In this document: in pieces, positions 1 to 64,000 of the stretch
Numbering within the stretch: position 1 is the first letter of the stretch
How the letters are laid out: each line of letters opens with the position of its first letter
Source of the DNA: Vicinamibacterales bacterium
GTDB lineage: Bacteria > Acidobacteriota > Vicinamibacteria > Vicinamibacterales > UBA2999
DNA: 64,000 nt
Direction: 5' to 3'
Assembly (NCBI GenBank): GCA_965249205.1
Contig: CBDFLL010000005.1
Coordinates: 1,027,045-1,091,044 of the forward strand
Position numbers and translations under genes: made by a program
The notes under the pieces: generated by a model
What the model was told of the DNA's origin: nothing
Database searches by the model: none
What the model saw: the letters and a program-made list of their open reading frames with translations, nothing else

Positions 1-407
1 AACAACTTGAGCACGTTGTGTCCGTCAATTTCAAGCTCGACGCCGGCAGATGGGGCGTGCGAACGGATGTCTCGACAGGCTTGGGGTACTTGGGACAGAG
101 CGACCTCTGGGGCGTGATGGCGATGCCTTTTGCGAACATCACCGACAAACTCCAGTTCGTCGGTCGCTATACTTTCCTTGACAGCAAGGACCCGAATGGC
201 CTCCGACTTGCGACCTACGAAAAGCGCGTCGTCTCAGGCCGGGGCGACCGGTACAACGAGTTGTACCTGGGCGCTAATTATTTCTTCTACGGCCACAAGC
301 TCAAACTGCAGACGGGCGCTAAGTTCGCGGACATGAACGATCGCGCTAACGATGGCGGGGCCTATTCCGGTGTGTCCTGGACAACCGGCCTTCGTGTCAG
401 TTGGTGA
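1..407 (+). CDS. Outer-membrane porin, C-terminal part (phosphate-selective porin O/P-like beta-barrel); 5' end lies outside the window
   Basis: ORF 18..407 runs in frame to the window edge. Alternating hydrophobic/polar beta-strand pattern with Tyr/Gly-rich motifs (LGANYFFYGHKLKLQTGAKF) and a C-terminal aromatic ending (GLRVSW), typical of OM beta-barrels of the OprO/OprP family. Confidence 0.5.
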   Translation, partial: QLEHVVSVNFKLDAGRWGVRTDVSTGLGYLGQSDLWGVMAMPFANITDKLQFVGRYTFLDSKDPNGLRLATYEKRVVSGRGDRYNELYLGANYFFYGHKLKLQTGAKFADMNDRANDGGAYSGVSWTTGLRVSW

Positions 408-961
408 GGTGCTGCCAAATGGCAGACCGCTGCTCTGTCCCGCAGTACGATCTCGGCTACTTCCATGACGAGCCTGGTCACTTCGAAGCTGACCGGAATA
501 GACCGGTTATTTTGGCGTCCCTAAGCATTCCCAGTTGGAACCAGATTGCCGGGTTCCTTGAATCCATGCGCCAGCCACGGGACGCCTCAGGGTTCGCGGC
601 CTGACTGCCGTGAACGCTCGGCCAGAAGCACCCGTTCACTCCCCCACTCTTGATTGGAACTACTCACTGAGGCCCTCGCCCGCAGACCGCGGGAAGAGGA
701 CGCTCAGTGCGTCCGCACCAACCGCCGCATCGAGGCTGGTAAGTCTCTTAGGGCAATCTTGGCCCTCACGCTCGCCGAGCCGCTACAACTCACGGGATCT
801 AGCTGGGGTAGGCAAGACGGAAATCCCGGCTCAAGTGAATTCCGGGACTAAGAATTAGGTAGCAGAGAAGATGCTGCAAGGGGGGAGCGGCAGCGGCTCG
901 TCAGCTGTGCGTTCGCAATCGTCGATCGGGGCCAAGTAGTGCCAATATCGGTGTGAGGCAG

Positions 962-1762
962 TCACCCAGCGGCCATCTTGGCATCAAACTCAGCCTCGAG
1001 GCGGTTTCCTTCTGTGATGGATGCTTCAAGATCCTCGGTCTGCGGACTGAGATCCCCGCCACCATTGCGCTCGATCACGTCGTCCGGGACGAAATCGGCG
1101 AGATGGTAGTAGGACGATCGAAGAGTATTCACCCTGTTGTGTACGTCGCGTCGGGACGCTCTCAAACCTTCGGCAATTAACGCGGCCTTAATCTCGTTCT
1201 TCGACGCCGGCAAGGTCGACTCAGGTCGCAGTATTGAGGCTGACGGGATCTTGAGCATATCCATATAGACCCCGACAATGTGTCGCTCTCTCGGAGTCGC
1301 TTGGGCCCTGCGCCTTCTAGCGCCTTGGCGAAAGGTCTCGACCTTACCGGCGGCGATGGTCATTCGGAGGCCCATCGCGACGAATACGATGACAGCCAAC
1401 GTCGCTCCCCAGAAGAACCACGAAGGAACGCCGTACATCCACGATGCCTTCACCCAGGCGTCGACTTTCAGCTGGGCTAACGTCGAGCCTGTTCGGAGTT
1501 TCTCAAGAGCTTCGCTGTGCCAACCGCGGGTGAAGAGTGATCCCACGACAAATAGACCGTAAAGGATCGAGATAACCAGTCTGACTAGCTCCCAGCTGTT
1601 CGTCCCAGCATTGCCTATCTCTAAAGGCACCTCCGGACCTGAGCACCCCCCCAGCAGCCCCAACAGAAAAAGCGCCGCGGCCATGTGTCGAGTTATAGCG
1701 ATCTCCTCCCTGTCGTCTGTCCCTACGCCCGATCCTTGTTCATCATTGCACCGACTCCACAT
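962..1762 (-). CDS. Hypothetical membrane protein (possible lipoprotein signal with internal start near 1684)
   Basis: 266-aa ORF. Internal Met is followed by AAALFLLGLLGGCSG (lipobox-like LGGC). Two further hydrophobic helices, then a soluble charged C-terminal half. Local GC is lower than the window average. No family recognised. Confidence 0.3.
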   Translation of the reverse strand: MWSRCNDEQGSGVGTDDREEIAITRHMAAALFLLGLLGGCSGPEVPLEIGNAGTNSWELVRLVISILYGLFVVGSLFTRGWHSEALEKLRTGSTLAQLKVDAWVKASWMYGVPSWFFWGATLAVIVFVAMGLRMTIAAGKVETFRQGARRRRAQATPRERHIVGVYMDMLKIPSASILRPESTLPASKNEIKAALIAEGLRASRRDVHNRVNTLRSSYYHLADFVPDDVIERNGGGDLSPQTEDLEASITEGNRLEAEFDAKMAAG

Positions 1763-2348
1763 TTACTAGCGGTGCATATCTAACTACTTGATTTAATTGA
1801 ACTTGTGGTGATCCCTGGAAGCACCTCCAATCGACAATCCAGCGAACTCTCGGTAGACCCTGTCTACTGCGTGAATGAGGTCAACTCCTCCGTCCCAGCG
1901 CCGCAGTTCGCATAGGCCCCAGATTCTGAAGGTTTAGACGCCTCCGGCGGCGGTGTCCTGGCGCGCAGTACCTGCCCACCAGCACAGTCCACGCCGTCCT
2001 CGACCGCCATGGGTCGGTGACCCGCCGACGGCGACGTCGGTACCGCGCGGAGGGGACTCCCCTCTCTCGGCCAGCACAGCCCAACGAGCTCTGGTGCGCG
2101 GACTACAAGGGCGAGTTCATGCTCGCCGACCGACGCTACTGTTTTCCGCTCACCGTCACGGACTTATGAGCGCCGCCGGGTTCTTCATCATCCGACCCTT
2201 TCGCTAGGCCGGCCTCTAACAGGCTGCTGAAGAACCCGGGTGATCGGGCCGTTTTCTAAGGATCATGCGAGTCACCACCGACCGACAACGGTGCGCACGG
2301 CTGTGCGCTGGCCCCGATCAAGGGGCCGGCGACACGCGCGGCCGGTGA

Positions 2349-3174
2349 TCAGGGACACCTCGCCTCCAGATTCCGCAGCCGGACCAAGTTATAGACCGTG
2401 GCGGCGAAGGTAAGCTGCCAATCCACGAGGGCGACACCGCGATGCCGGAGTTTGCGCAAGCCGCCGACGGTCTTCATCCAGCCAAAGACCTGTTCTACGA
2501 GTTTCCGTTTCCGCTGACTGACGTGATAGCCCGCATGCCGCGTGGTCCGGCCATCGATCGCACTCCAGCGGACCTTCTGAGCAACGTGGGGCGTGACGGC
2601 CCGGATACGGACAGCGGCCACAAAGCTTGCCACATCGTAGCCCTTGTCCGCCCCGACCGTGCTGCCCGGCGGCGCGCTGGCCTCCAGCAACAGCGCCGCT
2701 GCCTCGCGTTCGGCGGTCCCCGTCGCGTGAGTCGCGCAGACGTTGGCGACAAGTCCCTGTCGATTGTCCAGCAGCACGTGGCCCAGATACGCCAGCTTGG
2801 CTTCCTTCCCCTGGCCCTTCCGAGGCAGCATCGCCTCCGGATCGGTCGTCGACTGGTGCGTGTCGTTGCGCCGCCGCTCCCCGTGGAAGTTGACCGTGGG
2901 ATTCCCGGGGTCATCGGGCGGGTCGCTCTCCGCCGCGTCCCGGCACCGAAAGCTCTTCAGGCTGGCCCACGCTTCCAATTGGGTCCCATCCACAGTGAAG
3001 TGTTCGTCCGAGAGCAGCCCGGCCGCCCGCGCGTGGGCCTGCACCGCATCAAAGAAGGCGGCCGCGAGATCGCCCGCCAGCAGCCGGTCGCGATTCTTGG
3101 TAAACGTGGTGGGATGCCAAACCGGGTCGTCCAAATTCAAGCCCACGAACCAGCGGAACAGCAGGTTGTAATCC
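2349..3174 (-). pseudogene. IS5-family DDE transposase, C-terminal fragment (from ...NLLFRWFVGLNLDD to the end)
   Basis: About 275 aa identical to residues ~87-358 of the intact 358-aa transposase at 13820..14896. The N-terminus reads into the inserted IS1380-like sequence. Confidence 0.85.
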
Positions 3175-4835
3175 GGGATTTCCGTTTTGCCTGTCCCGGA
3201 TGGAGCCGTTATACACTCGAAAGCCGCCGCGCCCACGAGAATCTTCTTCATCGCACATCGTCCAGGCTCTGAGGCCGTCACTTCAGCCCGCGCTTACGTC
3301 TTGTGGGCTGAATCCCGGGCTTCCAGGGCATTCCTTCGACACCGCTCCTCACTTGTGTCCTCGCTTTGCCAAGCCGGCGTCCCTGCACGCGCCGCGCGTC
3401 AACCTGCCGGGACCGGTAGCGCCCAGATCCGCTGGAGCATTGCCCCGAACAGGCGTCGAGTCAGGTGGCTCTCCGCCAGGAACAGCCAGTAGTAGCGCGC
3501 GTGTTTTACTAACCGCGCGCCCGTCTTGACGAGGCGCTGCTGGAGACTGGTCAGCGACCAGGTGTCGATCCGCTTCGGGAGCACCAGCCGCCGCCAGAGG
3601 TTCCCGAGGTTGTAGGCCAGTACGCTCAGTTGCAAGCGGACCTCGTTCGCCCGGAACCGATGACACGACAGGCGCGTCCACTGCGCGGCCTGCTTGCCTT
3701 CCTTGATCCATTGCTCCGCCGTCCCGCGCTTATTGTAAAACCGCACGACGGCACGATTCTGGAGCGGGAGATTCGTGACGATGAAGCCGACGCGCGGGAA
3801 CAGCTCGCCGACGTGGTGCTCGACTTTTGCCACGACCCGTCGGGGCGTGGTCCAGCTGTCCGCCTGATAGCGGACACTCTTGTACCGGACCAATGGCGTG
3901 TGGCTTGGCCGTCCCGCCGGACGAAACAGGATGTCTTCGATCTCTCGCTCCAAGCTCTTGTTCGCGGGTATCCGGATCGCGTACTGGACGCCGCGTGCCT
4001 CCAGCGCCTCGTAGATCGCCGGCCGCGCGAAGGCGGCGTCGGCGCGGAAGGCCACGCGTTTGCCCTGCGCCTGCTGCCGTTCAATCTCCGGCACCAGCAG
4101 CTCGTCCCAGTCGTCCGCGCTGGAGACGTTGCCCGGTCGTAGCTTGGCCGCCAGGCAGTCCCCGTCGTCATTGAACAGAAACAGCGGGTGATAGCAGACC
4201 GTCTCGAAGTGCCCGTTGTAGGCACTGCCTTCCTGCTGCCCATGCACCGGGCTCTCGCTGGAGTCCATGTCGAGCACGACACGATCGGCGTGGGCGAACG
4301 TCTCAGCCTGTCCGACCAGGTCGCGATTCACGGCCATCAACCCGACGAGGTTCTCTTCACGGGTCAGCAGCTCGGTCTCGAACCAATGGAGCGTGGAGGT
4401 GAGGGCCGCACTCCGGTCCCACCGCGTCGGCGATCCGATCAGACGAAACGTCGGATCGGTCGAGAGACGCTGCGCGTCGTTGAGGTCTTCGTAGCCCGCC
4501 AAGCGGCTGTACACCGACTGCCGCAGGAGATCGGGCAACCGGAACTGCGTGTTCCGTCCGTGGCGGGAGTCGCGCAGGTGCGCGGCGATGAGCCCCGCAA
4601 GGCCAAGACGTTCATCCAACTCACGCACCAGAATCAAGCCGGCGTCGGAGGTGATGCGCGACCCCTGAAACGCGACCTTCAGAAACCCGTTGAACGTGAA
4701 CTGAAAGGGCGCGGTTTGTAATTCACCCACTGGGTGTCACCCTCCGTGGCCTGGTTTCTCTCGAGAAACCCGCGAAAATCAAGGCGTGACGACTGATCGC
4801 ATGGGCAAAAGTACCACAGCCAATCGGAAATCCGG
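3175..4835 (-). mobile_element. IS1380/IS4-like insertion sequence (~1661 bp) nested inside IS5 copy 1; 5-bp GTAAT target duplication
   Basis: Imperfect terminal inverted repeats CCGGGATTTCCG / CGGAAATCCGGG. GTAAT lies at 3170-3174 and 4836-4840. The element interrupts the IS5 transposase exactly between codons ...EELNY | NLLF. Confidence 0.7.
3399..4730 (-). CDS. DDE transposase, IS1380/IS4-like family
   Basis: 443-aa ORF. The N-terminal motif ITSDAGLILVRELDERLGL...LRDSR and a C-terminal DDE-type core are characteristic of IS1380-family transposases. It fills the nested element. Confidence 0.7.
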   Translation of the reverse strand: MGELQTAPFQFTFNGFLKVAFQGSRITSDAGLILVRELDERLGLAGLIAAHLRDSRHGRNTQFRLPDLLRQSVYSRLAGYEDLNDAQRLSTDPTFRLIGSPTRWDRSAALTSTLHWFETELLTREENLVGLMAVNRDLVGQAETFAHADRVVLDMDSSESPVHGQQEGSAYNGHFETVCYHPLFLFNDDGDCLAAKLRPGNVSSADDWDELLVPEIERQQAQGKRVAFRADAAFARPAIYEALEARGVQYAIRIPANKSLEREIEDILFRPAGRPSHTPLVRYKSVRYQADSWTTPRRVVAKVEHHVGELFPRVGFIVTNLPLQNRAVVRFYNKRGTAEQWIKEGKQAAQWTRLSCHRFRANEVRLQLSVLAYNLGNLWRRLVLPKRIDTWSLTSLQQRLVKTGARLVKHARYYWLFLAESHLTRRLFGAMLQRIWALPVPAG

Positions 4836-5094
4836 GGTAATTGAGCTCTTCCATCAGCAGCCGCTCGCTCCGCACCGTGTAGAGCACCTGCAGCAACAAC
4901 GCGCGCAGCAGCTGTTCCGGCGGGATCGACGGACGCCCTGTGTTGGCGTACAGGCCGGCGAACCTGCGCGACATCGTTCTCAGCGCTTCGTCCGTCAGCA
5001 CGCGAACCGCGCGGAGCGGATGGTCGGCTGGCACGCGCTGTTCCGGCGACAGGTAGCTGAACATGTGAGTGCTTTGCTCATCGTGTCCGCGCAT
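4836..5094 (-). pseudogene. IS5-family transposase, N-terminal fragment (residues 1-86)
   Basis: MRGHDEQSTHMFSYLSPEQRVPADHPLRAV...LLMEELNY is identical (one substitution) to the N-terminus of the intact copies. The frame then runs into foreign sequence. Confidence 0.8.
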
Positions 5095-5401
5095 GATGGG
5101 GCTCCCTTCAGCGGTGTTGGGAGCATGGTAGTACGCCGGGATCGATCTGTCGATCCCATTTCACGGAGTTTTTCAGCAGCCTGCTAAACCGAAACGCTAC
5201 TCAGAACCGGGGAGACGTCGCGATCTGGCCACTCTTGCCACCACATTAATTGGAAAGGCCGACGAGTCGGACTCGGCCACAACGACGAACTTGGGCAACA
5301 ACAGGCCCCCGCCCGCGGGGGCCGTCGCCGGGTCCAAGTAGGGTGCAACGGGATACTCAGCCGGGTCAGCATTGCCCGCGGGACACATAGTCAGCGCGGC
5401 A

Positions 5402-5746
5402 TCAGACGTCGAAGCTGGGTTGTGGTCGCTTCCGCCAGAGGTTGACGGCGTTGGTTCCGTCTAACGTCACAGAGCCGAGGCGAATATCGTATTGATCGCC
5501 GTCGCTCAGCTTGTAGTGGATCTCGATCCCGGCGATGTCCCAGGTGCCCTCTGTCGGCCCAGACAGATAGAGCTGGTGCGGTACGCTGCGTGGCGCGAAG
5601 CGACCCTCGAACCGCTGGCCAGGGCCGGTGCCGCCGGTCGGCTCATCAAATTCGCAGTCGAAGCCATTGAAGCAGAACCGGGGAGGCTCCCGGGTCCCCA
5701 GGCTGCCGGTCTTGATAGCCACTGTGAAGGTCTCAATGCGAGGCAT
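5402..5746 (-). CDS. Hypothetical protein
   Basis: 114-aa ORF with balanced, protein-like composition (MPRIETFTVAIKTGSLGTREPPRF...). No recognised domain. Co-oriented immediately downstream of the NifU-like gene. Confidence 0.3.
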   Translation of the reverse strand: MPRIETFTVAIKTGSLGTREPPRFCFNGFDCEFDEPTGGTGPGQRFEGRFAPRSVPHQLYLSGPTEGTWDIAGIEIHYKLSDGDQYDIRLGSVTLDGTNAVNLWRKRPQPSFDV

Positions 5747-5764
5747 GGTGTTCTCTATTTCGTA

Positions 5765-6226
5765 TCAGGAGAAGAACGGGTTGGTGCCCGCCTCATGGTC
5801 GGTGTCGTCGTAAATCGCACCAAGGCGGGGCACCGCGTCGCGAAAGGCTCGATGGATTCCTGGCTTCAGCGTGACATCGGCAGCGCTACAACCCTGACAG
5901 CCGCCGCCCATGGTGATACGCACGCTGTTCCCGTGCACCGAGTCGAGCGTGATGACGCCAGAGTGGGCCGCAATGCCGGGGTTGATCTCCTCATCGACAA
6001 CACGCTGAATATCGCTGCGGATGGCCGCCTCGTCGGGAATGGCGTCGATGACGTGCTTCGCCACGAAGGCTGTTCCGGCTGCAAGGTGCGCGCGAATCGC
6101 GGCGCCGACCTCAGCCGCCAAGGATGGCCATTGAACGTGCACATCAGCCTCGAGGCTGATCGTCAGCACTGAACCGTCGAGCAGTACCGAGTCGACCGAC
6201 GACAGGGCACGAATCGTCGCCGCCAA
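5765..6226 (-). CDS. NifU/Nfu-like Fe-S cluster assembly protein
   Basis: The C-terminal motif INPGIAAHSGVITLDSVHGNSVRITMGGGCQGCSAADVTLKPGI matches the NifU C-terminal (Nfu) domain with its CxxC pair. Confidence 0.7.
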   Translation of the reverse strand: MAATIRALSSVDSVLLDGSVLTISLEADVHVQWPSLAAEVGAAIRAHLAAGTAFVAKHVIDAIPDEAAIRSDIQRVVDEEINPGIAAHSGVITLDSVHGNSVRITMGGGCQGCSAADVTLKPGIHRAFRDAVPRLGAIYDDTDHEAGTNPFFS

Positions 6227-6778
6227 GGGGGAATCCTCTGCGACCGAGCTGCTGTCGAACTACCACGAGAACCCGCGACACAGCATCCGATTGGTCATAA
6301 AGCTACACGCCCGTCCATTGGCCGCTGGTTGGGCCTTTATCCGAACCTCACCCGACTCGCTGATCACGTCTTCTCCCCCGGAGTCACCGAGCAGCGGGGC
6401 CTCGATCACCTGGCGAGTCTTCGGGCCTTCCTCTCGGTCGCCAGGCTCGCTGGAGGTGGCGACCGTCCCGATCTCGACGGGCCGCTGAACGACCGGGAGG
6501 CGATGCCCTTGACCAGGCTGTTGATGCTGACCGTCGCCTCGTCCCGACGCGCCGCGTGCTGAAGTTTCCATATCAGCCAATCTTAATGCGCCCTATGCGC
6601 ATCGCAACGATGATTCGTCGCCGTGCCGCTGGGCGAGTATCAATCGCAGACTCCCCCCACAACCCCTCGGCTAGCTGCGTTCAGACGAAATCCCTTTGGG
6701 GGCGAAACAGGCGGATCGTGAAGTCAGCCGTATCCTGCAATTCGGTTAACTCACGTACTCGGCCATATGTCACCGGAT

Positions 6779-7171
6779 TCATGTGCCACTGTACGGCGCC
6801 ATCTCGACGAGCCCCGCTACCGCCTCCGGTTCGCTCAAACGCAGGGAAAACGTCACACGCTCGGTCTGCTGCAGGCGAAACCCCGTCGGCGCGGGCGCTT
6901 CGTTGTGGGCCTGCGGCGCGTCGTAGATCATCGCCCGAAAGGCCCGCAAATGACGCGGGCCAGGCGTGACCTCGATGAACAGCCCGTCCGGGAGCAGCAC
7001 TCGCTGGATGTGCTCAGCTGCGGAGGGCGCAAAGACCTGCAATACGGCGGCGACAGACGTATCCCGCACGGTCAGCCGATACGTGTTGGCGACGGCATGG
7101 TCGATCTGCGGCGCCGCCCGCGACGCCAGGCGAATCGCCTCCTTGGCCACATCTACCCCGTACAGACGCAC
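6779..7171 (-). pseudogene. RlmA-like class I SAM-dependent methyltransferase, C-terminal half only (N-terminal zinc-finger/SAM-binding part absent)
   Basis: The 130-aa ORF contains GVDVAKEAIRLA...LPDGLFIEVTPGPRHLRAFRAMIY, resembling the C-terminus of 23S rRNA m1G745 methyltransferase (TPGPxHL...IY). No in-frame upstream extension and no CxxC motifs, so the gene is truncated. Confidence 0.45.
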
Positions 7172-7538
7172 GTCACCCGAACCGGGGACGACACGTCGTG
7201 CGGCGTGGGGTGGTCGGCTGAATTGAGGAACGGCGGCCTAGTTCACCGGCACCAGCCGCCGCAGTTCCTCGAATCAGTTCTGCACCACGATGATCTGTGG
7301 GCGCCCGTGCTGACAGTCGCGCTATCCTTGACACCTATGCTCACGGCATGCGTCTGTAATTTTGTGTAGAGGTGGGCGCCGAGCAGTTGAAAACCACAGA
7401 GGAACGGGGGTTGCAGGAATCAAGGACGTGATCTTGGTGACGCCAGACCCCGACTACGTCTGTAACAAAAGGGGACGAACCCGACAAAGGAATTGAGGTT
7501 CGCCCACATGGCACCCTGAAGACATCGATGGAGACCAG

Positions 7539-8327
7539 ATGACTGAAGAGGAACAACCCCTACTGCTCCGCGAGACCGCCGAGGGCATTGCTACGCTGAC
7601 ACTGAACCGGCCAAGGCAACGCAATTCGCTGTCGATGGCGTTAATGCGTGCGATCAATGAAGCACTCGCGGACATCGCCGAAGACAGCGACGTCAAAGTC
7701 GTCATCATTCGCGGCAACGGCCCTGCGTTTTGTTCGGGGCACGACCTGAAGGAAATGCGCGCGGATGACCGTGAGGAGGCGCATACCCGGACGCTGAAGG
7801 AATGCGCCAAGATGATGACAAGGATCGTTGAACTACCCAAGCCGGTCATCGCACGCGTGCACGGCATTGCGACGGCCGCTGGCTGCCAGCTTGTCGCGAC
7901 CTGTGATCTGGCCATCGCCGCCTCCGACGCACGCTTCGCCACGCCCGGCGTCAACCTCGGCCTGTTTTGTTCGACGCCGATGGTGGCGTTGAGCCGCAAT
8001 GTGAGCCGGAAACATGCAATGGAGATGCTGTTGACGGGCGAGATGGTTGATGCGGCAACGGCCGAACGGTTCGGCCTGATCAACCGCTCGGTCGCTCTGA
8101 GCGAACTTGACAACGCAGTGCATGCGCTGGCGGCCAGGATTTGTTCGAAGTCCGCTGTCGCCGTCGAAATAGGCAAAGTGGCCTTCTACAAACAGCTTGA
8201 GGTTGGCCTCACGGAGGCTTACGAGTACACGGGCGCTGTCATGGTGCGAAATATGATGACCCACGATGCCGGAGAGGGCATCGATGCATTCATCGAGAAA
8301 CGCCAGCCGGAATGGACCGGCACCTGA
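7539..8327 (+). CDS. Enoyl-CoA hydratase/isomerase (crotonase family)
   Basis: 262 aa. LTLNRPRQRNSLSMALMRAINEALADIAEDSDVKVVIIRGNGPAFCSGHDLKEM is the canonical crotonase fold signature. Confidence 0.85.
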   Translation: MTEEEQPLLLRETAEGIATLTLNRPRQRNSLSMALMRAINEALADIAEDSDVKVVIIRGNGPAFCSGHDLKEMRADDREEAHTRTLKECAKMMTRIVELPKPVIARVHGIATAAGCQLVATCDLAIAASDARFATPGVNLGLFCSTPMVALSRNVSRKHAMEMLLTGEMVDAATAERFGLINRSVALSELDNAVHALAARICSKSAVAVEIGKVAFYKQLEVGLTEAYEYTGAVMVRNMMTHDAGEGIDAFIEKRQPEWTGT

Positions 8328-8382
8328 TTCAACGAATCGATGTCACAAGGGCACTGACGCCCCTATGTGTCAAGACATTCCT

Positions 8383-9459
8383 TTAGGCGGCCTGGGTGAC
8401 GTGTTGGCGCATGCGGAAGTCTGTCATAACCCGTTGGTAAATCTCGCGGGCGAGAAAGCGTTTGAGGCACCGGATGATCTCGCGTTTGGTCCGGCCGTCA
8501 GTGGTGCGTCGTGCGACGTAGGCGACGGTCGGCTGGTGGAACCGCATCCGGACGATGACGGCTCGATAGAGGGCGGCGTTCGCCTGTCGGTGGCCGCCAC
8601 GATTGAGGCGGTGCCGGCCGGTGGTCCTTCCGGACGAGGCCGGGATCGGACACGCGCCGCAGAGCTTCGCGAAGGCAGCTTCCGAGCGAATCCGGTCGGG
8701 GTTGTCGCCGAAGAGGATGAGCAGCTGGGCCGCGGTACCGGCGCCGACCCCGAAGCCCTCACGGAGGGTGGGCGACGTCTCAGTCGTGAGTCGGTCGAGG
8801 TACTGGTCGTGCGTCGCGATTTCCTCGGCGAGAGCGATCCAGCGACGGGCCAGCGCCCGGAGCGTGTGCTTGCCGGAGGCGGTGGGCGTGTCGAGGGGGC
8901 CCGGTCGGAGTCCGGCGCAGCGCGTGAGCAAGCCGTGATCAGGAAGGCCTTGGAGGACTTCTCGCAGCCCGGGCGGCGCGTTCACGACGATCTGCTTCAG
9001 CGTGATCATCGCCGTGGTGCGCGCCTTCACCGCGGTATCCCGGGCGATTTTGAGTTGGCGCATCATCTCGACGGCGCCGTCCGCGGTCTTGGGAGTCGCC
9101 GTCGATTGGCCCGCCAACACCGACCGGGCGGCGGCCTCGGCGTCGATGGTGTCGGACTTGCCGGCGGCTCGGCGCAGGCGCCGGTCGCCTCGGTTCACTT
9201 CCGCGACGCGATGCCCCGCTCGGCGGACCGCACGCACCAGGCCTGCGCCATAACTGCCGGTGCCCTCGATGCCGAACGCTTCGATCCGTCCGTGGGTGTC
9301 GGCCCACATGAGCAGGGACCGATAGCCGCCCGAATCAGCGACGAACGATTGAGCGCCCAAGCGGATCCCCCTGGTGTCGATCGCCACCGCGACGTGGACA
9401 TGCTTGTGGGTATCGACCCCGACGATCACCTTCTGCGCATCGGGCTGGGTGGTCATGTT
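8383..9459 (-). CDS. IS110-family transposase (probable start at MTTQPDAQKVIVGVDTHK)
   Basis: The N-terminal DEDD-type motif VIVGVDTHKHVHVAVAID and the C-terminal region are characteristic of the IS110/IS116/IS902 family. Confidence 0.85.
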   Translation of the reverse strand, partial: NMTTQPDAQKVIVGVDTHKHVHVAVAIDTRGIRLGAQSFVADSGGYRSLLMWADTHGRIEAFGIEGTGSYGAGLVRAVRRAGHRVAEVNRGDRRLRRAAGKSDTIDAEAAARSVLAGQSTATPKTADGAVEMMRQLKIARDTAVKARTTAMITLKQIVVNAPPGLREVLQGLPDHGLLTRCAGLRPGPLDTPTASGKHTLRALARRWIALAEEIATHDQYLDRLTTETSPTLREGFGVGAGTAAQLLILFGDNPDRIRSEAAFAKLCGACPIPASSGRTTGRHRLNRGGHRQANAALYRAVIVRMRFHQPTVAYVARRTTDGRTKREIIRCLKRFLAREIYQRVMTDFRMRQHVTQAA

Positions 9460-9567
9460 GTTGGTCACCGGGTACCTCCTCAGGTGCGACCGCAGGCTGG
9501 CCCGGGTGGGCGGACAGGACTGTGACGGGCCGTCGTTGCAGCAGGCCCCTATTGGGTCACGGCCCAT
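8383..9567 (-). mobile_element. IS110-family insertion sequence (exact ends not determined; IS110 elements lack clear inverted repeats and duplications)
   Basis: Span of the transposase ORF plus leader. Sits in the intergenic region between the crotonase and cytochrome c genes. Confidence 0.55.
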
Positions 9568-10027
9568 CCGGTCAGCTGGCTGCCGTACGGTTTACCGGCG
9601 GGTGGTGGCCGACAGATCAATAGCGAGGACCGTCGGTCAGTCAAGTTGCGGGTCAGGCCACCACCCACCGGCGCCCATCGGTGTCACTGAGCGACCCCGG
9701 CAGGTAGGAGGATCATGCTCACAGTCAAGTTGACGAGACGAGGGCGCCGCGATCCGTCGAACTGGTGTCAGACGTTTGGTCCCGCCTACGCCCGGCTACT
9801 CCGCCATCAACGCGGGCGGCTGGGCACTAACCGCAGGCGTTGAAGTCTGCCTGATCGGTTAGCGGCGGAAAAAATAGAATGTCGCCAGCTTCGGCGCTAC
9901 AAGCGAGGTCGTTCGTGGGTCTGACATTGGCCTCAAGCGCTCTGCTCTCCTACCTTCGGACGCTTCGTAACCTTTCTGCTCTTGGCAATCTCCGGAGACG
10001 GCATCTCACGCGGCAGCGGTGTGAGCC

Positions 10028-11050
10028 CTACTGGGGCGGCAGTGAGCCGAGATATGAGGAAATCGCGATGATGTCATCGTCCGTCAGATTGGCGACGACA
10101 CGCTTCATCAACTCCGCAGCCTTCCCCGCGCTCGAGCCATATCGCATAAGGAAGAGCTGTCGCGCGACATACCGCGGTTGCAGTCCAGCGAGCCGCGGGA
10201 CTTCGCCCAGGCCTAACTGTGCCTCGCCGTGACACAGCGCGCATTGCACCGTCTTGCCGGATGTGTCGCCTTCGACCAACGCCTCGCCTCTGGCGATACT
10301 GCCGGGTGGCACGTACGCGATAAACCCGGCACGCGGGTCCCGGATTGCGGTGCCGAACGGATCCGCAGGGATTTGAAGAATACGGCGTCCAATCGGCTCG
10401 GTGCCTCCGTCCGGATCGAGCTGACGATGACGGCCCTGGGTGCCGATGAACGTCTTCGGCGGCGTGGCGGTCTCGATGACCTCCACAAATTTCGTCGGTG
10501 TCAAAGCGGCGAAATACTCGGCGGCCTCCCGAACGTCCTCGTCCGACGTGAGCTGCGCGATGCGGCCCATGCGGTGCTCTTCCTTGCGCGTACCCGCCTT
10601 GTAGTACGCCATCTGCCGGATAAAGTACTCGACCGGCAAACCGGCGAGGTCGGCGGATTCCGGATGGCCCTGGCCGGACATCAGATGGCACGCGCCGCAC
10701 GCGAATCGGATCCCCGGACCGCCTGTTACCGATCGTGGCGCGGGCGGGTGTTCGTCGGGAAACCAGTCAGGCGGAGTCAAGCTCCCGGCGATCTCGGCAG
10801 CGTCGTACTCTATCGCACTGCCGGGCACCCGCACGATGCCTTCCGGCCGCATGGGACCGTACGCGGCGTTCTCGTCGGGGATGTTGAACGCCCACTCTGG
10901 GAGTCCTTCTGGGTGTGTGAGCGCCGTCTGCGCGCTGGGTTCCTGCGCGACCAGGAGCGAAGCGAGGGCGCACACGAGGACGGCGATGCGGGAGGGTGTG
11001 CTCGTTCGAAGGATTCGGCGGATCATGGCGACTCCCTCTCCCATTCTCAA
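10028..11050 (-). CDS. Di-haem cytochrome c (secreted)
   Basis: N-terminal signal peptide followed by two CxxCH haem-binding motifs (CGACH and CALCH), each with downstream Met-containing segments. Confidence 0.75.
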   Translation of the reverse strand: MRMGEGVAMIRRILRTSTPSRIAVLVCALASLLVAQEPSAQTALTHPEGLPEWAFNIPDENAAYGPMRPEGIVRVPGSAIEYDAAEIAGSLTPPDWFPDEHPPAPRSVTGGPGIRFACGACHLMSGQGHPESADLAGLPVEYFIRQMAYYKAGTRKEEHRMGRIAQLTSDEDVREAAEYFAALTPTKFVEVIETATPPKTFIGTQGRHRQLDPDGGTEPIGRRILQIPADPFGTAIRDPRAGFIAYVPPGSIARGEALVEGDTSGKTVQCALCHGEAQLGLGEVPRLAGLQPRYVARQLFLMRYGSSAGKAAELMKRVVANLTDDDIIAISSYLGSLPPQ

Positions 11051-11579
11051 TAAACGTCGACCATAAATTACCCTGGTAAGCGTGACGAAGTCTACCAGAT
11101 GGGACCGAAAGGCTGGCTATATTGGAACTGCTAATTCAGGTGTCAGATAACAGCCTACGAGTTCGATGGCGTAGAACGGCGAGCCCGAGTCAGAAGCGGC
11201 GTCCCCACCGGGATTCGATACCTTGCGTAACTCCGTTATCGCGGTCGGGTTCGACTTCTCGGGCTCGGTGCGACTCGCCTCCTGAGTCGGCTGCTTAGTT
11301 CTTCGGCACCAGCCGCCGAATCCTCAAGTGTGTTCGTGGCGTCCTAAGTTGTTGCGCTAAGAAAACTTGTGCGATGACCTCGCCACAGGCGTCTTGCAAA
11401 TCAGGAGAGTCAAAGGGCCGACAGATACGTGTGGCTGGCAGTGCCGGCCTACTGGTTCTGGGTGTAGATATTCACCTGGACTTGCACCGGCCGACCCGCG
11501 GCCATCCCTCGATGCTACGCGTTGAGAGAGTAGCGAGAGAGGCCCTGGGCCCCTCTCGCCTGTGTGCCGGCCATCTCGC

Positions 11580-12573
11580 CTATTTCCCGCTCTTTCCAGA
11601 CTTCTCGCTTTTCGCGCTTTTCTTACTCTTTTGGCTCTTTGCTGCGAAGGCCGGCGTGGCGGTGGCGGTCGCCGCGTTGCCCGAACCGTCCACGCACGTG
11701 ACCGTCAGCTCGAACGCCGGTCCGTCGAGACTGAGGATGGCGTCACCCTTCTCACTCTTGCCACTCTTGCCACTCTTGCCGCTCTTGCCGCTCTTGGCCT
11801 TCTTGACCTGGAGTTCCACGATCTGCCCGTTGGTGACCTCCACGCCGTTCAACGTCGCGGTCGTGATCGCGGGGTCGCTGTCGCAGGCGTCCGTACAGCT
11901 GAACTGCACCTCGAACGTCCCCTTGTTCTTCTTGACGTCGATGGGCACGAGTGCGGCTGTGACCACGGGCGGCGTCGTATCGACCACGGTCACGCTGACC
12001 GTGTCGCTGTCGGTGCCGCCCTTGCCGTCGTCCACCGTCAGCGTGAACTCGTGCGCGCCGAGTGGCAAGATCGGGTTGATGACCGCGCCGCCGAGCGACC
12101 CGGGTTCCCACGTGTAGGTCAGCGCGTCGCCGTCAGGGTCACTCGACCCGGACCCATCGAGCGTCACCGCGGCACAGCCGGCCTTGGGCCCGCCGCACTC
12201 GACCGCCGGTTGATCCGGACCCGCGTCTGCGATCGGCGCCTGATTCGAGGGCGTGAGCTTGAACACATATGCCGCGCCGGCGTTTGCCGCGCTGTTGTCG
12301 GTGTCGTCTCCATTGACCCCTGTCGCGCTGCTGTCCTCGCGCGACCCGACCACCACCGTGTCCCCCCGACACCGCGACACTGAAGCCGAAAAGGTCGAAA
12401 ACCCCGGTGTCGGACGGCTTCAGGTAATCCTGCTGGCTCCAGGTACTCCCGCTTCGCGTGAACACGTACGCCGCCCCGGCAGCATTCACGCTGTTGTCGG
12501 TCTCGTCCCCGCCGACGCCCGTCGCGTTGCTGCTTTCGAAGTACGCGCCGACGGCCACCGTGTCTCCCGACAC
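11580..12573 (-). pseudogene. FG-GAP repeat / PKD-domain surface protein with a C-terminal lysine-rich (KSGKSGK) tail; frameshifted near a C6 run (~12365-12372) and 5'-truncated by an IS481 insertion
   Basis: Two overlapping minus-strand ORFs (12139..12573 and 11580..12380) each carry FG-GAP-like repeats (VAVGAYFESSNATGVGGDETDNS...AAYVF). A PKD-like domain (DAGPDQPAVECGG...TLDGSGSSDPDGDALTYTW) and SGKSGKSGKSGKSEKG repeats follow. The frames join only with a 1-nt shift at gtgtccccccgacacc. The upstream coding region is replaced by IS481. Confidence 0.6.
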
Positions 12574-12646
12574 CGCAACGCTGATGCCGAGCCGATCGGA
12601 CGACTCGGCGTTGGACGCCTTGAGGTACGCCTGCTGGCTCCAGCTA

Positions 12647-13686
12647 GATGTCTTTGCTAAACACGTTGTTCATCCGGAGCACTCTGAAAAGAATGGAGTT
12701 TCCAGACCACCGTTCTGACCAGAGGAGGCCCCGGATGACGCTTCATCGTAATGCCAAGACGACCCCGACTTCGCGCCTGGAATTGGTGCGCCGTGTCCTG
12801 TTCGATGAGTGGGCGCACGACGCCGTGGCCGAGGGCTACGGCGTAAGTGTCCGCACGGTTGCGAAATGGGTGCGCCGGTTCCGCGAAGAGGGTGCAGCCG
12901 GGCTGGAGGACCGATCGTCCCGGCCGCAGCGGACTCCGCATGTCACGCCGGCGATCCGGGTCACGTTCATCCGGCAGCTCCGCGAGCAACACGGCCTGCC
13001 GGCCTGGGCCATTGCCCGCGCCTTGCGGATGCCCCGCTCGACGGTGGGGGCCTGGCTGCGGCGGCTGGGACTCAACCGGCTCCCAGGCCCGCCGCCCGTC
13101 CCGATCCAGCGCTACGAGTGGCCGCACCCTGGCGATCTGCTACACGTGGACATCAAGCCGCTGGGGCGCTTTCGGCGTGTAGGCCATCGGATTCATGGGA
13201 ATCCCCGGCAGGCGTCACCGGGGGCGGGCTGGGAGTACGTGCATGTGGCGGTGGACGACCATACGCGGCTGGCCTACGTCGAGGTCCTGGGCGACCAGAC
13301 GGGGACCACCTGTGCCGCTTTCTTGGACCGAGCCGTCGCTTGGTACGCGGCGCGGCAGATCACCGTCCATCGCGTCATGAGCGATAACGGCAGCGGCTAC
13401 GTGTCCCGGCGGTTTCGGACAGCCTGTCAGGCCCACGCGCTGCGCCATCTGCGGACGCGCCCCTATACGCCGCGGACCAACGGCAAGGCTGAGCGCTTCA
13501 TTCAGACGCTGCTGCGTGAGTGGGCCTATGTCCAGCCGTATCAGACGTCTCGCCACCGCCGGCGAGCCCTTCGCCCGTGGCTGCGCTACTACAATCACGA
13601 CCGGCCGCACGCCAGCTTGCACTATGAACCGCCCGTGTCACGACTCACGAGTGCTGCGTGATGAACAACGTGTTTGACTTCAACAC
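12647..13686 (+). mobile_element. IS481-family insertion sequence (~1040 bp) with ~16-bp terminal inverted repeats (AAACACGTTGTTCATC); inserted at a CTAG site
   Basis: Left end tgtctttgctAAACACGTTGTTCATC, right end GATGAACAACGTGTTTgacttcaacac. CTAG occurs on both flanks (12641-12644 and 13687-13690). Confidence 0.75.
12735..13661 (+). CDS. IS481-family transposase (integrase-core DDE); the ORF may start at 12648
   Basis: N-terminal HTH, catalytic core HVDIKPLGRF...GWEYVHVAVDDHTRLAYVEVL...SDNGSGYVSRRF and C-terminal NHDRPHASL are typical of IS481/rve-type transposases. Confidence 0.85.
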   Translation: MTLHRNAKTTPTSRLELVRRVLFDEWAHDAVAEGYGVSVRTVAKWVRRFREEGAAGLEDRSSRPQRTPHVTPAIRVTFIRQLREQHGLPAWAIARALRMPRSTVGAWLRRLGLNRLPGPPPVPIQRYEWPHPGDLLHVDIKPLGRFRRVGHRIHGNPRQASPGAGWEYVHVAVDDHTRLAYVEVLGDQTGTTCAAFLDRAVAWYAARQITVHRVMSDNGSGYVSRRFRTACQAHALRHLRTRPYTPRTNGKAERFIQTLLREWAYVQPYQTSRHRRRALRPWLRYYNHDRPHASLHYEPPVSRLTSAA

Positions 13687-13690
13687 CTAG

Positions 13691-14985
13691 CAGGCTGCTG
13701 AAGAACCCGGGTGATCGGGCCGTTTTCTAAGGATCATGCGAGTCACCACCGACCGACAACGGTGCGCACGGCTGTGCGCTGGCCCCGATCAAGGGGCCGG
13801 CGACACGCGCGGCCGGTGATCAGGGACACCTCGCCTCCAGATTCCGCAGCCGGACCAAGTTATAGACCGTGGCGGCGAAGGTAAGCTGCCAATCCACGAG
13901 GGCGACACCGCGATGCCGGAGTTTGCGCAAGCCGCCGACGGTCTTCATCCAGCCAAAGACCTGTTCTACGAGTTTCCGTTTCCGCTGACTGACGTGATAG
14001 CCCGCATGCCGCGTGGTCCGGCCATCGATCGCACTCCAGCGGACCTTCTGAGCAACGTGGGGCGTGACGGCCCGGATACGGACAGCGGCCACAAAGCTTG
14101 CCACATCGTAGCCCTTGTCCGCCCCGACCGTGCTGCCCGGCGGCGCGCTGGCCTCCAGCAACAGCGCCGCTGCCTCGCGTTCGGCGGTCCCCGTCGCGTG
14201 AGTCGCGCAGACGTTGGCGACAAGTCCCTGTCGATTGTCCAGCAGCACGTGGCCCAGATACGCCAGCTTGGCTTCCTTCCCCTGGCCCTTCCGAGGCAGC
14301 ATCGCCTCCGGATCGGTCGTCGACTGGTGCGTGTCGTTGCGCCGCCGCTCCCCGTGGAAGTTGACCGTGGGATTCCCGGGGTCATCGGGCGGGTCGCTCT
14401 CCGCCGCGTCCCGGCACCGAAAGCTCTTCAGGCTGGCCCACGCTTCCAATTGGGTCCCATCCACAGTGAAGTGTTCGTCCGAGAGCAGCCCGGCCGCCCG
14501 CGCGTGGGCCTGCACCGCATCAAAGAAGGCGGCCGCGAGATCGCCCGCCAGCAGCCGGTCGCGATTCTTGGTAAACGTGGTGGGATGCCAAACCGGGTCG
14601 TCCAAATTCAAGCCCACGAACCAGCGGAACAGCAGGTTGTAATTGAGCTCTTCCATCAGCAGCCGCTCGCTCCGCACCGTGTAGAGCACCTGCAGCAATA
14701 ACGCGCGCAGCAGCTGTTCCGGCGGGATCGACGGACGCCCTGTGTTGGCGTACAGGCCGGCGAACCTGCGCGACATCGTTCTCAGCGCTTCGTCCGTCAG
14801 CGCGCGAACCGCGCGGAGCGGATGGTCGGCTGGCACGCGCTGTTCCGGCGACAGGTAGCTGAACATGTGAGTGCTTTGCTCATCGTGTCCGCGCATGATG
14901 GGGCTCCCTTCAGCGGTGTTGGGAGCATGGTAGTACGCCGGGATCGATCTGTCGATCCCATTTCACGGAGTTTTTCAGCAGCCTG
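13691..14985 (-). mobile_element. IS5-family insertion sequence copy 2 (1295 bp), intact; CTAG 4-bp duplications; inserted into the right CTAG duplication of the IS481 element
   Basis: Termini CAGGCTGCTGAAGAACCCGGG...CACGGAGTTTTTCAGCAGCCTG. CTAG at 13687-13690 and 14986-14989. Confidence 0.9.
13820..14896 (-). CDS. IS5-family DDE transposase (358 aa)
   Basis: Full-length ORF identical to the copies at 38103..39179 and 59868..60944. YTAR-type target and 4-bp duplication fit the IS5 group. Confidence 0.9.
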   Translation of the reverse strand: MRGHDEQSTHMFSYLSPEQRVPADHPLRAVRALTDEALRTMSRRFAGLYANTGRPSIPPEQLLRALLLQVLYTVRSERLLMEELNYNLLFRWFVGLNLDDPVWHPTTFTKNRDRLLAGDLAAAFFDAVQAHARAAGLLSDEHFTVDGTQLEAWASLKSFRCRDAAESDPPDDPGNPTVNFHGERRRNDTHQSTTDPEAMLPRKGQGKEAKLAYLGHVLLDNRQGLVANVCATHATGTAEREAAALLLEASAPPGSTVGADKGYDVASFVAAVRIRAVTPHVAQKVRWSAIDGRTTRHAGYHVSQRKRKLVEQVFGWMKTVGGLRKLRHRGVALVDWQLTFAATVYNLVRLRNLEARCP

Positions 14986-15031
14986 CTAGAGCCGCTGTCG
15001 AGGCAGAGGTGACAGTCTGACGGCCGCGCGA

Positions 15032-15456
15032 TCAGGCAACGTGGGCCACGGAGGTTCGGAGGTGGTATCCGAGCATCCCAAGCGCTTGTTCAACTTGGTC
15101 GATATGCGAACGATGCTGGAGATCGAGCAGGCGATGCACGACCGTGTCGGTCACGCCCAGCGTTCGCGCCAGTGCAACCTTGGTCATGCGGCGAGCCAAC
15201 ATCGCATTGTGGAGCGCCACTTTCGCCGTGATGAGCGGCGACAACGTGACCGTGGGCTGGCGGCGGCCGGGGCGCGTCGGTACCGGGATCGGCTCGCGAT
15301 CCCGGATGTAGCTTCGGAGCGCGAGCAGGAGGACCGCCTCGGCTTCCTCTAAGGCCTGTGTGTCAGTCTCGCCGAACGTCAGCGCCGGCACATCGACAAA
15401 TTGGGCGATGACCCGAGGGCCGTCTGGGATGAGTTCCACCGGATACCGAAATTCCA
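15032..15456 (-). CDS. hicB: HicB-family antitoxin (type II toxin-antitoxin) with C-terminal HTH
   Basis: MEFRYPVELIPDGPRVIAQFVDVPALTFGETDTQALEEAEAVLLLAL... (RNase-H-like HicB fold) followed by an XRE-like HTH (MTKVALARTLGVTDTVVHRLL). The start overlaps the hicA stop. Confidence 0.8.
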
Positions 15457-15458
15457 TG

Positions 15459-15656
15459 TCACAGCTCCCCAGGATCGAGGCCAAGCTGGCGACAGACGAG
15501 CTTGACGTACTGATTTGAGAGATCGGTCGCTCCGTGCATTTTGACGAACGTTTTGCGACCGCGATACGTCACTTCCACGTGCCCACCCTTGCCACGACTC
15601 ACATTCGTCGTGACGCCATGGGCTCTGAGTTTCTTAAGGAATTGGCGACCCTTCAC
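15459..15656 (-). CDS. hicA: HicA-family mRNA interferase toxin
   Basis: 65 aa. MKGRQFLKKLRAHGVTTNVSRGKGGHVEVTYRGRKTFVKMHG matches the HicA/YcfA dsRBD-like toxin family. Immediately upstream of hicB. Confidence 0.8.
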   Translation of the reverse strand: MKGRQFLKKLRAHGVTTNVSRGKGGHVEVTYRGRKTFVKMHGATDLSNQYVKLVCRQLGLDPGEL

Positions 15657-15705
15657 TGCTTATTGTCACACATATCTGTTTGATTGTCAAGGTCTAGCCA
15701 TGATG

Positions 15706-15740
15706 CGCGCGGGGGCAACAGATTCGAACTGACCCACTAC
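15706..15740 (-). other. tRNA 3'-end-like fragment (T-arm plus acceptor 3' strand) without a matching 5' half; candidate prophage attR remnant
   Basis: Minus-strand sequence GGGTCAGTTCGAATCTGTTGCCCCCGCGCGCA contains a canonical T-loop GTTCGAATC. No D-arm, anticodon arm or complementary acceptor 5' strand could be found upstream. Confidence 0.25.
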
Positions 15741-16266
15741 CCAGAAGACGTGTACTCGCCCGATGGCGAAAGAATCAATAAGATCCGTTCGTGCTCCCCC
15801 GCCGCCGACCTGAACCGCTTCTACCAGAAGACCCCAACGCCAACCATCCTCACCCCTGAACAGGGACACGCGGTCGGCCTCGTGTCCCACATCCAGCAGC
15901 TTGGGCCGGCTGCACATACAACAATGTGGACCGTCAACTGGACATCGTTCGCTTCCGTTCGCGGTCGCCGTTGGATGGCCTGACGCCGTTGGGGCGTACC
16001 AGGGCGCCGCCATGTTTTCCTGATCCGGTCTTAGCGTCCCCACATCACCACCAGGCCAACCGCGAGCGCCGGCGAGAGACGGCCGCCGCCGAGCGGATTA
16101 ACCCCCGCCGCCGCGCCCCTGGTGCCGCCGACTACCCCGTTCGGGCATGCGGAGTCCGCCTGCGTGGTAGTTGGTAGTGTCTCAATCTGAAATTGACGCT
16201 TTACCGGCCGGGAAGGGCGCCACCAGTGTGAACGTGGTGGCGGCGGCTCGGTGAACGCGACGCCTT

Positions 16267-16866
16267 TCACGCGGCCTTCCGATCGAGCGTCCTGACGCGA
16301 TGACCAACCGGCGCCGCCTGCGGCATGAACTGCTGCCGGTTGAGCATGCCTGAATGCCCGCCCGTGATGTTCGTGTTCCGGTCCGCCCACGGCATCGCGC
16401 GCATCGGGCGGCCGCGCTGCGCGAGGAACCGAATCCGCGAGCCCCACCCCTTCGAGAACAGATGCTCGTGATAGTCGCGGTTGTGCTTCCCGGCGTACCA
16501 CACCGGGTCGAGCCTGCGCTGCAGCGGCGTGTCGATCGTCACGACCGACCGCACCCGCTCGGTCTTTGGGTCCGCCAGGAGATACGCGACGACGGCCCCG
16601 CCCCATGAGTGCGCCCAGATGTTCCGGTCCTCGTAGGCGAGGGCGTTGAGGTGTTCCTGCAGCTGCTTCGCGCCGAACTGCCAGGCCAGATGTCCGCTCC
16701 CGGTAAAGAAGGTGCCGGCCAGGGCCGTGCTCCAGAACCCGAACGCTGAGCCGCACCACTCGAAGTCGTGATCTCGCATGAACAGTTCGAACAGCGAGCC
16801 CTGTCGATTCCAGGCATGCTCCTGCATCCCGGCATTCGTCCCGGCCACCGGGACATACCTGGTCAC
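16267..16866 (-). CDS. Alpha/beta-hydrolase-fold esterase/lipase-like protein (part of the prophage lysis cassette)
   Basis: 199 aa with an AHSWGG nucleophile-elbow (GxSxG-like) motif. Overlaps the TIGR02594 gene stop by 4 nt. Confidence 0.5.
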   Translation of the reverse strand: MTRYVPVAGTNAGMQEHAWNRQGSLFELFMRDHDFEWCGSAFGFWSTALAGTFFTGSGHLAWQFGAKQLQEHLNALAYEDRNIWAHSWGGAVVAYLLADPKTERVRSVVTIDTPLQRRLDPVWYAGKHNRDYHEHLFSKGWGSRIRFLAQRGRPMRAMPWADRNTNITGGHSGMLNRQQFMPQAAPVGHRVRTLDRKAA

Positions 16867-17321
16867 CTGAGTCTCCGTACACCGAGGACGCGGTCGGCAT
16901 CGAACGGGGCGACCGTGACCGCGTTGCCCTGATTCCCGGCCAGCACGAGCACCGTGCGCGTCGGCGCGTCGTAGCCAGCAAACACGCCGACATGGCCGGG
17001 TGCACCAGACGTGACCTCGGGTCCAGGCTGGTTGCCACCACCGCGCTTGAGAATCACCACATCATTTTGCGGGCGCGCCTCGGTAAGGGTCACGGGACGC
17101 CCGACGGTGAGCCACGACCGCGCGGCCGCGGACTTCGAACGCGGGAGCCGGAGGAGCCAGGCCATCCGATTCACGAAGGCGCTGCACCAGGGAGTCTCGT
17201 CTGGCGTGTCGGACCCATACCCGCAGCACTCGAAACACCACTGAATAAATGGGGCATGCTGGTCGCCGCGCAGTTCCTGCACTTCCCCGACGAACCGCTG
17301 CGCCTGATCGAACAATGTCAT
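16863..17321 (-). CDS. TIGR02594-family phage-associated cell-wall peptidase (CHAP/NlpC-like endolysin candidate)
   Basis: PWCSAFVNRMAWLL...VVILKRGGG...GHVGVFAGYD...VLAGNQGNAVTVAPF...VLGVRRL matches the conserved pattern of the TIGR02594 family, which is commonly encoded beside phage holins and tail genes. Confidence 0.55.
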   Translation of the reverse strand: MTLFDQAQRFVGEVQELRGDQHAPFIQWCFECCGYGSDTPDETPWCSAFVNRMAWLLRLPRSKSAAARSWLTVGRPVTLTEARPQNDVVILKRGGGNQPGPEVTSGAPGHVGVFAGYDAPTRTVLVLAGNQGNAVTVAPFDADRVLGVRRLR

Positions 17322-17334
17322 ACGCCTGCCCTCC

Positions 17335-17700
17335 TTACCCAGTGGTCCTGAAGACCTTCCCTCGCACCTCTTTCACGCTTTCGGCGAGCGCCTCGACGTG
17401 TGCGACCAGACCGGCCACGTCGACCTGGACCTTGCTGATTTTGCTGTGCAACTCGTTGTCGGTCGCGCGCCGTGACGTCTGCTCGGCCTGGATCCGCTTG
17501 TCGGCGTTGTGCAGGCCATCAGCCAGTTCCTTGTACTTGTCGGCCAGCGCCTTGAACTTTTCGGCCGTGCGGCTGTCCTGGTCCTGGCGCTGCTGCGCGA
17601 ACTTCCCCTTCGCGAACACGTAGGTCACGATCGCCGACACGAGGAAGCCGAGCGCGTAGAGCAATCGGAGCCATTGATCGAGCGCCTCCGGATCCGGCAC
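17335..17700 (-). CDS. Membrane protein with C-terminal coiled coil (holin/spanin-like lysis accessory)
   Basis: N-terminal TM helix (LLYALGFLVSAIVTYVFA) then a charged coiled-coil. Lies between the endolysin candidate and the tail fibre genes. Confidence 0.35.
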   Translation of the reverse strand: MPDPEALDQWLRLLYALGFLVSAIVTYVFAKGKFAQQRQDQDSRTAEKFKALADKYKELADGLHNADKRIQAEQTSRRATDNELHSKISKVQVDVAGLVAHVEALAESVKEVRGKVFRTTG

Positions 17701-17830
17701 TACCGTTGCGCCTCAATGAACATGACGATGAGGGGCATTGCCACCCATGCTGCGACTAAGACCTTGACCGGCCACGACGTCTCCGCGTGGGCCCACTTCG
17801 CCACCGCGACCAGCGCCGAGAACCGAGCCC

Positions 17831-18031
17831 TCACGCCAGAATCTCCGCGATGCGGGCGTCGGCCGTGGCGTTGTCCGGCCAGATCGCCGGCGCCGTGTAG
17901 ACCGTGGCCGAGAGCTGCGCCAAGGTCTGCACGCTGTGGGTCACGAACCGCGTGACGCTGACGAGCATCATCCCGACCGCGAACACGATCGACAGCAGCG
18001 TCAGCACGTTCACCGTGGTGTACTCAAACAT
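17831..18031 (-). CDS. Small membrane protein (holin-like)
   Basis: 66 aa with one strong TM helix (VLTLLSIVFAVGMMLVSV). Position fits a lysis cassette. Confidence 0.3.
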   Translation of the reverse strand: MFEYTTVNVLTLLSIVFAVGMMLVSVTRFVTHSVQTLAQLSATVYTAPAIWPDNATADARIAEILA

Positions 18032-18148
18032 CGGGATCCGCTACCCGTCGTGTCATCGCGTGCCTCTCTCTTGCTGTTCGCGCCAGGTCGCCATCGTCAT
18101 GCGGCCTGCATCTTGATCACGCCGTCCGATCCGGTGGACGGCCCGTCG

Positions 18149-18913
18149 TTACGGTCGCCGCCCATCGCCACCGTTGCCGGTGTGTGCCGCCGTCGTGCCG
18201 TGGGCGCCAGCATCGCCGCCGGCCGCGAACGTGCCGCCGAAGATCGCACTGGGTTTCCCAACGCCACCCGCGCCGCCGGCTGATCCGTTCGCGCCGGCGC
18301 CGCCCGCGCCGCCGCCGCCGCCGCCCAGCTGACTCTCGTCTCCGCTTTCCGCCGTGCCGCCGGTATTTCCCCACGGGTCGCCGGTAGCGGTCGTCCCGGT
18401 GCCGCCGTTCCCGCCGACATCACCCGCCCCCCCACCGCCGCCACTGGCATCCGTCACCGACCCGCCACCCGGATTGGTAGCGCTTGCAGAGATATTCGGA
18501 CTGTCGGCGGCGCCACCACCGCCACCGCCGTTGCACGAGATCGAGATATTCGGGTACTCGGTGACACCGCCGGCCACCCCGCGGTCGCTGCCGACGCCGC
18601 CGGCGCCGATCTCGACCACGTTGGTCGGACCGCCCACCTGCACACCAGACGCCTCGGAGAACCCGCCGGCGCCGCCACCGCCACCGCCCATGTCGGTTGA
18701 GCTGAGGCCATCGCCGCCGTACCCGCCGCCGCCACCGGCCCCGACAAGGAGCACGTCCACGCGCCCGATCCGTGACCACGCGAAGTTATAGGTCCCCGCT
18801 GTCGTCAGCGTCAGGACGCCATCGGTGTCGAAGTTGTGGGTCCCGCTCGCCGCCCCGCTGTACGTCAGGACTAGCGGACCACCGAGCGCCCGCCGCTGGT
18901 GTCTCACGCTCAC
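18149..18913 (-). CDS. Glycine-rich phage tail fibre-like protein (probable GTG start ~18913)
   Basis: Long poly-Gly/Ala/Ser tracts (GGGGGYGGDGLSS, GGGGGAGGFSEASG, GGGGAGDVGGNGGTGTT) following a beta-rich N-terminal domain, typical of phage receptor-binding fibres. Confidence 0.45.
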   Translation of the reverse strand: MSVRHQRRALGGPLVLTYSGAASGTHNFDTDGVLTLTTAGTYNFAWSRIGRVDVLLVGAGGGGGYGGDGLSSTDMGGGGGGAGGFSEASGVQVGGPTNVVEIGAGGVGSDRGVAGGVTEYPNISISCNGGGGGGAADSPNISASATNPGGGSVTDASGGGGGAGDVGGNGGTGTTATGDPWGNTGGTAESGDESQLGGGGGGAGGAGANGSAGGAGGVGKPSAIFGGTFAAGGDAGAHGTTAAHTGNGGDGRRP

Positions 18914-19326
18914 GAGAACGCCTGCCCCATGACGGACGCATACCAGGTTGTCCCGGCGTCGGGCGTCCAGAACGTGATCCAGTCGTCTTCGCCGTTCGTC
19001 TCCGTCAGCGTTGGTGCCGTCCCGAAGGGCCACCGCACGGACGCCGGCCAGGCGATCGTGCGCGCCGTCCCATCCCCCCGGAACCGCACCGTGCAGTACC
19101 CCAGGCGTGTTGACCCTGGGGCGTTGCTGATCGTCAGTGTCGTGATGTTGGCGTTCAGCGACACCAGGAACACCCGCGCCGCCGAGAGATCCAGCGTCAG
19201 CGTGCCGGCGCTGATCGTGGGGGCGCTGTGCGTTTCGTCGGTCCCCTCCTGGAATTGCGTCTCGAGGTGGTCGAGCCTGTCAGCCAAAATCGTGTCGCCG
19301 GTCGACCAGTCGTACCGCGTGTACAT
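18910..19326 (-). CDS. Phage tail-associated hypothetical protein
   Basis: 138-aa ORF, beta-rich composition, in the tail-fibre region. Translationally coupled to its neighbours. Confidence 0.35.
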   Translation of the reverse strand: MYTRYDWSTGDTILADRLDHLETQFQEGTDETHSAPTISAGTLTLDLSAARVFLVSLNANITTLTISNAPGSTRLGYCTVRFRGDGTARTIAWPASVRWPFGTAPTLTETNGEDDWITFWTPDAGTTWYASVMGQAFS

Positions 19327-19857
19327 TCAGACCTCCTCGGCCAGGCCACTACTCCACGACAGTGTCCACCCGAAGGTGACCGCGATCGAGATCGTCTTCA
19401 CGATCGGACTCATCAACACGACCCGCGCGTACAGCGTGCCCAGACTCGCGGCATTCAACAGGCCCACCTCCGCCAGCGTGTTCCCATTTGCGTCGTTCGG
19501 GCCCAGGAAATAGCGATAGAGAATCCGTCCGGTCGCCGGCGTGGTCTGCGTGAACACGTCCCGGAACACTTCCGCTCCGAGCGCCGTATCGCCGTGCGTC
19601 GGCGCCGCGAGCCCCGTGCCGACCGCCACGTGCGACAACGCGTCCCCGGACCCAGACAACCGATCGCGGATGAGGTTCAGGCCGGCCGTCGTCACCAGGT
19701 TGTGCCGCCGGTCCCACACCGTCCAGTGGCCGTGCACCAGGTCGTGCACAATGACCTCGACGTTGCACGTCGCCATCGCCGGTGCCGCCATGATCACGTT
19801 CCGGCTCTGCTCGGCGGCCCGGATGAGGCCCAGATCCCGGCCCTCCAGTCGCATCAC
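19327..19857 (-). CDS. Phage tail-associated hypothetical protein
   Basis: 176 aa. Start overlaps the stop of the upstream tail protein (19854-19857). No family recognised. Confidence 0.35.
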   Translation of the reverse strand: MMRLEGRDLGLIRAAEQSRNVIMAAPAMATCNVEVIVHDLVHGHWTVWDRRHNLVTTAGLNLIRDRLSGSGDALSHVAVGTGLAAPTHGDTALGAEVFRDVFTQTTPATGRILYRYFLGPNDANGNTLAEVGLLNAASLGTLYARVVLMSPIVKTISIAVTFGWTLSWSSGLAEEV

Positions 19858-21275
19858 CCCGCCACGCTGAAGCCGGCCAGCGCATAGCCGGCGCGCGTCT
19901 CCGGCACGGCGGACACGGCCGTCAGACGCGCCGCGGCGGTGACCTCGTCCGCCAGACTCCGCAGGATCACCACGATCTCATCGTCGTGGAGGACAAACTG
20001 CCGGCCCGCCTGGGCGAGCCGCCGGAAGTACGCCTGCCACCCGCCGTACGGGTCGCCCGCGATGGCGTTCACCGTGTACCAGATCTCGTCCAGCTCCTCG
20101 TTCACCGCGGCCGACAGGGAGTCGATCAGGTACAGCTCGCCGGTGATGCCATGCGCCGGGAATGTCGCCGCCACCAGTTGCCCGGCGGCGAAGCCCGGGA
20201 TGCGCGTCCGGCACGTCAGCACTCGAGCAATGGATCCGTAGCGCGTCAGCAGCGCGTGGGCGACCTCCGTCGCCATGGCCGCGGAGTCGATGCTCGGGCG
20301 GTTCTCCACCCGCGCGTAGATACCGCTGCCGCCTTCGATCGCCTGCCTGGCCGTCACCTCGGTCTCGAAGCGTGAATCCACGATGATTTGGAACATGCCC
20401 TGGTAGGTCACCTCCACCACGTCGCTCGCGGAGAGCACGCCGCCGACCGTGTCCTGAGAGATTTCCGTCGTCCCCTTGGACCAGTACCAGTCCTTGCCCG
20501 TGTCCACGCCGCGGATGCCTACCGTCTTGCTGACGCTGTTGACCTCCACCGTGGGCACCTTGCCGACCTTGAAACTGGTGGTGAACGTGCGGCGCTTGCT
20601 GTCTCCGACGAACGACTCCGTCCGCGCGTCGGTCAGGTCGGTGCCGCCCCGCACGATCTGGCGATTCCGGTACTGCTCCCGGTTCGGTCGCACCCGTACC
20701 GTCCCGAGCAGGGCCGTGGAGCCATCGAGCGGCGCCGGGGCCGCGATCGACGTCCGTTCGCGGACGTGCAGCACCTTGGAGGCATCGACCCACCACGCCA
20801 TCCCGGCGAGCTCGCTCAGCTCGTTGAACGCCTGCGAGGCCGGCACCCAGTTGAAGACCGCCTTGTCAATCGTGGGGCCCGTCTCCACGCCGCGCGTGTC
20901 GAGTCCTTCGCCCGCCAAGTCTTGCGCCACGATGTCGAGCACGATCGCCTTGAGCGTCTGGTGCTCGTACACCCGTGCCACCAAATGCCGGTCCGCGATC
21001 GCCGAGAAGTCCACGGCCGATGTGTCAAACCTCAGGACCCCGGTGCCGGGTTCTTCGTATTCCTCCGGCTCGACGAGCATGCCGCCGAAGCGCCGCGTGC
21101 CGTCTTCCAGCACGATAACCTCTTGCCCGTCCTCCGGTCGGAACCCGCCGACCCGGTCGAACAGCCGCACGCGCAGCGTGTTGCGGCCGTTCAGCAGGTC
21201 CTCGTAGCTCAACTCGCCCGTGCGGTCCCACGCGGCCGTGCGGTCGACACCGGTCACCGTGATCGTGACCGCCAT
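19854..21275 (-). CDS. Phage tail protein (distal tail/baseplate-like), immediately downstream of the tape measure gene
   Basis: 473 aa. Positioned after the tape measure gene as Dit/minor-tail proteins are in siphoviruses. Start codon overlaps the tape measure stop. Confidence 0.5.
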   Translation of the reverse strand: MAVTITVTGVDRTAAWDRTGELSYEDLLNGRNTLRVRLFDRVGGFRPEDGQEVIVLEDGTRRFGGMLVEPEEYEEPGTGVLRFDTSAVDFSAIADRHLVARVYEHQTLKAIVLDIVAQDLAGEGLDTRGVETGPTIDKAVFNWVPASQAFNELSELAGMAWWVDASKVLHVRERTSIAAPAPLDGSTALLGTVRVRPNREQYRNRQIVRGGTDLTDARTESFVGDSKRRTFTTSFKVGKVPTVEVNSVSKTVGIRGVDTGKDWYWSKGTTEISQDTVGGVLSASDVVEVTYQGMFQIIVDSRFETEVTARQAIEGGSGIYARVENRPSIDSAAMATEVAHALLTRYGSIARVLTCRTRIPGFAAGQLVAATFPAHGITGELYLIDSLSAAVNEELDEIWYTVNAIAGDPYGGWQAYFRRLAQAGRQFVLHDDEIVVILRSLADEVTAAARLTAVSAVPETRAGYALAGFSVAG

Positions 21276-24200
21276 CAGGCCACCCCGTGCACCGCCAGCA
21301 CGCCGGGAATCCGGCGCACGACCGCCTCTGCGGCCCGCCGACCGTCAATGTGGGTGTGCAGGTGGACGACGATGGGCGCCCCCAGACCCGCCGCGCCGGC
21401 CATCCCTGCCCCGGCCGTCTCCATGTGCCTGGACGCCACCGCGAACTGCGCCCGCGCGTTCTCGAGCTGGGCGCCCACCATCGTGGCCACGCCTTGGCCC
21501 TGCTGGCGGGTCAGCACCTCTTCCTCGCCGTGGAGCCACGCGGGCGTCCCGAACGGACTGAACTGCCGGAGGCCGCCCGTCCCGTCCGCGAACTGGTGCC
21601 CGCCCAGGGCCTCGTCGGCCCGATGCGCGTCGCCCGGGTTCCGCGCCAGCCAGTTCGCCTCCCACGCCTCCCGCGTGCGGAAATTCGACGGGGACAACCG
21701 GTCGTTGCCCTCCCGGCCCGGATCGATCATGCCCGTCAGCACCGGCGTGACCGGGATCACGATCGGCGTCGCCATCTCGTCCTTCATGGCGCCAATCGCG
21801 AGCGCCATCTGCCCAAAGTCCCAGACGCCCGTCTCGCTGGCGTCTCGGATGAGGCCCTGCATCTGCACCACCGCCGGATGCGTGCTGCCCAGCGAGTCGG
21901 TCAGCGACTCGGCCTCGCGCAGAATGGTGCCCAGGTCGTAGGTGCTCCCGTCACTGGCCTTCCGAAATTCCGCAGCCATCCGATCGAGGGAGTCCGTGTT
22001 CGCGATCTTGGCCTGCATGATGTCGATCGTCCCCGTCAGCTCCTCGAACGTCCCGCGTCCCGTCTCGGCCAGCGCGTCGAGGCCCGGCACCGTCTCCTTC
22101 TTGATGGTGGTCGTGATCTCGTCAATGACCTCCTGGACCGCCGCGCCGCCCTGCTGCTCCGCCTGCCAGAGCCGGTTGACGACGTCGAGGGCGTCATCCG
22201 CGCTCGCGCCGGCGGCGATGTACGCATCGCGGATGGCAATCACCGTCGCCGCCCCGATCTCGTTGCCCTTCCACGCGCCCTGAATCGCCTGCTGCACCTC
22301 GGCCATCTGCGCCGGGTTCAGCTCGGCGAGGAGACCCTGGCGGAAGCGGCCAGCCACCTGTCGGCCTGCCAGCTCGGCGGCAGACGGGCCACCGAGACTG
22401 AAGAGCTTGCCGACAAGCTGACCGATGACCGGTCCAATCAGCGGGATCGCCATCCCGGCCGCGTCGCCGAGCACCTTGCCGAGGCCTTTGCTGAGGAACC
22501 CCGTGTCCGCGGTCATCCTCGTGCTCAATCCCTCGGACAAGGACGTCCCGAGCCGGTCGCCCGCCTGCACGCCGAGCGACTGGGTCGCCCCGAGGAACCC
22601 GCCGCCGCCTTCCAGCGCCCGCGCGAACGTCTGGCCGATCTGCTTCCCGAAGCCCGCGAACGACTCGCCCATGCCGGACAGAAACCCGTCGGCCGCCGCG
22701 GTCCCAGCCTCGGTCCCAGCCGTGGTCGCCGCGGCTGGCAGATCCTGCAGCGTGCCGATGAACCCCCTCAGCGCGTTCTGCGAGTTCGACGTGCCGCCGG
22801 TGAAACGGTCGAAGCTCGTGTCGAGGGCGTCGACGGCCATCGCCGCTTCGATGCCGAGTTGCGGGAGGGGCTGCAGCGTGCCGATGAACCCCATCAGCGC
22901 GTTCCGCGAGTTCGACGTGCCGCCGGTGAAACGGTCGACGCTCGTGTCGAGGGCGTCGACGGCGGCGGTCGAGCCTTCCACCGAGGCAGCGAAGTCGTCA
23001 TTCGTTTTGGTGGCCCGCATCGAGGCCACCGCGGCGTCCCAGATGGCTTTCTGCGAGGCCTCGATGGCCGCCTTGATGGCCGCCGTCTCCTCTCGGATGG
23101 CTGTGACTTGCTCCTCCCGGTCGGCGAGGAGTTGCCGGTTCTCTGCGATCTCTCGCTGTTTGGCGCGGACCACGTTGTCGTAGTTGCGGGAGAGTGTGGG
23201 GAGCGCCTCGATCTCGGCCTCGAGGCGGGCGATCTCGGCCGGCGCGTTGCGGACGGCAGCCGCGGCGGCGGCGTTCGCGGCGGTGAGCGCGGCCTCCTCG
23301 TCGCGCAGCGCGGCGGTGAGGTGCTGCTTCATCCTCGTGGCGCGAGCACCCGTGTTGCTGATATTCGCGATGCGCTCGCTGAGGCCGGCGATCCGCGCTT
23401 CGACGCTGGCGACCTCATTCCGCGCTGTGGCCCACTGGAACACCTTCCAGGCGGCCCACATCCCGGCGATCGCGATGCCGACGGGGCCGGCGGCCAGGGT
23501 GAGGGCGCGGAGGCTGCCGCCGAGCAGGCCGACGCCCGCGGCGGCGGCGGGGGCCGCGGTGCCCGCCGCCGCCATGGCCGTGGTCGTGCCCGCCAGCGCA
23601 CCGCTCAGCGTCCCGAGCGAGGTCACCGTCAGCCCGGCCAGGCTGATCAGCGTCCCGAGCCCGATCAGGACCGGTGCGGTGGCCGCCATGAGCACGCCCA
23701 CCGCCAACGCCGTGGCACGCACCGGTTGCGGGAGGTCGGCGAACCAGTGCGCGGCTCGAGCCAGCTGGTCCACCAGCGGGCCTGACGCGGTCAGGAGCTG
23801 GTTGAGGCTGGGCAGCAACGACGTCCCCACCGTGATCGCGACATCCCTGAGTCGGCCCCACAGGATCTTGGCTTGGGACTCGAACGTCGCGTACCGCTGC
23901 GCAGCCTCCGTCGCGAGCGCCGTGTTGTCTTCGAACGCCTGTGTGCCGATCTGGAGGGACTGTGTGAGGACCTCGCCAGCGCCCCCGAGCGACAGAAACG
24001 ACTTGATCAACCGCTGGTCGGTGAAGTTGAGGGCCTCAAGCGTGGCGGTCGCCGTGATGCCCTGCTCGCCGATCCCGGCCGTGAACGCGGCAAAGGCGGC
24101 GCCGGCGTCCTGCTCGAACGCTGACGCGAACTCGCGGGCGGACAGACCGGCGGTGCTCGCAAAGACGTGCAGCTTATCGCCACCACGTGAGACGGCTTCG

Positions 24201-24913
24201 GTCATCCCGAGGAGGACCTTCTGCACGGCGGTGCCGCCGGCTTCCGCCTGGACGCCGACGCTGGACATGGCGGCCCCGATCGCGAGGATCTGCGCCTCGG
24301 ACAGGCCGGCGATCTCGCCGGCGCCGGCGATCCGCAGGCCGAAGTCCACGATCTCGGATTCCGTCGTGGCCAGGTTGTTGCCGAGGTCAACGATCGTCGA
24401 CCCGAGGCGGTCGAACTCGGTTTGCGGGAGCCCGGTGATGTTGGCGAGGCGAGCCAGGGCGGTGGCCGCCTGGTCGGACGAGAGATTCGTCGTGACACCG
24501 AGGTCGGCCATCGTGCGCGTGAACCCGAGGATGTGCTCGGTCTCGATGCCGAGCTGCCCGGCGGACTCGCCGATCGTGTTGAGCTCGTTGACGCTGACCG
24601 GGATCGCCTTCGACATCTCCCGGAAGCCGGTCGACAACGCGGCGAATTCTCCCTCGGTCGCGTTCACGGTCTTCCGGACGCCGGCGAACGAGGATTCAAA
24701 GTCCATGGCCGCCTTCACGGCCCCGACCCCCATCGCGCCGACCGCGGCCGAGAGGGGCAGCATCGCCCGACCCGCCGCGGACGTCTGTTGCCCCAGTTCG
24801 TTGAGGCGCTTGCCGGTGGTGGTGAGTCTGGTGGAGGCGCGCGTCAGCGCCGGCGTGAGGGTGTCCTCAAGCAGCAGGTATCCCTTGAGCGTGCCGATGC
24901 TGACCGTGCTCAT
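21275..24913 (-). CDS. Phage tail tape measure protein (TIGR01760-like); ~1210 aa from MSTVSIGTLKGY
   Basis: The N-terminal region (LNELGQQTSAAGRAMLPLSAAVGAMGVGAVKAAMDFESSFAGVRKTV...EFAALSTGFREMSKAIPVSVNELNTIGESAGQLG) is the conserved tape measure core. Long alpha-helical Ala-rich body with internal repeats. Confidence 0.85.
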   Translation of the reverse strand: MSTVSIGTLKGYLLLEDTLTPALTRASTRLTTTGKRLNELGQQTSAAGRAMLPLSAAVGAMGVGAVKAAMDFESSFAGVRKTVNATEGEFAALSTGFREMSKAIPVSVNELNTIGESAGQLGIETEHILGFTRTMADLGVTTNLSSDQAATALARLANITGLPQTEFDRLGSTIVDLGNNLATTESEIVDFGLRIAGAGEIAGLSEAQILAIGAAMSSVGVQAEAGGTAVQKVLLGMTEAVSRGGDKLHVFASTAGLSAREFASAFEQDAGAAFAAFTAGIGEQGITATATLEALNFTDQRLIKSFLSLGGAGEVLTQSLQIGTQAFEDNTALATEAAQRYATFESQAKILWGRLRDVAITVGTSLLPSLNQLLTASGPLVDQLARAAHWFADLPQPVRATALAVGVLMAATAPVLIGLGTLISLAGLTVTSLGTLSGALAGTTTAMAAAGTAAPAAAAGVGLLGGSLRALTLAAGPVGIAIAGMWAAWKVFQWATARNEVASVEARIAGLSERIANISNTGARATRMKQHLTAALRDEEAALTAANAAAAAAVRNAPAEIARLEAEIEALPTLSRNYDNVVRAKQREIAENRQLLADREEQVTAIREETAAIKAAIEASQKAIWDAAVASMRATKTNDDFAASVEGSTAAVDALDTSVDRFTGGTSNSRNALMGFIGTLQPLPQLGIEAAMAVDALDTSFDRFTGGTSNSQNALRGFIGTLQDLPAAATTAGTEAGTAAADGFLSGMGESFAGFGKQIGQTFARALEGGGGFLGATQSLGVQAGDRLGTSLSEGLSTRMTADTGFLSKGLGKVLGDAAGMAIPLIGPVIGQLVGKLFSLGGPSAAELAGRQVAGRFRQGLLAELNPAQMAEVQQAIQGAWKGNEIGAATVIAIRDAYIAAGASADDALDVVNRLWQAEQQGGAAVQEVIDEITTTIKKETVPGLDALAETGRGTFEELTGTIDIMQAKIANTDSLDRMAAEFRKASDGSTYDLGTILREAESLTDSLGSTHPAVVQMQGLIRDASETGVWDFGQMALAIGAMKDEMATPIVIPVTPVLTGMIDPGREGNDRLSPSNFRTREAWEANWLARNPGDAHRADEALGGHQFADGTGGLRQFSPFGTPAWLHGEEEVLTRQQGQGVATMVGAQLENARAQFAVASRHMETAGAGMAGAAGLGAPIVVHLHTHIDGRRAAEAVVRRIPGVLAVHGVA

Positions 24914-24926
24914 CTCGTCGTCGCGT

Positions 24927-25774
24927 CTACGTGGTCGGGCGCTCCGTGGCGCCCGGTGTCTGCTGCCCGAACGCCTCCGCAATGGCCCGCGCCCGCGCCT
25001 TGATTCCCTGCCACTGCGTCACCGCCGTCATCGGCGCCTTCGTCGACCTCGGTGCCTCGAACCGCAGTACGAAGTCGCTCAGCGAGTAGAGCGACTGTCC
25101 CGTGCGCCGCGCGAAGATGTTGTAGAGCGCCCGCTCAATCTGCGCCGCGCGCAGATCCGCCCGCACATCCCCAAACGGCTCGAGCTCGTCGTAGGCGCGC
25201 CACTCCCGAAACTCATGCACCGACAGCTGCCGCAGCCAGCGCCGCGCGCTCGGCTGCTTCAGTTCTTTCGCCGCCCGGTAGGCGAAGCGGAGATGCCCGC
25301 TTCGCCTGAGGCGTTTTTTACCTGCTCCTGGACCGGGGCAAACGTCTCCGCCACCGCCAGCAACCGCTCCGCCACTGCGTCCGGCGCGTCCTCGGCCGCC
25401 GCCTTCAGGCGCCGCACGACCGCCTGATGCACGAGCTGGACGACGTCCGTCTCCTGGCGGTTGAGTCTCATCGCGCGCTCCTGCAACAGCAGCAGGGGCT
25501 TGACGCTTTTCTGCTTCAGCCGCTCCAGATCCTTCGCCGTGAACAACGGCGCGCCCGTCTCGCCGTGGATCGCGCAGATCTGAATCAGCCGGACCATGGC
25601 GTTCTTCCGCGCCGTGGTGTTGTTCCCCTCCTCGAAGTCGATCGCCTCTTCCGCCGTCATCGCACGCAAGGTGACCGTGCCCCGCCACTCAGGCACGAAC
25701 ACCTCGTCGCGCTCGCAGTCCTCTGCGGCGAAGATCTCCTCCGCCGACAGGTGCTTCGTCTTCGCCTTCGCCAT
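24927..25774 (-). CDS. Tail assembly chaperone G-T fusion produced by a -1 programmed frameshift at A_AAA_AAC (top strand 25313-25319)
   Basis: The -1 frame downstream of GTA AAA AAC continues as KKRLRRSGHLRFAYRAAKELKQ...QWQGIKARARAIAEAFGQQTPGATERPTT to 24927 and overlaps the tape measure start. This is the conserved gpG/gpGT arrangement. Confidence 0.6.
25259..25774 (-). CDS. Phage tail assembly chaperone (gpG-like)
   Basis: MAKAKTKHLSAEEIFAAEDCERDEVFVPEWRGTVTLRAMTAEEAIDFEE... is acidic, ~170 aa, directly upstream of the tape measure gene. Ends shortly after a slippery heptamer. Confidence 0.65.
   Translation of the reverse strand: MAKAKTKHLSAEEIFAAEDCERDEVFVPEWRGTVTLRAMTAEEAIDFEEGNNTTARKNAMVRLIQICAIHGETGAPLFTAKDLERLKQKSVKPLLLLQERAMRLNRQETDVVQLVHQAVVRRLKAAAEDAPDAVAERLLAVAETFAPVQEQVKNASGEAGISASPTGRRKN
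25313..25319 (-). promoter_or_regulatory. Programmed -1 ribosomal frameshift slippery heptamer A_AAA_AAC in the tail chaperone gene
   Basis: Minus-strand ...CAG GTA AAA AAC GCC... (top strand gtttttt). The X_XXY_YYZ heptamer sits ~18 codons before the G stop, with an open -1 frame of ~125 codons beyond it. Confidence 0.6.
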
Positions 25775-25808
25775 TCGACGCCCCCCGTGTGCCGTCCGTG
25801 CCACTGCC

Positions 25809-26267
25809 CTACGTGCCGATCAGCACCCCGTCGATCCACATCGGCCCGTCCGGCCGAATCGTGACGTCCGCGCTGATGGCGCCCTCGCGCACCGGCGACA
25901 CCTTCGCGATCGCCGTGATCGCGCCCGAGAAAATCCACTCGTCGTCGCCGGAGCTGCCGCCCGGCCCGCGCAGCCGCCACCCGTCGAACGCTTTGTCGGC
26001 CATCGACTGGTAGATCCCCGTCAGATGGTTGTGCGTAGGGTCGTCATGGATGAAGTTCAACCGGAACGTGAACTCCCCGCGCTGCAGCAAATTGCTGACA
26101 ACGTGCCGGTCAATCGTCGCGTTGTGCGGCGACGTCTCCGTCGCGGCCCGCGTCAGCTCCGGCCAGGTGATGTCGCCGTCGAGTTCGGCGATCGTGGTGA
26201 AGAGGGCCGGCGTGGCGTTCGGCGCGCGCGCGACCAGTGTGCCGTGTCCCGACTTGGCATCGCTCAT
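25809..26267 (-). CDS. Phage major tail (tail tube) protein
   Basis: 152 aa, immediately upstream of the G/GT chaperones. Size and position match siphovirus major tail proteins. Confidence 0.55.
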   Translation of the reverse strand: MSDAKSGHGTLVARAPNATPALFTTIAELDGDITWPELTRAATETSPHNATIDRHVVSNLLQRGEFTFRLNFIHDDPTHNHLTGIYQSMADKAFDGWRLRGPGGSSGDDEWIFSGAITAIAKVSPVREGAISADVTIRPDGPMWIDGVLIGT

Positions 26268-26294
26268 GACTACGTTCTCCTTGTGAACCGTTCC

Positions 26295-26708
26295 CTACGT
26301 GTCGCTCAGCTCGAGGTTCCGTATCTGCAACGCGGCGTAGGCCGCCAGCGCCATCCCGCGCGCCGCCGCGTGCGTCTTCGCGCGGGCCGTAATCTGCGCG
26401 CCCGGGTGCTGATAGCCCGGCGCCGGCGCCGCGTTGTGCGTGCGATCCGGGGCCGTCCCGCCGGTCTCGATCACCTGCAGGTACGGCCCGTCTCCATCCG
26501 GCACCCTCGCCTGCGTCGACGCGAAGAGGGAGGTCCCGAACGTCCCGACGCCCTGGGTCGCCAGCCGCGTCACGATCTCCTGGATGAAGGTCGTCGACGG
26601 CCGCTTGACCGCGAGGATGTTGAACTTGAACATCAGTCGCCCATTGCCATCGAGGCCCGCATCAAACGGCTCCTGCCCGACGTCGATGTCCCGGTACCAC
26701 GCCATCAC
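26295..26708 (-). CDS. Phage tail terminator / tail completion-like protein
   Basis: 137 aa, between the HK97 gp10-like adaptor and the major tail protein. Confidence 0.35.
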   Translation of the reverse strand: MMAWYRDIDVGQEPFDAGLDGNGRLMFKFNILAVKRPSTTFIQEIVTRLATQGVGTFGTSLFASTQARVPDGDGPYLQVIETGGTAPDRTHNAAPAPGYQHPGAQITARAKTHAAARGMALAAYAALQIRNLELSDT

Positions 26709-27058
26709 CCCGTCAGCGGGTTCAGGTCGATCCGTCTCACGATCCGGGTCGCCAGATGCGGCGCCGACTCGAAGATCACCGCCTCGATGAACTTCGCCTG
26801 CCCCGTGGGGTGCTGCGCCTCCAGGTCTTCATGGACCGCCACCGCGTACGGCGCCGCCGGCCCGCCCGCGACGATCGCCGTCACGATGCGCCGGCCGCGC
26901 CGGTGCGGCCCTTCGACGTGAATCGAGCCGCGTAGGTTGCCGGTGTCCACCGGCGTCAGGCGCTTCGCTTCCGTGGCCTCGATCTCCGTTTCCTGCGCCA
27001 GGGCCAGCGCCACCGCATCCGGGATCTCCGCCGCCAGCCGATCCAGCGTGCGTCGCAT
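26705..27058 (-). CDS. Phage head-tail adaptor, HK97 gp10 family
   Basis: MRRTLDRLAAEIPDAVALALAQETEIEATEAKRLTPVDTGNLRGSIHVEGPH... carries the conserved TGNLRxSI motif of HK97 gp10-family proteins. The longer listed ORF (to 27376) is an Arg-rich out-of-frame extension. Confidence 0.6.
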   Translation of the reverse strand: MRRTLDRLAAEIPDAVALALAQETEIEATEAKRLTPVDTGNLRGSIHVEGPHRRGRRIVTAIVAGGPAAPYAVAVHEDLEAQHPTGQAKFIEAVIFESAPHLATRIVRRIDLNPLTG

Positions 27059-27089
27059 CGCGCCCACGCCCTGCACTCGCGGCATCGCG

Positions 27090-28295
27090 CTACCCGGCCA
27101 CCGCCGCCACCCGCGTCCGCTCCCCCAGCTGGACCGCCTGCGGATAGAGCGCGGTCTCCAGCGCCTCTGTGAACGCCGCCCCGATCGCCGGCCACCGGTA
27201 CTGCGGCCGTGACACCAGCGCCCGCCCACGCCCCGCGTAGTCCGCGCGCAGCGCCCGGTCCCGATAGAGCCGGTCGAGCGCCGCGATCGTGGCCTGCCGA
27301 TCGGGAATCCCTCCGATGACGTTGATCTGGTGCGGCGTGCACGACGTCGTCGAGCACGGCACCGTGATCGCCGCATCCTCGGGCCATTCGCTCAGCGCCG
27401 CCCACTTCGGCACGACGCATGGAATCCCACAGGCCATCGCCTCCATCGTCGGGAGCGACCACCCCTCGTTCTGCGACGTCGAGAGCAACACGTCGAACAC
27501 GGGGTAGGTCGCCGCCATCGCCGCCTCGGTCGCGCCGTTCCGGTTCGTCAACCGCGGTTCGATGAGCCGATTCGCAATGCCGTAGTACTGCGCGAGCTGG
27601 CTCAGCGTGTACGCCTCGTCCCCGGTGGGCGCCGAATGCACGTAGAGCGCCGCATCCGTGATCCCGCGCGACTTGACCCACTCGGCGAAGTACTGCACCA
27701 GCAGGTCGAACCGCTTCCGCGTCTGATTCCGGTTCACCGTGCCGACAATGAACGTGTCCCGCGGCAGCCCACGATGCGTGAATACGCGATCGAGCCCCAG
27801 GCGCGCCCGCGCCGCCTCGCGGTCCCCCGGCTGGTACACGTCGACGTCGACGCCCAGCGGCACGACGGCCGCCGGCCCGGCGTACCCGCCCTGCCGCGCC
27901 TCGTGCAAGCCGAATTGCGTCCAGAACACCGCGAGCGCCAGCCCGGACAGCCATTCCGCGCCCCGGCAGTTCTTCCCGTCCACGGCCAGGAACGCCACGA
28001 CGGGCGTGTCCCCCGCCCGCTGCCGGTACGCCGGCACGTTCCACGGGTCGTTCAGGAGGCACACGCAATCCGGGCCCAGCCGCTCGACCAGTTCGGCCGT
28101 ACGGCCCACGCCCAAGCTGTCACCCCCGGAGGCCGCCGGGTAGATGGGGTACGGGTAATCGTGCGGGTCGCCGCGATAGTTGATGCCGAGCACATGCACG
28201 TCCCACGTGCGCGCCAGCACGTCGAGGACGCCATGCGTCACGCGCGCGAAGCCCGAATGCACCCCCGCGTCCCCAATCCAGAGCAATCGCCTCAT
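27090..28295 (-). CDS. Glycosyltransferase, GT-B fold (family 4-like), within the phage morphogenesis operon
   Basis: MRRLLWIGDAGVHSGFARVTHGVLDVL... N-terminal Rossmann half plus a C-terminal half with ...QNEGWSLPTMEAMACGIPCVV (the EX7E-type GT4 donor-binding motif). Start overlaps the stop of the upstream GT-A gene. Confidence 0.7.
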   Translation of the reverse strand: MRRLLWIGDAGVHSGFARVTHGVLDVLARTWDVHVLGINYRGDPHDYPYPIYPAASGGDSLGVGRTAELVERLGPDCVCLLNDPWNVPAYRQRAGDTPVVAFLAVDGKNCRGAEWLSGLALAVFWTQFGLHEARQGGYAGPAAVVPLGVDVDVYQPGDREAARARLGLDRVFTHRGLPRDTFIVGTVNRNQTRKRFDLLVQYFAEWVKSRGITDAALYVHSAPTGDEAYTLSQLAQYYGIANRLIEPRLTNRNGATEAAMAATYPVFDVLLSTSQNEGWSLPTMEAMACGIPCVVPKWAALSEWPEDAAITVPCSTTSCTPHQINVIGGIPDRQATIAALDRLYRDRALRADYAGRGRALVSRPQYRWPAIGAAFTEALETALYPQAVQLGERTRVAAVAG

Positions 28296-29113
28296 GCCCT
28301 CACCACCTCGGCGACCCGGTTCACATACGACCAGTCGCGGCCTGGCCACGAGTCGAACGTGTGCGTCACCGCACGCGGCTGAATCACACTCGACCGTCCG
28401 GTGTGCTGCACGAAACTCGGCGCCGACGCCAGAAAGAACCGCAGCGTCGGGTAGCGCGCCGCCGACCACCGGTGTATCGCGAGGTCATAGCAGGCATCAC
28501 GCCCAACACCGTCGTCCCCGAGATAGCGCGGGTGGTCGAACAGCCACTCCGCCAGCGACCGTGCATCCGCATGCCTGACGGCGAATGCCTGCGTCCCATA
28601 GAACGCCGACACCGGGTAATCCCATGACGTCCCGCCGCGCGTCACCACGTCCAGGATCTGCTGGTAGGCCGCGCCGAACGCATACACGCGCCGGTCGTCG
28701 CGCGCATGCGCATCGAGCCACGCCCCGACGCTGTCAAGAAACCATCCGCACACGTCGATGTCATCCTCGAGGAACAGCACCCACCGGGCATCCGTCCCGG
28801 CCCCGACTAGCAACGCCGTGGCCACGTTCTCGTTCGGCGTGCGCCGCTGCCCGTCTCCCGGGCGATGCACCGTGATCACGCTCTCGTCACTGGGCTGCCG
28901 CCACACGTGATGACGCCCATCCCGATACGGGTGCAACACGATCGCCGCATCCGGCCACGCCTCAGATCCCCCTGAATCCACGATGTGCAGCCCGTGCAGG
29001 CGCGGTGACGCGAGCACGCCCGCCCGCGCCAGATTGTCCAGCGTGGCCTCCAGATAGTTCTGTGCCTTCGGCTGCCGGTCTACGGTCACTACAACGACGG
29101 CGATGTCCCTCAT
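28292..29113 (-). CDS. Glycosyltransferase-like protein, GT-A fold candidate (start at MRDIAVVVVTVDRQP)
   Basis: IAVVVVTVDR...NYLEATLDNL...HIVDSGG resembles the N-terminal nucleotide-sugar-binding segment of GT-A (family 2/25-like) enzymes. About 273 aa. Confidence 0.45.
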   Translation of the reverse strand: MRDIAVVVVTVDRQPKAQNYLEATLDNLARAGVLASPRLHGLHIVDSGGSEAWPDAAIVLHPYRDGRHHVWRQPSDESVITVHRPGDGQRRTPNENVATALLVGAGTDARWVLFLEDDIDVCGWFLDSVGAWLDAHARDDRRVYAFGAAYQQILDVVTRGGTSWDYPVSAFYGTQAFAVRHADARSLAEWLFDHPRYLGDDGVGRDACYDLAIHRWSAARYPTLRFFLASAPSFVQHTGRSSVIQPRAVTHTFDSWPGRDWSYVNRVAEVVRA

Positions 29114-29229
29114 GTCGCGGCCTCCCCGCAGCGGTGGACACTCGCGGTCCCCTCGTCCTTGGTCGCTCATTCGATCACGAGCGACCCCTCCGGTGGCGCT
29201 GCGACAGGTCGCCGGGATTCGCGGTGCCG

Positions 29230-29808
29230 TCATCGCCAGAACACCTGCACGTTCTGCCCGTACCACCACGCGTGCGGAGCGGCATTCAACCACCGCCGTG
29301 CCACGATGCGCGACGTCATTTCGTCCCACCGATACCCACGCGCCGCGAGTTTGCTGCGCCAGTACGTGTGCGGCTGCTCGTTCAGGTGCCCCGCGCCGCC
29401 TTGCCCCGGCACTGCCGCCGTGAACAGGAGCTTGCCACCTGCTTTCGTCAGCCGCGCCAGCGTGTCGCAGAGCGTCTCCGCCGCCGCAGCGGGTAGGTGC
29501 TCGGCCACTTCCCAGCACAGCACCATCTCGGCCGGCTCAAGGCTTTCGCCCCATGGCTTCGTGAGGTCTCCCTGCAACAGGACGCCGTGCGAGGGCACGC
29601 TCGGCGCCGGCAACGCCACATCCACCCCAAACGCGAGGACCCCCGCGGCGGCGGACATCCGCACCAGGTGTCCGTCGCCGCAGCCCACATCGATCAACGA
29701 CTCCGGGTAGCCGAACTGCTCGAACACCAACGCCAGGCAGCGGCCACTCTCCCGCTCCGTTCGGGCGGCCTGCCGGTACGCGAGTCGCTGCAAGGGCGTC
29801 GTCATGCG
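29230..29808 (-). CDS. Class I SAM-dependent methyltransferase (start at MTTPLQRLAY)
   Basis: LIDVGCGDGHLVRMSAAAGVLAFGVDVA (motif I GxGxG), ...MVLCWEVAEHLP..., ...AGGKLLFTA. About 193 aa. Confidence 0.7.
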   Translation of the reverse strand, partial: RMTTPLQRLAYRQAARTERESGRCLALVFEQFGYPESLIDVGCGDGHLVRMSAAAGVLAFGVDVALPAPSVPSHGVLLQGDLTKPWGESLEPAEMVLCWEVAEHLPAAAAETLCDTLARLTKAGGKLLFTAAVPGQGGAGHLNEQPHTYWRSKLAARGYRWDEMTSRIVARRWLNAAPHAWWYGQNVQVFWR

Positions 29809-30453
29809 GCTGTTTCCAACCCGAACACGTCGTGCAGTTCCGGTGACGTCGTTGACACCATCCGCCGATGCCGCGCACGCAACGCCGCCAAACAGGCGCG
29901 GTCGCCTGGCACGTGCGGACGCGACGCCGTATCCCATGACAGCCCGGCATGGCCGCCCTTGAGCGAGATCCCCGCGAGCACCACTGCCGCCGCACCACCG
30001 GCGAACGCCAAGCACGCCGCAAACACCCCGGTCGACACCCGCTGGTCCCTCGGTCCGGCGCCCAGCGCCTCTCCGCACGCGGCCTGCACGATGGCATTCC
30101 GGTCGGCCGTCGACACCCCGATCAGCGTGTCGTAGTCCACCTCGACGTCCGCCAGCGTCGCGCGCACCCGCTCGAGCGGGCCATCCGTCAGATCCGCCCA
30201 GACCTGCCGCACGCGCAACCCGTGCCACCGGTCGATCGTCTCGCGCTGCTGCCGAGAGCGTCGCCCGCAGAAATGCGCGGTCGTCGCCAGCACATCCACC
30301 TGCTGCCCGCCGTCCCGCGCCACGTAGGCGCCGCCGTTGGCCGCGATGATCACGGCACTCGGCCGCACCACGACCGAGGGGGCCGATCCCACCACGGAGA
30401 CGACCTTCCCCCCGAACACCCGGAGGCCATGCGTCGCGACCTCGGTCAACATC
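29802..30453 (-). CDS. Hypothetical Rossmann-like protein (possible nucleotide-sugar-dependent transferase); overlaps the methyltransferase start by 7 nt
   Basis: MMLTEVATHGLRVFGGKVVSVVGSAPSVVVRPSAVIIAANGGAYVARDGG... is a GxGxS-type beta-alpha-beta N-terminus. No confident family assignment. Confidence 0.3.
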
Positions 30454-30787
30454 ATTGGAAATACACCGTCTCGTGATGGGGGCCGTTCTCGTCGGACGCC
30501 TCCTTCACGGCAATCGGGAGCGGCTGCGTCGGCACGAAACGCGCCGGCAGCGTGAACCGGTCCTTGACCGTCACGCCGAACGCGCCCGCCAACGTCACCT
30601 GCACCGTGCTCACCGTCTCGTGCCCCTGCTGATCGCGCACCGTCATGACCTTGCCGCTCACGCGCGCCGCCCGTGCCGCGCCCGCGGCATACGTCGGGTT
30701 GCCGAAGCCGTCCACGCTCACACACGACTCCACCGTCACGGTGTCGGTAAAGAGGTCCGCCAGGTCGTCAACAATCGGATCCGCCAT
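30452..30787 (-). CDS. Phage head-tail connector/head closure-like protein
   Basis: 111 aa, between the capsid-proximal genes and the tail-proximal adaptor. Translationally coupled. Confidence 0.35.
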   Translation of the reverse strand: MADPIVDDLADLFTDTVTVESCVSVDGFGNPTYAAGAARAARVSGKVMTVRDQQGHETVSTVQVTLAGAFGVTVKDRFTLPARFVPTQPLPIAVKEASDENGPHHETVYFQ

Positions 30788-30791
30788 CCGC

Positions 30792-31153
30792 CTACACCAC
30801 CCGGAACACCGCTGCTCGTGGGCCCGCCTTCAAGAGCATCTCGGCCCCGCGCGTCCGCAATCCCTTCAGATGCGCCCGATAGGCCGAGTCTGGCGAATCG
30901 CCCCACGCCAGCCGCAGGTCCTCGACCTGCTTGCTCACCAGGCCCTTCTTCTGCGCCAGGAGCACCTCACGCACCGCGCCGCCGCGAGGTACTTGACGTG
31001 GTCCCCCGCGCCGGCGCGGGTCCGTTCTTCCGCAATGACGGCGACGATCTCCTCGTCCTGCAAGGCGGCCTTCGTGACGTCGCGGTCCCCAATGAAGAAC
31101 CGCACCCAATCCCGCTCCGACGCCAGCGACGCGTCGTAGGTCGCCGCCATCAA
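30792..31153 (-). pseudogene. Phage head-tail adaptor-like protein carrying a +1 frameshift (~30975-30990)
   Basis: N-terminal frame MMAATYDASLASERDWVRFFIGDRDVTKAALQDEEIVAVIAEERTRAGAGDHVKYLAAAR. It continues only in another frame as VREVLLAQKKGLVSKQVEDLRLAWGDSPDSAYRAHLKGLRTRGAEMLLKAGPRAAVFRVV. The shift lies in a gcggcggcgcgg tract. Confidence 0.4.
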
Positions 31154-31156
31154 CGC

Positions 31157-31321
31157 CTACACCGACTTCTTCGGCGCTCTCGCCTTCACCGGCTCGACCC
31201 GGTCGCCGAGCGCCTCGGCGTCCTTTGGTGTCAGGTCGACTTCCACGCCGGGGACGCATCGGACGGTCTGACCGTCGACGCGCCACCCGAACTTCCCTTT
31301 CACCACGCGATACGTCGGCAT
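31157..31321 (-). CDS. Small hypothetical protein (54 aa)
   Basis: MPTYRVVKGKFGWRVDGQTVRCVPGVEVDLTPKDAEALGDRVEPVKARAPKKSV has good composition. Sits between the capsid and adaptor genes. Confidence 0.3.
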   Translation of the reverse strand: MPTYRVVKGKFGWRVDGQTVRCVPGVEVDLTPKDAEALGDRVEPVKARAPKKSV

Positions 31322-31355
31322 GTGTCCCCGTGCCCTCTCTGGCCCGCGTGACCGC

Positions 31356-32645
31356 CTAGACCGTCGTGTGGCCAACGCAGATGCCCGACTTCCCGTCGTA
31401 GTCGTCGCGCACGCGCGGCACGATGATCGCCATGACCATCCAGAACAGGACGAAGCCGTCCGTCGACGTCCACGGCACGACCACGGGCCGCTGCCCGTCG
31501 ATAATGTCGATGACATCCGACGTCATCTGCACCATCGCGGTCCGGTTGGTCGGGAGCAGGTCCGCCGTCTTGACCATCAGGGTCCGGCCGCCCACCTGAA
31601 TCTCCTGGAGCCGCTGGAGGATGGTCTTGTCCGAGTGCGCCTTGAAGTCCTCGTTCAACTTGTTGCCGTACGAGGTCGGCACGTAGAGGTGGTAGGGCCC
31701 GTACCGCTTGTCCGCCTGCAACGTATCGATCATGCCCTGCACGTCGCCCAGGATGTCCTCGCCGTCATGCCCCGCCGCATCCCACGCCTCGTTCGAGCTA
31801 TAGGCGTACGCATTCACGTTCGGCGCATTCAGGAGTCCCGGCGTGCTACTGCCAGCCACCGTCACCGCAGCCCCGTTGATCACCGAGTCCTCGATCGCTT
31901 CATTGACCCGCCGCGTCGCCTGCTCGACGAGCGCCGTGTCGATCGGCGTGCCGTTCCGTTCCGACGCGGACAGCAGTCTCCGGTTGACGCTGAAATCCTC
32001 CGTCGTCAGATAGATCGGGATCTTCCGGACATCGCGGCCCTGCAACTGGTTCTCCCCGCGCGCCCGTGGCAGCATCGTGCGCTGCGCCCCGCCGGCTTCC
32101 GACACGACCTCCCACTGGAGCTCCATGACGCTCATCGGATTCGCCAAGGGGAACGTCAGCCCGGCCGCCATCACGTCGGCGGCGATGGTCAGCCGGTCCA
32201 GCCCAACGCGGACCACCGCCTGGTCAACGAGCTTCTGCGCATCCTCTTCGAGCGGCGAGTTCGCCCGCATCTCGGCGACACTCAACCCGCTGGTCAACAG
32301 CGCGCGCATATGCGCTGGCGCCCGGTCGGCCAGGTATCGAGTGGCGGCCGGCGTGAGGCCCGGCACCGCAACCAGGAGCCCCATGTCTGCCTCACCGCAC
32401 AGCACCATGGCGCCCATCGCGGCCGCGGCCAGCGCCGGCCCGCGCCACCGATGACCACACGCACGCTGTAGGCCCGCCCTCATTCGCGCGACCGCGTCAC
32501 GGAGGGCCATCGCCCCTCTTGTCACCGCGTTGGCCAACGTCCCGCGCCAGGCCTGGACGTTGACCAGCTTCGTTGGCATCGCGGCGACCGCGATCAGCAT
32601 CGCCACCACACACGGCAGCACGGTACAGGTGCGTTCTCTCGTCAT
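31356..32645 (-). CDS. Phage major capsid protein, HK97-fold, encapsulin/Linocin-M18-like family (true start probably internal)
   Basis: The segment IPIYLTTEDFSVNRRLLSASERNGTPIDTALVEQATRRVNEAIEDSVINGAA parallels the encapsulin region PFTLSRRELDDVERGAKDLDLDAVEEAARKLAAAEDRAIFHG. Located between the protease/scaffold-decoration genes and the head-tail connectors. Confidence 0.6.
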   Translation of the reverse strand: MTRERTCTVLPCVVAMLIAVAAMPTKLVNVQAWRGTLANAVTRGAMALRDAVARMRAGLQRACGHRWRGPALAAAAMGAMVLCGEADMGLLVAVPGLTPAATRYLADRAPAHMRALLTSGLSVAEMRANSPLEEDAQKLVDQAVVRVGLDRLTIAADVMAAGLTFPLANPMSVMELQWEVVSEAGGAQRTMLPRARGENQLQGRDVRKIPIYLTTEDFSVNRRLLSASERNGTPIDTALVEQATRRVNEAIEDSVINGAAVTVAGSSTPGLLNAPNVNAYAYSSNEAWDAAGHDGEDILGDVQGMIDTLQADKRYGPYHLYVPTSYGNKLNEDFKAHSDKTILQRLQEIQVGGRTLMVKTADLLPTNRTAMVQMTSDVIDIIDGQRPVVVPWTSTDGFVLFWMVMAIIVPRVRDDYDGKSGICVGHTTV

Positions 32646-32682
32646 GATTCGGTTCTCCTCAACCTCTGTCCGTTGGCGTGGC

Positions 32683-33114
32683 CTAGACCACTTCGACGCG
32701 CATCCGCGCGTCTCCCGGGCCGGCCGAGTTGTCCTTCGCCTCGATCGCCTTGGCGACGATCGTGCCCGTGCTGTGCGCGATCAGCCGGCCCGCCCCGTCA
32801 TGCTCAAGCGCGGCACCGTCCGCGAGGTTCTGCCCCGAGGGCACAAACGCCAAGAACGTCGTGCCCGGCACGCCGACACCGGCCTTGACGAGATCGCCGT
32901 CCGCATACGCGTCGTCGAGGCCCTTGTTCATCTCGGACTGGTCGAGCGCGATCGTCGAGCCCGCCACGCCGGCCGAGGCGTGTTTGATGTATTTCCCGGC
33001 ACTCCGATCGAGGAAGTGCCCGGGCGTGATCGCCCCGCTGGCGTGCAGGTCGTTGACCTCCGTGACCGGCCCGCCCAGGTGAATCGTGCGCGGATGGAAT
33101 TTCGTGATTGCCAT
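32683..33114 (-). CDS. Phage head decoration-like protein (DUF2190-like)
   Basis: 143 aa, Gly/Ala-rich beta protein immediately upstream of the major capsid gene. Confidence 0.35.
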   Translation of the reverse strand: MAITKFHPRTIHLGGPVTEVNDLHASGAITPGHFLDRSAGKYIKHASAGVAGSTIALDQSEMNKGLDDAYADGDLVKAGVGVPGTTFLAFVPSGQNLADGAALEHDGAGRLIAHSTGTIVAKAIEAKDNSAGPGDARMRVEVV

Positions 33115-33170
33115 GCTCTCGTCTCCTTCGCTGCCGTACGGTTCGCGCGGCCGGTGAGTGGGTCGGCCTC

Positions 33171-34877
33171 CTACGCCGTCCGCTGCTCGAGCGCCGCCTG
33201 GTACGGGTCCGGCGGCGTCGCGTACACGTCATCCTCCGCCGCGGCGCTCCGCGGCACGCCTCGCCCGCTGAAGTTCGGCTGGACCACCTCGGCCTTGGCG
33301 ACCCGCGCCATCCGCTCCAGGTCGTCGACGTCCATTTCGGTCAGCTCCGCTTCGCTGTACTCCGTCTGCGCCGTCTTGAGCACCGATACCAGCGCCGTCT
33401 TCCGCTCGGCACGCTGCGCCTTGTCCCGCGCCACCAGATCCTTGATGGACTTCGGGGCCGTCTTCAGGTACTCCTCCTCGGACTGCTCACTCGACGCCGC
33501 CGGACTCGGCTGTGCGCCCTGCGCCGGGGCGGCCGGTGGATCCGCCACCTTCTTATCTGCCGCCTCGAGCGCCGTCAGCTGCTCGTCTGTCAACGACTCC
33601 AGGAACGCCTGATGCTCCGCCGAAAACGTGACTGCCGCCTCGAGCGTCGTCAGCTGCTCGTCCGTCAACGACTCCAGGAACGCCTGATGCTCCGCCGAAA
33701 ACGTGTGCTGCTTGCTCGCGATGAGCGCCGAAATGCGCTGCGACTTCTCCATGACTGCTCCTCCTGCCGTTCGTTGTGTGTTGCCGCCACAGCCGCAGGC
33801 GGCCTTCGGCGCTGCTGGTGCCGCACTCACAGACACGAACGCCGTCTCTGCGCGCACCTCGGTTTTGTCGTCCTGCAGGGCCACCGTGCCCTTCGCCTTG
33901 AGACTGAACGACCGCTGGTACATCCGCAGCCCGCCGCCACCGTCCGCGAACGCGTGGTAGATGACGCGCTCGGCGTCATCGACCGCGAGGATGCCGATAA
34001 ATCCCGGCTCGGCGTCGCGCAACGCAATCTCCAAGGCCCCGCGCAGGTCCGTGTCCGTCAGCGCTGCGCGCAACCCCAGCGAGTCCAGCCCTTCGACCGT
34101 GGCCGCGTAGGTCAGTCGGTCACTCTCCGACACCGTGCCGCGACCAAACAACGTCTTGAGACTGTGCTTCAGCGCATCGAGCGTCGACTGGTTCATTGCG
34201 TTCCCTTCTCTGGCCGCCACCCGTGGTGCCCCGCACCCCATTTCAATCGAGCACGCGCCCACCTCGCCCTTCCGCAGCATCGCGAGGTGATCCGGGCCGA
34301 CGTGGCGCCACACGTAGCGATACGCCTGGCCGTCGTGCTCTCCTTCGTGTTCCTCGAGATCGAGCAACACGCCCACGGAGACTTCCACTTGTTCGTCGTC
34401 GAGGAGCCGCTCGACGAGCTCTTTCGCGTCGCCGCCCAACTCCTTGGCGCGCGTCTCGTCAATCCACGCTTCCACCGTCAGCCGGCGGTCATCCAGCGCG
34501 GCACTGAAGATTGAGCCCACCGAGCCTGCTTCAAGGACCGCTGGATCGTTTGCGCTGACGTGCTCGCCGTGGCGTGTGGGATGGCCGACCATGACCGGCC
34601 GACCGTTCCAGGTGCGCGGGTGATGGCCGAATTCAGAGGCGAGCGCCAGCTCGGGACCGCTCGAATTGGCCGGACGCACCACCCCCTCGACGAGGGCGAT
34701 AACCGGCACGACCAGATGCGGCGCCCCGCGGAACTCCGCCGTGCGGATCTGACCGGTCTTGCCGGCGAGATGGCGCACCGTCGGCACGGCGGCCGCCTGG
34801 CAGGCGCGCAGTTGCTGTGTCCTCACCGCTGCCCATGGTAGGGGCGCGGCCCAGACACCGCATATTTTGGTTAACAC
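33171..34877 (-). CDS. Phage prohead protease / scaffolding fusion protein with an internal 25-aa tandem repeat
   Basis: 568 aa. The N-terminal globular domain precedes the capsid gene as prohead proteases do. The C-terminal half is a highly charged alpha-helical region (EEEYLKTAPKSIKDLVARDKAQRAERKTALVSVLKTAQTEY...) typical of scaffolds. TFSAEHQAFLESLTDEQLT(T/A)LEAA is repeated twice. Confidence 0.45.
   Translation of the reverse strand: MLTKICGVWAAPLPWAAVRTQQLRACQAAAVPTVRHLAGKTGQIRTAEFRGAPHLVVPVIALVEGVVRPANSSGPELALASEFGHHPRTWNGRPVMVGHPTRHGEHVSANDPAVLEAGSVGSIFSAALDDRRLTVEAWIDETRAKELGGDAKELVERLLDDEQVEVSVGVLLDLEEHEGEHDGQAYRYVWRHVGPDHLAMLRKGEVGACSIEMGCGAPRVAAREGNAMNQSTLDALKHSLKTLFGRGTVSESDRLTYAATVEGLDSLGLRAALTDTDLRGALEIALRDAEPGFIGILAVDDAERVIYHAFADGGGGLRMYQRSFSLKAKGTVALQDDKTEVRAETAFVSVSAAPAAPKAACGCGGNTQRTAGGAVMEKSQRISALIASKQHTFSAEHQAFLESLTDEQLTTLEAAVTFSAEHQAFLESLTDEQLTALEAADKKVADPPAAPAQGAQPSPAASSEQSEEEYLKTAPKSIKDLVARDKAQRAERKTALVSVLKTAQTEYSEAELTEMDVDDLERMARVAKAEVVQPNFSGRGVPRSAAAEDDVYATPPDPYQAALEQRTA
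33557..33706 (-). repeat. Perfect-frame 75-bp tandem duplication (x2) inside the protease/scaffold gene
   Basis: ctgccgcctcgagcg(c/t)cgtcagctgctcgtc(t/c)gtcaacgactccaggaacgcctgatgctccgccgaaaacgtg occurs twice in tandem. Confidence 0.8.
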
Positions 34878-35086
34878 AATTCAGAACGACCGGTTCGGTC
34901 ACGTTTGACGACCGCTCTAGGGAAGGAACCGAGGCGAGAAGTGGAGGAGGCGGCGGTCCAATTGGGGCGAAAAGGCGGTCAAGCCAGGCGAGCAAGCTGT
35001 CTCAGAAACAGCGATCTGCTGTTGCTCGACAGGCCGCTGCCGCGAGATGAAATCGCGGCAAAAGCCGTAGCTCAGCCGCCACACTA

Positions 35087-36139
35087 GTAGACTCGTGCTT
35101 ATCCGGTTGTTTCAGCAAGCCACCACCGGTAGTGTATCGGCGTGGCGCGCCCGTCGTTTCCGAAGAATCTCCGGGAGTTTCAGCGGCAATTTGCGACCGC
35201 CGAGGCCTGTCAGGACTACTTGGCGGCGTGCCGCTGGCCGGACGGCTTTGTGTGTCCCCGGTGCCGGCACGCGCGCGGCTATCGCCTGACCACACACCGG
35301 CGCTGGCAATGTGCGGCGTGCCGGTATCAGGTGTCGCTGACCGCCGGGACGATTCTCCACAACACGAAGACGCCGCTCCTGGTGTGGTTCTGGGCGGCCT
35401 ATTTGACGGTTACCGACAAGCGGGGCCTCTCGGCGCTCCTGCTGCAGCGGCAGTTGGGCCTGCGGCGGTACGAAACGGCGTGGCTGCTGTTGCACAAGCT
35501 GCGGCGCGCGATGGTGAACGCGGGGCGGGAGCCCTTATACGGCGACGTGGAGATCGATGACACCTGGGTGGGCGCGCCCCAGGCCGGCCTGCGCGGCAGT
35601 CGCCAACTCAAGGGGCGGAAAGCCGCGCTGGTGCTGGTGGCGGTGGAACGACGCGGGGATCGGTCGGGTCGGGTCCGCATGTCCGTGATCCCGAACTTCA
35701 AACAATCGACGATGCTCGCGTTCGTCACTCACCACATTGCGCCGGGGGCGACGGTCTACACCGACGGGCTGAAAAGTTTCGATGGGCTCCAGGCCGCTGA
35801 CGTGAGACACGTCGCCCGCCCGCAACCGATCCGGAGCGCCCTGCACAGGGGGGTGCCCTCCGTCGTGCCTTTGGCCGACCGCGTCATCGGCAATTGCCAA
35901 CAGTGGTTGATTGGCACGCACCACGGCGTCAGCAAGGCGCAACTACAGGTCTACCTCGATGAGTTCGTGTTTCGGCACAATCGGCGGCGGCACCCGATGG
36001 CCGCCTTTCAGACCCTGCTGGGCCTGGGGACCGGACGGACGCCCACGCCCGCCCGACGGATTCGCGGCGCGCAGGACGTGCGCCCCCCAGGCTGATCGCA
36101 AGATATAGGGGTTAGCTGAAACAACCGGATAAGCACGAC
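35087..36139 (+). mobile_element. IS1595-family insertion sequence, copy 1 of a tandem pair
   Basis: 24-27-bp terminal inverted repeats GACTCGTGCTTATCCGGTTGTTTCAGC / GCTGAAACAACCGGATAAGCACGA. Encodes a 317-aa transposase. Confidence 0.8.
35142..36095 (+). CDS. IS1595-family transposase (N-terminal zinc ribbon plus DDE domain)
   Basis: CPRCRHARGYRLTTHRRWQCAACRYQ zinc-ribbon, then DDE core ...VEIDDTWVG...VYTDGLKSF...YLDEFVFRHNRR, typical of ISXO2/IS1595 transposases. Confidence 0.85.
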   Translation: MARPSFPKNLREFQRQFATAEACQDYLAACRWPDGFVCPRCRHARGYRLTTHRRWQCAACRYQVSLTAGTILHNTKTPLLVWFWAAYLTVTDKRGLSALLLQRQLGLRRYETAWLLLHKLRRAMVNAGREPLYGDVEIDDTWVGAPQAGLRGSRQLKGRKAALVLVAVERRGDRSGRVRMSVIPNFKQSTMLAFVTHHIAPGATVYTDGLKSFDGLQAADVRHVARPQPIRSALHRGVPSVVPLADRVIGNCQQWLIGTHHGVSKAQLQVYLDEFVFRHNRRRHPMAAFQTLLGLGTGRTPTPARRIRGAQDVRPPG

Positions 36140-36143
36140 GCGA

Positions 36144-37197
36144 CTCGTGCTTATCCGGTTGTTTCAGCAAGCCACCACCGGTAGTGTATCGGCGTGGCGC
36201 GCCCGTCGTTTCCGAAGAATCTCCGGGAGTTTCAGCGGCAATTTGCGACCGCCGAGGCCTGTCAGGACTACTTGGCGGCGTGCCGCTGGCCGGACGGCTT
36301 TGTGTGTCCCCGGTGCCGGCACGCGCGCGGCTATCGCCTGACCACACACCGGCGCTGGCAATGTGCGGCGTGCCGGTATCAGGTGTCGCTGACCGCCGGG
36401 ACGATTCTCCACAACACGAAGACGCCGCTCCTGGTGTGGTTCTGGGCGGCCTATTTGACGGTTACCGACAAGCGGGGCCTCTCGGCGCTCCTGCTGCAGC
36501 GGCAGTTGGGCCTGCGGCGGTACGAAACGGCGTGGCTGCTGTTGCACAAGCTGCGGCGCGCGATGGTGAACGCGGGGCGGGAGCCCTTGTACGGCGACGT
36601 GGAGATCGATGACACCTGGGTGGGCGCGCCCCAGGCCGGCCTGCGCGGCAGTCGCCAACTCAAGGGGCGGAAAGCCGCGCTGGTGCTGGTGGCGGTGGAA
36701 CGACGCGGGGATCGGTCGGGTCGGGTCCGCATGTCCGTGATCCCGAACTTCAAACAATCGACGATGCTCGCGTTCGTCACTCACCACATTGCGCCGGGGG
36801 CGACGGTCTACACCGACGGGCTGAAAAGTTTCGATGGGCTCCAGGCCGCTGACGTGAGACACGTCGCCCGCCCGCAACCGATCCGGAGCGCCCTGCACAG
36901 GGGGGTGCCCTCCGTCGTGCCTTTGGCCGACCGCGTCATCGGCAATTGCCAACAGTGGTTGATTGGCACGCACCACGGCGTCAGCAAGGCGCAACTACAG
37001 GTCTACCTCGATGAGTTCGTGTTTCGGCACAATCGGCGGCGGCACCCGATGGCCGCCTTTCAGACCCTGCTGGGCCTGGGGACCGGACGGACGCCCACGC
37101 CCGCCCGACGGATTCGCGGCGCGCAGGACGTGCGCCCCCCAGGCTGATCGCAAGATATAGGGGTTAGCTGAAACAACCGGATAAGCACGAGTCGACT
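36144..37197 (+). mobile_element. IS1595-family insertion sequence, copy 2 (head-to-tail with copy 1, separated by ~4 bp)
   Basis: Same inverted repeats. Near-identical to copy 1; I saw only two substitutions. Confidence 0.8.
36194..37147 (+). CDS. IS1595-family transposase (second copy)
   Basis: Protein identical to 35142..36095. Confidence 0.85.
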   Translation: MARPSFPKNLREFQRQFATAEACQDYLAACRWPDGFVCPRCRHARGYRLTTHRRWQCAACRYQVSLTAGTILHNTKTPLLVWFWAAYLTVTDKRGLSALLLQRQLGLRRYETAWLLLHKLRRAMVNAGREPLYGDVEIDDTWVGAPQAGLRGSRQLKGRKAALVLVAVERRGDRSGRVRMSVIPNFKQSTMLAFVTHHIAPGATVYTDGLKSFDGLQAADVRHVARPQPIRSALHRGVPSVVPLADRVIGNCQQWLIGTHHGVSKAQLQVYLDEFVFRHNRRRHPMAAFQTLLGLGTGRTPTPARRIRGAQDVRPPG

Positions 37198-37411
37198 AAC
37201 CGTTCCATCTTGAGCGTCGTTAGCCTGAACCGTGCGTCCGTCGCGAGCGCCCTGAGAAGACTCGCTTCTGATGAATTTCTTGAGGTCGTGGAGGCCGGTA
37301 AGGGTAGGCGGCCGAGCAAGTACAAACGGCGCGAGGCCGGGAGAGTCGATATGTGAAGCTTCTTCTGAGGGTGAGGAACCACGGTGCTAGCCGTGGCTCC
37401 TATGGGTCAAA

Positions 37412-37984
37412 GTGTCCGGAGGCAACGGTTTTTGGAGGAATGCAATGTGTAGAGAGGATGAACTACCTGAAGATGTCATCAAAGAGGTGAAGCGTATCGC
37501 CGATAAGAGCAGCCCGCACTCACCCTACTTCGACAACGTTCACGATGACCAAAACCCTGGTCCGTGGATTCTAACTTACCAAGATCGTTCGGAAGTCGAG
37601 CAGGTCAAAGATTGGGCTAAAGAAATGCGAAAACGAGGCCACTCAATCGGCGAGCCCAAGCCGAATTTCGACGAGAGTGGAAACAAAGATGATCCACCGG
37701 ACATCTTGGTGAAGATGGACGGGAAGGAGGTCGGCATCGAAGTGACCAACTTAATGAAATATGTGAATGAGAATCGGATTTCCATCCTCTCATCTGGCAA
37801 AGAGACCATCCTGGAATGGAAACACCGTCAAGGTCAGATTGTATTCACTTGGAGTGATTCGGATCTCGATAATGACGAGAGAAAGAGGTTCGAAGAGACA
37901 GTCAGAGAAAACCCCAGCTATTACCAAGGAAAATGGACACAGTGGACTCTGGAGAGTTTCCAACAGTGCCTAACAGGCTGCTGA
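37412..37984 (+). CDS. AT-rich orphan hypothetical protein (possible PD-(D/E)xK nuclease-like core); last four codons and the stop come from the IS5 end
   Basis: About 47% GC against ~68% flanks. The protein is rich in K/E/D/N. Motif PPDILVKMDGKEVGIEV resembles PD...(D/E)xK. The reading frame ends ...FQQCL then TGC* inside the IS5 terminal repeat (cta|acaggctgctga). Confidence 0.45.
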   Translation: MSGGNGFWRNAMCREDELPEDVIKEVKRIADKSSPHSPYFDNVHDDQNPGPWILTYQDRSEVEQVKDWAKEMRKRGHSIGEPKPNFDESGNKDDPPDILVKMDGKEVGIEVTNLMKYVNENRISILSSGKETILEWKHRQGQIVFTWSDSDLDNDERKRFEETVRENPSYYQGKWTQWTLESFQQCLTGC

Positions 37985-39268
37985 AGAACCCGGGTGATCG
38001 GGCCGTTTTCTAAGGATCATGCAAGTCACCACCGACCGACAACGGTGCGCACGGCTGTGCGCTGGCCCCGATCAAGGGGCCGGCGACACGCGCGGCCGGT
38101 GATCAGGGACACCTCGCCTCCAGATTCCGCAGCCGGACCAAGTTATAGACCGTGGCGGCGAAGGTAAGCTGCCAATCCACGAGGGCGACACCGCGATGCC
38201 GGAGTTTGCGCAAGCCGCCGACGGTCTTCATCCAGCCAAAGACCTGTTCTACGAGTTTCCGTTTCCGCTGACTGACGTGATAGCCCGCATGCCGCGTGGT
38301 CCGGCCATCGATCGCACTCCAGCGGACCTTCTGAGCAACGTGGGGCGTGACGGCCCGGATACGGACAGCGGCCACAAAGCTTGCCACATCGTAGCCCTTG
38401 TCCGCCCCGACCGTGCTGCCCGGCGGCGCGCTGGCCTCCAGCAACAGCGCCGCTGCCTCGCGTTCGGCGGTCCCCGTCGCGTGAGTCGCGCAGACGTTGG
38501 CGACAAGTCCCTGTCGATTGTCCAGCAGCACGTGGCCCAGATACGCCAGCTTGGCTTCCTTCCCCTGGCCCTTCCGAGGCAGCATCGCCTCCGGATCGGT
38601 CGTCGACTGGTGCGTGTCGTTGCGCCGCCGCTCCCCGTGGAAGTTGACCGTGGGATTCCCGGGGTCATCGGGCGGGTCGCTCTCCGCCGCGTCCCGGCAC
38701 CGAAAGCTCTTCAGGCTGGCCCACGCTTCCAATTGGGTCCCATCCACAGTGAAGTGTTCGTCCGAGAGCAGCCCGGCCGCCCGCGCGTGGGCCTGCACCG
38801 CATCAAAGAAGGCGGCCGCGAGATCGCCCGCCAGCAGCCGGTCGCGATTCTTGGTAAACGTGGTGGGATGCCAAACCGGGTCGTCCAAATTCAAGCCCAC
38901 GAACCAGCGGAACAGCAGGTTGTAATTGAGCTCTTCCATCAGCAGCCGCTCGCTCCGCACCGTGTAGAGCACCTGCAGCAACAACGCGCGCAGCAGCTGT
39001 TCCGGCGGGATCGACGGACGCCCTGTGTTGGCGTACAGGCCGGCGAACCTGCGCGACATCGTTCTCAGCGCTTCGTCCGTCAGCGCGCGAACCGCGCGGA
39101 GCGGATGGTCGGCTGGCACGCGCTGTTCCGGCGACAGGTAGCTGAACATGTGAGTGCTTTGCTCATCGTGTCCGCGCATGATGGGGCTCCCTTCAGCGGT
39201 GTTGGGAGCATGGTAGTACGCCGGGATCGATCTGTCGATCCCATTTCACGGAGTTTTTCAGCAGCCTG
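37975..39268 (-). mobile_element. IS5-family insertion sequence copy 3; flanks CTAA (left) / CTAG (right) are mismatched
   Basis: Same termini as the other copies. The right end abuts the plsY stop codon (CTAG contains TAG). Non-identical flanking tetranucleotides suggest a recombinational or deletion history. Confidence 0.85.
38103..39179 (-). CDS. IS5-family DDE transposase (358 aa)
   Basis: Identical to 13820..14896. Confidence 0.9.
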   Translation of the reverse strand: MRGHDEQSTHMFSYLSPEQRVPADHPLRAVRALTDEALRTMSRRFAGLYANTGRPSIPPEQLLRALLLQVLYTVRSERLLMEELNYNLLFRWFVGLNLDDPVWHPTTFTKNRDRLLAGDLAAAFFDAVQAHARAAGLLSDEHFTVDGTQLEAWASLKSFRCRDAAESDPPDDPGNPTVNFHGERRRNDTHQSTTDPEAMLPRKGQGKEAKLAYLGHVLLDNRQGLVANVCATHATGTAEREAAALLLEASAPPGSTVGADKGYDVASFVAAVRIRAVTPHVAQKVRWSAIDGRTTRHAGYHVSQRKRKLVEQVFGWMKTVGGLRKLRHRGVALVDWQLTFAATVYNLVRLRNLEARCP

Positions 39269-39859
39269 CTAGAGCAGTCTCTCGCCAACCCTGCGTTCGG
39301 TACCGGCGAGGAGCCTACCGAGGTTACCGCGGTGGCGATGTACAACGATCACTGCGGCGACAGCAGCACCAGCCGTCACCGCCGGGGACATGTTGCTCGC
39401 AGCGGCTGCCGCCACAAGCGTCACCGCTGCAGAAATCGACCCGACCGAAACGTATCGCGTCACCCAGGTCACCAGCACGAACACCGCGGCTGCTATCGCC
39501 ACCGCAACCGGCGCGAGCGTTACGAAAACACCAGCGGCGGTCGCGACGCCCTTGCCACCGCGAAAGCCGAGCCACACCGGGTACACATGACCGATGACCG
39601 CTGCAAGTCCGGCTGCCACCGGCGTGGCGGGACCACCGAACAGTCGCTGCACCCCCATGACGACGACCGCGCCCTTGGCGACGTCCAGACACATCGCGGC
39701 CATGGCGCTTGGCGCGCCGCTTGTTCTGAGTACATTGGCCGCGCCGACGTTGCCACTCCCCGCTCGGCGCAGATCCACCCCTCGGCGCCGCGCCATCAAA
39801 AAAGCAAACGGCACGGACCCGACAAGATACCCGACGGTCACCGCGAGGATTTCTTCCAT
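39269..39859 (-). CDS. plsY: Glycerol-3-phosphate acyltransferase PlsY
   Basis: MEEILAVTVGYLVGSVPFAFLMARRRGVDLRRAGSGNVGAANVLRTSG... carries the conserved PlsY motifs (SGNxGAxN, HxxPV-like GHVYPVWLGFRGGKGVAT). Confidence 0.9.
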   Translation of the reverse strand: MEEILAVTVGYLVGSVPFAFLMARRRGVDLRRAGSGNVGAANVLRTSGAPSAMAAMCLDVAKGAVVVMGVQRLFGGPATPVAAGLAAVIGHVYPVWLGFRGGKGVATAAGVFVTLAPVAVAIAAAVFVLVTWVTRYVSVGSISAAVTLVAAAAASNMSPAVTAGAAVAAVIVVHRHRGNLGRLLAGTERRVGERLL

Positions 39860-39936
39860 GATGGGTCAGCGCCTGCGGCCTTCACAACAGTGTAGTCTCG
39901 TCCACCCCGTACCATCGTTGACCGTGGCGACTCGTC

Positions 39937-41235
39937 TCACGGCAGTAGCGCGCGCCTCACCATGTCGAGTGCCGCCTGGGAGGCCTGAAACTTCACCCGC
40001 TCTCGATCACCGACAAACCGGAACTGCCGCGAGCGGGTCGATCCAGGAAACGCCGCCGCGATGGCGACAGTGCCCACCGGCTTGTCCGCCGTGCCTCCGC
40101 CCGGACCGGCAATACCAGTCACGCCGACGCCCACGTCGACATTCGCACTGGCGCGCACACCCTCTGCCATGGCGATCGCGACCGGTTCACTGACTGCGCC
40201 ATGCTGATCGATCAGCACTGCGGGCACGCCCAGGAGCGACACCTTGGCGCTATTCGCGTAGGCGACCACCGCCGTTTCCACGTAGCGCGAACTACCCGCC
40301 ACATCCGTGAGTCGCGACGTCAGCAAGCCTCCGGTGCACGATTCGGCGAGGGCGATCCGAAACCCGCGCGCTACGAGCAACTCACCGACGACCCGCTCGA
40401 GGGGGCGGCCATCCACGCTGTATGCATCCAGGCCAAGCGCCTCGACCACCTGCACGGCGGCCGCGTTCGCGGCCGCCGCCGCGCGATCAGGCGACCCGGC
40501 GCGAGCCGAAAGGTGCAGTTCGATCTGGCCGAGCGACGCCAGAATCGTTGCCGATACCGGGACCTCTGCGCGTGCCCACTCGGCGTACAACCCTCTCACG
40601 GCCTCCTCGGTGTGCGATTCGGTGCGCCCGGTAATCCGGACCACTCGGGTGACCAGCGACCGATGCGGCGACCGCGAACTGAGAATGCCGTCCACCACCG
40701 ACGCCAGCATCGGCTTGAGTTCTCGCGGCGGCCCAGGCAGGAGCAGCACCGCGTGGTCGCCGTCTTCGATCCACAGGCCTGGCGCGGTCCCGTTCGGGTT
40801 ATCGATGACACGGGCGCCAGCCGGAACCATGGCCTGGCGGCGATTAATCGCAGGCATGTCCATGCGCCGCGACGCAAATCGATCGCGGATCCGCTCAGTG
40901 ATCCCCTCGTCCTCGGCCAGAGGCCGGGCAAGGACCTCTGCCACGACCTCCCGCGTCACGTCATCGTCAGTCGGTCCGAGCCCTCCGCAGCAAACGACAA
41001 ACCCCACTTGGTCGAGCGCGAAACGAACCGCGGCACCCAATTGCGCACGGTCGTCACCCACTACGCTCTTGTACGCGACTTCGATCCCGAGCACGTTCAG
41101 CTGCTCGGTAATGAACAGCGAGTTGGTATCCATTCGAGACGTGCTCAGCAGTTCGCTTCCGACCGCAAGAATCGCCGCGCGACCCAGGACCGCCACCGGA
41201 GGGCTCGATGAGGGCGTCACAGTCACACGAACCAT
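39937..41235 (-). CDS. cinA: CinA-like competence/damage-inducible protein (MoCF-binding N-domain plus PncC-like C-domain)
   Basis: AILAVGSELLSTSRMDTNSLFITEQLNVLGIEV... is the MoCF-binding domain. C-terminal ALAESCTGGLL...GVTGIAGPGGGTADKPVGTV is the CinA/PncC deamidase domain. Confidence 0.8.
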   Translation of the reverse strand: MVRVTVTPSSSPPVAVLGRAAILAVGSELLSTSRMDTNSLFITEQLNVLGIEVAYKSVVGDDRAQLGAAVRFALDQVGFVVCCGGLGPTDDDVTREVVAEVLARPLAEDEGITERIRDRFASRRMDMPAINRRQAMVPAGARVIDNPNGTAPGLWIEDGDHAVLLLPGPPRELKPMLASVVDGILSSRSPHRSLVTRVVRITGRTESHTEEAVRGLYAEWARAEVPVSATILASLGQIELHLSARAGSPDRAAAAANAAAVQVVEALGLDAYSVDGRPLERVVGELLVARGFRIALAESCTGGLLTSRLTDVAGSSRYVETAVVAYANSAKVSLLGVPAVLIDQHGAVSEPVAIAMAEGVRASANVDVGVGVTGIAGPGGGTADKPVGTVAIAAAFPGSTRSRQFRFVGDRERVKFQASQAALDMVRRALLP

Positions 41236-41687
41236 CCAGGTGCCAGCGCGATCAGCCCCCGCATGGCCACCTGGCCATACGCTGCTGCCATCGCGTCGTC
41301 CGCCATGATACCGAGACCGCCGGGCAGTCTTTCGAATCGTGATGACGGCCACGGCTTCACCACGTCGAACACACGAAACAGCAGGAACCCCACGATCGCG
41401 CCGGTCAGATTGACCGGCAGAAAAGCCAGAGTCATCAGCATGCCCGCAACTTCATCAATCACGACCGGCGCAGGATCGACATCGCCGAGGTGGCGCTCCG
41501 CCACCGTCGCGCTCCAGACACCGACGCAAAACACGGTGACAAGAGCCGCCAGCTCGAGACTGACCGAGCCAGTACCGCGAACCGCAAAAAAGACGACCAG
41601 CCCGGCAGCCGAGCCGAAGGTGCCAGGGGCCAGGGGCACGTAACCGACGTATGCACACGTCGCGATAAAGAGTCCGAGGCGATTCAT
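41223..41687 (-). CDS. pgpA: Phosphatidylglycerophosphatase A
   Basis: GTFGSAAGLVVFFAV...DPAPVVIDEVAGMLMTLAF...FRVFDVVKPWP...GLGIMADDAMAAAY is the PgpA signature. Confidence 0.85.
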   Translation of the reverse strand: MNRLGLFIATCAYVGYVPLAPGTFGSAAGLVVFFAVRGTGSVSLELAALVTVFCVGVWSATVAERHLGDVDPAPVVIDEVAGMLMTLAFLPVNLTGAIVGFLLFRVFDVVKPWPSSRFERLPGGLGIMADDAMAAAYGQVAMRGLIALAPGWFV

Positions 41688-41706
41688 CCGGTGACGCGAG
41701 GGACGG

Positions 41707-42759
41707 TCAGGCTGATGGCAGTACGATGACGCGGGTGTGCGTCACATAGTCATGGAGCGCAAGACGTTCGGGGCCCGCGAGCGCCGGCAGATAGCCCAGG
41801 CCAAACACCGAGGCCGACACCGCTCCAGCGAGCGCGCGCGTGAGGGCACCCCCTCCGTCCACGGGCCCACTGTCCATCGCCACGACCCGAATGCGCGCCG
41901 CCATCTTGCCGATTGTCTGACCCCCAGCTGCAGTGAAAGCCCAGAAGTACGACAGCTTGACGAGCAGCAGAAACGCGGCCAGCGGCGCGAGCGGAAGCGC
42001 CCTCCAATCGGCCATCGGCAATCCGACCATGCGCAGCGTGAAGTACATCACCGACAGGTCGATGGCCGTCAACAACACATGGTCGAGCACGACCGCCCCA
42101 AGCCGTCGGGCGGCACCGCTCACTGCGCCGCCTTCCTCCGCACCTGACTGCGGTTCTGCCGCCGCCGTGGCCACGCCCGAATGAACCGTGGCCGCTGACC
42201 CGGCGAGCGGCACATCCGGCGCCGTGTCCCACAGCTCCAGCACTGGTCGGGCTGCCGCCGACCGCGACGCCTTCGGGACCACCCGTAGCCTCGGCGTTCG
42301 TGGCGTGCGACGCACAGCCAGCGGCGGACGCGGCGTCGCCGGCACCTTGATGAGCGGTTCGTCGCCGAAACCGTCAAACGCGTCGGTGAAAAGCGGCAGT
42401 CCCCGATCGGTCCGCACGGTCTCAGCAGGTGCCCGCTCAGGCGTGGCAACGACTGGATCGGGCGTGGCAACGGCCGGTTCGGGTGTGGAAGCCGCCAGTT
42501 CGGGCACGGCATCGGCTGGATCGGGCGTTGGCGGTATCGAGTCAGAAATGTCCGGGGAAGACGCCAACGCCGTCATCGCCTGGTCGAACGAGTCGTCCCA
42601 CTGGACAGTTGCCGTCAGGTCTTCGGCAGGGCGCAGCGCGAGGTCATGCTCCACCTCGCCGGGGTCTCGGTCGGTCGCCACGAGCGAAAAGTCATACCCG
42701 CAGTTCTTACATCGATCGCCCGTATCGAACCCGAGATAGCTGCATTTCGGGCACTTCAC
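41707..42759 (-). CDS. RDD-family membrane protein with N-terminal zinc-ribbon and Pro/Ala-rich linker
   Basis: MKCPKCSYLGFDTGDRCKNCGY (zinc ribbon). C-terminal TM domain with GQTIGKMAARIRVVAMD is the RDD motif region. Confidence 0.6.
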   Translation of the reverse strand: MKCPKCSYLGFDTGDRCKNCGYDFSLVATDRDPGEVEHDLALRPAEDLTATVQWDDSFDQAMTALASSPDISDSIPPTPDPADAVPELAASTPEPAVATPDPVVATPERAPAETVRTDRGLPLFTDAFDGFGDEPLIKVPATPRPPLAVRRTPRTPRLRVVPKASRSAAARPVLELWDTAPDVPLAGSAATVHSGVATAAAEPQSGAEEGGAVSGAARRLGAVVLDHVLLTAIDLSVMYFTLRMVGLPMADWRALPLAPLAAFLLLVKLSYFWAFTAAGGQTIGKMAARIRVVAMDSGPVDGGGALTRALAGAVSASVFGLGYLPALAGPERLALHDYVTHTRVIVLPSA

Positions 42760-43595
42760 TGCACGGCACCTGAGGGGGCCGAGGCTGACATCGGAAGCTG
42801 GATGCCAGCTGCCGCGAGCAGGTCGCGCTGGACGTCGGCACGTAGTGCGTCCGCGTCCGGCCGGTGCGGATCCGCAATGCCAATGCCGTCAAGCGCGCGC
42901 AGGGCGTCGACCAGGTGCCCGTCGGCGTACAACTCGCGTGCGCGGACGACGCCGATTTCCGAGGCGCGCACGATCGGTAGCGGCTCCACGTACGCCGGTT
43001 CGACCGAGGGCGCCACGGTGACCTGAAGCGTCGTTAACTGGAGCTCCGACAACCACGCACCGATCGGAAGCCCGCTCAACAACATCGCCGCGGCAACAAC
43101 GAGCGTCACGAGCGCGGCGGCGATCCATCCCCGACGCGTCGTGGGCGGTGCCACGCGTCGATGCCTCACCCTGGATCGCGCCGGCAACGGGTCGATCCAC
43201 AGATCGGCACCGGAGCTGGACGAAGCAACTCGATCCAACCGATCGAGAAACACATCGGCTGCGTCACTACCCTGCTCAGCGGCCCGCGTCAACAGACTGC
43301 GCGCGCGATCGATGTCACCGGCGTTGTACGCCGACACGCCCACATGCAGCAGCTCTTCCGACTCACGCTGGCGCTCCGCCAGCGCACTGCGCGCACGCTC
43401 GATGTACGCTCGCGCTCGGTCGTGGTGGCGCTCAAGAAAAACCACACGGGTCCACACGCTGATCGCGCGCTCGTACTGCCCAGCGAAGTAGTGATCGAGC
43501 CCGGTGAGCAGGAGCTGCTCGATTCGCGCCTCGCGGTCCGCGTCGCCTCGCGGTTCTGGGGGACGGACCGGATTGGTCGGCTGCGAATTAGGCAT
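42756..43595 (-). CDS. TPR-repeat domain protein with single TM segment (start at MPNSQPTNP)
   Basis: TPR-like helices (EQLLLTGLDHYFAGQYERAISVWTRVVFLE...ARAYIERARSALAER...VGVSAYNAGDIDRARSLLTRAAEQG) followed by a TM helix (WIAAALVTLVVAAAMLLSGL). Confidence 0.5.
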   Translation of the reverse strand: MPNSQPTNPVRPPEPRGDADREARIEQLLLTGLDHYFAGQYERAISVWTRVVFLERHHDRARAYIERARSALAERQRESEELLHVGVSAYNAGDIDRARSLLTRAAEQGSDAADVFLDRLDRVASSSSGADLWIDPLPARSRVRHRRVAPPTTRRGWIAAALVTLVVAAAMLLSGLPIGAWLSELQLTTLQVTVAPSVEPAYVEPLPIVRASEIGVVRARELYADGHLVDALRALDGIGIADPHRPDADALRADVQRDLLAAAGIQLPMSASAPSGAVQ

Positions 43596-43760
43596 CGTGG
43601 CGGTGTGAAACGTGAACCCGATTATCGGGCAAAACTCTTCGTGGGTCAACGAATTACGGCCCCTCGCGCCCCCTCCGCTCGGCGCTCGGGACTGCTGAGG
43701 CACACACACGCTCGCATCCGCGGCACGAGGGGCTGGTTCGGGTGTGATACAAGGCGACGC

Positions 43761-44666
43761 ATGGCACTCATCGAGTGCGTACCCAACGTGAGCGAGGGGC
43801 GACGCGCGGAGATCGTCGAGAAGCTGGTGCAGAGCGTTCGGCATGTTCGGGGGGTGCGGCTTCTGGACCACTCGTCGGATCGGCAACACAATCGATCAGT
43901 CTTCACCATCGTCGGCGAGGCGGCCCGGCTGCAGGAGGCCGTGTTCTCATTATGTGACGGTGCCCTCTCCGATATCGACTTGCGGACCCACGCAGGCGCG
44001 CATCCCCGGGTTGGGGCCGTCGACGTCGTGCCTTTCATACCGATCGAGGGTGCCGGGATGGAAGAGTGCGCCGCGCTCGCGCGCGCGACCGCCTCTGAGA
44101 TCGCGCGACGTTTCCGCGTGCCCGTCTACCTCTACGAAGAGGCATCCACCGATCCAGTCCGCAAGCATCTGGAGGATATCCGACAGGGGCAATTCGAAGG
44201 GCTCGCCGAGAAGATGTCACGTCCGGGCTGGGCACCGGACTATGGGCCACGAGCCCCCCATCCCAGCGCGGGCGCATCCATCGTCGGGGCTCGAATGCCG
44301 CTGATCGCGTACAACATCAACCTCGCGAGCAACCGACTGGACGTGGCGCAGCGCATCGCGGCAACCGTTCGACACAGCGGTGGCGGCTTCCCACACGTCA
44401 AAGCGATGGGACTTGTACTGGAGGACCGCAACATCGTGCAGGTATCGATGAATCTGACGAACTACGAATCCACGCCTATTGTGCGCGTCTTCGAGGCGGT
44501 CTGCCGAGAGGCGCAGCGCTACGGAGTGGAGGCGCTCGAGAACGAGATCATTGGCCTGGTGCCACGAGCCGCGCTCGCCGGGCTGACTGAATCCTTCGCG
44601 CGACTCGGACCGATTCGAGAGGAGCAGATCCTGGAGACAAGGCTCAGGCAAACTGGCGGCGCGTAA
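43761..44666 (+). CDS. Glutamate formimidoyltransferase (formiminotransferase domain, FtcD-like)
   Basis: MALIECVPNVSEGRRAEIVEKLV...VFTIVG...YLYEEAST is the formiminotransferase N- and C-subdomain signature. Confidence 0.75.
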   Translation: MALIECVPNVSEGRRAEIVEKLVQSVRHVRGVRLLDHSSDRQHNRSVFTIVGEAARLQEAVFSLCDGALSDIDLRTHAGAHPRVGAVDVVPFIPIEGAGMEECAALARATASEIARRFRVPVYLYEEASTDPVRKHLEDIRQGQFEGLAEKMSRPGWAPDYGPRAPHPSAGASIVGARMPLIAYNINLASNRLDVAQRIAATVRHSGGGFPHVKAMGLVLEDRNIVQVSMNLTNYESTPIVRVFEAVCREAQRYGVEALENEIIGLVPRAALAGLTESFARLGPIREEQILETRLRQTGGA

Positions 44667-44831
44667 CCAGTCGACCCGCTCCACCCTTTTCTGCCTTCTG
44701 TCTTTATCGGTTTCAGGGTTACCATTCGTGCTCGCCATGACTTCCGTCGATCTTTTCGCACTGCGGGCAACGCTTGGTCTGAACGGCTTCCTCTCTCCCC
44801 AGCCTGCGGCCTCCCATCGTCGTTCCCAGCG

Positions 44832-47750
44832 ATGACGCTATCCGCGAGCTCCGCCGCTGACCGGCACACTGAGGCGCACGCGATCGACACCGAGGCGCTC
44901 CGCAAGGAGTTGTATCAACGCATCGAAGGCGAGGTCCGTTTCGACACGATCTCGCGTGGTCTCTACTCCACCGACGCAAGCGTGTACCAGATCAAGCCGC
45001 TCGGCGTCGTGGTACCGCGGTCACGTGAGGATGTGATCCAGCTCGTCCAGATCTGCGCGAAGTATCGGTGCCCGTTGACGATGCGCGGCGGTGGCACCTC
45101 ACAGGCTGGGCAGGCGATCGGTGGGGGCCTGATCGCTGATACCTCGAAGTTCCTTCACCGCATCCTTCAGCTGAATGCCGAGGAGGGCTGGGTACGCGTT
45201 GAGCCGGGCGTCGTGCTCGACGAGTTGAATGCGCACCTGCGTCCGCACGGCGTCCGCTTCGCGCCCGATATCTCGACGGCCAGCCGCGCCACGATCGGCG
45301 GCATGATGGCGAACAACTCGAGTGGTGCGCGCTCCGTGCTGTACGGCAAAACGATCGATCACGTGCTCAGGCAGGAGGTCGTACTGTCGGACGGCTCGGT
45401 CGCTGAGTTCGGACCGCTCTCTCCGACCGATCTGGAGGCCGCCAGCACCGGTTCGAGCCTGGCTGCCGAGTGCTACCGCGTCGTTCGCGACATCGCCGAG
45501 ACGCACGCTGGAGAAATCGATCGACGCTTCCCGAAGGTCGTCCGACGGGTGGGTGGATACAGCCTCGACGAATTCGTGCGCCCGGGACAACCCTTCGACA
45601 TGACGAAGCTGATGGTCGGGTCTGAAGGCACGCTCGGAGTCGTACTCAACGCCACGCTCAACCTCGTGCCGCTGCCGAAGGCCAAGGCGGTGATGGCGAT
45701 CCAGTTCGGCGATCTGCTTGAATCACTCGCCGCCACGCCGGTGATCCTGAAGCATGGCCCGTCGGCGATCGAGGTTATGGACAGATTCATCCTTGGCCAC
45801 ACGCGTCAAAGCGCTGAACTCGACGCCCTCCGGAGAGGATTCATCGACGGCGAGCCCGGCGCGCTGCTGTGCGTCGAGTTCTACGGGGATCGAGAAGAGG
45901 ACCTGCCGCCTCGGCTGGACGCGGTTGAGCGCGAGCTGCGTCAGCGGAAACTCGGGTACCGCTACCATCGCGAGCTCGATCTGCCCGGACAGGCACGCGT
46001 CTGGCGCCTCCGTGAAGCGGCACTCGGTCTGTCGATGGCGATGAAGTCTGACGCGAAATCGCTGTCTTTCGTCGAGGACACCGCGGTGGCGCCGGAGAAG
46101 CTTCACGACTACATCGCGAGATTCTTGGCAATTGTCGAGCGGCACGGAACCTCCGCCGGGGTGTACGCGCACGCGTCGGTCGGATGCCTGCACGTGCGAC
46201 CGGTGGTCAACATGAAGACAGACGCTGGCGTCCGCCTGTTTGAATCGATCGCGACCGAGGTCGCCGACCTTGTCCTCGAGTTCGGGGGCGCGCTGTCGGG
46301 TGAGCATGGAGACGGCCTGGTTCGCAGCCCGTTTATGCGCAAAATGTACGGGGCGACGTTGTACGACGCCTTTCGCACGATCAAGCGCACGTTCGACCCG
46401 CACGGCATCTTCAACCCAGGCAAGATCGTGGACGCTCCTCCACTCACCGAGAACCTCCGTTACGGCGCGGGCTATCTCACGCCCGATCCCGCGACGCACT
46501 TCGATTACTCGGAGTTTGGTGGCTTCGGCGGTGCCGTCGAGATGTGTAGCGGACTCGGGGCATGCCGCAAGAAGCTCTCCGGCACGATGTGCCCGTCGTA
46601 CATGGCCACACTCGAGGAGACACACTCGACCCGTGGACGCGCGAACGTGTTGCGCATGGCGATGGCGGGACGCCTGGGCGAGTCTGGCCTCGGCGTCCAG
46701 GGCGTATACGAGACGCTCGACCTCTGCCTCGAGTGCCGAGCCTGCAAAACCGAGTGCCCCGTAGGCGTCGACATGGCCCGGTTCAAGAGCGAGTTCCTGG
46801 CCGACCACTGGGCTCGGCACGGCACCGCACTTGACGCGCGCCTACTCGGGAGTGTCCGTACGGTTGCGACCTGGGGCAGCCGCCTTGCGCCGGTATCGAA
46901 CTGGCTGGCCGACGCCGCGCCCGTGCGGTATCTGAACGAGCGTCTCCTCGGCATCGATCGCCGTCGGACGCTGCCCAGATTCGAGCGTCGTACGCTCGCA
47001 CAGCGCGCACCAGCGGCCGATGACCAGTGCGAGGCCGTGCTGTTCAACGACACCTTCACCAACTACTACGACCCCGTCATCGGCACTGCGGCGCTCGATG
47101 TCATGGCCGCCGCCGGGATTCGGGCGGGACTGGCACAGCACGGATGCTGCGGCAGACCGCAGATCTCCAAGGGTCTCCTTGGCGAAGCGGCACGGCTCGC
47201 GGCACGTAACACCGAGGCGCTCTATCCTCACGCCGCCGCAGGCAGGCCGATCGTGTTCTGTGAGCCTAGCTGCCTGTCGGCGATACGGGAAGACTGTCCG
47301 GCTCTCCTGAGGGGCGAAAGCCGGGAACGCGCGGAGGCCGTCGCGAAAGCCGCGGTCCTCTTCGAGGAGTTCGCCCAGACGCTGCTCCCGCGTCTCACCC
47401 TCGCGCAGGGCCCGCCGAACATCCTGCTCCACGGGCACTGCCACCAGAAGTCGATGGGGCTGGTGCCCCCGGCGAAATCGCTGCTTTCGAAGATCCCTGG
47501 GGCGTCTGTGACCGAACTAGACTCAGGCTGCTGCGGCATGGCCGGGTCTTGGGGATACGCGCGGGACCACTTCGAGGTGTCACGTGCGATCGGCGAGAGG
47601 ATGCTCTTCCCGGCCGTCCGAGCGCGGACACCCGGCACGGTGGTGGCGGCCGCCGGCACGTCGTGCCGACATCAGATCCATGACTTCACCGGCGCCGACG
47701 CCGTCCACCCGGCCGTGCTGCTCCAATCGCTCCTGGTCCGGGGCGACTAA
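44832..47750 (+). CDS. FAD-linked oxidase fused to a 4Fe-4S / cysteine-rich (CCG) domain (GlcD-GlcF-like D-2-hydroxyacid dehydrogenase)
   Basis: N-terminal FAD-binding PCMH domain (VVPRSREDVIQLVQICAKYRCPLTMRGGGTSQAGQA). Middle FAD-oxidase C domain. C-terminal CxxCxxCxxxCP ferredoxin motifs (CLECRACKTECPVGVD) and two CCG-type cysteine clusters. Confidence 0.8.
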   Translation: MTLSASSAADRHTEAHAIDTEALRKELYQRIEGEVRFDTISRGLYSTDASVYQIKPLGVVVPRSREDVIQLVQICAKYRCPLTMRGGGTSQAGQAIGGGLIADTSKFLHRILQLNAEEGWVRVEPGVVLDELNAHLRPHGVRFAPDISTASRATIGGMMANNSSGARSVLYGKTIDHVLRQEVVLSDGSVAEFGPLSPTDLEAASTGSSLAAECYRVVRDIAETHAGEIDRRFPKVVRRVGGYSLDEFVRPGQPFDMTKLMVGSEGTLGVVLNATLNLVPLPKAKAVMAIQFGDLLESLAATPVILKHGPSAIEVMDRFILGHTRQSAELDALRRGFIDGEPGALLCVEFYGDREEDLPPRLDAVERELRQRKLGYRYHRELDLPGQARVWRLREAALGLSMAMKSDAKSLSFVEDTAVAPEKLHDYIARFLAIVERHGTSAGVYAHASVGCLHVRPVVNMKTDAGVRLFESIATEVADLVLEFGGALSGEHGDGLVRSPFMRKMYGATLYDAFRTIKRTFDPHGIFNPGKIVDAPPLTENLRYGAGYLTPDPATHFDYSEFGGFGGAVEMCSGLGACRKKLSGTMCPSYMATLEETHSTRGRANVLRMAMAGRLGESGLGVQGVYETLDLCLECRACKTECPVGVDMARFKSEFLADHWARHGTALDARLLGSVRTVATWGSRLAPVSNWLADAAPVRYLNERLLGIDRRRTLPRFERRTLAQRAPAADDQCEAVLFNDTFTNYYDPVIGTAALDVMAAAGIRAGLAQHGCCGRPQISKGLLGEAARLAARNTEALYPHAAAGRPIVFCEPSCLSAIREDCPALLRGESRERAEAVAKAAVLFEEFAQTLLPRLTLAQGPPNILLHGHCHQKSMGLVPPAKSLLSKIPGASVTELDSGCCGMAGSWGYARDHFEVSRAIGERMLFPAVRARTPGTVVAAAGTSCRHQIHDFTGADAVHPAVLLQSLLVRGD

Positions 47751-47759
47751 AGCGCTTTT

Positions 47760-48025
47760 TATGACCGTGTGGCGTTCGAGTAGCAGCAATGCCAAAAATG
47801 GTTACGGCATTCGGCGGGACCGAAGCGTTGCAGTAGTGCGTGCAGAAGTACCATGACTCGCCCAGTCAGTACAGGGGCTCTTTGAAAAGCGCTCTAGCGC
47901 GGATTTCATGAGCGGGTAGCCCCCCCGCAGCCCAACGCCGGCATGGTTTCGGCACTCGGTCGAGTGCAGCGTCAGGAGTACCACGCCCGCGCACTACGTA
48001 CAAGTGAAATCCGCGTTGGACCTGA
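47760..48025. repeat. Intergenic tandem pair of ~120-bp repeat units downstream of the oxidase gene
   Basis: Unit A ~47763-47890 and unit B ~47895-48022 share blocks such as (a)gtacca(t/c)g(a/c)c(t/c)cgc(c/g)c(a/a)(g/c)t(c/a)(a/c)gtaca(g/a)g. Unit B is bounded by the inverted pair CGCGGATTTCA / TGAAATCCGCG. The 20-mer TAGCGCGGATTTCATGAGCG recurs at 61501. Confidence 0.5.
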
Positions 48026-48051
48026 CCGCAGCCGAGCGCGTCTCCCCTCAC

Positions 48052-48606
48052 CTACCGGCCGCTGAGATCGGCCGACCCGTTCACGCGCGTCTTGAAGCGC
48101 CAACCCTGCGGGGTCTTGACCAGCGTGTCTGTGTACTGGCTGACACGTGTGATGACGGCTGGGCTCTGGGCGACGTCGACAAACAGATTCAGAACAATGC
48201 CGCTGGCCCCCTCAGCGGTGGCTGTAATCAAGGGTGTCAGCGGGGCGTGCCGCACAGTTGATGAAGAGCGGCCCCTGACGAAATCGAGCAACGCTTGGCG
48301 GCCCACACGATTGCCAAACGATCCGTCCTCCGTGAACAGGTTCGCGTAGACCTCCGCGTCGCCGCTGTCGAGCGCCACGGGGTACCGGAAGTACAGCTGC
48401 AAAATTTCTGCGTAGTCGTTTCCCGTGAGTGCGGGGACGCTGGTCTGGGCGAGGGCCGGACACGCCAGCCCGACGACAAGGACAATGACTGCGATGAAAC
48501 GGCCGCGGCCTCGCAGGCCGGCCACACAGGGAAACAGGCGATCTGGATGCATATGGTTACTCGTCGCGGACCAGTGACCAACCCGCATGGAGGCGGCCTG
48601 CCGCAT
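48052..48606 (-). CDS. Secreted SnoaL-like/NTF2-fold protein (start uncertain)
   Basis: Signal-like hydrophobic segment (FIAVIVLVVGLACPALA) followed by YFRYPVALDSGDAEVYANLFTEDGSF, typical of NTF2-like domains. Confidence 0.45.
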   Translation of the reverse strand: MRQAASMRVGHWSATSNHMHPDRLFPCVAGLRGRGRFIAVIVLVVGLACPALAQTSVPALTGNDYAEILQLYFRYPVALDSGDAEVYANLFTEDGSFGNRVGRQALLDFVRGRSSSTVRHAPLTPLITATAEGASGIVLNLFVDVAQSPAVITRVSQYTDTLVKTPQGWRFKTRVNGSADLSGR

Positions 48607-48669
48607 GTGACCGCGAAATTGCGGCGTCGAATTGTGCCACGCTATGCGGCGGACGGCGCAGAGTCTTCA

Positions 48670-49782
48670 CTACGCAACATCGCGATGCTCGCGATAGCCC
48701 CTGGCGGCGATCGGCCAGACACCGACAACACGATCGCCATCGAGCACATAAAACACATCGTGCAGATTGATGGTCGGGTCGATGTGCGACGGCTGGAAAT
48801 AGACGCGATCACCCACGCTCAGGCCGCAATCCGGCGGAACCGTGATGGTCGCATGCTCGTCATTGAGGGCGACGACCTCGGCGCCAACAACATCTTTCGC
48901 CACCGGGTAGCCATGATCCTTCGTCATCGACTTGTGCCCGCAGTCGGTGACGCACCGTCCTGGCTCTGGGCGACTGATGACGGTGCCCAATACCCACAAG
49001 GCTTGCTCGAACGGGAGATCGAGCCGCCCGTAATCGCTGTCCATCAGCACGTACGAGCCCGCCTGGATCTCAGTGACGCCGTCGACGCGACCGCTGATGT
49101 CGTACGTGCCTGTGCCACCCGCCGACACCGTATCGCACGGAAGGCCGTCGGCCCGAAACAGATTCGCCGTGTTCACAAGACGTGCCATCGCCTGGCGCGT
49201 GCGCTCTTCGCGCTCTGCACGTTCAGCAAGACCAACCAGGTGGCCTTCGTACCCCATCACACCGCGCAAGGTCAGGCCCGTGGCAGCGACGATGTGCCGG
49301 CCCAAGCTCACGGCGGCACTCCCCGGCGCAACGCCGCATCGCGCCATCCCGACATCCAGGTCGACAAGCACACCAACAGTGACCGCTGCACGGCATGCCG
49401 CATCGCCAACCCGCTCCAGCCCGGCCGACGAATCAACCGCTACCGTCACGGGTACGCGACGCGCGAGCTCGGCCACGCGTTCGCACTTGCCCGCTCCAAC
49501 GGGCTCGTTGGCGATCAAAATGTCGCCGGACACCTCAGCGAGTAGATCGGCCAACGCAGATGCCGCCACCTCCGCCTCTGACACCGTCGCGCACGTCAGG
49601 CCCGTGCATGACCCTGCCGCGAGCTGACGTCTCGCGATCTCGGGCGTCTTGTGGGCCTTGAAATGCGGGCGCAGCCGACAGGGCCCAGCGGAAAACACAC
49701 TCGCCATCCGTTCGATATTTCGCTCCATCGTGGCAACATCGATCACCAGCGCCGGCGTCGGAATCCCACGAACATCGTGGAC
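48670..49782 (-). CDS. Alanine-racemase-fold PLP enzyme, D-serine deaminase/D-threonine aldolase-like (probable GTG start)
   Basis: PALVIDVATMERNIERM...RPHFKAHKTPEIARRQLAAG is the N-terminal TIM-barrel with the PLP lysine. The C-terminal beta domain is present. The Arg-rich listed N-terminus is probably untranslated. Confidence 0.65.
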   Translation of the reverse strand, partial: VHDVRGIPTPALVIDVATMERNIERMASVFSAGPCRLRPHFKAHKTPEIARRQLAAGSCTGLTCATVSEAEVAASALADLLAEVSGDILIANEPVGAGKCERVAELARRVPVTVAVDSSAGLERVGDAACRAAVTVGVLVDLDVGMARCGVAPGSAAVSLGRHIVAATGLTLRGVMGYEGHLVGLAERAEREERTRQAMARLVNTANLFRADGLPCDTVSAGGTGTYDISGRVDGVTEIQAGSYVLMDSDYGRLDLPFEQALWVLGTVISRPEPGRCVTDCGHKSMTKDHGYPVAKDVVGAEVVALNDEHATITVPPDCGLSVGDRVYFQPSHIDPTINLHDVFYVLDGDRVVGVWPIAARGYREHRDVA

Positions 49783-49828
49783 ACCACGTTCGAAGGCCGG
49801 CCTCGCCTCCCCACGGAATCGAGGCGGT

Positions 49829-51226
49829 TCAGACACCGGACTCGTCTTCTCCTCGGCGAGAAGGGGTGATGCCGAATCCGCGCATCTTACGGTAGAGGTT
49901 GCTGCGCTCGATACCCAGCAGGTCTGCTGTGCGTGAGATGTTGCCGTGCTGCGCGGCCAATGCGCGCCGAATGTACCCAGCCTCGAACCGGTCCCGCGCC
50001 TCGTGCAGCGTCTTCGCCGCGACCGTCTCGGCCCCTTCTGCCGGCGCGCCATCACCGGGAGTGAGGCCTCGATCGAGAAACGAGAGATCGCGCGACGAGA
50101 TCCGCTCGCCGGGCACCATGATCATCAGACGCTCGACCACATTGTGCAGTTCACGTACATTACCGGGCCACTCGTACTGACGAAGGGCAACGATGGCATC
50201 CGACTCAAATGTCTTGGCACGCCGCCCGTACTCACGCGCAAGCATCGCCATGAAATGGTTCGCGAGCAACGGAATGTCCTCCTGCCGATCGCGCAACGGT
50301 GGCACGAGAATCGGGACCACATTCAAACGAAAGTACAAATCTTCTCGAAACCTGCCCGCCCGGATCTCCGCCGGCAGATCCTTGTTTGTGGCAGCGAGTA
50401 CGCGCGCATCTACGCGGATTCGGGACGACCCACCCACCGCCTCCATAACCTGCTCCTGCAGTACGCGAAGCACTTTGGCCTGCGTTTTCAGGCTCATGTC
50501 CGCGATCTCGTCAAGGAAGATCGTGCCGCCGTGGGCGGCCTCGAACTTGCCTCGGCGGTCGGAAACCGCGCCGGTAAACGCGCCGCGCACGTGTCCGAAG
50601 AGTTCACTCTCAATCAGCTCTTCAGGTATCGCCGCGCAGTTGACCTCGACGAACGGGGCTGCGCGCCGCTGGCTCGACTGGTGGATGTTCCGAGCGACCA
50701 ACTCCTTACCGGTGCCGTTCTCTCCGATAATGAGTACCCGGCCGTTGGTGGGTGCCGCCATATCCACCTGCTCCTTCAGCTTCGTCATGGCGTAGCTGTC
50801 GCCAACCATCAACGTGCTGCGCGCGTCCACTTTCGCCCGCAGGACGCGGTTCTCTACCTCGAGCCGCCGCTGGCGAAAGGCATTGCGAACAACGAGCGTG
50901 GTCTTCTCCAGCGAAAGCGGTTTCTCGACGAAATCGAACGCACCCATCTTGATGGCGCGCACCGCGGACTCGATACTGCCGTGCCCGGAAATGATCACCA
51001 CCTGCACGTCGATCTGGCGTTCGCGCATGCGCGCCAGCGTCGCGAGGCCGTCCATGCCAGGCAGCCAGATGTCGAGCAGCACGACGTCGTACGCCTGGCG
51101 AGCCAGACATTCAAGGCAGGCCTCGCCACTCTCGACCGCGTCCACCTCGTAGCCCTCGTCCCGCAACACGCCACCAAGCGCACTGCGCACGCCCGGCTCG
51201 TCGTCAACGATCAGAATCGAAGGCAT
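49829..51226 (-). CDS. Sigma-54-dependent response regulator (NtrC/NtrX family): REC, AAA+ and Fis-type HTH
   Basis: ILIVDDEPGVRSALGGVL...DVVLLDIWLPGMDG (REC). GENGTGKELVARNIH ... GAFTGA ... ESELFGH (sigma-54 AAA+). C-terminal ISRTADLLGIERSNLYRKM HTH. Confidence 0.9.
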   Translation of the reverse strand: MPSILIVDDEPGVRSALGGVLRDEGYEVDAVESGEACLECLARQAYDVVLLDIWLPGMDGLATLARMRERQIDVQVVIISGHGSIESAVRAIKMGAFDFVEKPLSLEKTTLVVRNAFRQRRLEVENRVLRAKVDARSTLMVGDSYAMTKLKEQVDMAAPTNGRVLIIGENGTGKELVARNIHQSSQRRAAPFVEVNCAAIPEELIESELFGHVRGAFTGAVSDRRGKFEAAHGGTIFLDEIADMSLKTQAKVLRVLQEQVMEAVGGSSRIRVDARVLAATNKDLPAEIRAGRFREDLYFRLNVVPILVPPLRDRQEDIPLLANHFMAMLAREYGRRAKTFESDAIVALRQYEWPGNVRELHNVVERLMIMVPGERISSRDLSFLDRGLTPGDGAPAEGAETVAAKTLHEARDRFEAGYIRRALAAQHGNISRTADLLGIERSNLYRKMRGFGITPSRRGEDESGV

Positions 51227-51232
51227 GGGGTC

Positions 51233-53533
51233 TTAACAAGGAAGTTCGATCACGAACCGCGTCCCATGCGGCACGTTCTCTGTGACAGTAACACTCCCAC
51301 CATGCTCCGTCACGATGCGGCGCACGATCGCGAGGCCGAGTCCGCTCCCACGCTGCTTGGTCGAATAGTGCGGCAGGAAGAGCTTCTCTCGCTCTGCCGG
51401 CGGAATACCGGGACCGTTGTCGGCCACCACGATGCGAATGGCATTCTCCGCCGGCACATGGTCAGTCTCGATGTCGATGACCCCACGCTGCGCCATCGCC
51501 TCGACGGCATTGTCGATGAGGTTGATCAGCACGCGACGAATCTGCTCGGGATCGATCGACACCTGCGGGAGCGCCGCCGCGAATCGGGGACGCAGATCAA
51601 CAGCCGTGAAGATGCCACGGTAGAGGGCAAAGACGTCGGTCAGGAGCGCGTGAATATCAGTCGGCACAGCCCGCGGTGACGGCATGCGAGCAAACTGCGA
51701 AAACTCATCAACCAGACCTTTCAGCGACTCCACTTCTCCGACGATGGTCGTGGCGCACTCATCGACAAGCGCTTGTGTCGGTGCCGGGGCGCCGGCGAAA
51801 TGCCGTTGCATCCGCTCAGCGCTCAGCTGAATCGGCGTCAGCGGATTCTTGATCTCATGGGCCAGGCGGCGCGCCACTTCCCGCCACGCCGCAACCCGCT
51901 GTGCGCGAATCAGGGGCGTCACGTCTTCCAGAACGAGTACCACGCCGTCCGAGACTCCGTCCTCTCGTCGCAACGGCGTTGTCATGACCGCCAGATGTAT
52001 GTCGCGGCCGTCTCGCGTGATCGACACGTCCTGCGGCAGAGCCGCGTCACCGCCCCGAGACGCCTCGTCCATCACAGTCGCCAGCGGCCTCAGTTCTGGC
52101 GAGCCGAACACTGTGGAGGCTGGCTGGCCCGCGGCACGGTCGCCCAGACCGAGCAACCTCGACGCGGCAGCGTTCATCGTCCGAATGTTGCCGGCGGTGT
52201 CCACGGACACGACACCCGTGGCAATGCGCTGCAAGATCGTCTCGACGTACCGCCGCCGCCCCTCAACGTCGAGGTGCTTCTGCTCAAGGTCGATCGCGGA
52301 CCGTTCGAGACGCCGACGACTTGCCGACAGGTCGGAGGCCATGCGGTTGAACGCCTCAATGAGCGACCCGAACTCGTCACGCGTCTCGGCTTCCACATGG
52401 TGGTCAAAATGCCCCGCGCCGATCTCGTTCGCCGCGACCGCCAACATCTGAACCGGCCGGGTGATCCGCTTGGCGAGATACAACCCCATCCACGTCGAAC
52501 CCACGAGAATCATGAGCGTCAGCATGAAGAAGAATGACAGATACACGCCGGCGAGCGGCCGTTGGAGCACCCGTAGTTGCTGGTAGTCTTCGTACGCCTC
52601 GGTCATGCGGCGGGCACGCGCCGCGAACTGCCCCGTCACGTATTCGCTGGCGATCACGACTCCCACCAGCGGCCCTCCTGGAGATGCGCGAATCGGCACG
52701 GCGCTGCGGATCAGGTCGCCGCCATCAGCCAAGCGCTCGACCACGGGGGCCGTGACCTCGCCAGCCGCCGCGCCGGCCGCGAGCCGAGCTGCCGAACCGC
52801 CCGCCACCGGGCTCGGCAGCGACGCGCCGCCGACGCCGACAACCGGAACGAGCACCGGAGCGTTCAACGTACCGACCGGCTCAGCTCGATACACCTCGAC
52901 CAGACTGACGCGTTCTTGGAGCACGTCGGGCTCGACAATGGCTCTCACCGCCGTCTCCGACGATGCAGAGATGTCGATGGCGGCGAGCGCTCGGGCCAGT
53001 TGCCCCGCCTGCGCCGCGACCAGGCGCTGCCGCTCCTCGTAGTGGTCGCCGGCGATGGCGTTGGCCGAGGAGAGGACGTCATCCATCGGCGCGTTGAACC
53101 AACGATCCACGCTGTTTCGAATAAGACCGCTGCCCACAAGCAGGACAAGCAGCGCTGGAATGATGGTCATCCCGAGCAGCACCGCTACGAGCTTGCCGCG
53201 GAAGTGCGCAAACGGCAGCCCGCGCCGCTTCTCGACAAGGAGCTTGACGATATTGCGCGCGAGCACGAATGCGAGTGCGACCAGAATCGTCAGATTCGTC
53301 GCGGACAAGGCGTAGAGAACAACCTCGGTCAGGAAATCTGGCGCGAGCGTGGCCGACCGACTCGCGAGCGCCAGCAGGCTCACCAGGGCGGCGATCAGGA
53401 CGCCGACCCCGATCAGGAGCAGAACCGTGTTATCTCGAATCGGTCGAAGTCGACCTGGCACGGAGTTGGGCCTCGGTGGCGGCGCCACCGGATTGTTCCG
53501 CGGAGGGGACTCACGGAGCGTGGTTGCCATTGT
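51233..53533 (-). CDS. Sensor histidine kinase (NtrY-like): multi-TM, HAMP, PAS, HisKA, HATPase_c
   Basis: N-terminal TM helices and HAMP. H-box LAHEIKNPLTPIQLSAERM and C-terminal N/G boxes (DNGPGIP...GSGLGLAIV). Adjacent to the NtrX-like regulator. Confidence 0.85.
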   Translation of the reverse strand, partial: TMATTLRESPPRNNPVAPPPRPNSVPGRLRPIRDNTVLLLIGVGVLIAALVSLLALASRSATLAPDFLTEVVLYALSATNLTILVALAFVLARNIVKLLVEKRRGLPFAHFRGKLVAVLLGMTIIPALLVLLVGSGLIRNSVDRWFNAPMDDVLSSANAIAGDHYEERQRLVAAQAGQLARALAAIDISASSETAVRAIVEPDVLQERVSLVEVYRAEPVGTLNAPVLVPVVGVGGASLPSPVAGGSAARLAAGAAAGEVTAPVVERLADGGDLIRSAVPIRASPGGPLVGVVIASEYVTGQFAARARRMTEAYEDYQQLRVLQRPLAGVYLSFFFMLTLMILVGSTWMGLYLAKRITRPVQMLAVAANEIGAGHFDHHVEAETRDEFGSLIEAFNRMASDLSASRRRLERSAIDLEQKHLDVEGRRRYVETILQRIATGVVSVDTAGNIRTMNAAASRLLGLGDRAAGQPASTVFGSPELRPLATVMDEASRGGDAALPQDVSITRDGRDIHLAVMTTPLRREDGVSDGVVLVLEDVTPLIRAQRVAAWREVARRLAHEIKNPLTPIQLSAERMQRHFAGAPAPTQALVDECATTIVGEVESLKGLVDEFSQFARMPSPRAVPTDIHALLTDVFALYRGIFTAVDLRPRFAAALPQVSIDPEQIRRVLINLIDNAVEAMAQRGVIDIETDHVPAENAIRIVVADNGPGIPPAEREKLFLPHYSTKQRGSGLGLAIVRRIVTEHGGSVTVTENVPHGTRFVIELPC

Positions 53534-53589
53534 TTCTCGACGGCCCATCGGCGTGCGACGGCGCCGATTCGATACCTCGACGCGCTCAG

Positions 53590-54048
53590 CTACTCCTTGA
53601 CGTTGAGCAAATCCGTCAACTCCGTCATGAATTCACCGATGTCGCGGAAATGACGGTAGACGGAGGCGAATCGTACGTAGGCGACCTTGTCGAGGCGCTT
53701 GAGTTCCTCCATGACGAGTGACCCAACCTCCTCGGTGCTCATCTCTTTCTCAGGGCGCTCCTGTACCGCGGCTTCGACTCGGTCGGCCACCGCTTCGACA
53801 GCCGATACGCTGACAGGGCGCTTCTCGCACGCCTTGAGCAAGCCGGCGATGAGCTTCTGCCGCTCGAAGCGCTCCCGCGTGCCGTCTTTCTTGATCACCA
53901 TATAGGGGATCTCATCGATCCGCTCGTAGCTGGTGAAACGCCGCCCACAGTCGAGACACTCGCGCCGACGACGAATAACTTCGCCTTCCTTGCTCTCCCG
54001 CGAGTCGACGACTTTGTCACCAAGCTCACCGCAGAATGGACACTTCAT
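53590..54048 (-). CDS. nrdR: Transcriptional repressor NrdR
   Basis: [46 protein letters not shown] is the zinc-ribbon plus ATP-cone of NrdR. Confidence 0.9.
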
Positions 54049-55079
54049 GGGCGTGACGGAGTTGCCTTCTCGGGCGTCGTTGAAGGGGACAGCGCTGGAA
54101 GCCGACGGAAACTCAGTCCGTCCTGCGCCAGAAAAATGGCGCCGGCCAGCACCACCGGGACGTAGGAAATGGCATGCGTGACGAGGGCCGCAGCGACTGC
54201 GGCGTCGTTGGCCGCCCCAAAGAACGTTGTCACGCCGATTCTGTACGCCTCGTGATAGCTACCGACGCCGCCAGGTGTAGGCACCGCCACCCCGACCGTC
54301 AGAAGTGCCTGGATCAGGAACGAGCCGGCAAAGGGCATGTAAATGCCGAAGGCCAGCGCCACCAGCCACGCCTCGCCCGCGATCACCACCCAGAGCAAGA
54401 AAGACCAGGACAGCGCGGCTGCGAGCGCCTGGGGCTCGCGCGCGACGGCAAAACCGGCGCTGAAGGTACGAGCGTACCCCGCCAAGCGGTCGGCGATCGC
54501 GTTTGGCAACATTCTGGCCGCGCTGAACACCAGGCGACCGATGCGCTCAGGATGCGTCGCCATCACCCAGGTGAGCGCAACGAGCATGACGGCTGCCAGA
54601 CCCGCCAAGGCCGCGGACACCTCAATACCCTGCCGCAGTGCCGCGGGAAGCCGTGATGGATCGGCGGTGCCCCAGACGTAGACCGCGAGCAGGACCAACA
54701 TGGCGATCAAATCAAGTACGCGTTCCATCACGATGGTCGCGAATGTCGCCGACGTGCTCAAACCTTCCTGCCTGGCCAGCAGATACGGGCGCAACAAGTC
54801 ACCGGCCCGAGCCGGCAGCACCCCCAGTGCCGCTGCACCGATGATCGTCGTGCGGAACGCGGTTCTAAAGCGGGTAGGTCCAATCGGCCTCAAGAGGTAC
54901 TGCCACCGATGGGCACGAATCACGTAGGTCACCACGACCAGCGCGAGGCCAACAACGAGCAGGTCGAGGCGCGCCGTGCGCACCTGCACCCACACGTCTG
55001 CCAAGTCGGCATGTTGGAGAAACCACGCCAGGAGAGCGACCGCCAGCACTGACACGAGAACCGTCCGTATTCGCACTCT
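54045..55079 (-). CDS. UPF0104/YbhN-family (lysylphosphatidylglycerol synthase TM region-like) membrane protein
   Basis: Multi-pass membrane protein with ...[15 protein letters not shown]...[29 protein letters not shown]... characteristic of the flippase-like YbhN family. Confidence 0.55.
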
Positions 55080-55192
55080 GGACCCTTTACGCCTCGTTGC
55101 GCCGCCGGGGGCCTGACAAGAGGTAACACAATATATCAGGCCCTCATCCCACGCCGACGGGTAGTCTTGCGTACAGTTGCGGGCGAGGAGCC

Positions 55193-56143
55193 GTGCCTGT
55201 AACATGCGCGCCTCCCGACAAGAGCCTTCCAAGAACAGACCCTGTGCCGCTCTCCACTCCTCTCCTCGAAGCTCAACTGAGCGGACTCACGCTGCATCGC
55301 CAGGGTAAAGTTCGCGAACTTTACGAGGTCGACGACGCGCTTCTCATGGTCGCCACCGACCGCATCTCCGCGTTCGACTTCGTGCTCGGCTCGGGCATTC
55401 CTGACAAAGGCAAAGTGCTCACGCAGCTGTCTGCATTCTGGTTTGACAGGACGCGTGACATTGTGGCGAACCACGTCATTGAAACCGATGTCAGCCGGTA
55501 CCCCGCGCAGCTCAGAGGGTACGCCGACATGCTCGCAGGGCGATCGATGCTGGTTCGTAAGGCGGCGCCTGTGCCAGTTGAATGTGTCGCGCGGGGCTAT
55601 CTGTCAGGGTCAGGCTGGACCGACTACTGCGCCACGGGCGCCGTCTGCGGCGTACGGCTCCCCCCTGGTCTGCGGCAGTCCGACCGGCTCCCCGAGCCGA
55701 TCTTCACCCCCGCCAGCAAGGCCACGAGCGGCCACGATATCAACATCAGCGAGGCTGAAGCTGCGGACCTCATCGGCGGGCCGCTGATGCAGAGACTCCG
55801 AGGCTTGACCATGGCACTCTATGCGCGTGGCGCGGAGCACGCGGACAGCTGCGGGATCGTGCTCGCCGATACGAAATTCGAGTTCGGCCTCACGACCGAC
55901 GACCACATTCTCCTGATCGATGAAGTCATGACGCCGGATTCCTCTCGCTACTGGCCGAAGGACGAGTATCGCCCTGGCCGGGCACAGCCGAGCTTCGACA
56001 AGCAGTTCGTTCGCGACTATCTGGAACAGATCAATTGGAACAAGCAACCGCCGGTGCCGTCGCTCCCTGAAGACGTGGTGACGCGCACGCGCGCGAAGTA
56101 CATTGCGGCATTTCGCCGGCTGACGGGTAAGGACCTGAACTGA
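55193..56143 (+). CDS. purC: Phosphoribosylaminoimidazole-succinocarboxamide (SAICAR) synthase
   Basis: GKVRELYEVDDALLMVATDRISAFD...LADTKFEFG...DEVMTPDSSRYW are PurC signatures. Confidence 0.9.
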   Translation: MPVTCAPPDKSLPRTDPVPLSTPLLEAQLSGLTLHRQGKVRELYEVDDALLMVATDRISAFDFVLGSGIPDKGKVLTQLSAFWFDRTRDIVANHVIETDVSRYPAQLRGYADMLAGRSMLVRKAAPVPVECVARGYLSGSGWTDYCATGAVCGVRLPPGLRQSDRLPEPIFTPASKATSGHDINISEAEAADLIGGPLMQRLRGLTMALYARGAEHADSCGIVLADTKFEFGLTTDDHILLIDEVMTPDSSRYWPKDEYRPGRAQPSFDKQFVRDYLEQINWNKQPPVPSLPEDVVTRTRAKYIAAFRRLTGKDLN

Positions 56144-56360
56144 TGGCATTGCGCGAAGAACTCGAACGCCTCGTCGACAACATGGTTGCCAAGGGTGTCC
56201 GCTACGACGATGCCGCAGCGGGAGTTCGAAAAGCGTTTCATCGCACGCGCCCTGGCGGGAACCGGCGGCAACCTCGGGAAGGCTGCGGGCCTCCTGGGCA
56301 TGCACCGCAACACCCTGAGCCGCAAGGTCACCGAGTATCGGCTGCGCCGTTCCGCGTAAG
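56143..56360 (+). pseudogene. Fis-family small HTH DNA-binding protein, apparently frameshifted (or a 49-aa product from the internal ATG at 56202)
   Basis: Frame A gives MALREELERLVDNMVAKGVRYDDAAAG... The Fis-type HTH EFEKRFIARALAGTGGNLGKAAGLLGMHRNTLSRKVTEYRLRRSA* is in the +1 frame. ATG overlaps the purC stop. Confidence 0.4.
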
Positions 56361-56561
56361 GCCCACGACCGTCCGCCCGGTGCCTTGACACCGTTCTGAG
56401 GGCCCTCTACAATTAGCAGTTGCCTAGGTCGAGTGCTAACATGCCGGCGGCACGCCACCCACGTCGGGAGTGCCGCGCCAGCTCGAACACCCGGCGATCA
56501 AGGGTTTTAACCGGCGGGGCCGTACCCGCTTCCTACAGACACAGTCTGGAGTCGAACGCAC

Positions 56562-58552
<1,991 letters not shown>

Positions 58553-58627
58553 AGCTCGAAGACGGAGAGAGCCCAGGCGAGAAGCCTCGAGCTCTTACCG
58601 CCCTCAGTCGCCACACAGGCTATGCAA

Positions 58628-58658
58628 AGAGGCGGACCATCGGGTCCGCCTCTTTTTT
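58628..58658 (+). terminator. Rho-independent terminator after groEL
   Basis: GAGGCGGACC-atcg-GGTCCGCCTC stem-loop followed by TTTTTTT. Confidence 0.7.
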
Positions 58659-58746
58659 TGCGCGTTTTTGCGCGCTCCAACGGCTCCGACGCGCGTGCCT
58701 CCCATGTCCGCATGCGGAGACTGGATGACGACAGGGAGCGAGAAAC

Positions 58747-59520
58747 TTATCGAAGGGTAAAGGTGAGTTCGATCGTCACGAGTACGTTCACCGGTTCGCC
58801 AAACCGTGTGCCCGGCTGAAACAGCCACTGCCTGGCAGCTTTGACGGCCTCCGAATCGAGGCCAAACGTCGGGTCGAGAGACCTCACGACATCCACGCGT
58901 CCGACGGTGCCATCCGCAAGTACGACACATTCGAGGAGCACCGTGCCTTGTACTTTGGCGCGCATCGCATCTGCGGTGTACTGCGGTTTCACCTCGCGCA
59001 CGATACGCGGGTTGACCACACCGCTGCCCGGCCGAAACACGCCGCCGCCGAGGCCGCCGCCAGTGCCCTGTTCAAGGCCGGAGCCCTGTCCACCGCCAGC
59101 GCCAGACCCACCGCCCGACCCTGTCGACTCCGACGCCTCATTCGACTCGATGACCCCCAGCGTGCTCTCGGTGGCTGCAGCAAGAAGCATGGCTGGAATG
59201 TTCATCTGTTCGACTGGCGGCTCTTCCGGGGGCTCCGGCGTGGGCTCGGGTTCGACCACGACGGGCGGCACCTCCTCGGGTTCCGGCAGTTCGGCCTGCC
59301 TTGGCGGCTCAGGCAGGCTGTTTCCGCCGCCACCGCCGCCGCCGGGCCCAGGCTCGGCCAGAAAGACGAGCTGACGCGACAGCCGAACGGGAAGTACCGC
59401 CTCACGGACGCTCTCGGGTACAAGCCAGGCGAGCAGGAGAATGACACCGAGAAAGCCGGCGTGAGCCGTAAGCGACGCACCGAGGGCACCGCCGAATCGC
59501 TTCTGGGGCGTTTCAAACAT
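58747..59520 (-). CDS. TonB-family energy transducer (probable start at MFETPQKRFGG)
   Basis: N-terminal TM anchor (LGASLTAHAGFLGVILLLAWLV), Pro-rich spacer (EPEEVPPVVVEPEPTPEPPEEPP) and C-terminal TonB domain (KPQYTADAMRAKVQGTVLLECVVLADGTVGRVDVVRSL...). Confidence 0.75.
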   Translation of the reverse strand: MFETPQKRFGGALGASLTAHAGFLGVILLLAWLVPESVREAVLPVRLSRQLVFLAEPGPGGGGGGGNSLPEPPRQAELPEPEEVPPVVVEPEPTPEPPEEPPVEQMNIPAMLLAAATESTLGVIESNEASESTGSGGGSGAGGGQGSGLEQGTGGGLGGGVFRPGSGVVNPRIVREVKPQYTADAMRAKVQGTVLLECVVLADGTVGRVDVVRSLDPTFGLDSEAVKAARQWLFQPGTRFGEPVNVLVTIELTFTLR

Positions 59521-59778
59521 GAAGCGCAGTTCGGGCGGGCGCCCGTCGTCGGGCCGCACCGACAGGTGGCTGGACCTGGGTAACTCCTCAGGCGGTACGC
59601 GCTTTTGATCGGTCGGCATTACGTTGGTGGTAAATACGAACTGGTCCCGCACGCGCGGAACCTCTCAAAATCATACTCTGTGAACTCACTTGCCGTCGCG
59701 TGGGCAAGACTGGTACCTCAGCTTGAACATGCCGCGTCTTGCAGAGCGCTACACCACAGTACGAAGACTAGACTCTAG

Positions 59779-61073
59779 CAGGCTGCTGAAAAACTCCGTG
59801 AAATGGGATCGACAGATCGATCCCGGCGTACTACCATGCTCCCAACACCGCTGAAGGGAGCCCCATCATGCGCGGACACGATGAGCAAAGCACTCACATG
59901 TTCAGCTACCTGTCGCCGGAACAGCGCGTGCCAGCCGACCATCCGCTCCGCGCGGTTCGCGCGCTGACGGACGAAGCGCTGAGAACGATGTCGCGCAGGT
60001 TCGCCGGCCTGTACGCCAACACAGGGCGTCCGTCGATCCCGCCGGAACAGCTGCTGCGCGCGTTGTTGCTGCAGGTGCTCTACACGGTGCGGAGCGAGCG
60101 GCTGCTGATGGAAGAGCTCAATTACAACCTGCTGTTCCGCTGGTTCGTGGGCTTGAATTTGGACGACCCGGTTTGGCATCCCACCACGTTTACCAAGAAT
60201 CGCGACCGGCTGCTGGCGGGCGATCTCGCGGCCGCCTTCTTTGATGCGGTGCAGGCCCACGCGCGGGCGGCCGGGCTGCTCTCGGACGAACACTTCACTG
60301 TGGATGGGACCCAATTGGAAGCGTGGGCCAGCCTGAAGAGCTTTCGGTGCCGGGACGCGGCGGAGAGCGACCCGCCCGATGACCCCGGGAATCCCACGGT
60401 CAACTTCCACGGGGAGCGGCGGCGCAACGACACGCACCAGTCGACGACCGATCCGGAGGCGATGCTGCCTCGGAAGGGCCAGGGGAAGGAAGCCAAGCTG
60501 GCGTATCTGGGCCACGTGCTGCTGGACAATCGACAGGGACTTGTCGCCAACGTCTGCGCGACTCACGCGACGGGGACCGCCGAACGCGAGGCAGCGGCGC
60601 TGTTGCTGGAGGCCAGCGCGCCGCCGGGCAGCACGGTCGGGGCGGACAAGGGCTACGATGTGGCAAGCTTTGTGGCCGCTGTCCGTATCCGGGCCGTCAC
60701 GCCCCACGTTGCTCAGAAGGTCCGCTGGAGTGCGATCGATGGCCGGACCACGCGGCATGCGGGCTATCACGTCAGTCAGCGGAAACGGAAACTCGTAGAA
60801 CAGGTCTTTGGCTGGATGAAGACCGTCGGCGGCTTGCGCAAACTCCGGCATCGCGGTGTCGCCCTCGTGGATTGGCAGCTTACCTTCGCCGCCACGGTCT
60901 ATAACTTGGTCCGGCTGCGGAATCTGGAGGCGAGGTGTCCCTGATCACCGGCCGCGCGTGTCGCCGGCCCCTTGATCGGGGCCAGCGCACAGCCGTGCGC
61001 ACCGTTGTCGGTCGGTGGTGACTCGCATGATCCTTAGAAAACGGCCCGATCACCCGGGTTCTTCAGCAGCCTG
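59779..61073 (+). mobile_element. IS5-family insertion sequence copy 4 (1295 bp), intact; CTAG duplications
   Basis: Termini as in the other copies, in inverted orientation. CTAG at 59775-59778 and 61074-61077. Confidence 0.9.
59868..60944 (+). CDS. IS5-family DDE transposase (358 aa)
   Basis: Identical to 13820..14896. Confidence 0.9.
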   Translation: MRGHDEQSTHMFSYLSPEQRVPADHPLRAVRALTDEALRTMSRRFAGLYANTGRPSIPPEQLLRALLLQVLYTVRSERLLMEELNYNLLFRWFVGLNLDDPVWHPTTFTKNRDRLLAGDLAAAFFDAVQAHARAAGLLSDEHFTVDGTQLEAWASLKSFRCRDAAESDPPDDPGNPTVNFHGERRRNDTHQSTTDPEAMLPRKGQGKEAKLAYLGHVLLDNRQGLVANVCATHATGTAEREAAALLLEASAPPGSTVGADKGYDVASFVAAVRIRAVTPHVAQKVRWSAIDGRTTRHAGYHVSQRKRKLVEQVFGWMKTVGGLRKLRHRGVALVDWQLTFAATVYNLVRLRNLEARCP

Positions 61074-61140
61074 CTAGATCAACTCTTCGATCTCACGTAT
61101 CGTGCCCACAAAAGACTCGCTCGCCATGACGAATCTGGCC

Positions 61141-61200
61141 CCGAATCTAGGCCTGAACTGGCGCCGGAACTGGCGTCGGAACTAGCGTCGGAACTAGCAC
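61141..61200. repeat. Imperfect 12-bp tandem repeat (x4-5) between the IS5 copy and tatA
   Basis: ctgaactggcgc cggaactggcgt cggaactagcgt cggaactagcac. Confidence 0.6.
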
Positions 61201-61344
61201 GGCGTCCTGAGTTGCGGACACTCCATCCGTGCGTGTCTGCTGCCGCCGCGCACGCGCACGCGGGGCGCCGCCCCGTCCGCCCGTGACCGCGTGGTACAAT
61301 CGCCTCCTCACGCAACCTGCAACTTGTAACCGTCAAGGTGACAT

Positions 61345-61503
61345 ATGGGTATCGGCATCCCGGAGCTTTTGATCATTCTCGCGATCATCATCGTCATCTT
61401 CGGGGCGAGCCGTCTCCCGGAGATTGGCCGTGGCATCGGCAGCGGCATCAAGAACTTTAAAGAGGCGACCAAGGAGGAGCGGGACAAGTCCTCGGAGTCC
61501 TAG
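61345..61503 (+). CDS. tatA: Twin-arginine translocase subunit TatA/E (52 aa; below the ORF-track length cut-off)
   Basis: [52 protein letters not shown]. Good Shine-Dalgarno site (aaggtgacatATG). Confidence 0.8.
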
Positions 61504-61605
61504 CGCGGATTTCATGAGCGCCTAGCTCCGAGTAACCCCAATCAGTACCCGCGTCCGTCGATCCATGGAGTAGGCACCTATTCAGCCCCCTCCTACCCGC
61601 GGGCG

Positions 61606-63876
61606 CTACCGCTTCGCCCTGCGAGGCTTGCCTTTCTTCCTGCCCAGCCTCTCCGTCCGTCCGGGCCGCTGCACACGACCGTTTTTGGGCGCCACGGTGC
61701 GCTTGCCCGCTCCCTCGGGTCGGGCCTCGCGCCGCACCGCGTCAAGAATCTCCGTCAGACCCAGATCGACCTGACGGCGGTCCATATCGACCCGCACAAC
61801 CTGCACCTGCACCTGATCACCGAGCCGGTACGTGCGCTTCGTACTTTCCCCCACCAATGTGTGGTGCTGCTCTGTAAATCGGTAGTCGTCGTCCACCATC
61901 GTCGAGATGTGCACGAGCCCCTCGACGTAGTGTTCGATCAGCTCGACAAACAGGCCGAACGGCGCGACGCCGGTGATGTGCCCGCGGTAGTGGTCGCCAA
62001 CCTTGTTGGCCATGAAGCGGACCTTCTTCCACTGCAGGAGCTCGCGTTCCGCATCGTCGGCACGGCGTTCCCTCTCCGATGTCTGACGCGCGACCTCGGG
62101 CAGCTCCTCTTCCAGTTCGTCGCGGCGCACCTCGGACATGTCAGCCTGCCGGAGCGCCCTGAGCGCCCGGTGGACAACCAGATCTGGGTACCGTCGAATC
62201 GGCGACGTGAAGTGCGTGTAGTGCTCAGCCGCCAGGCCGAAATGACCGAGCGACGAAGCGTCGTAGCGCGCCTTCTGCATGGTCCTCAGCATCAGTGTCG
62301 CAATTGGTCGCTCCTCGGGGGTGCCGCGCATGCGATCGATCAGCCTCTGGAAATGCTTCGGCCGCACCGCGCGTCCTTCGGTCCCGAGGCTATACCCGAG
62401 CGTTGTCACGAAGGCCTCGAAATCCTCGACCTTCCTGATATCCGGCGCCTCATGCACCCGGTGAAGGGCCGGCGCAGCGTGCGCCATCAGATGCGACGCG
62501 ACTGTCTGGTTCGCCAGGAGCATGAATTCCTCGATAAGGCGATGGGCGACGTTGCGCTCCGAGGGAAGAATGGCCTCGATCTGCCCGAATTCAGACAGGA
62601 CCACTTCTGTTTCCGGTAAATCGAAGTCGATCGCGCCACGGCGCCGACGGCGCCGGTGCAACACCTCGAACAGCTCCTGCATGAGCCCGAGCATCGGCGT
62701 GAACGCGGCATAGCTGGCCGTCGTGTCCGGGTCCTGATCCTTCAGGATCGCGTTCACCGCGGTGTAGGTCAGCCGTGCGTCGCTATGAACAACACCATCG
62801 TGCATCTCGTAGCGAACGACGGCGCCACGGCGATCGATTTCCATCACACATGACTGCACCAGTCGATCAACCCGCGGATTCAGGCTGCACAGACCCGTCG
62901 CAAGTTCAGACGGGAACATGTGTACGGCGCGCTCCGGAAAGTACACAGACGTGCCACGTTCGTAAGCGTCGGCATCCAGTGCACTGCCTTCAGCGACGTA
63001 GTGCGACACGTCGGCAATGTGCACCCCGAGCCAGTAGTGCCCACTGTCCAGGCGCTCGATGGTGATGGCGTCGTCGAAGTCCCTCGCGTGCTCACCGTCG
63101 ATCGTCACGGTCGTGACAGCGCGAAAGTCGGTCCTCCCCTGAATGTCCTCTTTCTGAACGGCACCACCAAGGCTCCGCGCCTCCTCCACAGCCGCGGCGG
63201 AGTGTGCCTCGGGAACGCCGTGCTTGCGGATGATGATCTGCGTGTCCACTCCGGGCTCACCAATGTGCCCGAGCACTTCGATCACGCGCCCCACGGGCCC
63301 GCGCGTCGCCGTCGGCCAGCGGGTGATCTGGACAAGCACCATCTCGCCTGGTTCTGACGACGACCACTGCCCCGTGGGGATGTGTATGTCGGTCAGGACG
63401 CGGCGATCGAACGGCACGACGTAGCCAAGGTCCGACGCGTCGACCTCGAATCGGCCGACAACCGTCTCCTGGCTGCGCTCAAGTATGCGTATGATCCGCC
63501 CCTCGACACCCCGCTCGGTCTGACGCTCGATGCGCGCGACGACCCGGTCCCCGTGCATCGCTTCAGTCAGACTGGAAGCAGCAATAAAAATATCCTGCCT
63601 CGCCTGACCGGGCTCCGTGCTCTCGGGCACGACAAACCCGAACCCGCTCGCGTTGGTATGGAGTCGTCCGACGACGACGTCCATCTTCTCCGCGAGACCG
63701 AAACGGTTGCCGCGAATTTGGAGAAGGGCCCCGTCCGACACCAGCGACTTGAGTTGCCGTCTGAAACCACTACGGTCCTCGCGTGATACGCGAAGGACTT
63801 GAGCGAGTTCACGTACCGTCGCGGGATGGTGCACCCGATCACGCATGAGCCCCAGGATGTCGTCCCGCGAAAGCAT
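61606..63876 (-). CDS. rnr: Ribonuclease R (RNB-family 3'-5' exoribonuclease with S1 domain and basic C-terminal tail)
   Basis: 756 aa. N-terminal HTH/cold-shock domains, central RNB catalytic domain (...DFDDAI...GVHIADVSHYV...), S1 domain (GHITGVAPFGLFVEL) and C-terminal K/R-rich tail. Confidence 0.9.
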   Translation of the reverse strand: MLSRDDILGLMRDRVHHPATVRELAQVLRVSREDRSGFRRQLKSLVSDGALLQIRGNRFGLAEKMDVVVGRLHTNASGFGFVVPESTEPGQARQDIFIAASSLTEAMHGDRVVARIERQTERGVEGRIIRILERSQETVVGRFEVDASDLGYVVPFDRRVLTDIHIPTGQWSSSEPGEMVLVQITRWPTATRGPVGRVIEVLGHIGEPGVDTQIIIRKHGVPEAHSAAAVEEARSLGGAVQKEDIQGRTDFRAVTTVTIDGEHARDFDDAITIERLDSGHYWLGVHIADVSHYVAEGSALDADAYERGTSVYFPERAVHMFPSELATGLCSLNPRVDRLVQSCVMEIDRRGAVVRYEMHDGVVHSDARLTYTAVNAILKDQDPDTTASYAAFTPMLGLMQELFEVLHRRRRRRGAIDFDLPETEVVLSEFGQIEAILPSERNVAHRLIEEFMLLANQTVASHLMAHAAPALHRVHEAPDIRKVEDFEAFVTTLGYSLGTEGRAVRPKHFQRLIDRMRGTPEERPIATLMLRTMQKARYDASSLGHFGLAAEHYTHFTSPIRRYPDLVVHRALRALRQADMSEVRRDELEEELPEVARQTSERERRADDAERELLQWKKVRFMANKVGDHYRGHITGVAPFGLFVELIEHYVEGLVHISTMVDDDYRFTEQHHTLVGESTKRTYRLGDQVQVQVVRVDMDRRQVDLGLTEILDAVRREARPEGAGKRTVAPKNGRVQRPGRTERLGRKKGKPRRAKR

Positions 63877-64000
63877 GTGCCTATCTTTCGGTCCTGCCGC
63901 CGACCAGGATGATCTGCAGATCGCCGACGTTGGTGTTTGTCGGACCCGTCCTGATCAAGTCGCCAAGCCCGTCCAGGAAGACGTAACTGTTGTTATCTTC

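Follow-up and report, generated by a model that had tools for sequence, protein, structure and literature searches.

Recent IS5 transposition and a CTAG target shared by three element families in 64 kb of a Vicinamibacterales genome

Expansions of insertion sequences (IS) are known from recently specialised pathogens and symbionts, such as Shigella, Bordetella pertussis, Yersinia pestis and Burkholderia mallei. The locus described here resembles those genomes in that a few IS families are present in many near-identical copies, that IS elements break up genes, and that IS lie at rearrangement breakpoints. However, it differs from them: nothing points to genome reduction or a damaged core, its relatives are environmental genomes of ~5 Mb, and the damage clusters in a variable segment. 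In Acidobacteria, too, mobile elements are known to be numerous and to have duplicated recently (PMC3469429). Like our locus, Candidatus Solibacter usitatus Ellin6076 represents a mobile-element-rich and, in our case apparently, free-living member of that phylum, with many transposases that are 90-100% identical, suggesting recent duplication, and with phage-derived genes but no intact prophage (PMC3469429). The order differs, ours being Vicinamibacterales, and the families reported from Ellin6076 were IS3, ISL3, IS66 and IS110 (PMC3469429), whereas IS5, IS481, IS1595 and IS1380 dominate here.

The window, by which we mean the whole stretch of 64,000 nt that was analysed (G+C, 65%), comes from a Vicinamibacterales bacterium (Acidobacteriota) and spans positions 1,027,045-1,091,044 of the forward strand of contig CBDFLL010000005.1. 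It contains nine IS copies from five families (four IS5, one each of IS1380, IS110 and IS481, and two IS1595; Table 1), all of which the first-pass annotation had placed to within a few bases. Together with an IS630-derived MITE and an IS remnant, they bring mobile DNA to ~18% of the window. Every transposase exceeded the curated NCBIfam cut-off for its family (IS1380, 363 bits against 180; IS481, 297.6 against 224; IS1595, 181.6 against 75; IS110, 155.9 against 140), and Pfam agrees. All of the families are already known. The first-pass annotation had passed over the MITE, the IS remnant, a nonsense codon in nfuA, two further truncated ORFs and the truncation of a prophage.

Table 1. Mobile elements and damaged genes in the window (window coordinates)
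Feature	Position	Strand	Remarks
IS remnant	1986-2215 (left) + 5188-5220 (right)	+	hosts IS5 copy 1
IS5 copy 1	2220-3172 + 4842-5183 (1295 nt total)	-	flanks CTAA/CTAA; split by IS1380 element
IS1380-family element	3173-4836 (1664 nt)	-	443-aa transposase; NF033539, PF13701
nfuA	5765-6571	-	in-frame stop at 6260-6262
RlmA-like class I methyltransferase fragment	6779-7190	-	without N-terminal part
IS110-family element	8357-9724 (1368 nt)	-	transposase ORF 8383-9567; NF033542
FG-GAP/PKD gene	11580-12647	-	truncated by IS481 and frameshifted; intact, 361 aa, in L086
IS481-family element	12648-13686 (1039 nt)	+	NF033577; CTAG both sides
IS5 copy 2	13691-14985	-	flanks CTAG/CTAG
Prophage remnant	16031-34877	-	head and tail genes, truncated
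IS1595-family pair	35093-36138, 36145-37190 (2 x 1046 nt)	+	head-to-tail; NF033547
IS5 copy 3	37974-39268	-	mismatched flanks: CTAA left, CTAG right
IS630-type MITE	47750-47894 (145 nt)		at TA of CTAG
Fis-like HTH_8 gene	56143-56358	+	frameshifted; 71 aa in relatives
IS5 copy 4	59779-61073	+	flanks CTAG/CTAG; inverted relative to other copies

The IS5 element is 1295 bp long, with 16-bp inverted repeats and a 4-bp duplication of CTAG or CTAA. It resembles the type IS5 of E. coli (IS5 family, IS5 group) in its DUF772 and DDE transposase, which matches NF033581, in its size of ~1.3 kb with short terminal inverted repeats, and in its duplication of a CTAG/CTAA (YTAR-type) target. The four copies had been called identical. 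They are nearly so, with pairwise identities of 99.85-99.92%; their consensus is the sequence of copy 4, relative to which copies 1, 2 and 3 have one private SNP each, in a star pattern. At the protein level, copies 2-4 encode one and the same transposase, while that of copy 1, its gene split by the IS1380 insertion, carries A32V. At least four insertions, all from one master sequence, would account for this pattern. Copy 4 lies between tatA-like and TonB_C genes, as a simple insertion into intergenic DNA, and is missing from three relatives (L080-L082) that are 98.5% identical. The earlier proposal of recent transposition is borne out by this absence and by the divergence of no more than one SNP per copy, and the element appears to be currently, or to have been very recently, active. 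Related variants are present as 25 and 33 full-length copies in other Vicinamibacterales genomes, with within-genome identities of at least 99.6% and at least 99.07%, respectively. These were the nearest copies found, all in metagenome-assembled genomes (MAGs), but they are only 86-90% identical to the window element, which by sequence is probably an uncatalogued isoform.

Several of the elements are nested or abut one another. The IS1380 element lies inside IS5 copy 1, where, read against the uninterrupted IS5 copies, it is bounded by a 5-nt target duplication, GTAAT, at 3168-3172 and 4837-4841; its ends read CCGGGATTTCCG... and ...CGGAAATCCGGGG. The whole of 1986-5220, including the remnant, is a single insert relative to position 10526 of L086. 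The remnant ends ...PNELWCADYKGEFMLADRRYCFPLTVTDL and a stop, and looks like the remainder of a transposase gene. Over 179 nt, it shares 80% of its positions with L045 (4520-4698) and, by our own reading, resembles the start of an rve-type domain; Pfam and NCBIfam profile searches returned no match to it. The IS481 element has imperfect inverted repeats of ~26 nt, and L086 has a single CTAG in its place. As the first-pass annotation had recognised, IS5 was set into the CTAG duplication of IS481, and the left CTAG of IS5 copy 2 is shared with the right end of that element. The MITE was inserted at a CTAG that forms the stop codon of a FAD-oxidase/Fe-S gene. It is missing from five relatives, with the empty site in L092 reading GCGACTAGCGCGG, and each half matches one end of an IS630-family element of ~1.02 kb in L008, at ~80% identity.

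CTAG is the target common to IS5, IS481 and the MITE. This tetranucleotide occurs 32 times in the window against 206 expected (observed/expected, 0.16), and seven of those 32 sites lie at element junctions. Precedents exist for two of the three. The target of IS481 in Bordetella is NCTAGN, in keeping with the CTAG that borders the window copy. IS630 is listed as using the TA within CTAG (PMC2577343, Table 1, citing Tenzen and Ohtsubo 1991), and the MITE likewise duplicates TA inside CTAG. What differs from these known cases is that a single genome here has three families that share one depleted tetranucleotide as their target, and we suggest that the window has adjacent and nested elements because of this sharing. 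Since the target is duplicated at each insertion, the ends of an element would become fresh CTAG sites, and new copies would land beside or inside old ones for that reason. In other genomes, 60 of 70 related IS5 copies are flanked by CTAG on both sides, and at 15 of 140 flanks another repeat starts right at the CTAG, in some cases with IS1380-like ends. The strongly depleted CTAG also often coincides with TAG stop codons, and selection would then leave most insertions at gene ends or in a dispensable segment.

The load is unevenly distributed. Eight of the nine IS copies, most damaged genes and the truncated prophage lie left of 39.3 kb, and the remaining block (39-64 kb) holds one IS5 copy and the MITE. 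This 25-kb block aligns collinearly with relatives and has no damage save for one possible 1-nt frameshift, and the 31 kb of relatives homologous to it contain no IS copies. In the same variable region, relatives have IS256, IS200/IS605-type and ISAzo13 elements instead, with five to six IS256 copies (identity, 99.7-99.9%) in each 20 kb, as well as transposases of the Y1 and ISAzo13 types. The comparison drew on different contigs of relatives, perhaps from different strains, for the left and the right part. We would therefore divide the window into a variable, insertion-tolerant segment (~1-39 kb) and a conserved core block (~39-64 kb). Of the earlier readings, that of a plain accessory region agrees best with the data; the variable segment is IS-dense in same-species relatives too, with other families. 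The prophage remnant within it encodes head protease, decoration protein, capsid, connector and neck protein on the head side, and tail terminator, chaperone, tape measure and tail fibre on the tail side, as well as a CHAP lysin and glycosyltransferase/methyltransferase morons; portal, terminase and integrase genes were not found in it.

We consider the best explanation, with a probability of roughly 0.7, to be a free-living host in which a variable segment joined to core DNA has been shaped by recent IS5 transposition, CTAG-driven nesting, selection and recombination. This reading draws on the elements observed, their families, ends and target duplications, the depletion of CTAG, the differing IS content of relatives, and three empty sites (IS5 copy 4, IS110 and the MITE) in same-species metagenome contigs of ~98% identity. 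That the host is free-living is suggested by its relatives, which are environmental MAGs with chromosomes of ~5 Mb, and not by sample metadata.

Recombination between IS5 copies would be the likely cause of two breaks in synteny. To the right of copy 2, the DNA does not resume the FG-GAP gene. On its right, copy 3 is flanked by the CTAG that belongs natively to the plsY stop codon, and the DNA on its left bears no relation to the gpsA side of relatives; five relatives (three of which cover the junction) have the order plsY-gpsA-ftsY-ribD, where the window runs from plsY through IS5 into unrelated DNA. The rearrangement that had been linked to IS is plausible on this evidence, but a metagenome mis-join gives the same picture, and the breaks could be either. 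There is a smaller but real chance that the IS are genuine while the joins at copies 2 and 3 are chimeric and the frameshifts and nonsense codon are consensus errors: the breaks fall exactly at the ends of a 1.3-kb repeat, the flanks of copy 3 derive from two different target sites, and the relatives, and probably the source as well, are metagenome assemblies. However, long reads normally bridge repeats of 1.3 kb, mismatched flanks also occur at a few IS5 copies of related genomes, and the consensus is clean, with only four window-private 1-nt indels in the 24.5 kb aligned to relatives.

All four genes previously claimed to be damaged are so in this sequence, and in total seven or more genes of the window are damaged or truncated. 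IS481 sits 19 nt inside the FG-GAP/PKD coding sequence, removing its first six codons, and this gene is also frameshifted near 12364-12392. The RlmA-like fragment lies within a 581-nt segment (6659-7239) that is not common to relatives. Both truncations are independent of single-base accuracy, which counts against a purely artefactual origin of the damage. In addition, IS5 copy 3 cuts the ORF at 37412-37984. A phage gene after the capsid gene (30792-31153) is frameshifted near 30960-30990, the Fis-like gene owes its frameshift to one additional C at 56214 (versus three relatives), as a consensus error might produce, and nfuA is intact (268 aa) in L086, L087, L090 and L091. Three frameshift or nonsense calls are unrelated to IS and, from the sequence alone, would look the same as assembly errors.

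It had also been proposed that the genome is undergoing IS expansion and gene decay throughout, as in recently host-restricted or bottlenecked lineages; Shigella, B. pertussis and B. mallei are such cases. In line with this, several near-identical IS copies accompany the gene damage, synteny breaks at IS5 copies, and transposases identical to those of IS5, IS481 and IS1595 are found on 6, 4 and 5 contigs, respectively, of the apparent source assembly, so that the IS are not confined to the window. We nevertheless regard the proposal as very improbable, since the closest genomes are environmental MAGs of 4.65-5.4 Mb that themselves have 25-33 related IS5 copies, the source assembly includes contigs of 1.83, 1.60 and 1.02 Mb and is thus not a small genome, the core block is intact apart from one 1-nt indel, and damage is concentrated where relatives also vary. 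Equally hard to credit is a composite transposon in which IS5 copies 2 and 3, in direct orientation 23 kb apart and bracketing 14990-37969, delivered the prophage remnant and the IS1595 pair as one unit, with CTAG at both outer flanks and synteny broken at both outer junctions, given that matching CTAGs carry almost no information when CTAG is the usual target, that the outer flanks (IS481/FG-GAP and plsY) are adjacent in no relative, and that the inner flanks, CTAG and CTAA, are as expected from two independent insertions.

Some smaller observations concern individual elements. The empty site of IS5 copy 4 reads CTTAG, not CTAG, in 3/3 relatives, an unexplained 1-nt difference that weighs against the preferred reading. 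The two IS1595 copies are separated by a 6-nt spacer, CGCGAC, differ by one SNP (35537/36589) and have the outer flanks GTAGAC and GTCGAC. The IS110 element is real, but the span first given for it covers only its ORF. Its ends have neither terminal inverted repeats nor a target duplication, and its empty site in L086 reads CACTG/TCAAGTTGACG, the slash marking the junction. The left end is a structured, non-coding 157 nt (9568-9724), and the fold of 9568-9745, which takes it in, has z = -3.2.

According to the first-pass annotation, the window carried nine IS copies from five families. This inventory is correct, and our analysis confirmed the observation, while refining the coordinates and adding two elements. 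When searched with Pfam and NCBIfam models, six transposases were assigned to five families, all above the curated cut-off: IS5 (NF033581, 273.7 bits, with a cut-off of 140), IS1380 (NF033539, 363.4 against 180), IS110 (NF033542, 155.9 against 140), IS481 (NF033577, 297.6 against 224), and IS1595 (NF033547, 181.6 against 75). Repeat finding in the window revealed four copies of a ~1.3-kb sequence, one of them split by a 1664-nt insert, and a tandem period of 1052 nt between 35.1 and 37.2 kb. Comparison of the window with itself uncovered no further repeats or MITE families, the additional matches being only internal repeats of the tape-measure, protease, and FG-GAP genes. All of the families and their mechanisms are already known, and the elements are new members of them.

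Insertion elements in the window, in order of position
Element	Position	Remark
IS5 copy 1	2220-3172 + 4842-5183	split by IS1380
IS1380	3173-4836	GTAAT, 5-nt duplication
IS110	8357-9724	
IS481	12648-13686	
IS5 copy 2	13691-14985	
IS1595, two copies	35093-36138 + 36145-37190	CGCGAC spacer; copies differ by one SNP
IS5 copy 3	37974-39268	
IS630-type MITE	47750-47894	145 nt
IS5 copy 4	59779-61073	inverted

With a length of 1295 nt, the IS5 element has 16-nt ends (CAGGCTGCTGAAGAAC and CAGGCTGCTGAAAAAC) that match at 15 of 16 positions, and encodes a transposase above the gathering thresholds of PF05598 and PF01609. Members of the IS5 group duplicate 4 bp at YTAR and, as expected, the copies described here are flanked by CTAG or CTAA. 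Slight sequence differences exist among them, in that copies 1, 2, and 3 each differ by one private SNP from copy 4, which therefore represents the consensus, while the transposase protein is the same in copies 2-4. Copy 4 has no counterpart in three metagenome contigs of the same species (L080-L082) and thus represents a simple insertion, with a tatA-like gene on one side and a TonB_C gene on the other. The empty site of these relatives (59775-59778 in the window; ~4270-4280 in L080) confirms the insertion, although all three read CTTAG, one T more than the implied CTAG.

Exact sequence matches locate proteins of the window on a contig of 1,599,306 bp. Exact matches to the IS5, IS481, and IS1595 transposases were found on 6, 4, and 5 contigs, respectively, the longest of which is 1.83 Mb. 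The nearest relatives of the IS5 transposase (86-94% amino-acid identity) are all encoded by long-read MAGs labelled Vicinamibacterales, Acidobacteriota; an exact 42-nt pattern of the IS5 ends had no match in species-representative genomes, so the source is not among these. A closed 5.4-Mb Vicinamibacterales chromosome has an IS5 variant of its own in 25 full-length copies, at least 99.6% identical to each other, and another Vicinamibacterales MAG holds 33 copies of its own (at least 99.07%), yet these two variants share only 86-90% identity with the IS5 of the window. For users of this genome, the practical yield is a set of element boundaries and a recently active IS5 variant.

Several of the elements are nested or adjacent. 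From base composition, 206 CTAG sites would be expected in the window, but only 32 are present (ratio 0.16), 7 of them at element junctions. IS5 copy 1 is located within an older remnant of ~263 nt and itself contains IS1380, giving three levels of nesting, and 1986-5220 constitutes one insert relative to L086, a contig of a same-species relative. The GTAAT duplication of IS1380, evident when copy 1 is compared with the three uninterrupted IS5 copies, has the 4-5 bp length characteristic of that family. The 67-aa IS remnant matched nothing in Pfam or NCBIfam. The ends of IS481 are (A)TGTCTTTGCTAAACACGTTGTTCATC and (G)TGTTGAAGTCAAACACGTTGTTCATC, i.e., inverted repeats starting with TGT, as is typical of the family; the element is flanked on both sides by CTAG, where L086 has only one, consistent with a short target duplication. 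All three junctions of IS481 and the adjoining IS5 copy 2 read CTAG, and either element may have been the first to insert.

Each insertion duplicates its target, and element ends thereby offer fresh CTAG or CTAA sites; a rare target that is shared by several IS families and duplicated in this way explains the nested and adjacent elements, with no need for a special mechanism. Among related IS5 copies in other Vicinamibacterales genomes, 60 of 70 are flanked by CTAG on both sides, and 15 of their 140 flanks open at CTAG with another repeated sequence, some of which begin with IS1380-like ends. By a rough estimate, 15 of 140 is about what random choice among scarce CTAG sites would yield, so no special attraction between elements needs to be invoked. 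Since CTAG often overlaps a TAG stop codon, as it does in plsY, an FAD-oxidase gene, and two phage genes, many of the insertions are harmless ones at gene ends. The case thus illustrates a simple rule, that of a shared rare target which is duplicated at each insertion.

IS630 elements are known to prefer the TA within CTAG (PMC2577343, Table 1), and we found one such derivative, a 145-nt element that the first-pass annotation did not list. It is lacking in five same-species relatives and is located at the TA of a CTAG that forms the stop codon of the upstream FAD-oxidase/Fe-S gene. The empty site reads GCGACTAGCGCGG, and the TA inside the CTAG is duplicated. When 47751-47893 was used as a query, its positions 1-75 and 79-143 aligned at ~80% identity with the two ends of an IS630-family element of 1.02 kb from a different Vicinamibacterales genome (L008, 4356-5377); that element encodes a DDE_3 / NF033545 transposase. 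The 145-nt element, which has no transposase gene, is therefore an IS630-type MITE.

The IS110 transposase is of the DEDD type (PF01548 and PF02371), as in other members of its family, and the element likewise lacks terminal inverted repeats. The element is missing from L086-L088, and compared with the empty site in L086 it is inserted between CACTG and TCAAGTTGACG without a duplication. The region 9568-9745, which covers the 157-nt left end of IS110 (9568-9724, minus strand), is predicted to fold more stably than shuffled sequences (z = -3.2), and the left end contains CAACTTGACTG, which is the sequence across the left junction of the element. In IS110 elements, a non-coding end encodes a guide (bridge) RNA that matches the target and the ends of the element, and the left end described here is what a candidate for such a guide would look like; it had no Rfam match at the gathering threshold. 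Next to IS110, a stretch of ~207 nt (9819-10025) that precedes the stop codon of a cytochrome c gene is also missing in L086-L088; no inverted repeats or duplication were seen there, and it could be a small insertion in the window or a deletion in the relatives.

IS1595 elements usually generate an 8-bp target duplication. The IS1595 transposase of the window has the zinc ribbon and ISXO2-like DDE domains (PF12760 and PF12762) of the family, and the inverted repeats are 29-37 nt long, but 90%-identical copies in relatives have 6-nt direct repeats (CGCGAC, GTAGGC, GCCGAG) in place of the 8-bp duplication. The deviation concerns a single detail and does not speak against family membership. Ten 90%-identical copies on other contigs share a 1046-nt core and have targets that look like TA-N6-TA. 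In the window, CGCGAC separates the two cores, and the outer flanks, GTAGAC and GTCGAC, match at 5 of 6 positions. The pair may have moved as a single unit via its outer ends; alternatively, a second copy may have been inserted into the duplicated target of the first, with an exchange of flanks later on.

The elements are unevenly distributed, with all but one of the nine IS copies located before 39.3 kb. Mobile DNA accounts for ~18% of the window as a whole and ~26% of this left part. For comparison, we used metagenome contigs and MAGs labelled Vicinamibacterales. Contigs carrying an identical NrdR protein are 98.3-98.5% identical to 39263-64000, and those carrying an identical 114-aa protein match 1-12647 at 94-99.5%. 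The core block (39-64 kb) is collinear with the relatives and intact, save for one 1-nt indel, and the 31 kb homologous to it in the relatives contain no IS. The homologous variable region of L086-L089 is likewise crowded, with IS256 present in five or six copies per 20 kb (99.7-99.9% identity), together with IS200/IS605-type (Y1) and ISAzo13 transposases, none of which occurs in the window; the relatives have these where the window has IS5, IS1380, IS110, and IS481. In the same region, 364 nt of the window (11137-11500) are unrelated to the corresponding segment of L086 (3626-4556), where the relatives have a PqqD-family gene.

Four genes had been named as frameshifted or truncated, and all four are damaged in this sequence. 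The FG-GAP/PKD gene has its 5' end cut off and a frame change near 12364-12392, with IS481 lying 19 nt inside the gene at the CTAG that is single in L086; the RlmA-like methyltransferase is without its N-terminal part; joining the frames of the phage gene beside the capsid gene extends its phrog_1732 match from 41 to 74 profile positions (Pfam gave nothing for the repaired gene); and the Fis-like HTH_8 gene has an extra C at 56214. In addition, nfuA has an internal stop codon at 6260-6262, a 72-aa ORF is cut at 5221 by the insert, and the ORF at 37412-37984 is cut by IS5 copy 3. We found only four window-private single-base indels in the 24.5 kb aligned to relatives, so the consensus is fairly clean, but the single-base lesions would still have to be backed by reads. 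In two same-species relatives, nfuA is likewise shortened, to 148 and 157 aa. Compared with all six relatives, the SnoaL_4 gene (48052-48606) has one extra G at 48242; its 184-aa ORF covers the whole domain. Gene calls in the relatives are 99-104 aa long, and here it may be the relatives that carry the shorter or damaged version.

Synteny with the relatives breaks at two of the four IS5 copies. The flanks of copy 3 differ (CTAA on the left, CTAG on the right), and the right one is the native stop-codon CTAG of plsY. The relatives run plsY-gpsA-ftsY-ribD-ribE-ribBA, and the gpsA side reads ...GAATGAAAGCCTC-CTAG; the window instead enters unrelated DNA past copy 3. Similarly, the missing 5' end of the FG-GAP/PKD gene is absent beyond copy 2. 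IS-mediated rearrangement is a possible explanation. The two breakpoints, along with the single-base lesions, could also be assembly artefacts, and the junctions at copies 2 and 3 should be checked at the level of reads before the contig structure is trusted. An inversion between copies 3 and 4, considered for the mismatched flanks of copy 3, was rejected because the sequences on either side of copy 4 are both collinear with the relatives' empty site.

Accumulations of IS elements are often taken to indicate that a lineage is host-restricted or has passed through a population bottleneck, and the window had been interpreted as possible IS-driven decay of this kind or, alternatively, as simply an accessory region. 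This interpretation is supported in part: recent transposition, gene inactivation, and possible IS-mediated rearrangement are genuine features of the sequence, but host-restricted decay is not supported. Such decay combines genome reduction with widespread pseudogenes, including in the core, whereas the window, on which this was judged, has a core block that is intact save for the 1-nt indel, and the source contigs (1.83, 1.60, and 1.02 Mb) and relatives (4.65-5.4 Mb) are not those of reduced genomes. Decay of this type also entails a host-associated or bottlenecked ecology and a high IS copy number genome-wide, on which the presence of the exact transposases on 4-6 contigs bears only indirectly. 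Separate recent IS5 bursts in normal-sized genomes fit the earlier description of Acidobacteria rich in mobile elements (PMC3469429), rather than host-restricted decay. The best interpretation is a variable segment that tolerates insertions, carried by a free-living bacterium whose lineage tends to undergo IS bursts. That the same kind of pile-up is seen in a dispensable segment of an apparently normal-sized environmental genome is a warning against inferring host restriction from a single window. A broader proposition, which we regard as speculative and rather unlikely, is that large natural populations undergo fast cycles of IS invasion and loss without host restriction: free-living soil strains of ~98% identity would each have a burst of a different family in the same segment (IS5 here, IS256 in the relatives), with unrelated families competing for depleted CTAG sites and pile-ups extending themselves as every insertion duplicates CTAG.

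The variable part also contains a prophage remnant (16-35 kb) with head, neck, tail, and lysis genes; no portal, terminase, or integrase gene was found in it. Rfam gave no matches at the gathering threshold anywhere in the window, and thus no tRNA to mark a phage attachment site. Overlapping ORFs at 27-30.4 kb were considered as frameshifts, but a GC3 frame plot identified them as ordinary consecutive genes. Glycosyltransferase and methyltransferase morons lie between the head-tail connector and neck genes (27090-30228). Capsid proteins at least 90% identical to that encoded at 31356-32645 are present on the 1.83-Mb and 1.02-Mb contigs, seemingly of the same assembly; several related prophages may thus be present in this genome, as further substrates for recombination. 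A HicB-like antitoxin gene (15032-15484; phrog_497, E = 4e-20) is located between the lysis end of the prophage remnant and IS5 copy 2.

Follow-up and report, generated by a model that had tools for sequence, protein, structure and literature searches.

Within the 64-kb window analysed (the whole stretch of 64,000 nucleotides), positions 16001-34822 of the minus strand carry a siphovirus late operon of 18.8 kb (68.6% GC). We regard it with good confidence as the decaying remnant of a temperate siphovirus, recently inactivated and shaped by Insertion Sequences (IS), in the chromosome of a Vicinamibacterales bacterium, an acidobacterium from soil. What is left is the later half of a tailed-phage genome, with genes for capsid, tail and lysis and none for DNA packaging, replication or integration; we take it for an ordinary dead prophage. 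The initial annotation had described a defective siphovirus-type prophage capped by IS1595 and devoid of portal, terminase and integrase, and both the gene content and the failed searches for portal and terminase bear this out. The lysis-to-protease/scaffold order that it gave is also recovered, since phage families are matched in this sequence by the ORFs of the minus strand between 16267 and about 34820. Read along the operon, the genes are distributed as follows: protease/scaffold, decoration, HK97-fold capsid, connectors, a glycosyltransferase (GT)/methyltransferase cassette, gp10-like, terminator, tube, G/GT, tape measure, hub, fibres and lysis. The siphovirus type is given by the HK97-fold capsid, by a tape measure preceded by a chaperone pair with a -1 frameshift, and by a tube without sheath; no sheath-like family was found in any ORF scan of the window.

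The head module was compared with uncultured soil phage contigs (L001-L029 and L036) from IMG/VR, Logan and ENA. The prohead protease/scaffold fusion (about 550-568 aa, 33171-34820; PHROG 760/530/12864, DUF2213) has an intact N-terminus and aligns with residues 10-569 of the 577-aa L001 protein. It is followed by a head decoration protein of 143 aa (32683-33114; PHROG 766, E = 8e-10), 58% identical to its L001 homologue, and by the major capsid protein (about 342 aa, 31356-32384; DUF6260, Linocin_M18, Major_capside), over which the longest ORF extends to 32645. An HK97 fold is predicted for the capsid protein from its AF2 model (pLDDT 80.7), for which the best Foldseek matches are the Sf11 capsid (E = 1.3e-19) and encapsulins (TM 0.7-0.76). 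The head-tail connector protein (111 aa, 30452-30787; PHROG 3881, E = 1.4e-7) shares 51% identity with that of L001. Next to it lies a conserved head-tail module gene of 116-120 aa (30792-31150; PHROG 1732, function unknown). The frameshift previously noticed in a structural gene at 30792-31153 is real relative to homologues: the 116-aa L001 homologue aligns in two frames by tblastn (aa 3-55 and aa 64-116), and comparison with an intact 120-aa sibling (P0332) places a 1-nt deletion near 30960, where AAARCGEVLL in P0332 becomes AAARC/VRCSW in the window. This deletion appears to inactivate the gene; it could also be an assembly error.

Between the connector and gp10-like genes we observed a 3.4-kb cassette (27090-30449) which the initial annotation did not describe. 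It is composed of a GT4 glycosyltransferase (27090-28295; PHROG 2170, E = 1.9e-28; Pfam Glyco_trans_1_4 / GT4-conflict), a weak GT-like ORF (28292-29089), a SAM methyltransferase (29230-29802; PHROG 4752) and a 215-aa ORF of no assigned function (29802-30449), all on the minus strand. A GT homologue occupies the same position in 17 of 29 related loci. The cassette genes are putative virion-modification genes, and their position and family suggest glycosylation of the virion. The Che8 and Rita mycobacteriophages carry virion glycosylation genes (Freeman et al. 2023, as cited in PMC11256854); the products of these siphovirus-borne glycosyltransferase genes are believed to act on proteins of the capsid and the tail. 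Here the host is of another phylum, and the GT genes lie within the head-tail part of the operon.

The tail module begins with an HK97-gp10-like/Neck1 tail completion protein (26705-27058; PHROG 5, and tblastn to the HK97-gp10_like gene of L001), a tail terminator (26295-26708; PF12691) and a tail tube (25809-26267; tblastn to the L001 gene annotated Phage_TTP_12). Tail assembly chaperone G (25259-25774; PHROG 344) is prolonged to 24927 by the -1 frame extension T (PHROG 337/39), and the pair keeps an intact -1 frameshift site, with the slippery sequence A_AAA_AAC (25319-25313) and a hairpin of 12 bp (25308-25279), both on the minus strand. The 1212-aa tape measure protein (21275-24913) matches PHROG 13339 (E = 1.7e-109) and 16 further tape-measure families. 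The order tape measure/distal tail proposed earlier holds, except that what follows the tape measure resembles a hub gene (gpD/YqbQ) and is not clearly a Dit: this 473-aa protein (19854-21275) has no direct family match, and its homologues match Pfam YQBQ-like in 11 cases and Phage_GPD in 3 cases out of 39. A distal tail/fibre group completes the module, with genes of 176 aa (19327-19857), 138 aa (tail fibre, 18910-19326) and 294 aa (glycine-rich, 18149-19033); matches over 18149-19857 are to Gly_rich_2, PHROG 9017 tail fibre (E = 1e-19) and PHROG 5417/4176. All these genes, like those of the head and lysis modules, are on the minus strand.

The lysis cassette contains two small membrane-protein ORFs of 121 aa (17335-17700) and 66 aa (17831-18031), whose translations have hydrophobic N-terminal segments; the first matches PHROG 2658 'hol-like' (E = 6e-6), and both are candidates for a holin or lysis accessory role. 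They are followed by a CHAP/TIGR02594-type peptidoglycan hydrolase of 152 aa (16863-17321; TIGR02594, E = 8.6e-19; a weak CHAP match; PHROG 1259 tail lysozyme region, E = 2.8e-19) and by a 199-aa alpha/beta-hydrolase (16267-16866; Pfam Abhydrolase_1, E = 2.2e-9), whose homologue is the final phage gene before host DNA in two metagenome relatives (L031/L032). Phage homology stops at about 16001 in all four relatives of this kind (L031-L034), and host genes (MauE-like, serS) come next. The extent first given to the element, 16267-34877, thus covers a true phage region and misplaces its lysis-side end. The last 86 bp (16001-16086, minus strand) are 94% identical to L031-L034, have no match in Rfam, and probably form a phage/host junction arm. 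Outside the shared phage DNA, on the same side, are a HicB/HicA toxin-antitoxin pair (15032-15656, minus strand), with the only sigma-70-like promoter match just upstream of hicA, and an IS5-family copy A (13691-14985, minus strand) flanked by the target duplication CTAG/CTAG.

The phage family of the remnant is common in soil metagenomes. Contigs L001-L029 show 50-69% capsid identity and the same order, including the GT4 gene between connector and gp10-like genes; L036 is 91-99% identical to the remnant in nucleotides, with the same gene order and without the methyltransferase segment. Unlike the window, these contigs carry portal(-MuF) and terminase upstream of protease/scaffold. The order in L001-L029 is TerL ... 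portal(-MuF), protease/scaffold, decoration, MCP ... GT, gp10, terminator, tube, and in the 29 related loci portal(-MuF) lies directly upstream of protease/scaffold wherever upstream sequence suffices, with terminase further upstream. The closest cultured phages, the Brevundimonas siphophages vB_BpoS-MaInes and vB_BpoS-StAshley (37% capsid-protein identity), share the order terminase, portal, a 568-aa protease/scaffold-like gene, a gene of about 145 aa, capsid, connectors, tape measure, fibres and lysin; no glycosyltransferase is annotated in the stretch compared. Their genomes are complete (69-70 kb); of this arrangement the window retains only protease/scaffold and what follows it.

In the window, tblastn searches over all 64 kb gave no match for the L001 terminase, the L001 portal or the portal of a sibling copy (P0127). 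Among the remaining large ORFs, Pfam returned only IS transposases and housekeeping genes, with no integrase or further phage genes, and no recombinase other than IS transposases was found among window ORFs. Of the features of a complete prophage, the portal, the large terminase, the integrase/excision and repressor module and paired att sites are all missing; a single phage end (about 16001) was located. Portal, terminase and integrase contiguous with the cluster would have spoken against a defective element; the sole such portal on the three phage-bearing large contigs is on a different contig. Because portal and terminase are absent, the remnant by itself would be unable to make infectious or DNA-filled particles. 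All that intact relatives have upstream of this point is lost: portal-MuF, terminase, and the genes for early functions, replication and lysogeny.

Beyond the protease gene the window contains, in order, 269 bp of non-coding DNA, two IS1595-type copies, a 0.78-kb low-GC fragment, an IS5-type copy and the host gene plsY (cinA and pgpA are also present). The 269-bp spacer (34823-35091; GC 59.5%), at the expected portal-gene end, has stops in all frames, no match to the P0127 portal and no similarity to any locus compared. The tandem IS1595 pair reported initially is real: two head-to-tail copies of 1048 bp each (35092-36139 and 36144-37191, plus strand) repeat with a period of 1052 bp, with two differences between them and a 4-bp spacer GCGA, and the left inverted repeat of the pair faces the phage. 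Their transposases match DDE_Tnp_IS1595 (PF12762, E = 1e-28) and the N-terminal zinc ribbon (PF12760, E = 1.5e-13), and their terminal inverted repeats are perfect over about 25-27 bp. The low-GC fragment (37192-37969, plus strand) has an ORF from 37445 cut off by the next IS and matches no Pfam or PHROG family; at 51% GC, against 65% for the window, it agrees with the unrelated AT-rich DNA announced beyond the pair. Then comes IS5-family copy B (37974-39268, minus strand). Nine IS copies are present in the window, four of them an identical 1.3-kb element of the IS5 group of the IS5 family (DDE_Tnp_1 and a DUF772 N-terminal domain, with a 4-bp CTAR duplication). Their target duplications are CTAG/CTAG, CTAA/CTAG, CTAG/CTAG and CTAA/CTAA, three of the four being perfect; the exception is copy B, with CTAA on the left and CTAG on the right. 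This mismatch may point to a recombination event that joined two different IS copies; as a lone mismatch, it could also be a point mutation.

Near-identical copies of the phage genes (96-99.6% amino-acid identity) were found on two other large contigs, of 1,832,074 bp and 1,020,241 bp. These probably belong to the same Vicinamibacterales assembly: the same IS transposases recur without change on 5-6 contigs, the 1.83-Mb contig among them, and for the host RNase R no relative at the 90% level was found anywhere. On the 1,020,241-bp contig the sibling is truncated 1.4 kb deeper, with the same IS1595 end: its protein P0334 starts with MLKQPDKHE, which corresponds to the IS1595 left repeat in reverse complement, and continues at protease residue 487. 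The junction reads CGCT-GCGC, outside the target rule. This rule was obtained from 129 IS1595 ends in metagenomes, which show termini CTY...RAG and the target YTAG-N4/N4-CTAR, YTAG-N4 being held in 84-92% of them; complete copies there have a 4-bp direct repeat inside YTAG-N4-CTAR. The target-site duplication of the IS1595 family in ISfinder is about 8 bp. Because the left end of the sibling's IS1595 is fused to protease codon 487 at such an off-rule site, IS activity would have made or shaped the truncation of the prophage, and the sibling junction would be the mark left by a deletion with one side fixed at the IS.

Another history is possible but less probable, in which an unrelated deletion or a recombination at a module boundary truncated the phage and the IS1595 pair came later by ordinary transposition. 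The break coincides with a gene boundary, and the window's pair may be a simple insertion into a pre-existing junction, not the cause of truncation, because it sits in a canonical target: both outer flanks (CTAG-TAGA and TCGA-CTAA) fit half-targets, and the 4-bp duplication (TAGA/TCGA) agrees at 3 of 4 positions, which we estimate to occur by chance in roughly 5-8% of cases. However, that duplication is imperfect, the internal junction GAC-GCGA is unlike both flanks, and in the sibling this IS end, oriented alike, is fused straight to phage coding sequence at a non-canonical site, which ties the IS to the erosion of the phage. We give very little credence to the idea that the prophage is not truncated, its missing half having been carried elsewhere on the chromosome by an IS-driven inversion, or the contig having been wrongly joined at IS copies of identical sequence. 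The abundance of IS copies in the window and the unmatched duplications of the IS5 copy beside the remnant would fit such an event, but the lone portal of matching type on the relevant contigs, the 769-aa portal-MuF P0127 (a single-member cluster), is present only on the 1,832,074-bp contig, together with its own capsid, decoration, tube and hub genes. Moreover the IS1595 pair and an unrelated gene fragment lie between phage and IS5, so a single IS5 crossover cannot restore the prophage.

Truncation shaped by IS activity has known parallels. Deletions of neighbouring DNA that start from an IS end are known, as are tandem dimers such as (IS30)2 and those of IS21. As in the former, one IS end is fixed here and the neighbouring DNA is lost to differing extents in two copies; as in the latter, the two IS copies adjoin each other across a spacer equal in length to the 4-bp target duplication. 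The element here belongs to the IS1595 family, for which we know of no described dimer intermediate, and the mechanism is read from junction sequences only.

Disabling of the prophage was apparently recent, since the -1 frameshift site is unbroken, as are all ORFs but the frameshifted one, and identity between the IS copies is 99.8-100%. A dN/dS of 0.1-0.38 between remnant genes and a metagenome relative shows past purifying selection and says nothing on the time since truncation. About 20 of the 21 ORFs are intact, with nothing missing from the tail module and with the lysis genes and the programmed frameshift site preserved, and of the three copies in the collection two have lost the same side and kept the same late genes; moreover no relative reaches 90% identity for the tape measure, the 138-aa fibre or the 121-aa protein, against 98-99% identity to the siblings for the head genes. 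These observations could be taken for a domesticated or helper-dependent module, making tail-like bacteriocins or GTA-like particles or receiving portal and terminase in trans from an intact sibling, which we judge very unlikely. Such intactness is what a very recent event would leave, a conserved head-tail gene is broken, and for the remnant neither regulator nor promoter was found, consensus matches being at chance level. A gene transfer agent, defined by head, portal, terminase and tail genes conserved together at one locus throughout a host clade, needs portal and terminase, neither of which is in the window; an F-type (flexible-tail) tailocin, which consists of tail and lysis genes under host regulation and has no head genes, would not retain the whole head module, and protease/scaffold, decoration, capsid and connectors are all kept. 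Nothing thus supports the GTA or tailocin precursor suggested in the initial annotation, and plain decay fits better than domestication. In the in-trans version, the remnant would contribute alternative tape-measure and fibre genes.

Cryptic or defective prophage remnants are known from bacterial chromosomes such as that of E. coli K-12. The decaying siphovirus remnant resembles them as a late-gene block in the chromosome, with essential functions missing, flanking IS and rearranged junctions. Acidobacterial genomes shaped by prophages and IS have been described (PMC5900883, PMC3469429). Compared with cryptic prophages the present remnant is unusually fresh, with one frameshift and its other ORFs intact, and its relatives, probably in the same assembly, show nested IS-capped truncation.

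The phage block stands apart from its surroundings in composition: the window has 65% GC, and the region between 16 and 35 kb has 68.6% GC with a very high GC3 on the minus strand. Outside it lie housekeeping genes (groES/groEL, nrdR, RNase R, plsY, cinA, pgpA and an NtrC-type two-component system), and no tRNA was detected in the window with ARAGORN. By exact sequence, NrdR falls into a cluster in which every named member is from Vicinamibacterales/Acidobacteriota. Read on the minus strand from the gene nearest 34.8 kb, the block encodes a prohead protease/scaffold protein (550-568 aa; PHROG 760/530, DUF2213), a decoration protein (143 aa; PHROG 766), the major capsid protein (DUF6260/Linocin_M18/Major_capside), a small ORF of 54 aa, a frameshifted gene of 116-120 aa (PHROG 1732), a head-tail connector (111 aa; PHROG 3881), a modification cassette (27090-30449), an HK97-gp10-like protein, a tail terminator (PF12691), a tail tube protein, a tail assembly chaperone (PHROG 344), a tape measure of 1212 aa (PHROG 13339, E = 1.7e-109), a 473-aa protein and two fibre-type proteins (PHROG 5417 and PHROG 9017). 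A glycine-rich protein and two small membrane proteins follow, and the operon ends with a CHAP/TIGR02594 hydrolase and then an alpha/beta hydrolase. The cassette is composed of a 215-aa unknown ORF, a SAM methyltransferase, a weak GT-like ORF and a GT4 glycosyltransferase (PHROG 2170, E = 1.9e-28). These PHROG and Pfam matches agree with the gene order given in the initial annotation, which had overlooked the 3.4-kb cassette and mislabelled the hub as a distal tail protein.

Several of these assignments were refined. The AlphaFold model of the capsid protein, built with 39 homologues (pLDDT 80.7), matches the phage Sf11 capsid and encapsulins with E ~1e-19 and so has the HK97 fold. The 473-aa protein is called a hub, and not a distal tail protein, because its homologues match YqbQ-like and gpD hub families; its single-sequence AF2 model reached a pLDDT of 30.6, and no informative match came from PDB sequence searches with the hub, the protease and the capsid protein. 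The chaperone gene contains a canonical slippery A_AAA_AAC at 25319-25313 with a 12-bp hairpin 4 nt downstream, and its -1 ORF, which extends to 24927, matches tail-assembly families. Between the decoration and capsid genes, the gap (32385-32682) measures ~300 bp compared to ~20 bp in relatives. In the annotation it extends the capsid ORF at the N-terminus; it is probably non-coding, because 11 of the 16 differences from the capsid protein of a sibling phage copy (P0001) fall there. Two in-frame tandem duplications were also observed, one in the tape measure gene at 22745-22963 (93 bp, 126-bp spacing, 97% identical) and one in the scaffold part of the protease gene at 33532-33681 (75-bp units, 81% identical).

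The capsid protein has 618 database relatives; the 84.7-kb metagenome contig L001/L030 and 28 IMG/VR contigs were fetched for comparison. Where enough upstream sequence is available, these loci begin with the terminase, followed by several small genes and then by portal (in many cases a Mu F-like fusion), protease/scaffold, decoration and capsid genes, in that order. Among cultured phages the nearest are Brevundimonas vB_BpoS-MaInes and vB_BpoS-StAshley, with 37% capsid identity, and their head genes are arranged in the same way. The absence of portal and terminase beyond the protease gene, proposed from the sequence at first reading, was confirmed: relatives do carry both upstream, and with tblastn the L001 portal and terminase found no match anywhere in the window. 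Pfam scans of the sizeable ORFs of the window outside the remnant gave transposases and host genes only. The N-terminus of the protease gene is intact (the alignment starts at residue 10 of the L001 protein), and the 269 bp upstream of it contain stops in every frame. Compared to all fetched loci by tblastx and blastn, this spacer, the low-GC fragment and the HicAB region produced noise or self-matches only. No match to the region 15000-37500 was obtained by megablast among 50,697 phage records, nor was anything found in GTDB representative genomes scanned with the capsid protein and with a 39-sequence profile. The MuF domain and the multiple copies led us to consider a Mu-like transposable phage; this was dropped, as the terminase of the relatives is of the T4 type and their early genes include SSB/methylase genes, one relative carries a tyrosine-integrase fragment, and nothing resembling MuA was seen.

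A second lesion concerns the PHROG 1732 gene, for which position only predicts a head-tail role. By tblastn, the 116-aa protein of L001 aligns to 31141-30968 and to 30956-30795 in different frames, and an intact 120-aa version (P0332) is present on another contig. The frameshift first reported at 30792..31153 is thus real relative to these homologues, and the comparison with P0332 places it at one lost G in ...CGGTGC(G)GTGAGG...

Next to the protease gene lie, as initially described, two head-to-tail copies of an IS1595-family element (35092-36139 and 36144-37191), which differ at 2 positions and are separated by GCGA. This 4-bp spacer has the length of the target duplication, and the arrangement resembles the dimers that are active forms in other IS families. 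Beyond the pair are 778 bp at 51% GC, hence AT-richer than the window (65%) as had been noticed; the ORF of this fragment is cut by an IS5-family element (37974-39268), after which comes the host plsY. The inverted repeat of the IS1595 element was found in JGI metagenomes at >120 loci among the matches listed, and was absent from IMG/VR; the element is abundant in soil metagenomes. For 129 ends from the same metagenomes, again among the matches listed, the termini are CTY...RAG and YTAG occupies positions -8 to -5 in 84-92%. Because YTAG precedes most ends and complete metagenome copies show a 4-bp direct repeat, the target is a strict palindrome, YTAG-N4-CTAR.

The window pair is flanked by CTAG-TAGA and TCGA-CTAA, both canonical half-sites, with a duplication matching at 3 of 4 bases. 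Reading these flanks as lacking a target duplication, and hence as a deletion, was dropped, since the 129 ends show a 4-bp duplication in YTAG-N4-CTAR, a pattern nearly followed here.

Other copies of the phage offer a comparison. Exact-sequence look-ups with the capsid ORF identified two near-identical relatives, on contigs of 1,832,074 and 1,020,241 bp. The first (1.83 Mb) carries a hub 99.6% identical to that of the window, decoration, tube and GT4 genes, and a 769-aa portal-MuF protein (P0127, a one-member cluster), which was unmatched in the window by tblastn. On the second (1.02 Mb) are the decoration, capsid, intact 120-aa and GT4 genes, and the protease/scaffold is reduced to a 91-aa ORF (P0334). 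P0334 begins with MLKQPDKHE, which is exactly what the left inverted repeat of IS1595, read outward, encodes as its reverse complement, and continues with protease residues 487-568. A second phage copy is thus capped by this IS end, identically oriented, at a point 1.4 kb further inside the phage. The junction of this copy, CGCT-GCGC, breaks the YTAG-N4 rule at every conserved position, which argues for a secondary event anchored at the IS end, i.e. an adjacent deletion, and not for a primary insertion. The 1,599,306-bp contig of the remnant and both sibling contigs probably come from one assembly, because 5-6 contigs, the 1.83-Mb one among them, share identical IS transposases and the host RNase R has no 90% relative anywhere in the collection. 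A terminase homologue search did not return the three phage-bearing contigs among the best 120 of 3646 matches.

IS-driven truncation is likely for this family of phage copies. For the window copy it is unproven, because its pair has canonical half-sites as flanks and a duplication matched at 3 of 4 bases. The window pair is ambiguous: it could be an ordinary insertion into DNA already abutting a truncated phage, or a hybrid of two events. Much less credible to us is a concerted scenario in which the truncations are not independent. In this genome the IS1595-type element, active as a tandem dimer, would act from one fixed end and repeatedly erode or mobilise related prophages on one side, and the leftover late-operon cassettes, with divergent tape-measure and fibre genes, could be co-expressed with an intact sibling and diversify its particles.

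The initial annotation had hesitated between a GTA or tailocin precursor and a decaying defective prophage. The tail and lysis modules look intact, and the operon, if transcribed, could conceivably yield tail-like structures. A domesticated particle producer is disfavoured by the lack of portal and terminase, by the head module, which is retained unlike in tailocins, and by a consensus scan that found no regulator or convincing promoter in the remnant region. Lacking portal and terminase, the remnant would not assemble packaging-competent heads, and the 1-nt deletion would deprive it of one conserved protein placed in the head-tail region. dN/dS values of 0.1-0.38, computed against the metagenome contig L036, which is 91-99% identical to the remnant, reflect selection while both were phages and do not bear on domestication. 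The simplest reading is a decaying defective prophage, which would be a very recent casualty of IS activity whose decay has only begun. Defective prophages and IS-anchored deletions are well known, and current understanding is unchanged. The main value here is a clean annotation, in which the locus is labelled an incomplete prophage and not a GTA or tailocin. It also provides a sequence-level case of prophage erosion by an IS-anchored deletion, and establishes the termini of an IS1595-type element abundant in soil, together with its unusually strict target.

On the lysis side, the lysis genes of four ENA metagenome contigs share 86-90% identity with their counterparts in the window. Homology to them runs through an 86-bp block (94%) and stops at window position 16001, beyond which these contigs continue with host genes; the remnant therefore spans ~16001-34822. 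The block (16001-16086) is, over five sequences, more conserved than the adjoining lysis genes. It may be an att arm or a regulatory element, and matches neither Rfam nor a tRNA. A HicB/HicA toxin-antitoxin pair is located just beyond the phage end (15032-15690); this pair and an IS5 copy (13691-14985) are outside the shared phage DNA. The sole good sigma-70-like promoter match in the scanned interval 15600-35300 is at 15690-15662. Another eroded relative was observed beside serS on a metagenome locus (L031, 1-10600), where an integrase fragment, S24 repressor-like genes and a pair of IS transposases are followed by the lysis cassette alone, which suggests that IS-associated decay of this phage family recurs in other genomes.

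The modification cassette documents a Vicinamibacterales soil phage family whose virion operon contains glycosyl- and methyltransferase genes. A GT4 glycosyltransferase is part of the cassette almost throughout; in 17 of the 29 related loci it is placed between the genes for the connector and the gp10-like protein, and this position of sugar-modifying genes suggests virion glycosylation in phages of Acidobacteriota. Siphovirus glycosyltransferases that modify virions are documented in mycobacteriophages (Freeman et al. 2023, as cited in PMC11256854). The methyltransferase of the window cassette is absent from the 96%-identical contig L036. The L001 cassette (12209-18462) adds a DegT aminotransferase and a hexapeptide acyltransferase; its DegT gene (12209-14449) includes Hint/intein-splicing domains and appears to be an intein-interrupted sugar aminotransferase in a phage.

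Acidobacterial genomes rich in IS elements and in phage integrations are well known (PMC5900883, PMC3469429). Nine IS copies are present in the 64-kb window. An IS110-type transposase lies at 8383-9567 and an IS481-type at 12648-13661. The IS5-type element occurs four times, with perfect 4-bp duplications (CTAG or CTAA) in three cases. In the copy next to the remnant the two flanks differ, CTAA against CTAG; this is the trace expected of recombination between two copies, or possibly the result of a point mutation. Another IS5-type copy, within 2220-5183, is interrupted by an element of 1659 bp, which encodes a DDE_Tnp_1_4 transposase of 443 aa, ends in CCGGGATTTCCG-type terminal repeats and is flanked by a 5-bp duplication, GTAAT.

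Follow-up and report, generated by a model that had tools for sequence, protein, structure and literature searches.

Organization of the cassette and the flanking phage genes

The analyzed stretch of DNA (the window) comprised 64,000 nucleotides of contig CBDFLL010000005.1 from a Vicinamibacterales bacterium. A cassette of four genes (27090..30455) was located in a prophage, with a head-tail connector gene on one side and an HK97-gp10-like neck gene on the other. As proposed in a first-pass annotation of this DNA, the four genes were co-oriented and flanked by head and tail genes. They lie on the minus strand, and all four open reading frames were intact. Tail assembly chaperones and a tape measure were also identified in the flanking phage genes. 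The main features are as follows:

25809..26267, minus strand: tail tube gene, a candidate acceptor (54% identical to its counterparts in L005 and L092)
26295..26708, minus strand: tail terminator gene (PF12691 at 9e-7; syntenic in relatives)
26705..27085, minus strand: HK97-gp10-like neck/tail-completion gene, start ATG at 27085, 126 aa (PF04883 at 7e-7; phrog_5)
27090..28295, minus strand: GT4-family (GT-B) glycosyltransferase, 401 aa (Pfam scores above cut-offs; phrog_2170; EX7E motif)
28292..29113, minus strand: gene B, 273 aa, predicted GT-A fold glycosyltransferase, GT13-like (structure model; invariant EDD motif)
29230..29805, minus strand: class I SAM-dependent methyltransferase, 191 aa, O-methyltransferase-like (Methyltransf_23)
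29802..30455, minus strand: gene D, 217 aa, Maf/DUF115/GT42 sialyltransferase-like fold (predicted structure)
30452..30787, minus strand: head-tail connector gene, 111 aa (phrog_3881 at 1.4e-7); its TGA stop and the gene D ATG overlap
30795..31153, minus strand: head-tail adaptor gene, frameshifted near 30970 (alignment to a 119-aa protein of L007)
31356..32384 (ORF reaches 32645), minus strand: major capsid protein, DUF6260/HK97-like, candidate acceptor (phrog_771, phrog_264)
32683..33114, minus strand: head decoration protein, candidate acceptor (phrog_766 at 8e-10)
33171..34877, minus strand: protease/scaffold gene, the last phage gene ahead of the IS elements (phrog_760, phrog_530; DUF2213)
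35090..37193, plus strand: two tandem copies of a 1052-bp IS (100% direct repeat)

Checking base by base identified three ATGA stop/start overlaps, namely connector/gene D at 30452-30455, gene D/methyltransferase at 29802-29805 and gene B/GT4 at 28292-28295. The overlaps listed in the first-pass annotation were therefore real, although two of its positions (29808 and 30453) were a few bases off. The methyltransferase and gene B are separated by a 116-nt gap unless an upstream ATG of gene B at 29233 (giving 313 aa) serves as start. The start at 29113 was preferred, as it agrees with the homologues and with the database copy P0008 and is accompanied by a GGGGAGG Shine-Dalgarno sequence. The HK97-gp10-like gene starts 4 nt past the GT4 stop, and its product is more likely 126 aa than 117 aa in length, since the orthologues in L004 and L139 have 126 aa.

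No promoter-like or terminator-like sites were found on the coding strand between 24500 and 35200, with the promoter scan covering the sigma-70 consensus only, which goes against the cassette being a moron with its own promoter and terminator. The GC3 values of the cassette genes (0.81-0.91) resembled those of the structural genes (0.82-0.92) rather than those of the host genes (0.71-0.76). In comparison with L139, a contig 92-96% identical to the window, the dN/dS values of the cassette genes were 0.23-0.43 and those of neighbouring structural genes were similar, indicating purifying selection on the cassette.

Predicted activities of the cassette proteins

The GT-B, GT-A-like, methyltransferase and Rossmann-like assignments made from the DNA at first reading were all supported, the first and third by profile searches and the other two by predicted folds. 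The GT4 protein scored above the cut-offs of two Pfam models (Glycos_transf_1, 36.0 bits against 26.4; Glyco_trans_1_4, 36.7 against 27) and matched phrog_2170 at 1.9e-28. These gathering scores, together with the C-terminal EX7E motif E277-GWSLPTM-E285, place it in CAZy family GT4. Weak NCBIfam matches were to GT4s of EPS, LPS and MshA type, and the closest full-length solved relative was B736L of chlorovirus PBCV-1. Among isolated phages, matches were obtained only in cyanophage, Tetrasphaera, Microcystis and Pontimonas phages. The methyltransferase exceeded the Methyltransf_23 cut-off (36.5 bits against 27; 5e-9), and its nearest solved relatives were UbiG O-methyltransferases. Its orthologues in L003, L005 and L007 were 47-50% identical and occupied the same position.

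The model of gene B displayed a GT-A fold, carried a metal/nucleotide-sugar motif of the DxD type (EDD) and was closest to GnT-I/POMGnT1 (GT13), at only 15% identity. By sequence, it matched no Pfam family (GNT-I included), no NCBIfam family and no PDB sequence, and thus does not belong to CAZy GT13 on that basis. The GT-A assignment is carried by the predicted fold and the invariant EDD, though not by any curated family. Unlike GT13 enzymes, gene B represents a bacterial/phage family of about 250 aa lacking a stem or membrane anchor. At least 162 homologues of this unannotated family were detected, and no Pfam domain occurred in homologues among the 120 matches listed.

Gene D was predicted to adopt a sialyltransferase-like Rossmann fold (GT-A variant 2) and is a candidate third glycosyltransferase. 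None of 130 family members matched PF01973 or CST-I, and membership of Maf/DUF115/GT42 was therefore not found by sequence. Its profile matched only Cst-I, Cst-II and Lst among PDB sequences, with marginal E-values of 0.035-0.5. In the 130-sequence alignment S141 and D185 were invariant and G143, R179 and H181 nearly so, while T142 was invariant only in a 7-sequence alignment. The S141-T142-G143 motif aligned with T131-S132-G133 of Cst-II, and H181 may be the equivalent of Cst-II His188. Gene D may transfer a CMP-activated ulosonic acid. The top structural match was the pterin pyrophosphokinase MptE, and a kinase-type activity is therefore possible as well. In contrast to the Maf flagellin O-glycosyltransferases, gene D has only about 200 aa and lacks the Maf C-terminal flagellin-binding domain. 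The family is undescribed and comprised 466 representative clusters at 50% identity; gene D is fused to a methyltransferase in P0006 and P0007, and members elsewhere are fused to a polysaccharide pyruvyltransferase or GT2. No convincing membrane segment was found in any of the four cassette proteins. The single strongly hydrophobic stretch among them lies in gene D and is modelled inside the globular fold.

The same slot in other phages and comparison with known systems

Homologues were located between capsid/connector genes and gp10-like/terminator/tube genes in L003/L004, L005/L006, L007, L091 and L092, and in the last three of these the cassette directly follows a connector orthologue. A gene B profile search of IMG/VR yielded 46 loci, of which differing subsets were used for the neighbour counts. 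In 32 of 44 loci a GT4 gene lay at most 4 kb downstream of gene B on the same strand, and in 19 it was adjacent; neck or tail genes followed in 19 of 31, and a capsid gene preceded in 14 of 27. Thus, the search for glycosyltransferase-containing structural modules in other phages recovered the GT-A/GT4 pair in the same slot of many independent viral contigs, from IMG/VR and from metagenomes, and this recurrence speaks against an isolated moron. The distribution suggests that gene B and GT4 form the conserved core pair of the slot, with variable partners. In L007, a single product of 885 aa with a GT4 domain follows the methyltransferase, and the gene B homology is immediately upstream of the GT4 homology, so that the two are apparently fused.

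Among the families listed for 19 loci, the slot contained only soluble enzymes that build or tailor glycans, namely GT4, three kinds of methyltransferase, a DegT sugar aminotransferase, GNAT, sulfotransferase, radical SAM, GT2 and GT32-like proteins. No membrane, Gtr, Wzy, flippase, polymerase or TET/ThyS family was present among the slot families listed for these loci (25/28). A gene B and GT4 pair was also detected in L089/L090, a bacterial chromosomal locus with no recognisable phage around it, together with GT2, cellulase and AsnB; the two enzymes are therefore not intrinsically virion-specific.

In mycobacteriophage Corndog, an O-methyltransferase and three glycosyltransferases (gp35-38) are encoded between portal and protease, are made in infection and are absent from the virion (PMC4351075). 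Freeman 2023, cited by PMC11600133 and PMC12363180, reported that capsid and tail tube are glycosylated in Che8, Corndog and Myrna, and Che8-type phages carry glycosyltransferase genes at the right end of the genome (PMC11256854). By these accounts, both virion glycosylation and the placement of glycosyltransferase and methyltransferase genes in structural operons are already documented for actinobacteriophages. The mycobacteriophages share with the cassette soluble phage-encoded glycosyltransferases and an O-methyltransferase, in Corndog inside the structural operon. They differ in the slot (connector/neck here, portal/protease in Corndog) and in the phage lineage. No homologue of gene B or gene D was found by tblastn in 50,697 isolated phage genomes, including the glycosylating mycobacteriophages; by analogy, the likeness to their enzymes is functional only.

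Synechococcus phage S-CBS4 encodes a trio of GT4, 'galactosyl transferase' and SAM methyltransferase (gp014-016) inside its head module (portal-protease), and gp014 was 30% identical to the window GT4 over 96% of the latter. The other two proteins and gp013 had no detectable homology to gene B, the methyltransferase or gene D, and both slot and gene order differed. To our knowledge, this cluster is uncharacterised. The capsid glycosylation enzymes of PBCV-1 include B736L and A064R, the latter with two glycosyltransferase domains and a methyltransferase domain. In contrast to the present phage, PBCV-1 is a giant virus of eukaryotes whose glycans are atypical and N-linked, and its enzymes are only distantly similar. 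Seroconversion modules (GtrABC, O-antigen acetyl-/glucosyl-transferases) consist of membrane proteins encoded next to int/att and expressed in the lysogen. They resemble the cassette as sugar-modifying genes on a prophage, but the cassette encodes soluble proteins in a late operon. No Gtr-type family match was obtained for its four proteins or for the slot families of the 19 loci and, given also the connector/neck position, it is not a Gtr-type seroconversion module.

Possible function and present state of the cassette

Our best reading, held with about even confidence, is that the cassette glycosylates virion proteins. It would represent a glycan-building module of a siphophage lineage, transcribed by read-through as part of the late head-tail operon. 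Its three sugar transferases (the GT13-like GT-A enzyme of gene B, GT4 and the small Maf/sialyltransferase-like gene D), all soluble and cytoplasmic, would take host nucleotide sugars and add them singly and directly to one or more virion proteins before lysis, the candidate acceptors being capsid, decoration, tube or fibre. The O-methyltransferase would cap or tailor a sugar hydroxyl, and neither a lipid carrier nor an oligosaccharyltransferase would play a part. We infer the virion protein as acceptor, the order of the steps and the donor sugars from the enzymes and their genomic position. The argument from placement made at first reading stands in so far as late-operon embedding, the recurrent slot and the restriction to soluble glycan enzymes agree with it, but it does not establish the acceptor. 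The capsid C-termini were uninformative, since no Ser/Thr-rich tail distinguished the cassette-bearing phages from the cassette-less Brevundimonas phage StAshley.

The present state of the cassette has to be considered separately. No portal or terminase homologue was present anywhere in the 64-kb window. The IS pair, directly upstream of the protease/scaffold gene, truncates the prophage where these genes would be expected, and host genes (plsY, cinA) begin at 39269. The alignment of the 119-aa L007 adaptor protein changed from frame -1 (residues 1-58) to frame -3 (residues 61-119), the result of either a pseudogene or a sequencing error. Lacking portal and terminase, cut by IS elements at its head end and with a frameshifted adaptor gene, the prophage is a decayed, defective remnant. 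In the related contig L139, the methyltransferase and the 5' end of gene B were lost. Therefore, the glycan system has probably fallen out of use in this genome, and attempts to induce the element would be unlikely to succeed. The expression with late structural genes proposed at first reading would apply to the ancestral phage, since the local prophage is defective. It is quite probable that the cassette is here an inert relic of a dead prophage, whatever its ancestral role, even though its four ORFs are intact and dN/dS against L139 is below 0.45. This explanation concerns the present state and is compatible with virion glycosylation.

Alternatively, the enzymes might modify a non-virion glycan of the infected cell, either lipid-linked LPS, EPS or capsule intermediates or an envelope glycoprotein. 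This could mask receptors and thereby spare progeny from binding to debris, or exclude other phages. Polysaccharide loci typically contain GT4, GT-A and methyltransferase families, and the weak NCBIfam matches of GT4, the chromosomal pair in L089/L090 and the gene D fusions to polysaccharide pyruvyltransferase and GT2 are consistent with such a role. We regard it as unlikely, as the slot lies, translationally coupled, amid the genes of the late head-tail operon, has no detectable promoter of its own and would be silent in the lysogen, the opposite of seroconversion modules. The lack of a flippase, polymerase, Gtr or other membrane component in the slot at 19 loci also argues against it. Cassette-bearing phage contigs ranged in G+C from 0.31 to 0.66, and the slot has therefore been kept across very different host envelopes, which again counts against a non-virion glycan.

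Sugar hypermodification of phage DNA (glycosylated 5-hydroxymethyl pyrimidines), T4-like or TET/ThyS-associated, is very improbable: phage GT-A/GT-B kin of LPS/teichoic-acid enzymes do glycosylate DNA, some of them encoded near structural genes (bioRxiv 10.1101/2023.12.21.572611), but no 5mYOX/TET, thymidylate-synthase-like hydroxymethylase or DNA methyltransferase was found in the phage part of the window, within 10 kb on either side in L003-L007, L091 and L092, or among the 25 listed slot families (19 loci), the cassette methyltransferase is UbiG-like rather than of the DNA-methylating kind, and partners such as sugar aminotransferase, sulfotransferase and pyruvyltransferase indicate that glycans are tailored.

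As far as we found, proven virion glycosylation of tailed phages is limited to a few mycobacteriophages, in which it alters antibody recognition. If virion glycosylation by the cassette is correct, the trait would be far more widespread, reaching many host groups from a fixed, exchangeable slot in the morphogenesis operon, and two sizeable unannotated families (gene B and gene D) would gain a function. Particle surface chemistry bears on phage stability, adsorption and immune clearance, and the intact metagenomic relatives with clear catalytic motifs provide candidates for tests. More tentatively, the loci may belong to a broad, unrecognised tailed-phage lineage of non-actinobacterial hosts that carries a hypervariable head-tail 'glyco-island' around the gene B and gene D families and decorates its virions with methylated O-glycans. 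No such system would have been described before from phages other than actinobacteriophages, and diversifying selection on the particle surface would account for the variable slot content. The major capsid protein was 46-54% identical to the capsids of cassette-bearing relatives and 37% identical to that of StAshley, and the lineage, with its DUF6260-type capsid, had Brevundimonas phages as nearest cultured relatives.

Organization of the cassette and its operon

The minus strand of the window, which has a G+C content of ~0.65-0.70, carries a siphophage morphogenesis module at ~15,000-34,900. The four cassette genes are located between its connector and neck genes: D (formerly "Rossmann-like"), a methyltransferase gene, B (GT13-like, formerly "GT-A-like") and GT4.

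Genes of the morphogenesis module in order of transcription (window positions)
33171..34877, minus strand, protease/scaffold gene
32683..33114, minus strand, decoration protein
31356..32384, minus strand, major capsid protein, inside a longer ORF
minus strand, two small head-completion genes, between major capsid and connector
30452..30787, minus strand, connector, directly before the cassette
29802..30455, minus strand, D, ORF intact
29230..29805, minus strand, methyltransferase, ORF intact
28292..29113, minus strand, B, ORF intact
27090..28295, minus strand, GT4, ORF intact
26705..27085, minus strand, HK97-gp10-like neck gene, directly after the cassette
minus strand, tail terminator, then tail tube, then G/T-type chaperones
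21275..24982, minus strand, tape measure
minus strand, distal tail and fibre genes, last transcribed

The first-pass annotation described a cassette of four translationally coupled genes, which was borne out with coordinates shifted by a few bases. ATGA stop/start overlaps join the connector to D, D to the methyltransferase gene and B to GT4, and a possible start of the neck gene lies 4 nt past the GT4 stop. The sole gap in the cassette measures 116 nt and precedes B. Translation of B from the upstream ATG at 29233 would create an ATGA overlap at this junction too; the start at 29113 is favoured by the homologues, by the database copy and by a GGGGAGG Shine-Dalgarno sequence. The gap contains an 8-10-bp hairpin of ordinary folding energy (z = -0.73), which is not followed by a terminator-like T-run.

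That annotation also considered a moron with its own promoter and terminator. A consensus-only scan of the coding strand at 24500-35200 detected neither a sigma-70-like promoter nor an intrinsic-terminator-like site. The GC3 of the cassette (0.81-0.91) was similar to that of the structural genes (0.82-0.92), while the flanking host genes showed 0.71-0.76. No convincing membrane segment was detected in the four cassette proteins, and the hydrophobic stretch of D formed a helix-strand of the Rossmann core in the structure model.

Identity of the four proteins

The GT4 glycosyltransferase and the class I methyltransferase proposed from the sequence alone were both upheld. GT4 passed the Pfam gathering scores, matched phrog_2170 and contained the EX7E motif. 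By sequence, its closest full-length solved relative was the chlorovirus glycosyltransferase B736L, and among isolated phages it was ~30% identical to proteins of S-CBS4, S-EIV1, TJE1 and a few others. A scan of GTDB genomes with GT4 yielded only distant generic glycosyltransferases, with identities of at most 48% and on short segments only. The methyltransferase was of the Methyltransf_23/11 type, and its nearest solved relatives were UbiG O-methyltransferases, not DNA methyltransferases. A reading of the cassette as a defence system was rejected, PADLOC giving only a weak methyltransferase match.

For D, a word-index search found seven relatives, compared with 466 representative clusters in an exhaustive profile search; no Pfam domain covered the D region in any of 130 members. 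Against all PDB sequences, profiles of the family matched only the sialyltransferases Cst-I, Cst-II and Lst with marginal E-values, and these matches ran through an R-V-S-T-G-V...G-I motif. A BFVD fold search gave weak matches only (TM ~0.5), to DUF115/GT29-like proteins from uncultured phages and giant viruses. The D domain was fused to class I methyltransferases, polysaccharide pyruvyltransferases and a GT2, and these partners tie D to glycan chemistry. D is probably the cassette's third sugar transferase; it could conceivably act as a kinase-type enzyme. The B and D families have no description in Pfam, PHROGs or NCBIfam.

The slot in related phages and the proposed function

Look-ups of D and B homologues identified the independent metagenomic phage contigs L003/L004, L005/L006, L007, L091 and L092, in each of which the homologues are located between capsid/connector genes and gp10-like, terminator or tube genes. 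Homologous structural modules containing glycosyltransferases, which the first-pass annotation had suggested looking for, occur in these contigs and also in IMG/VR. Examples of intact relatives are L003 and the L005 contig (IMG/VR UViG_3300009868_000024). Scanning IMG/VR with a profile of B detected 46 loci on contigs with a G+C content of 0.31-0.66. In 32 of 44 loci, a co-oriented GT4 homologue was encoded at most 4 kb downstream of B, adjoining it in 19. Neck or tail genes were found downstream of B in 19 of 31 loci and a capsid gene upstream in 14 of 27, the other loci being from more distant phages with structural genes beyond detection by the queries used. D (8/42) and the methyltransferase (7/42) usually co-occurred.

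A Pfam inventory of 146 ORFs in the capsid-to-neck interval of 19 loci contained GT4 (20), Methyltransf_23/11 (9), Methyltransf_24 (7) and DegT sugar aminotransferase (2), as well as radical SAM, GNAT, sulfotransferase, GT2, GT32-like and CAP59-like families and a phosphoribosyltransferase. Among the 25 of 28 slot families listed for these 19 loci, there were no membrane, Gtr, TET, thymidylate-synthase or DNA-methyltransferase families. The IMG/VR loci and this inventory indicate a constant slot with variable content and a core of B and GT4.

In L007, B and GT4 are apparently fused, judging from a single 885-aa GT4-domain product encoded after the methyltransferase, with B homology immediately upstream of the GT4 homology. 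The slot of L091 (5834-12116) additionally encodes a radical SAM protein, Methyltransf_24, a GT32-like transferase and a 766-aa GT4. In L003 (8920-13479), Methyltransf_24 and a second Methyltransf_23 paralogue are encoded upstream of D; the latter is the paralogue fused to D in the homologues P0006 and P0007. In the cultured Brevundimonas phage StAshley, whose head module is related (37% identity for the capsid protein), neither a glycosyltransferase nor a methyltransferase is annotated, and the capsid and tape-measure genes leave no space for a cassette between them.

Virion glycosylation by the cassette, as first proposed, is a genomic inference with good support. In the best-supported reading, to which we give an even chance, the glycosyltransferases would act late, stepwise and in the cytoplasm on one or more virion proteins, and the methyltransferase would tailor the sugars by O-methylation. 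Alignments of capsid C-termini and loops from cassette-bearing and cassette-less relatives revealed no diagnostic acceptor signature.

The main rival, that the target is a cell-surface or other non-virion glycan, is rather unlikely; it is favoured by the occurrence of the B and GT4 pair at a bacterial chromosomal locus (L089/L090) as well. This locus (3193-9738 of an 804-kb chromosome-sized contig) carries a B homologue divergent beside a 548-aa GT4, followed by three ~185-aa paralogues with Pro/Thr-rich segments and small ORFs, and further on by a cellulase-family protein, a GT2 and an asparagine synthase. It may represent a cellular glycoprotein system with the same enzyme pair. DNA glycosylation is very improbable, its obligatory partner enzymes being absent from all gene sets inspected.

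Phage Corndog encodes an O-methyltransferase and three glycosyltransferases between portal and protease, and these enzymes are made in infected cells and absent from virions (PMC4351075). A further parallel comes from Che8, Corndog and Myrna, whose virions are reported to be glycosylated (Freeman et al. 2023, as cited in PMC11600133, PMC12363180 and PMC11256854). By analogy with Corndog, virion glycosylation by the present cassette would likewise pair an O-methyltransferase with three predicted glycosyltransferases inside the structural operon. The idea that S-CBS4 carries the same cassette was rejected: none of gp013, gp015 and gp016, the neighbours of its GT4 gene, showed homology to D, B or the methyltransferase, which leaves a functional analogy. 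The concept of virion glycosylation is already known. The cassette enzymes and slot differ from those of characterised systems; searches of 50,697 genomes of isolated phages yielded nothing similar to B or D.

State of the prophage copy and mobile elements

The prophage is a remnant, and no portal or terminase homologue was detected in the window. A tandem pair of 1052-bp IS begins ~200 bp upstream of the protease/scaffold gene, followed by an IS5-family element and, from 39269 onward, host genes (plsY, cinA). The pair (35090-37193) is a perfect head-to-tail duplication with a 317-aa ORF (phrog_25593) and occupies the exact place expected for the portal and terminase genes; it had no match in the plasmid collection. 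The IS5-family element (1305 bp) has four copies with 99-100% identity, and its identity to plasmids of Azospirillum and Skermanella is only ~75%.

IS5-family copies (window positions)
13687-14991, bounding the other prophage end
37970-39274
59773-61077, inverted
2215-5186, broken by another element (~3172-4837, 443-aa ORF)

Two of these copies flank the remnant in direct orientation.

The adaptor gene (30795-31153, minus strand), located between capsid and connector, is split into two frames by a frameshift near 30970, while its relatives are single proteins of 119-132 aa. The 54-aa ORF before it (31157..31321) is similar to relatives of 115-136 aa only over their ~40 N-terminal residues. The metagenomic contig L139 was 92-96% identical over window positions 30987..19801. 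It was without the methyltransferase and ~240 nt of the B 5' end (L139 1094-1434 versus window 29897-28870) and its tape-measure gene had an indel of ~440 nt relative to the window (24101-23661), differences that may be assembly errors at its low coverage (2.6x). Between the two copies, dN/dS ranged from 0.23 to 0.43 for D, B and GT4 and from 0 to 0.41 for structural genes; the cassette therefore remained constrained while most of the divergence arose. The window copy is decayed, and induction of this prophage is unlikely.

Rfam and tRNA scans gave no match, housekeeping DNA matched at only 65-70%, and an alphaproteobacterial host is conjectural. The capsid ORF (31356-32645) has ~87-125 extra codons upstream of the part homologous to other capsid proteins, and translation probably begins within the ORF, near 32384. 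The protease/scaffold gene contains a 75-nt tandem repeat (33532-33681, 81% identical), and the tape-measure gene a 93-nt repeat with 126-nt spacing (22745-22963, 97% identical). The distal prophage end carries a HicB-like antitoxin-type ORF (phrog_497) at 15032-15484. A 121-aa ORF (17335-17700) had weak matches to SLATT/holin-like families, and the nearby ORF 16863..17321 had a weak CHAP-domain match below the cut-off.
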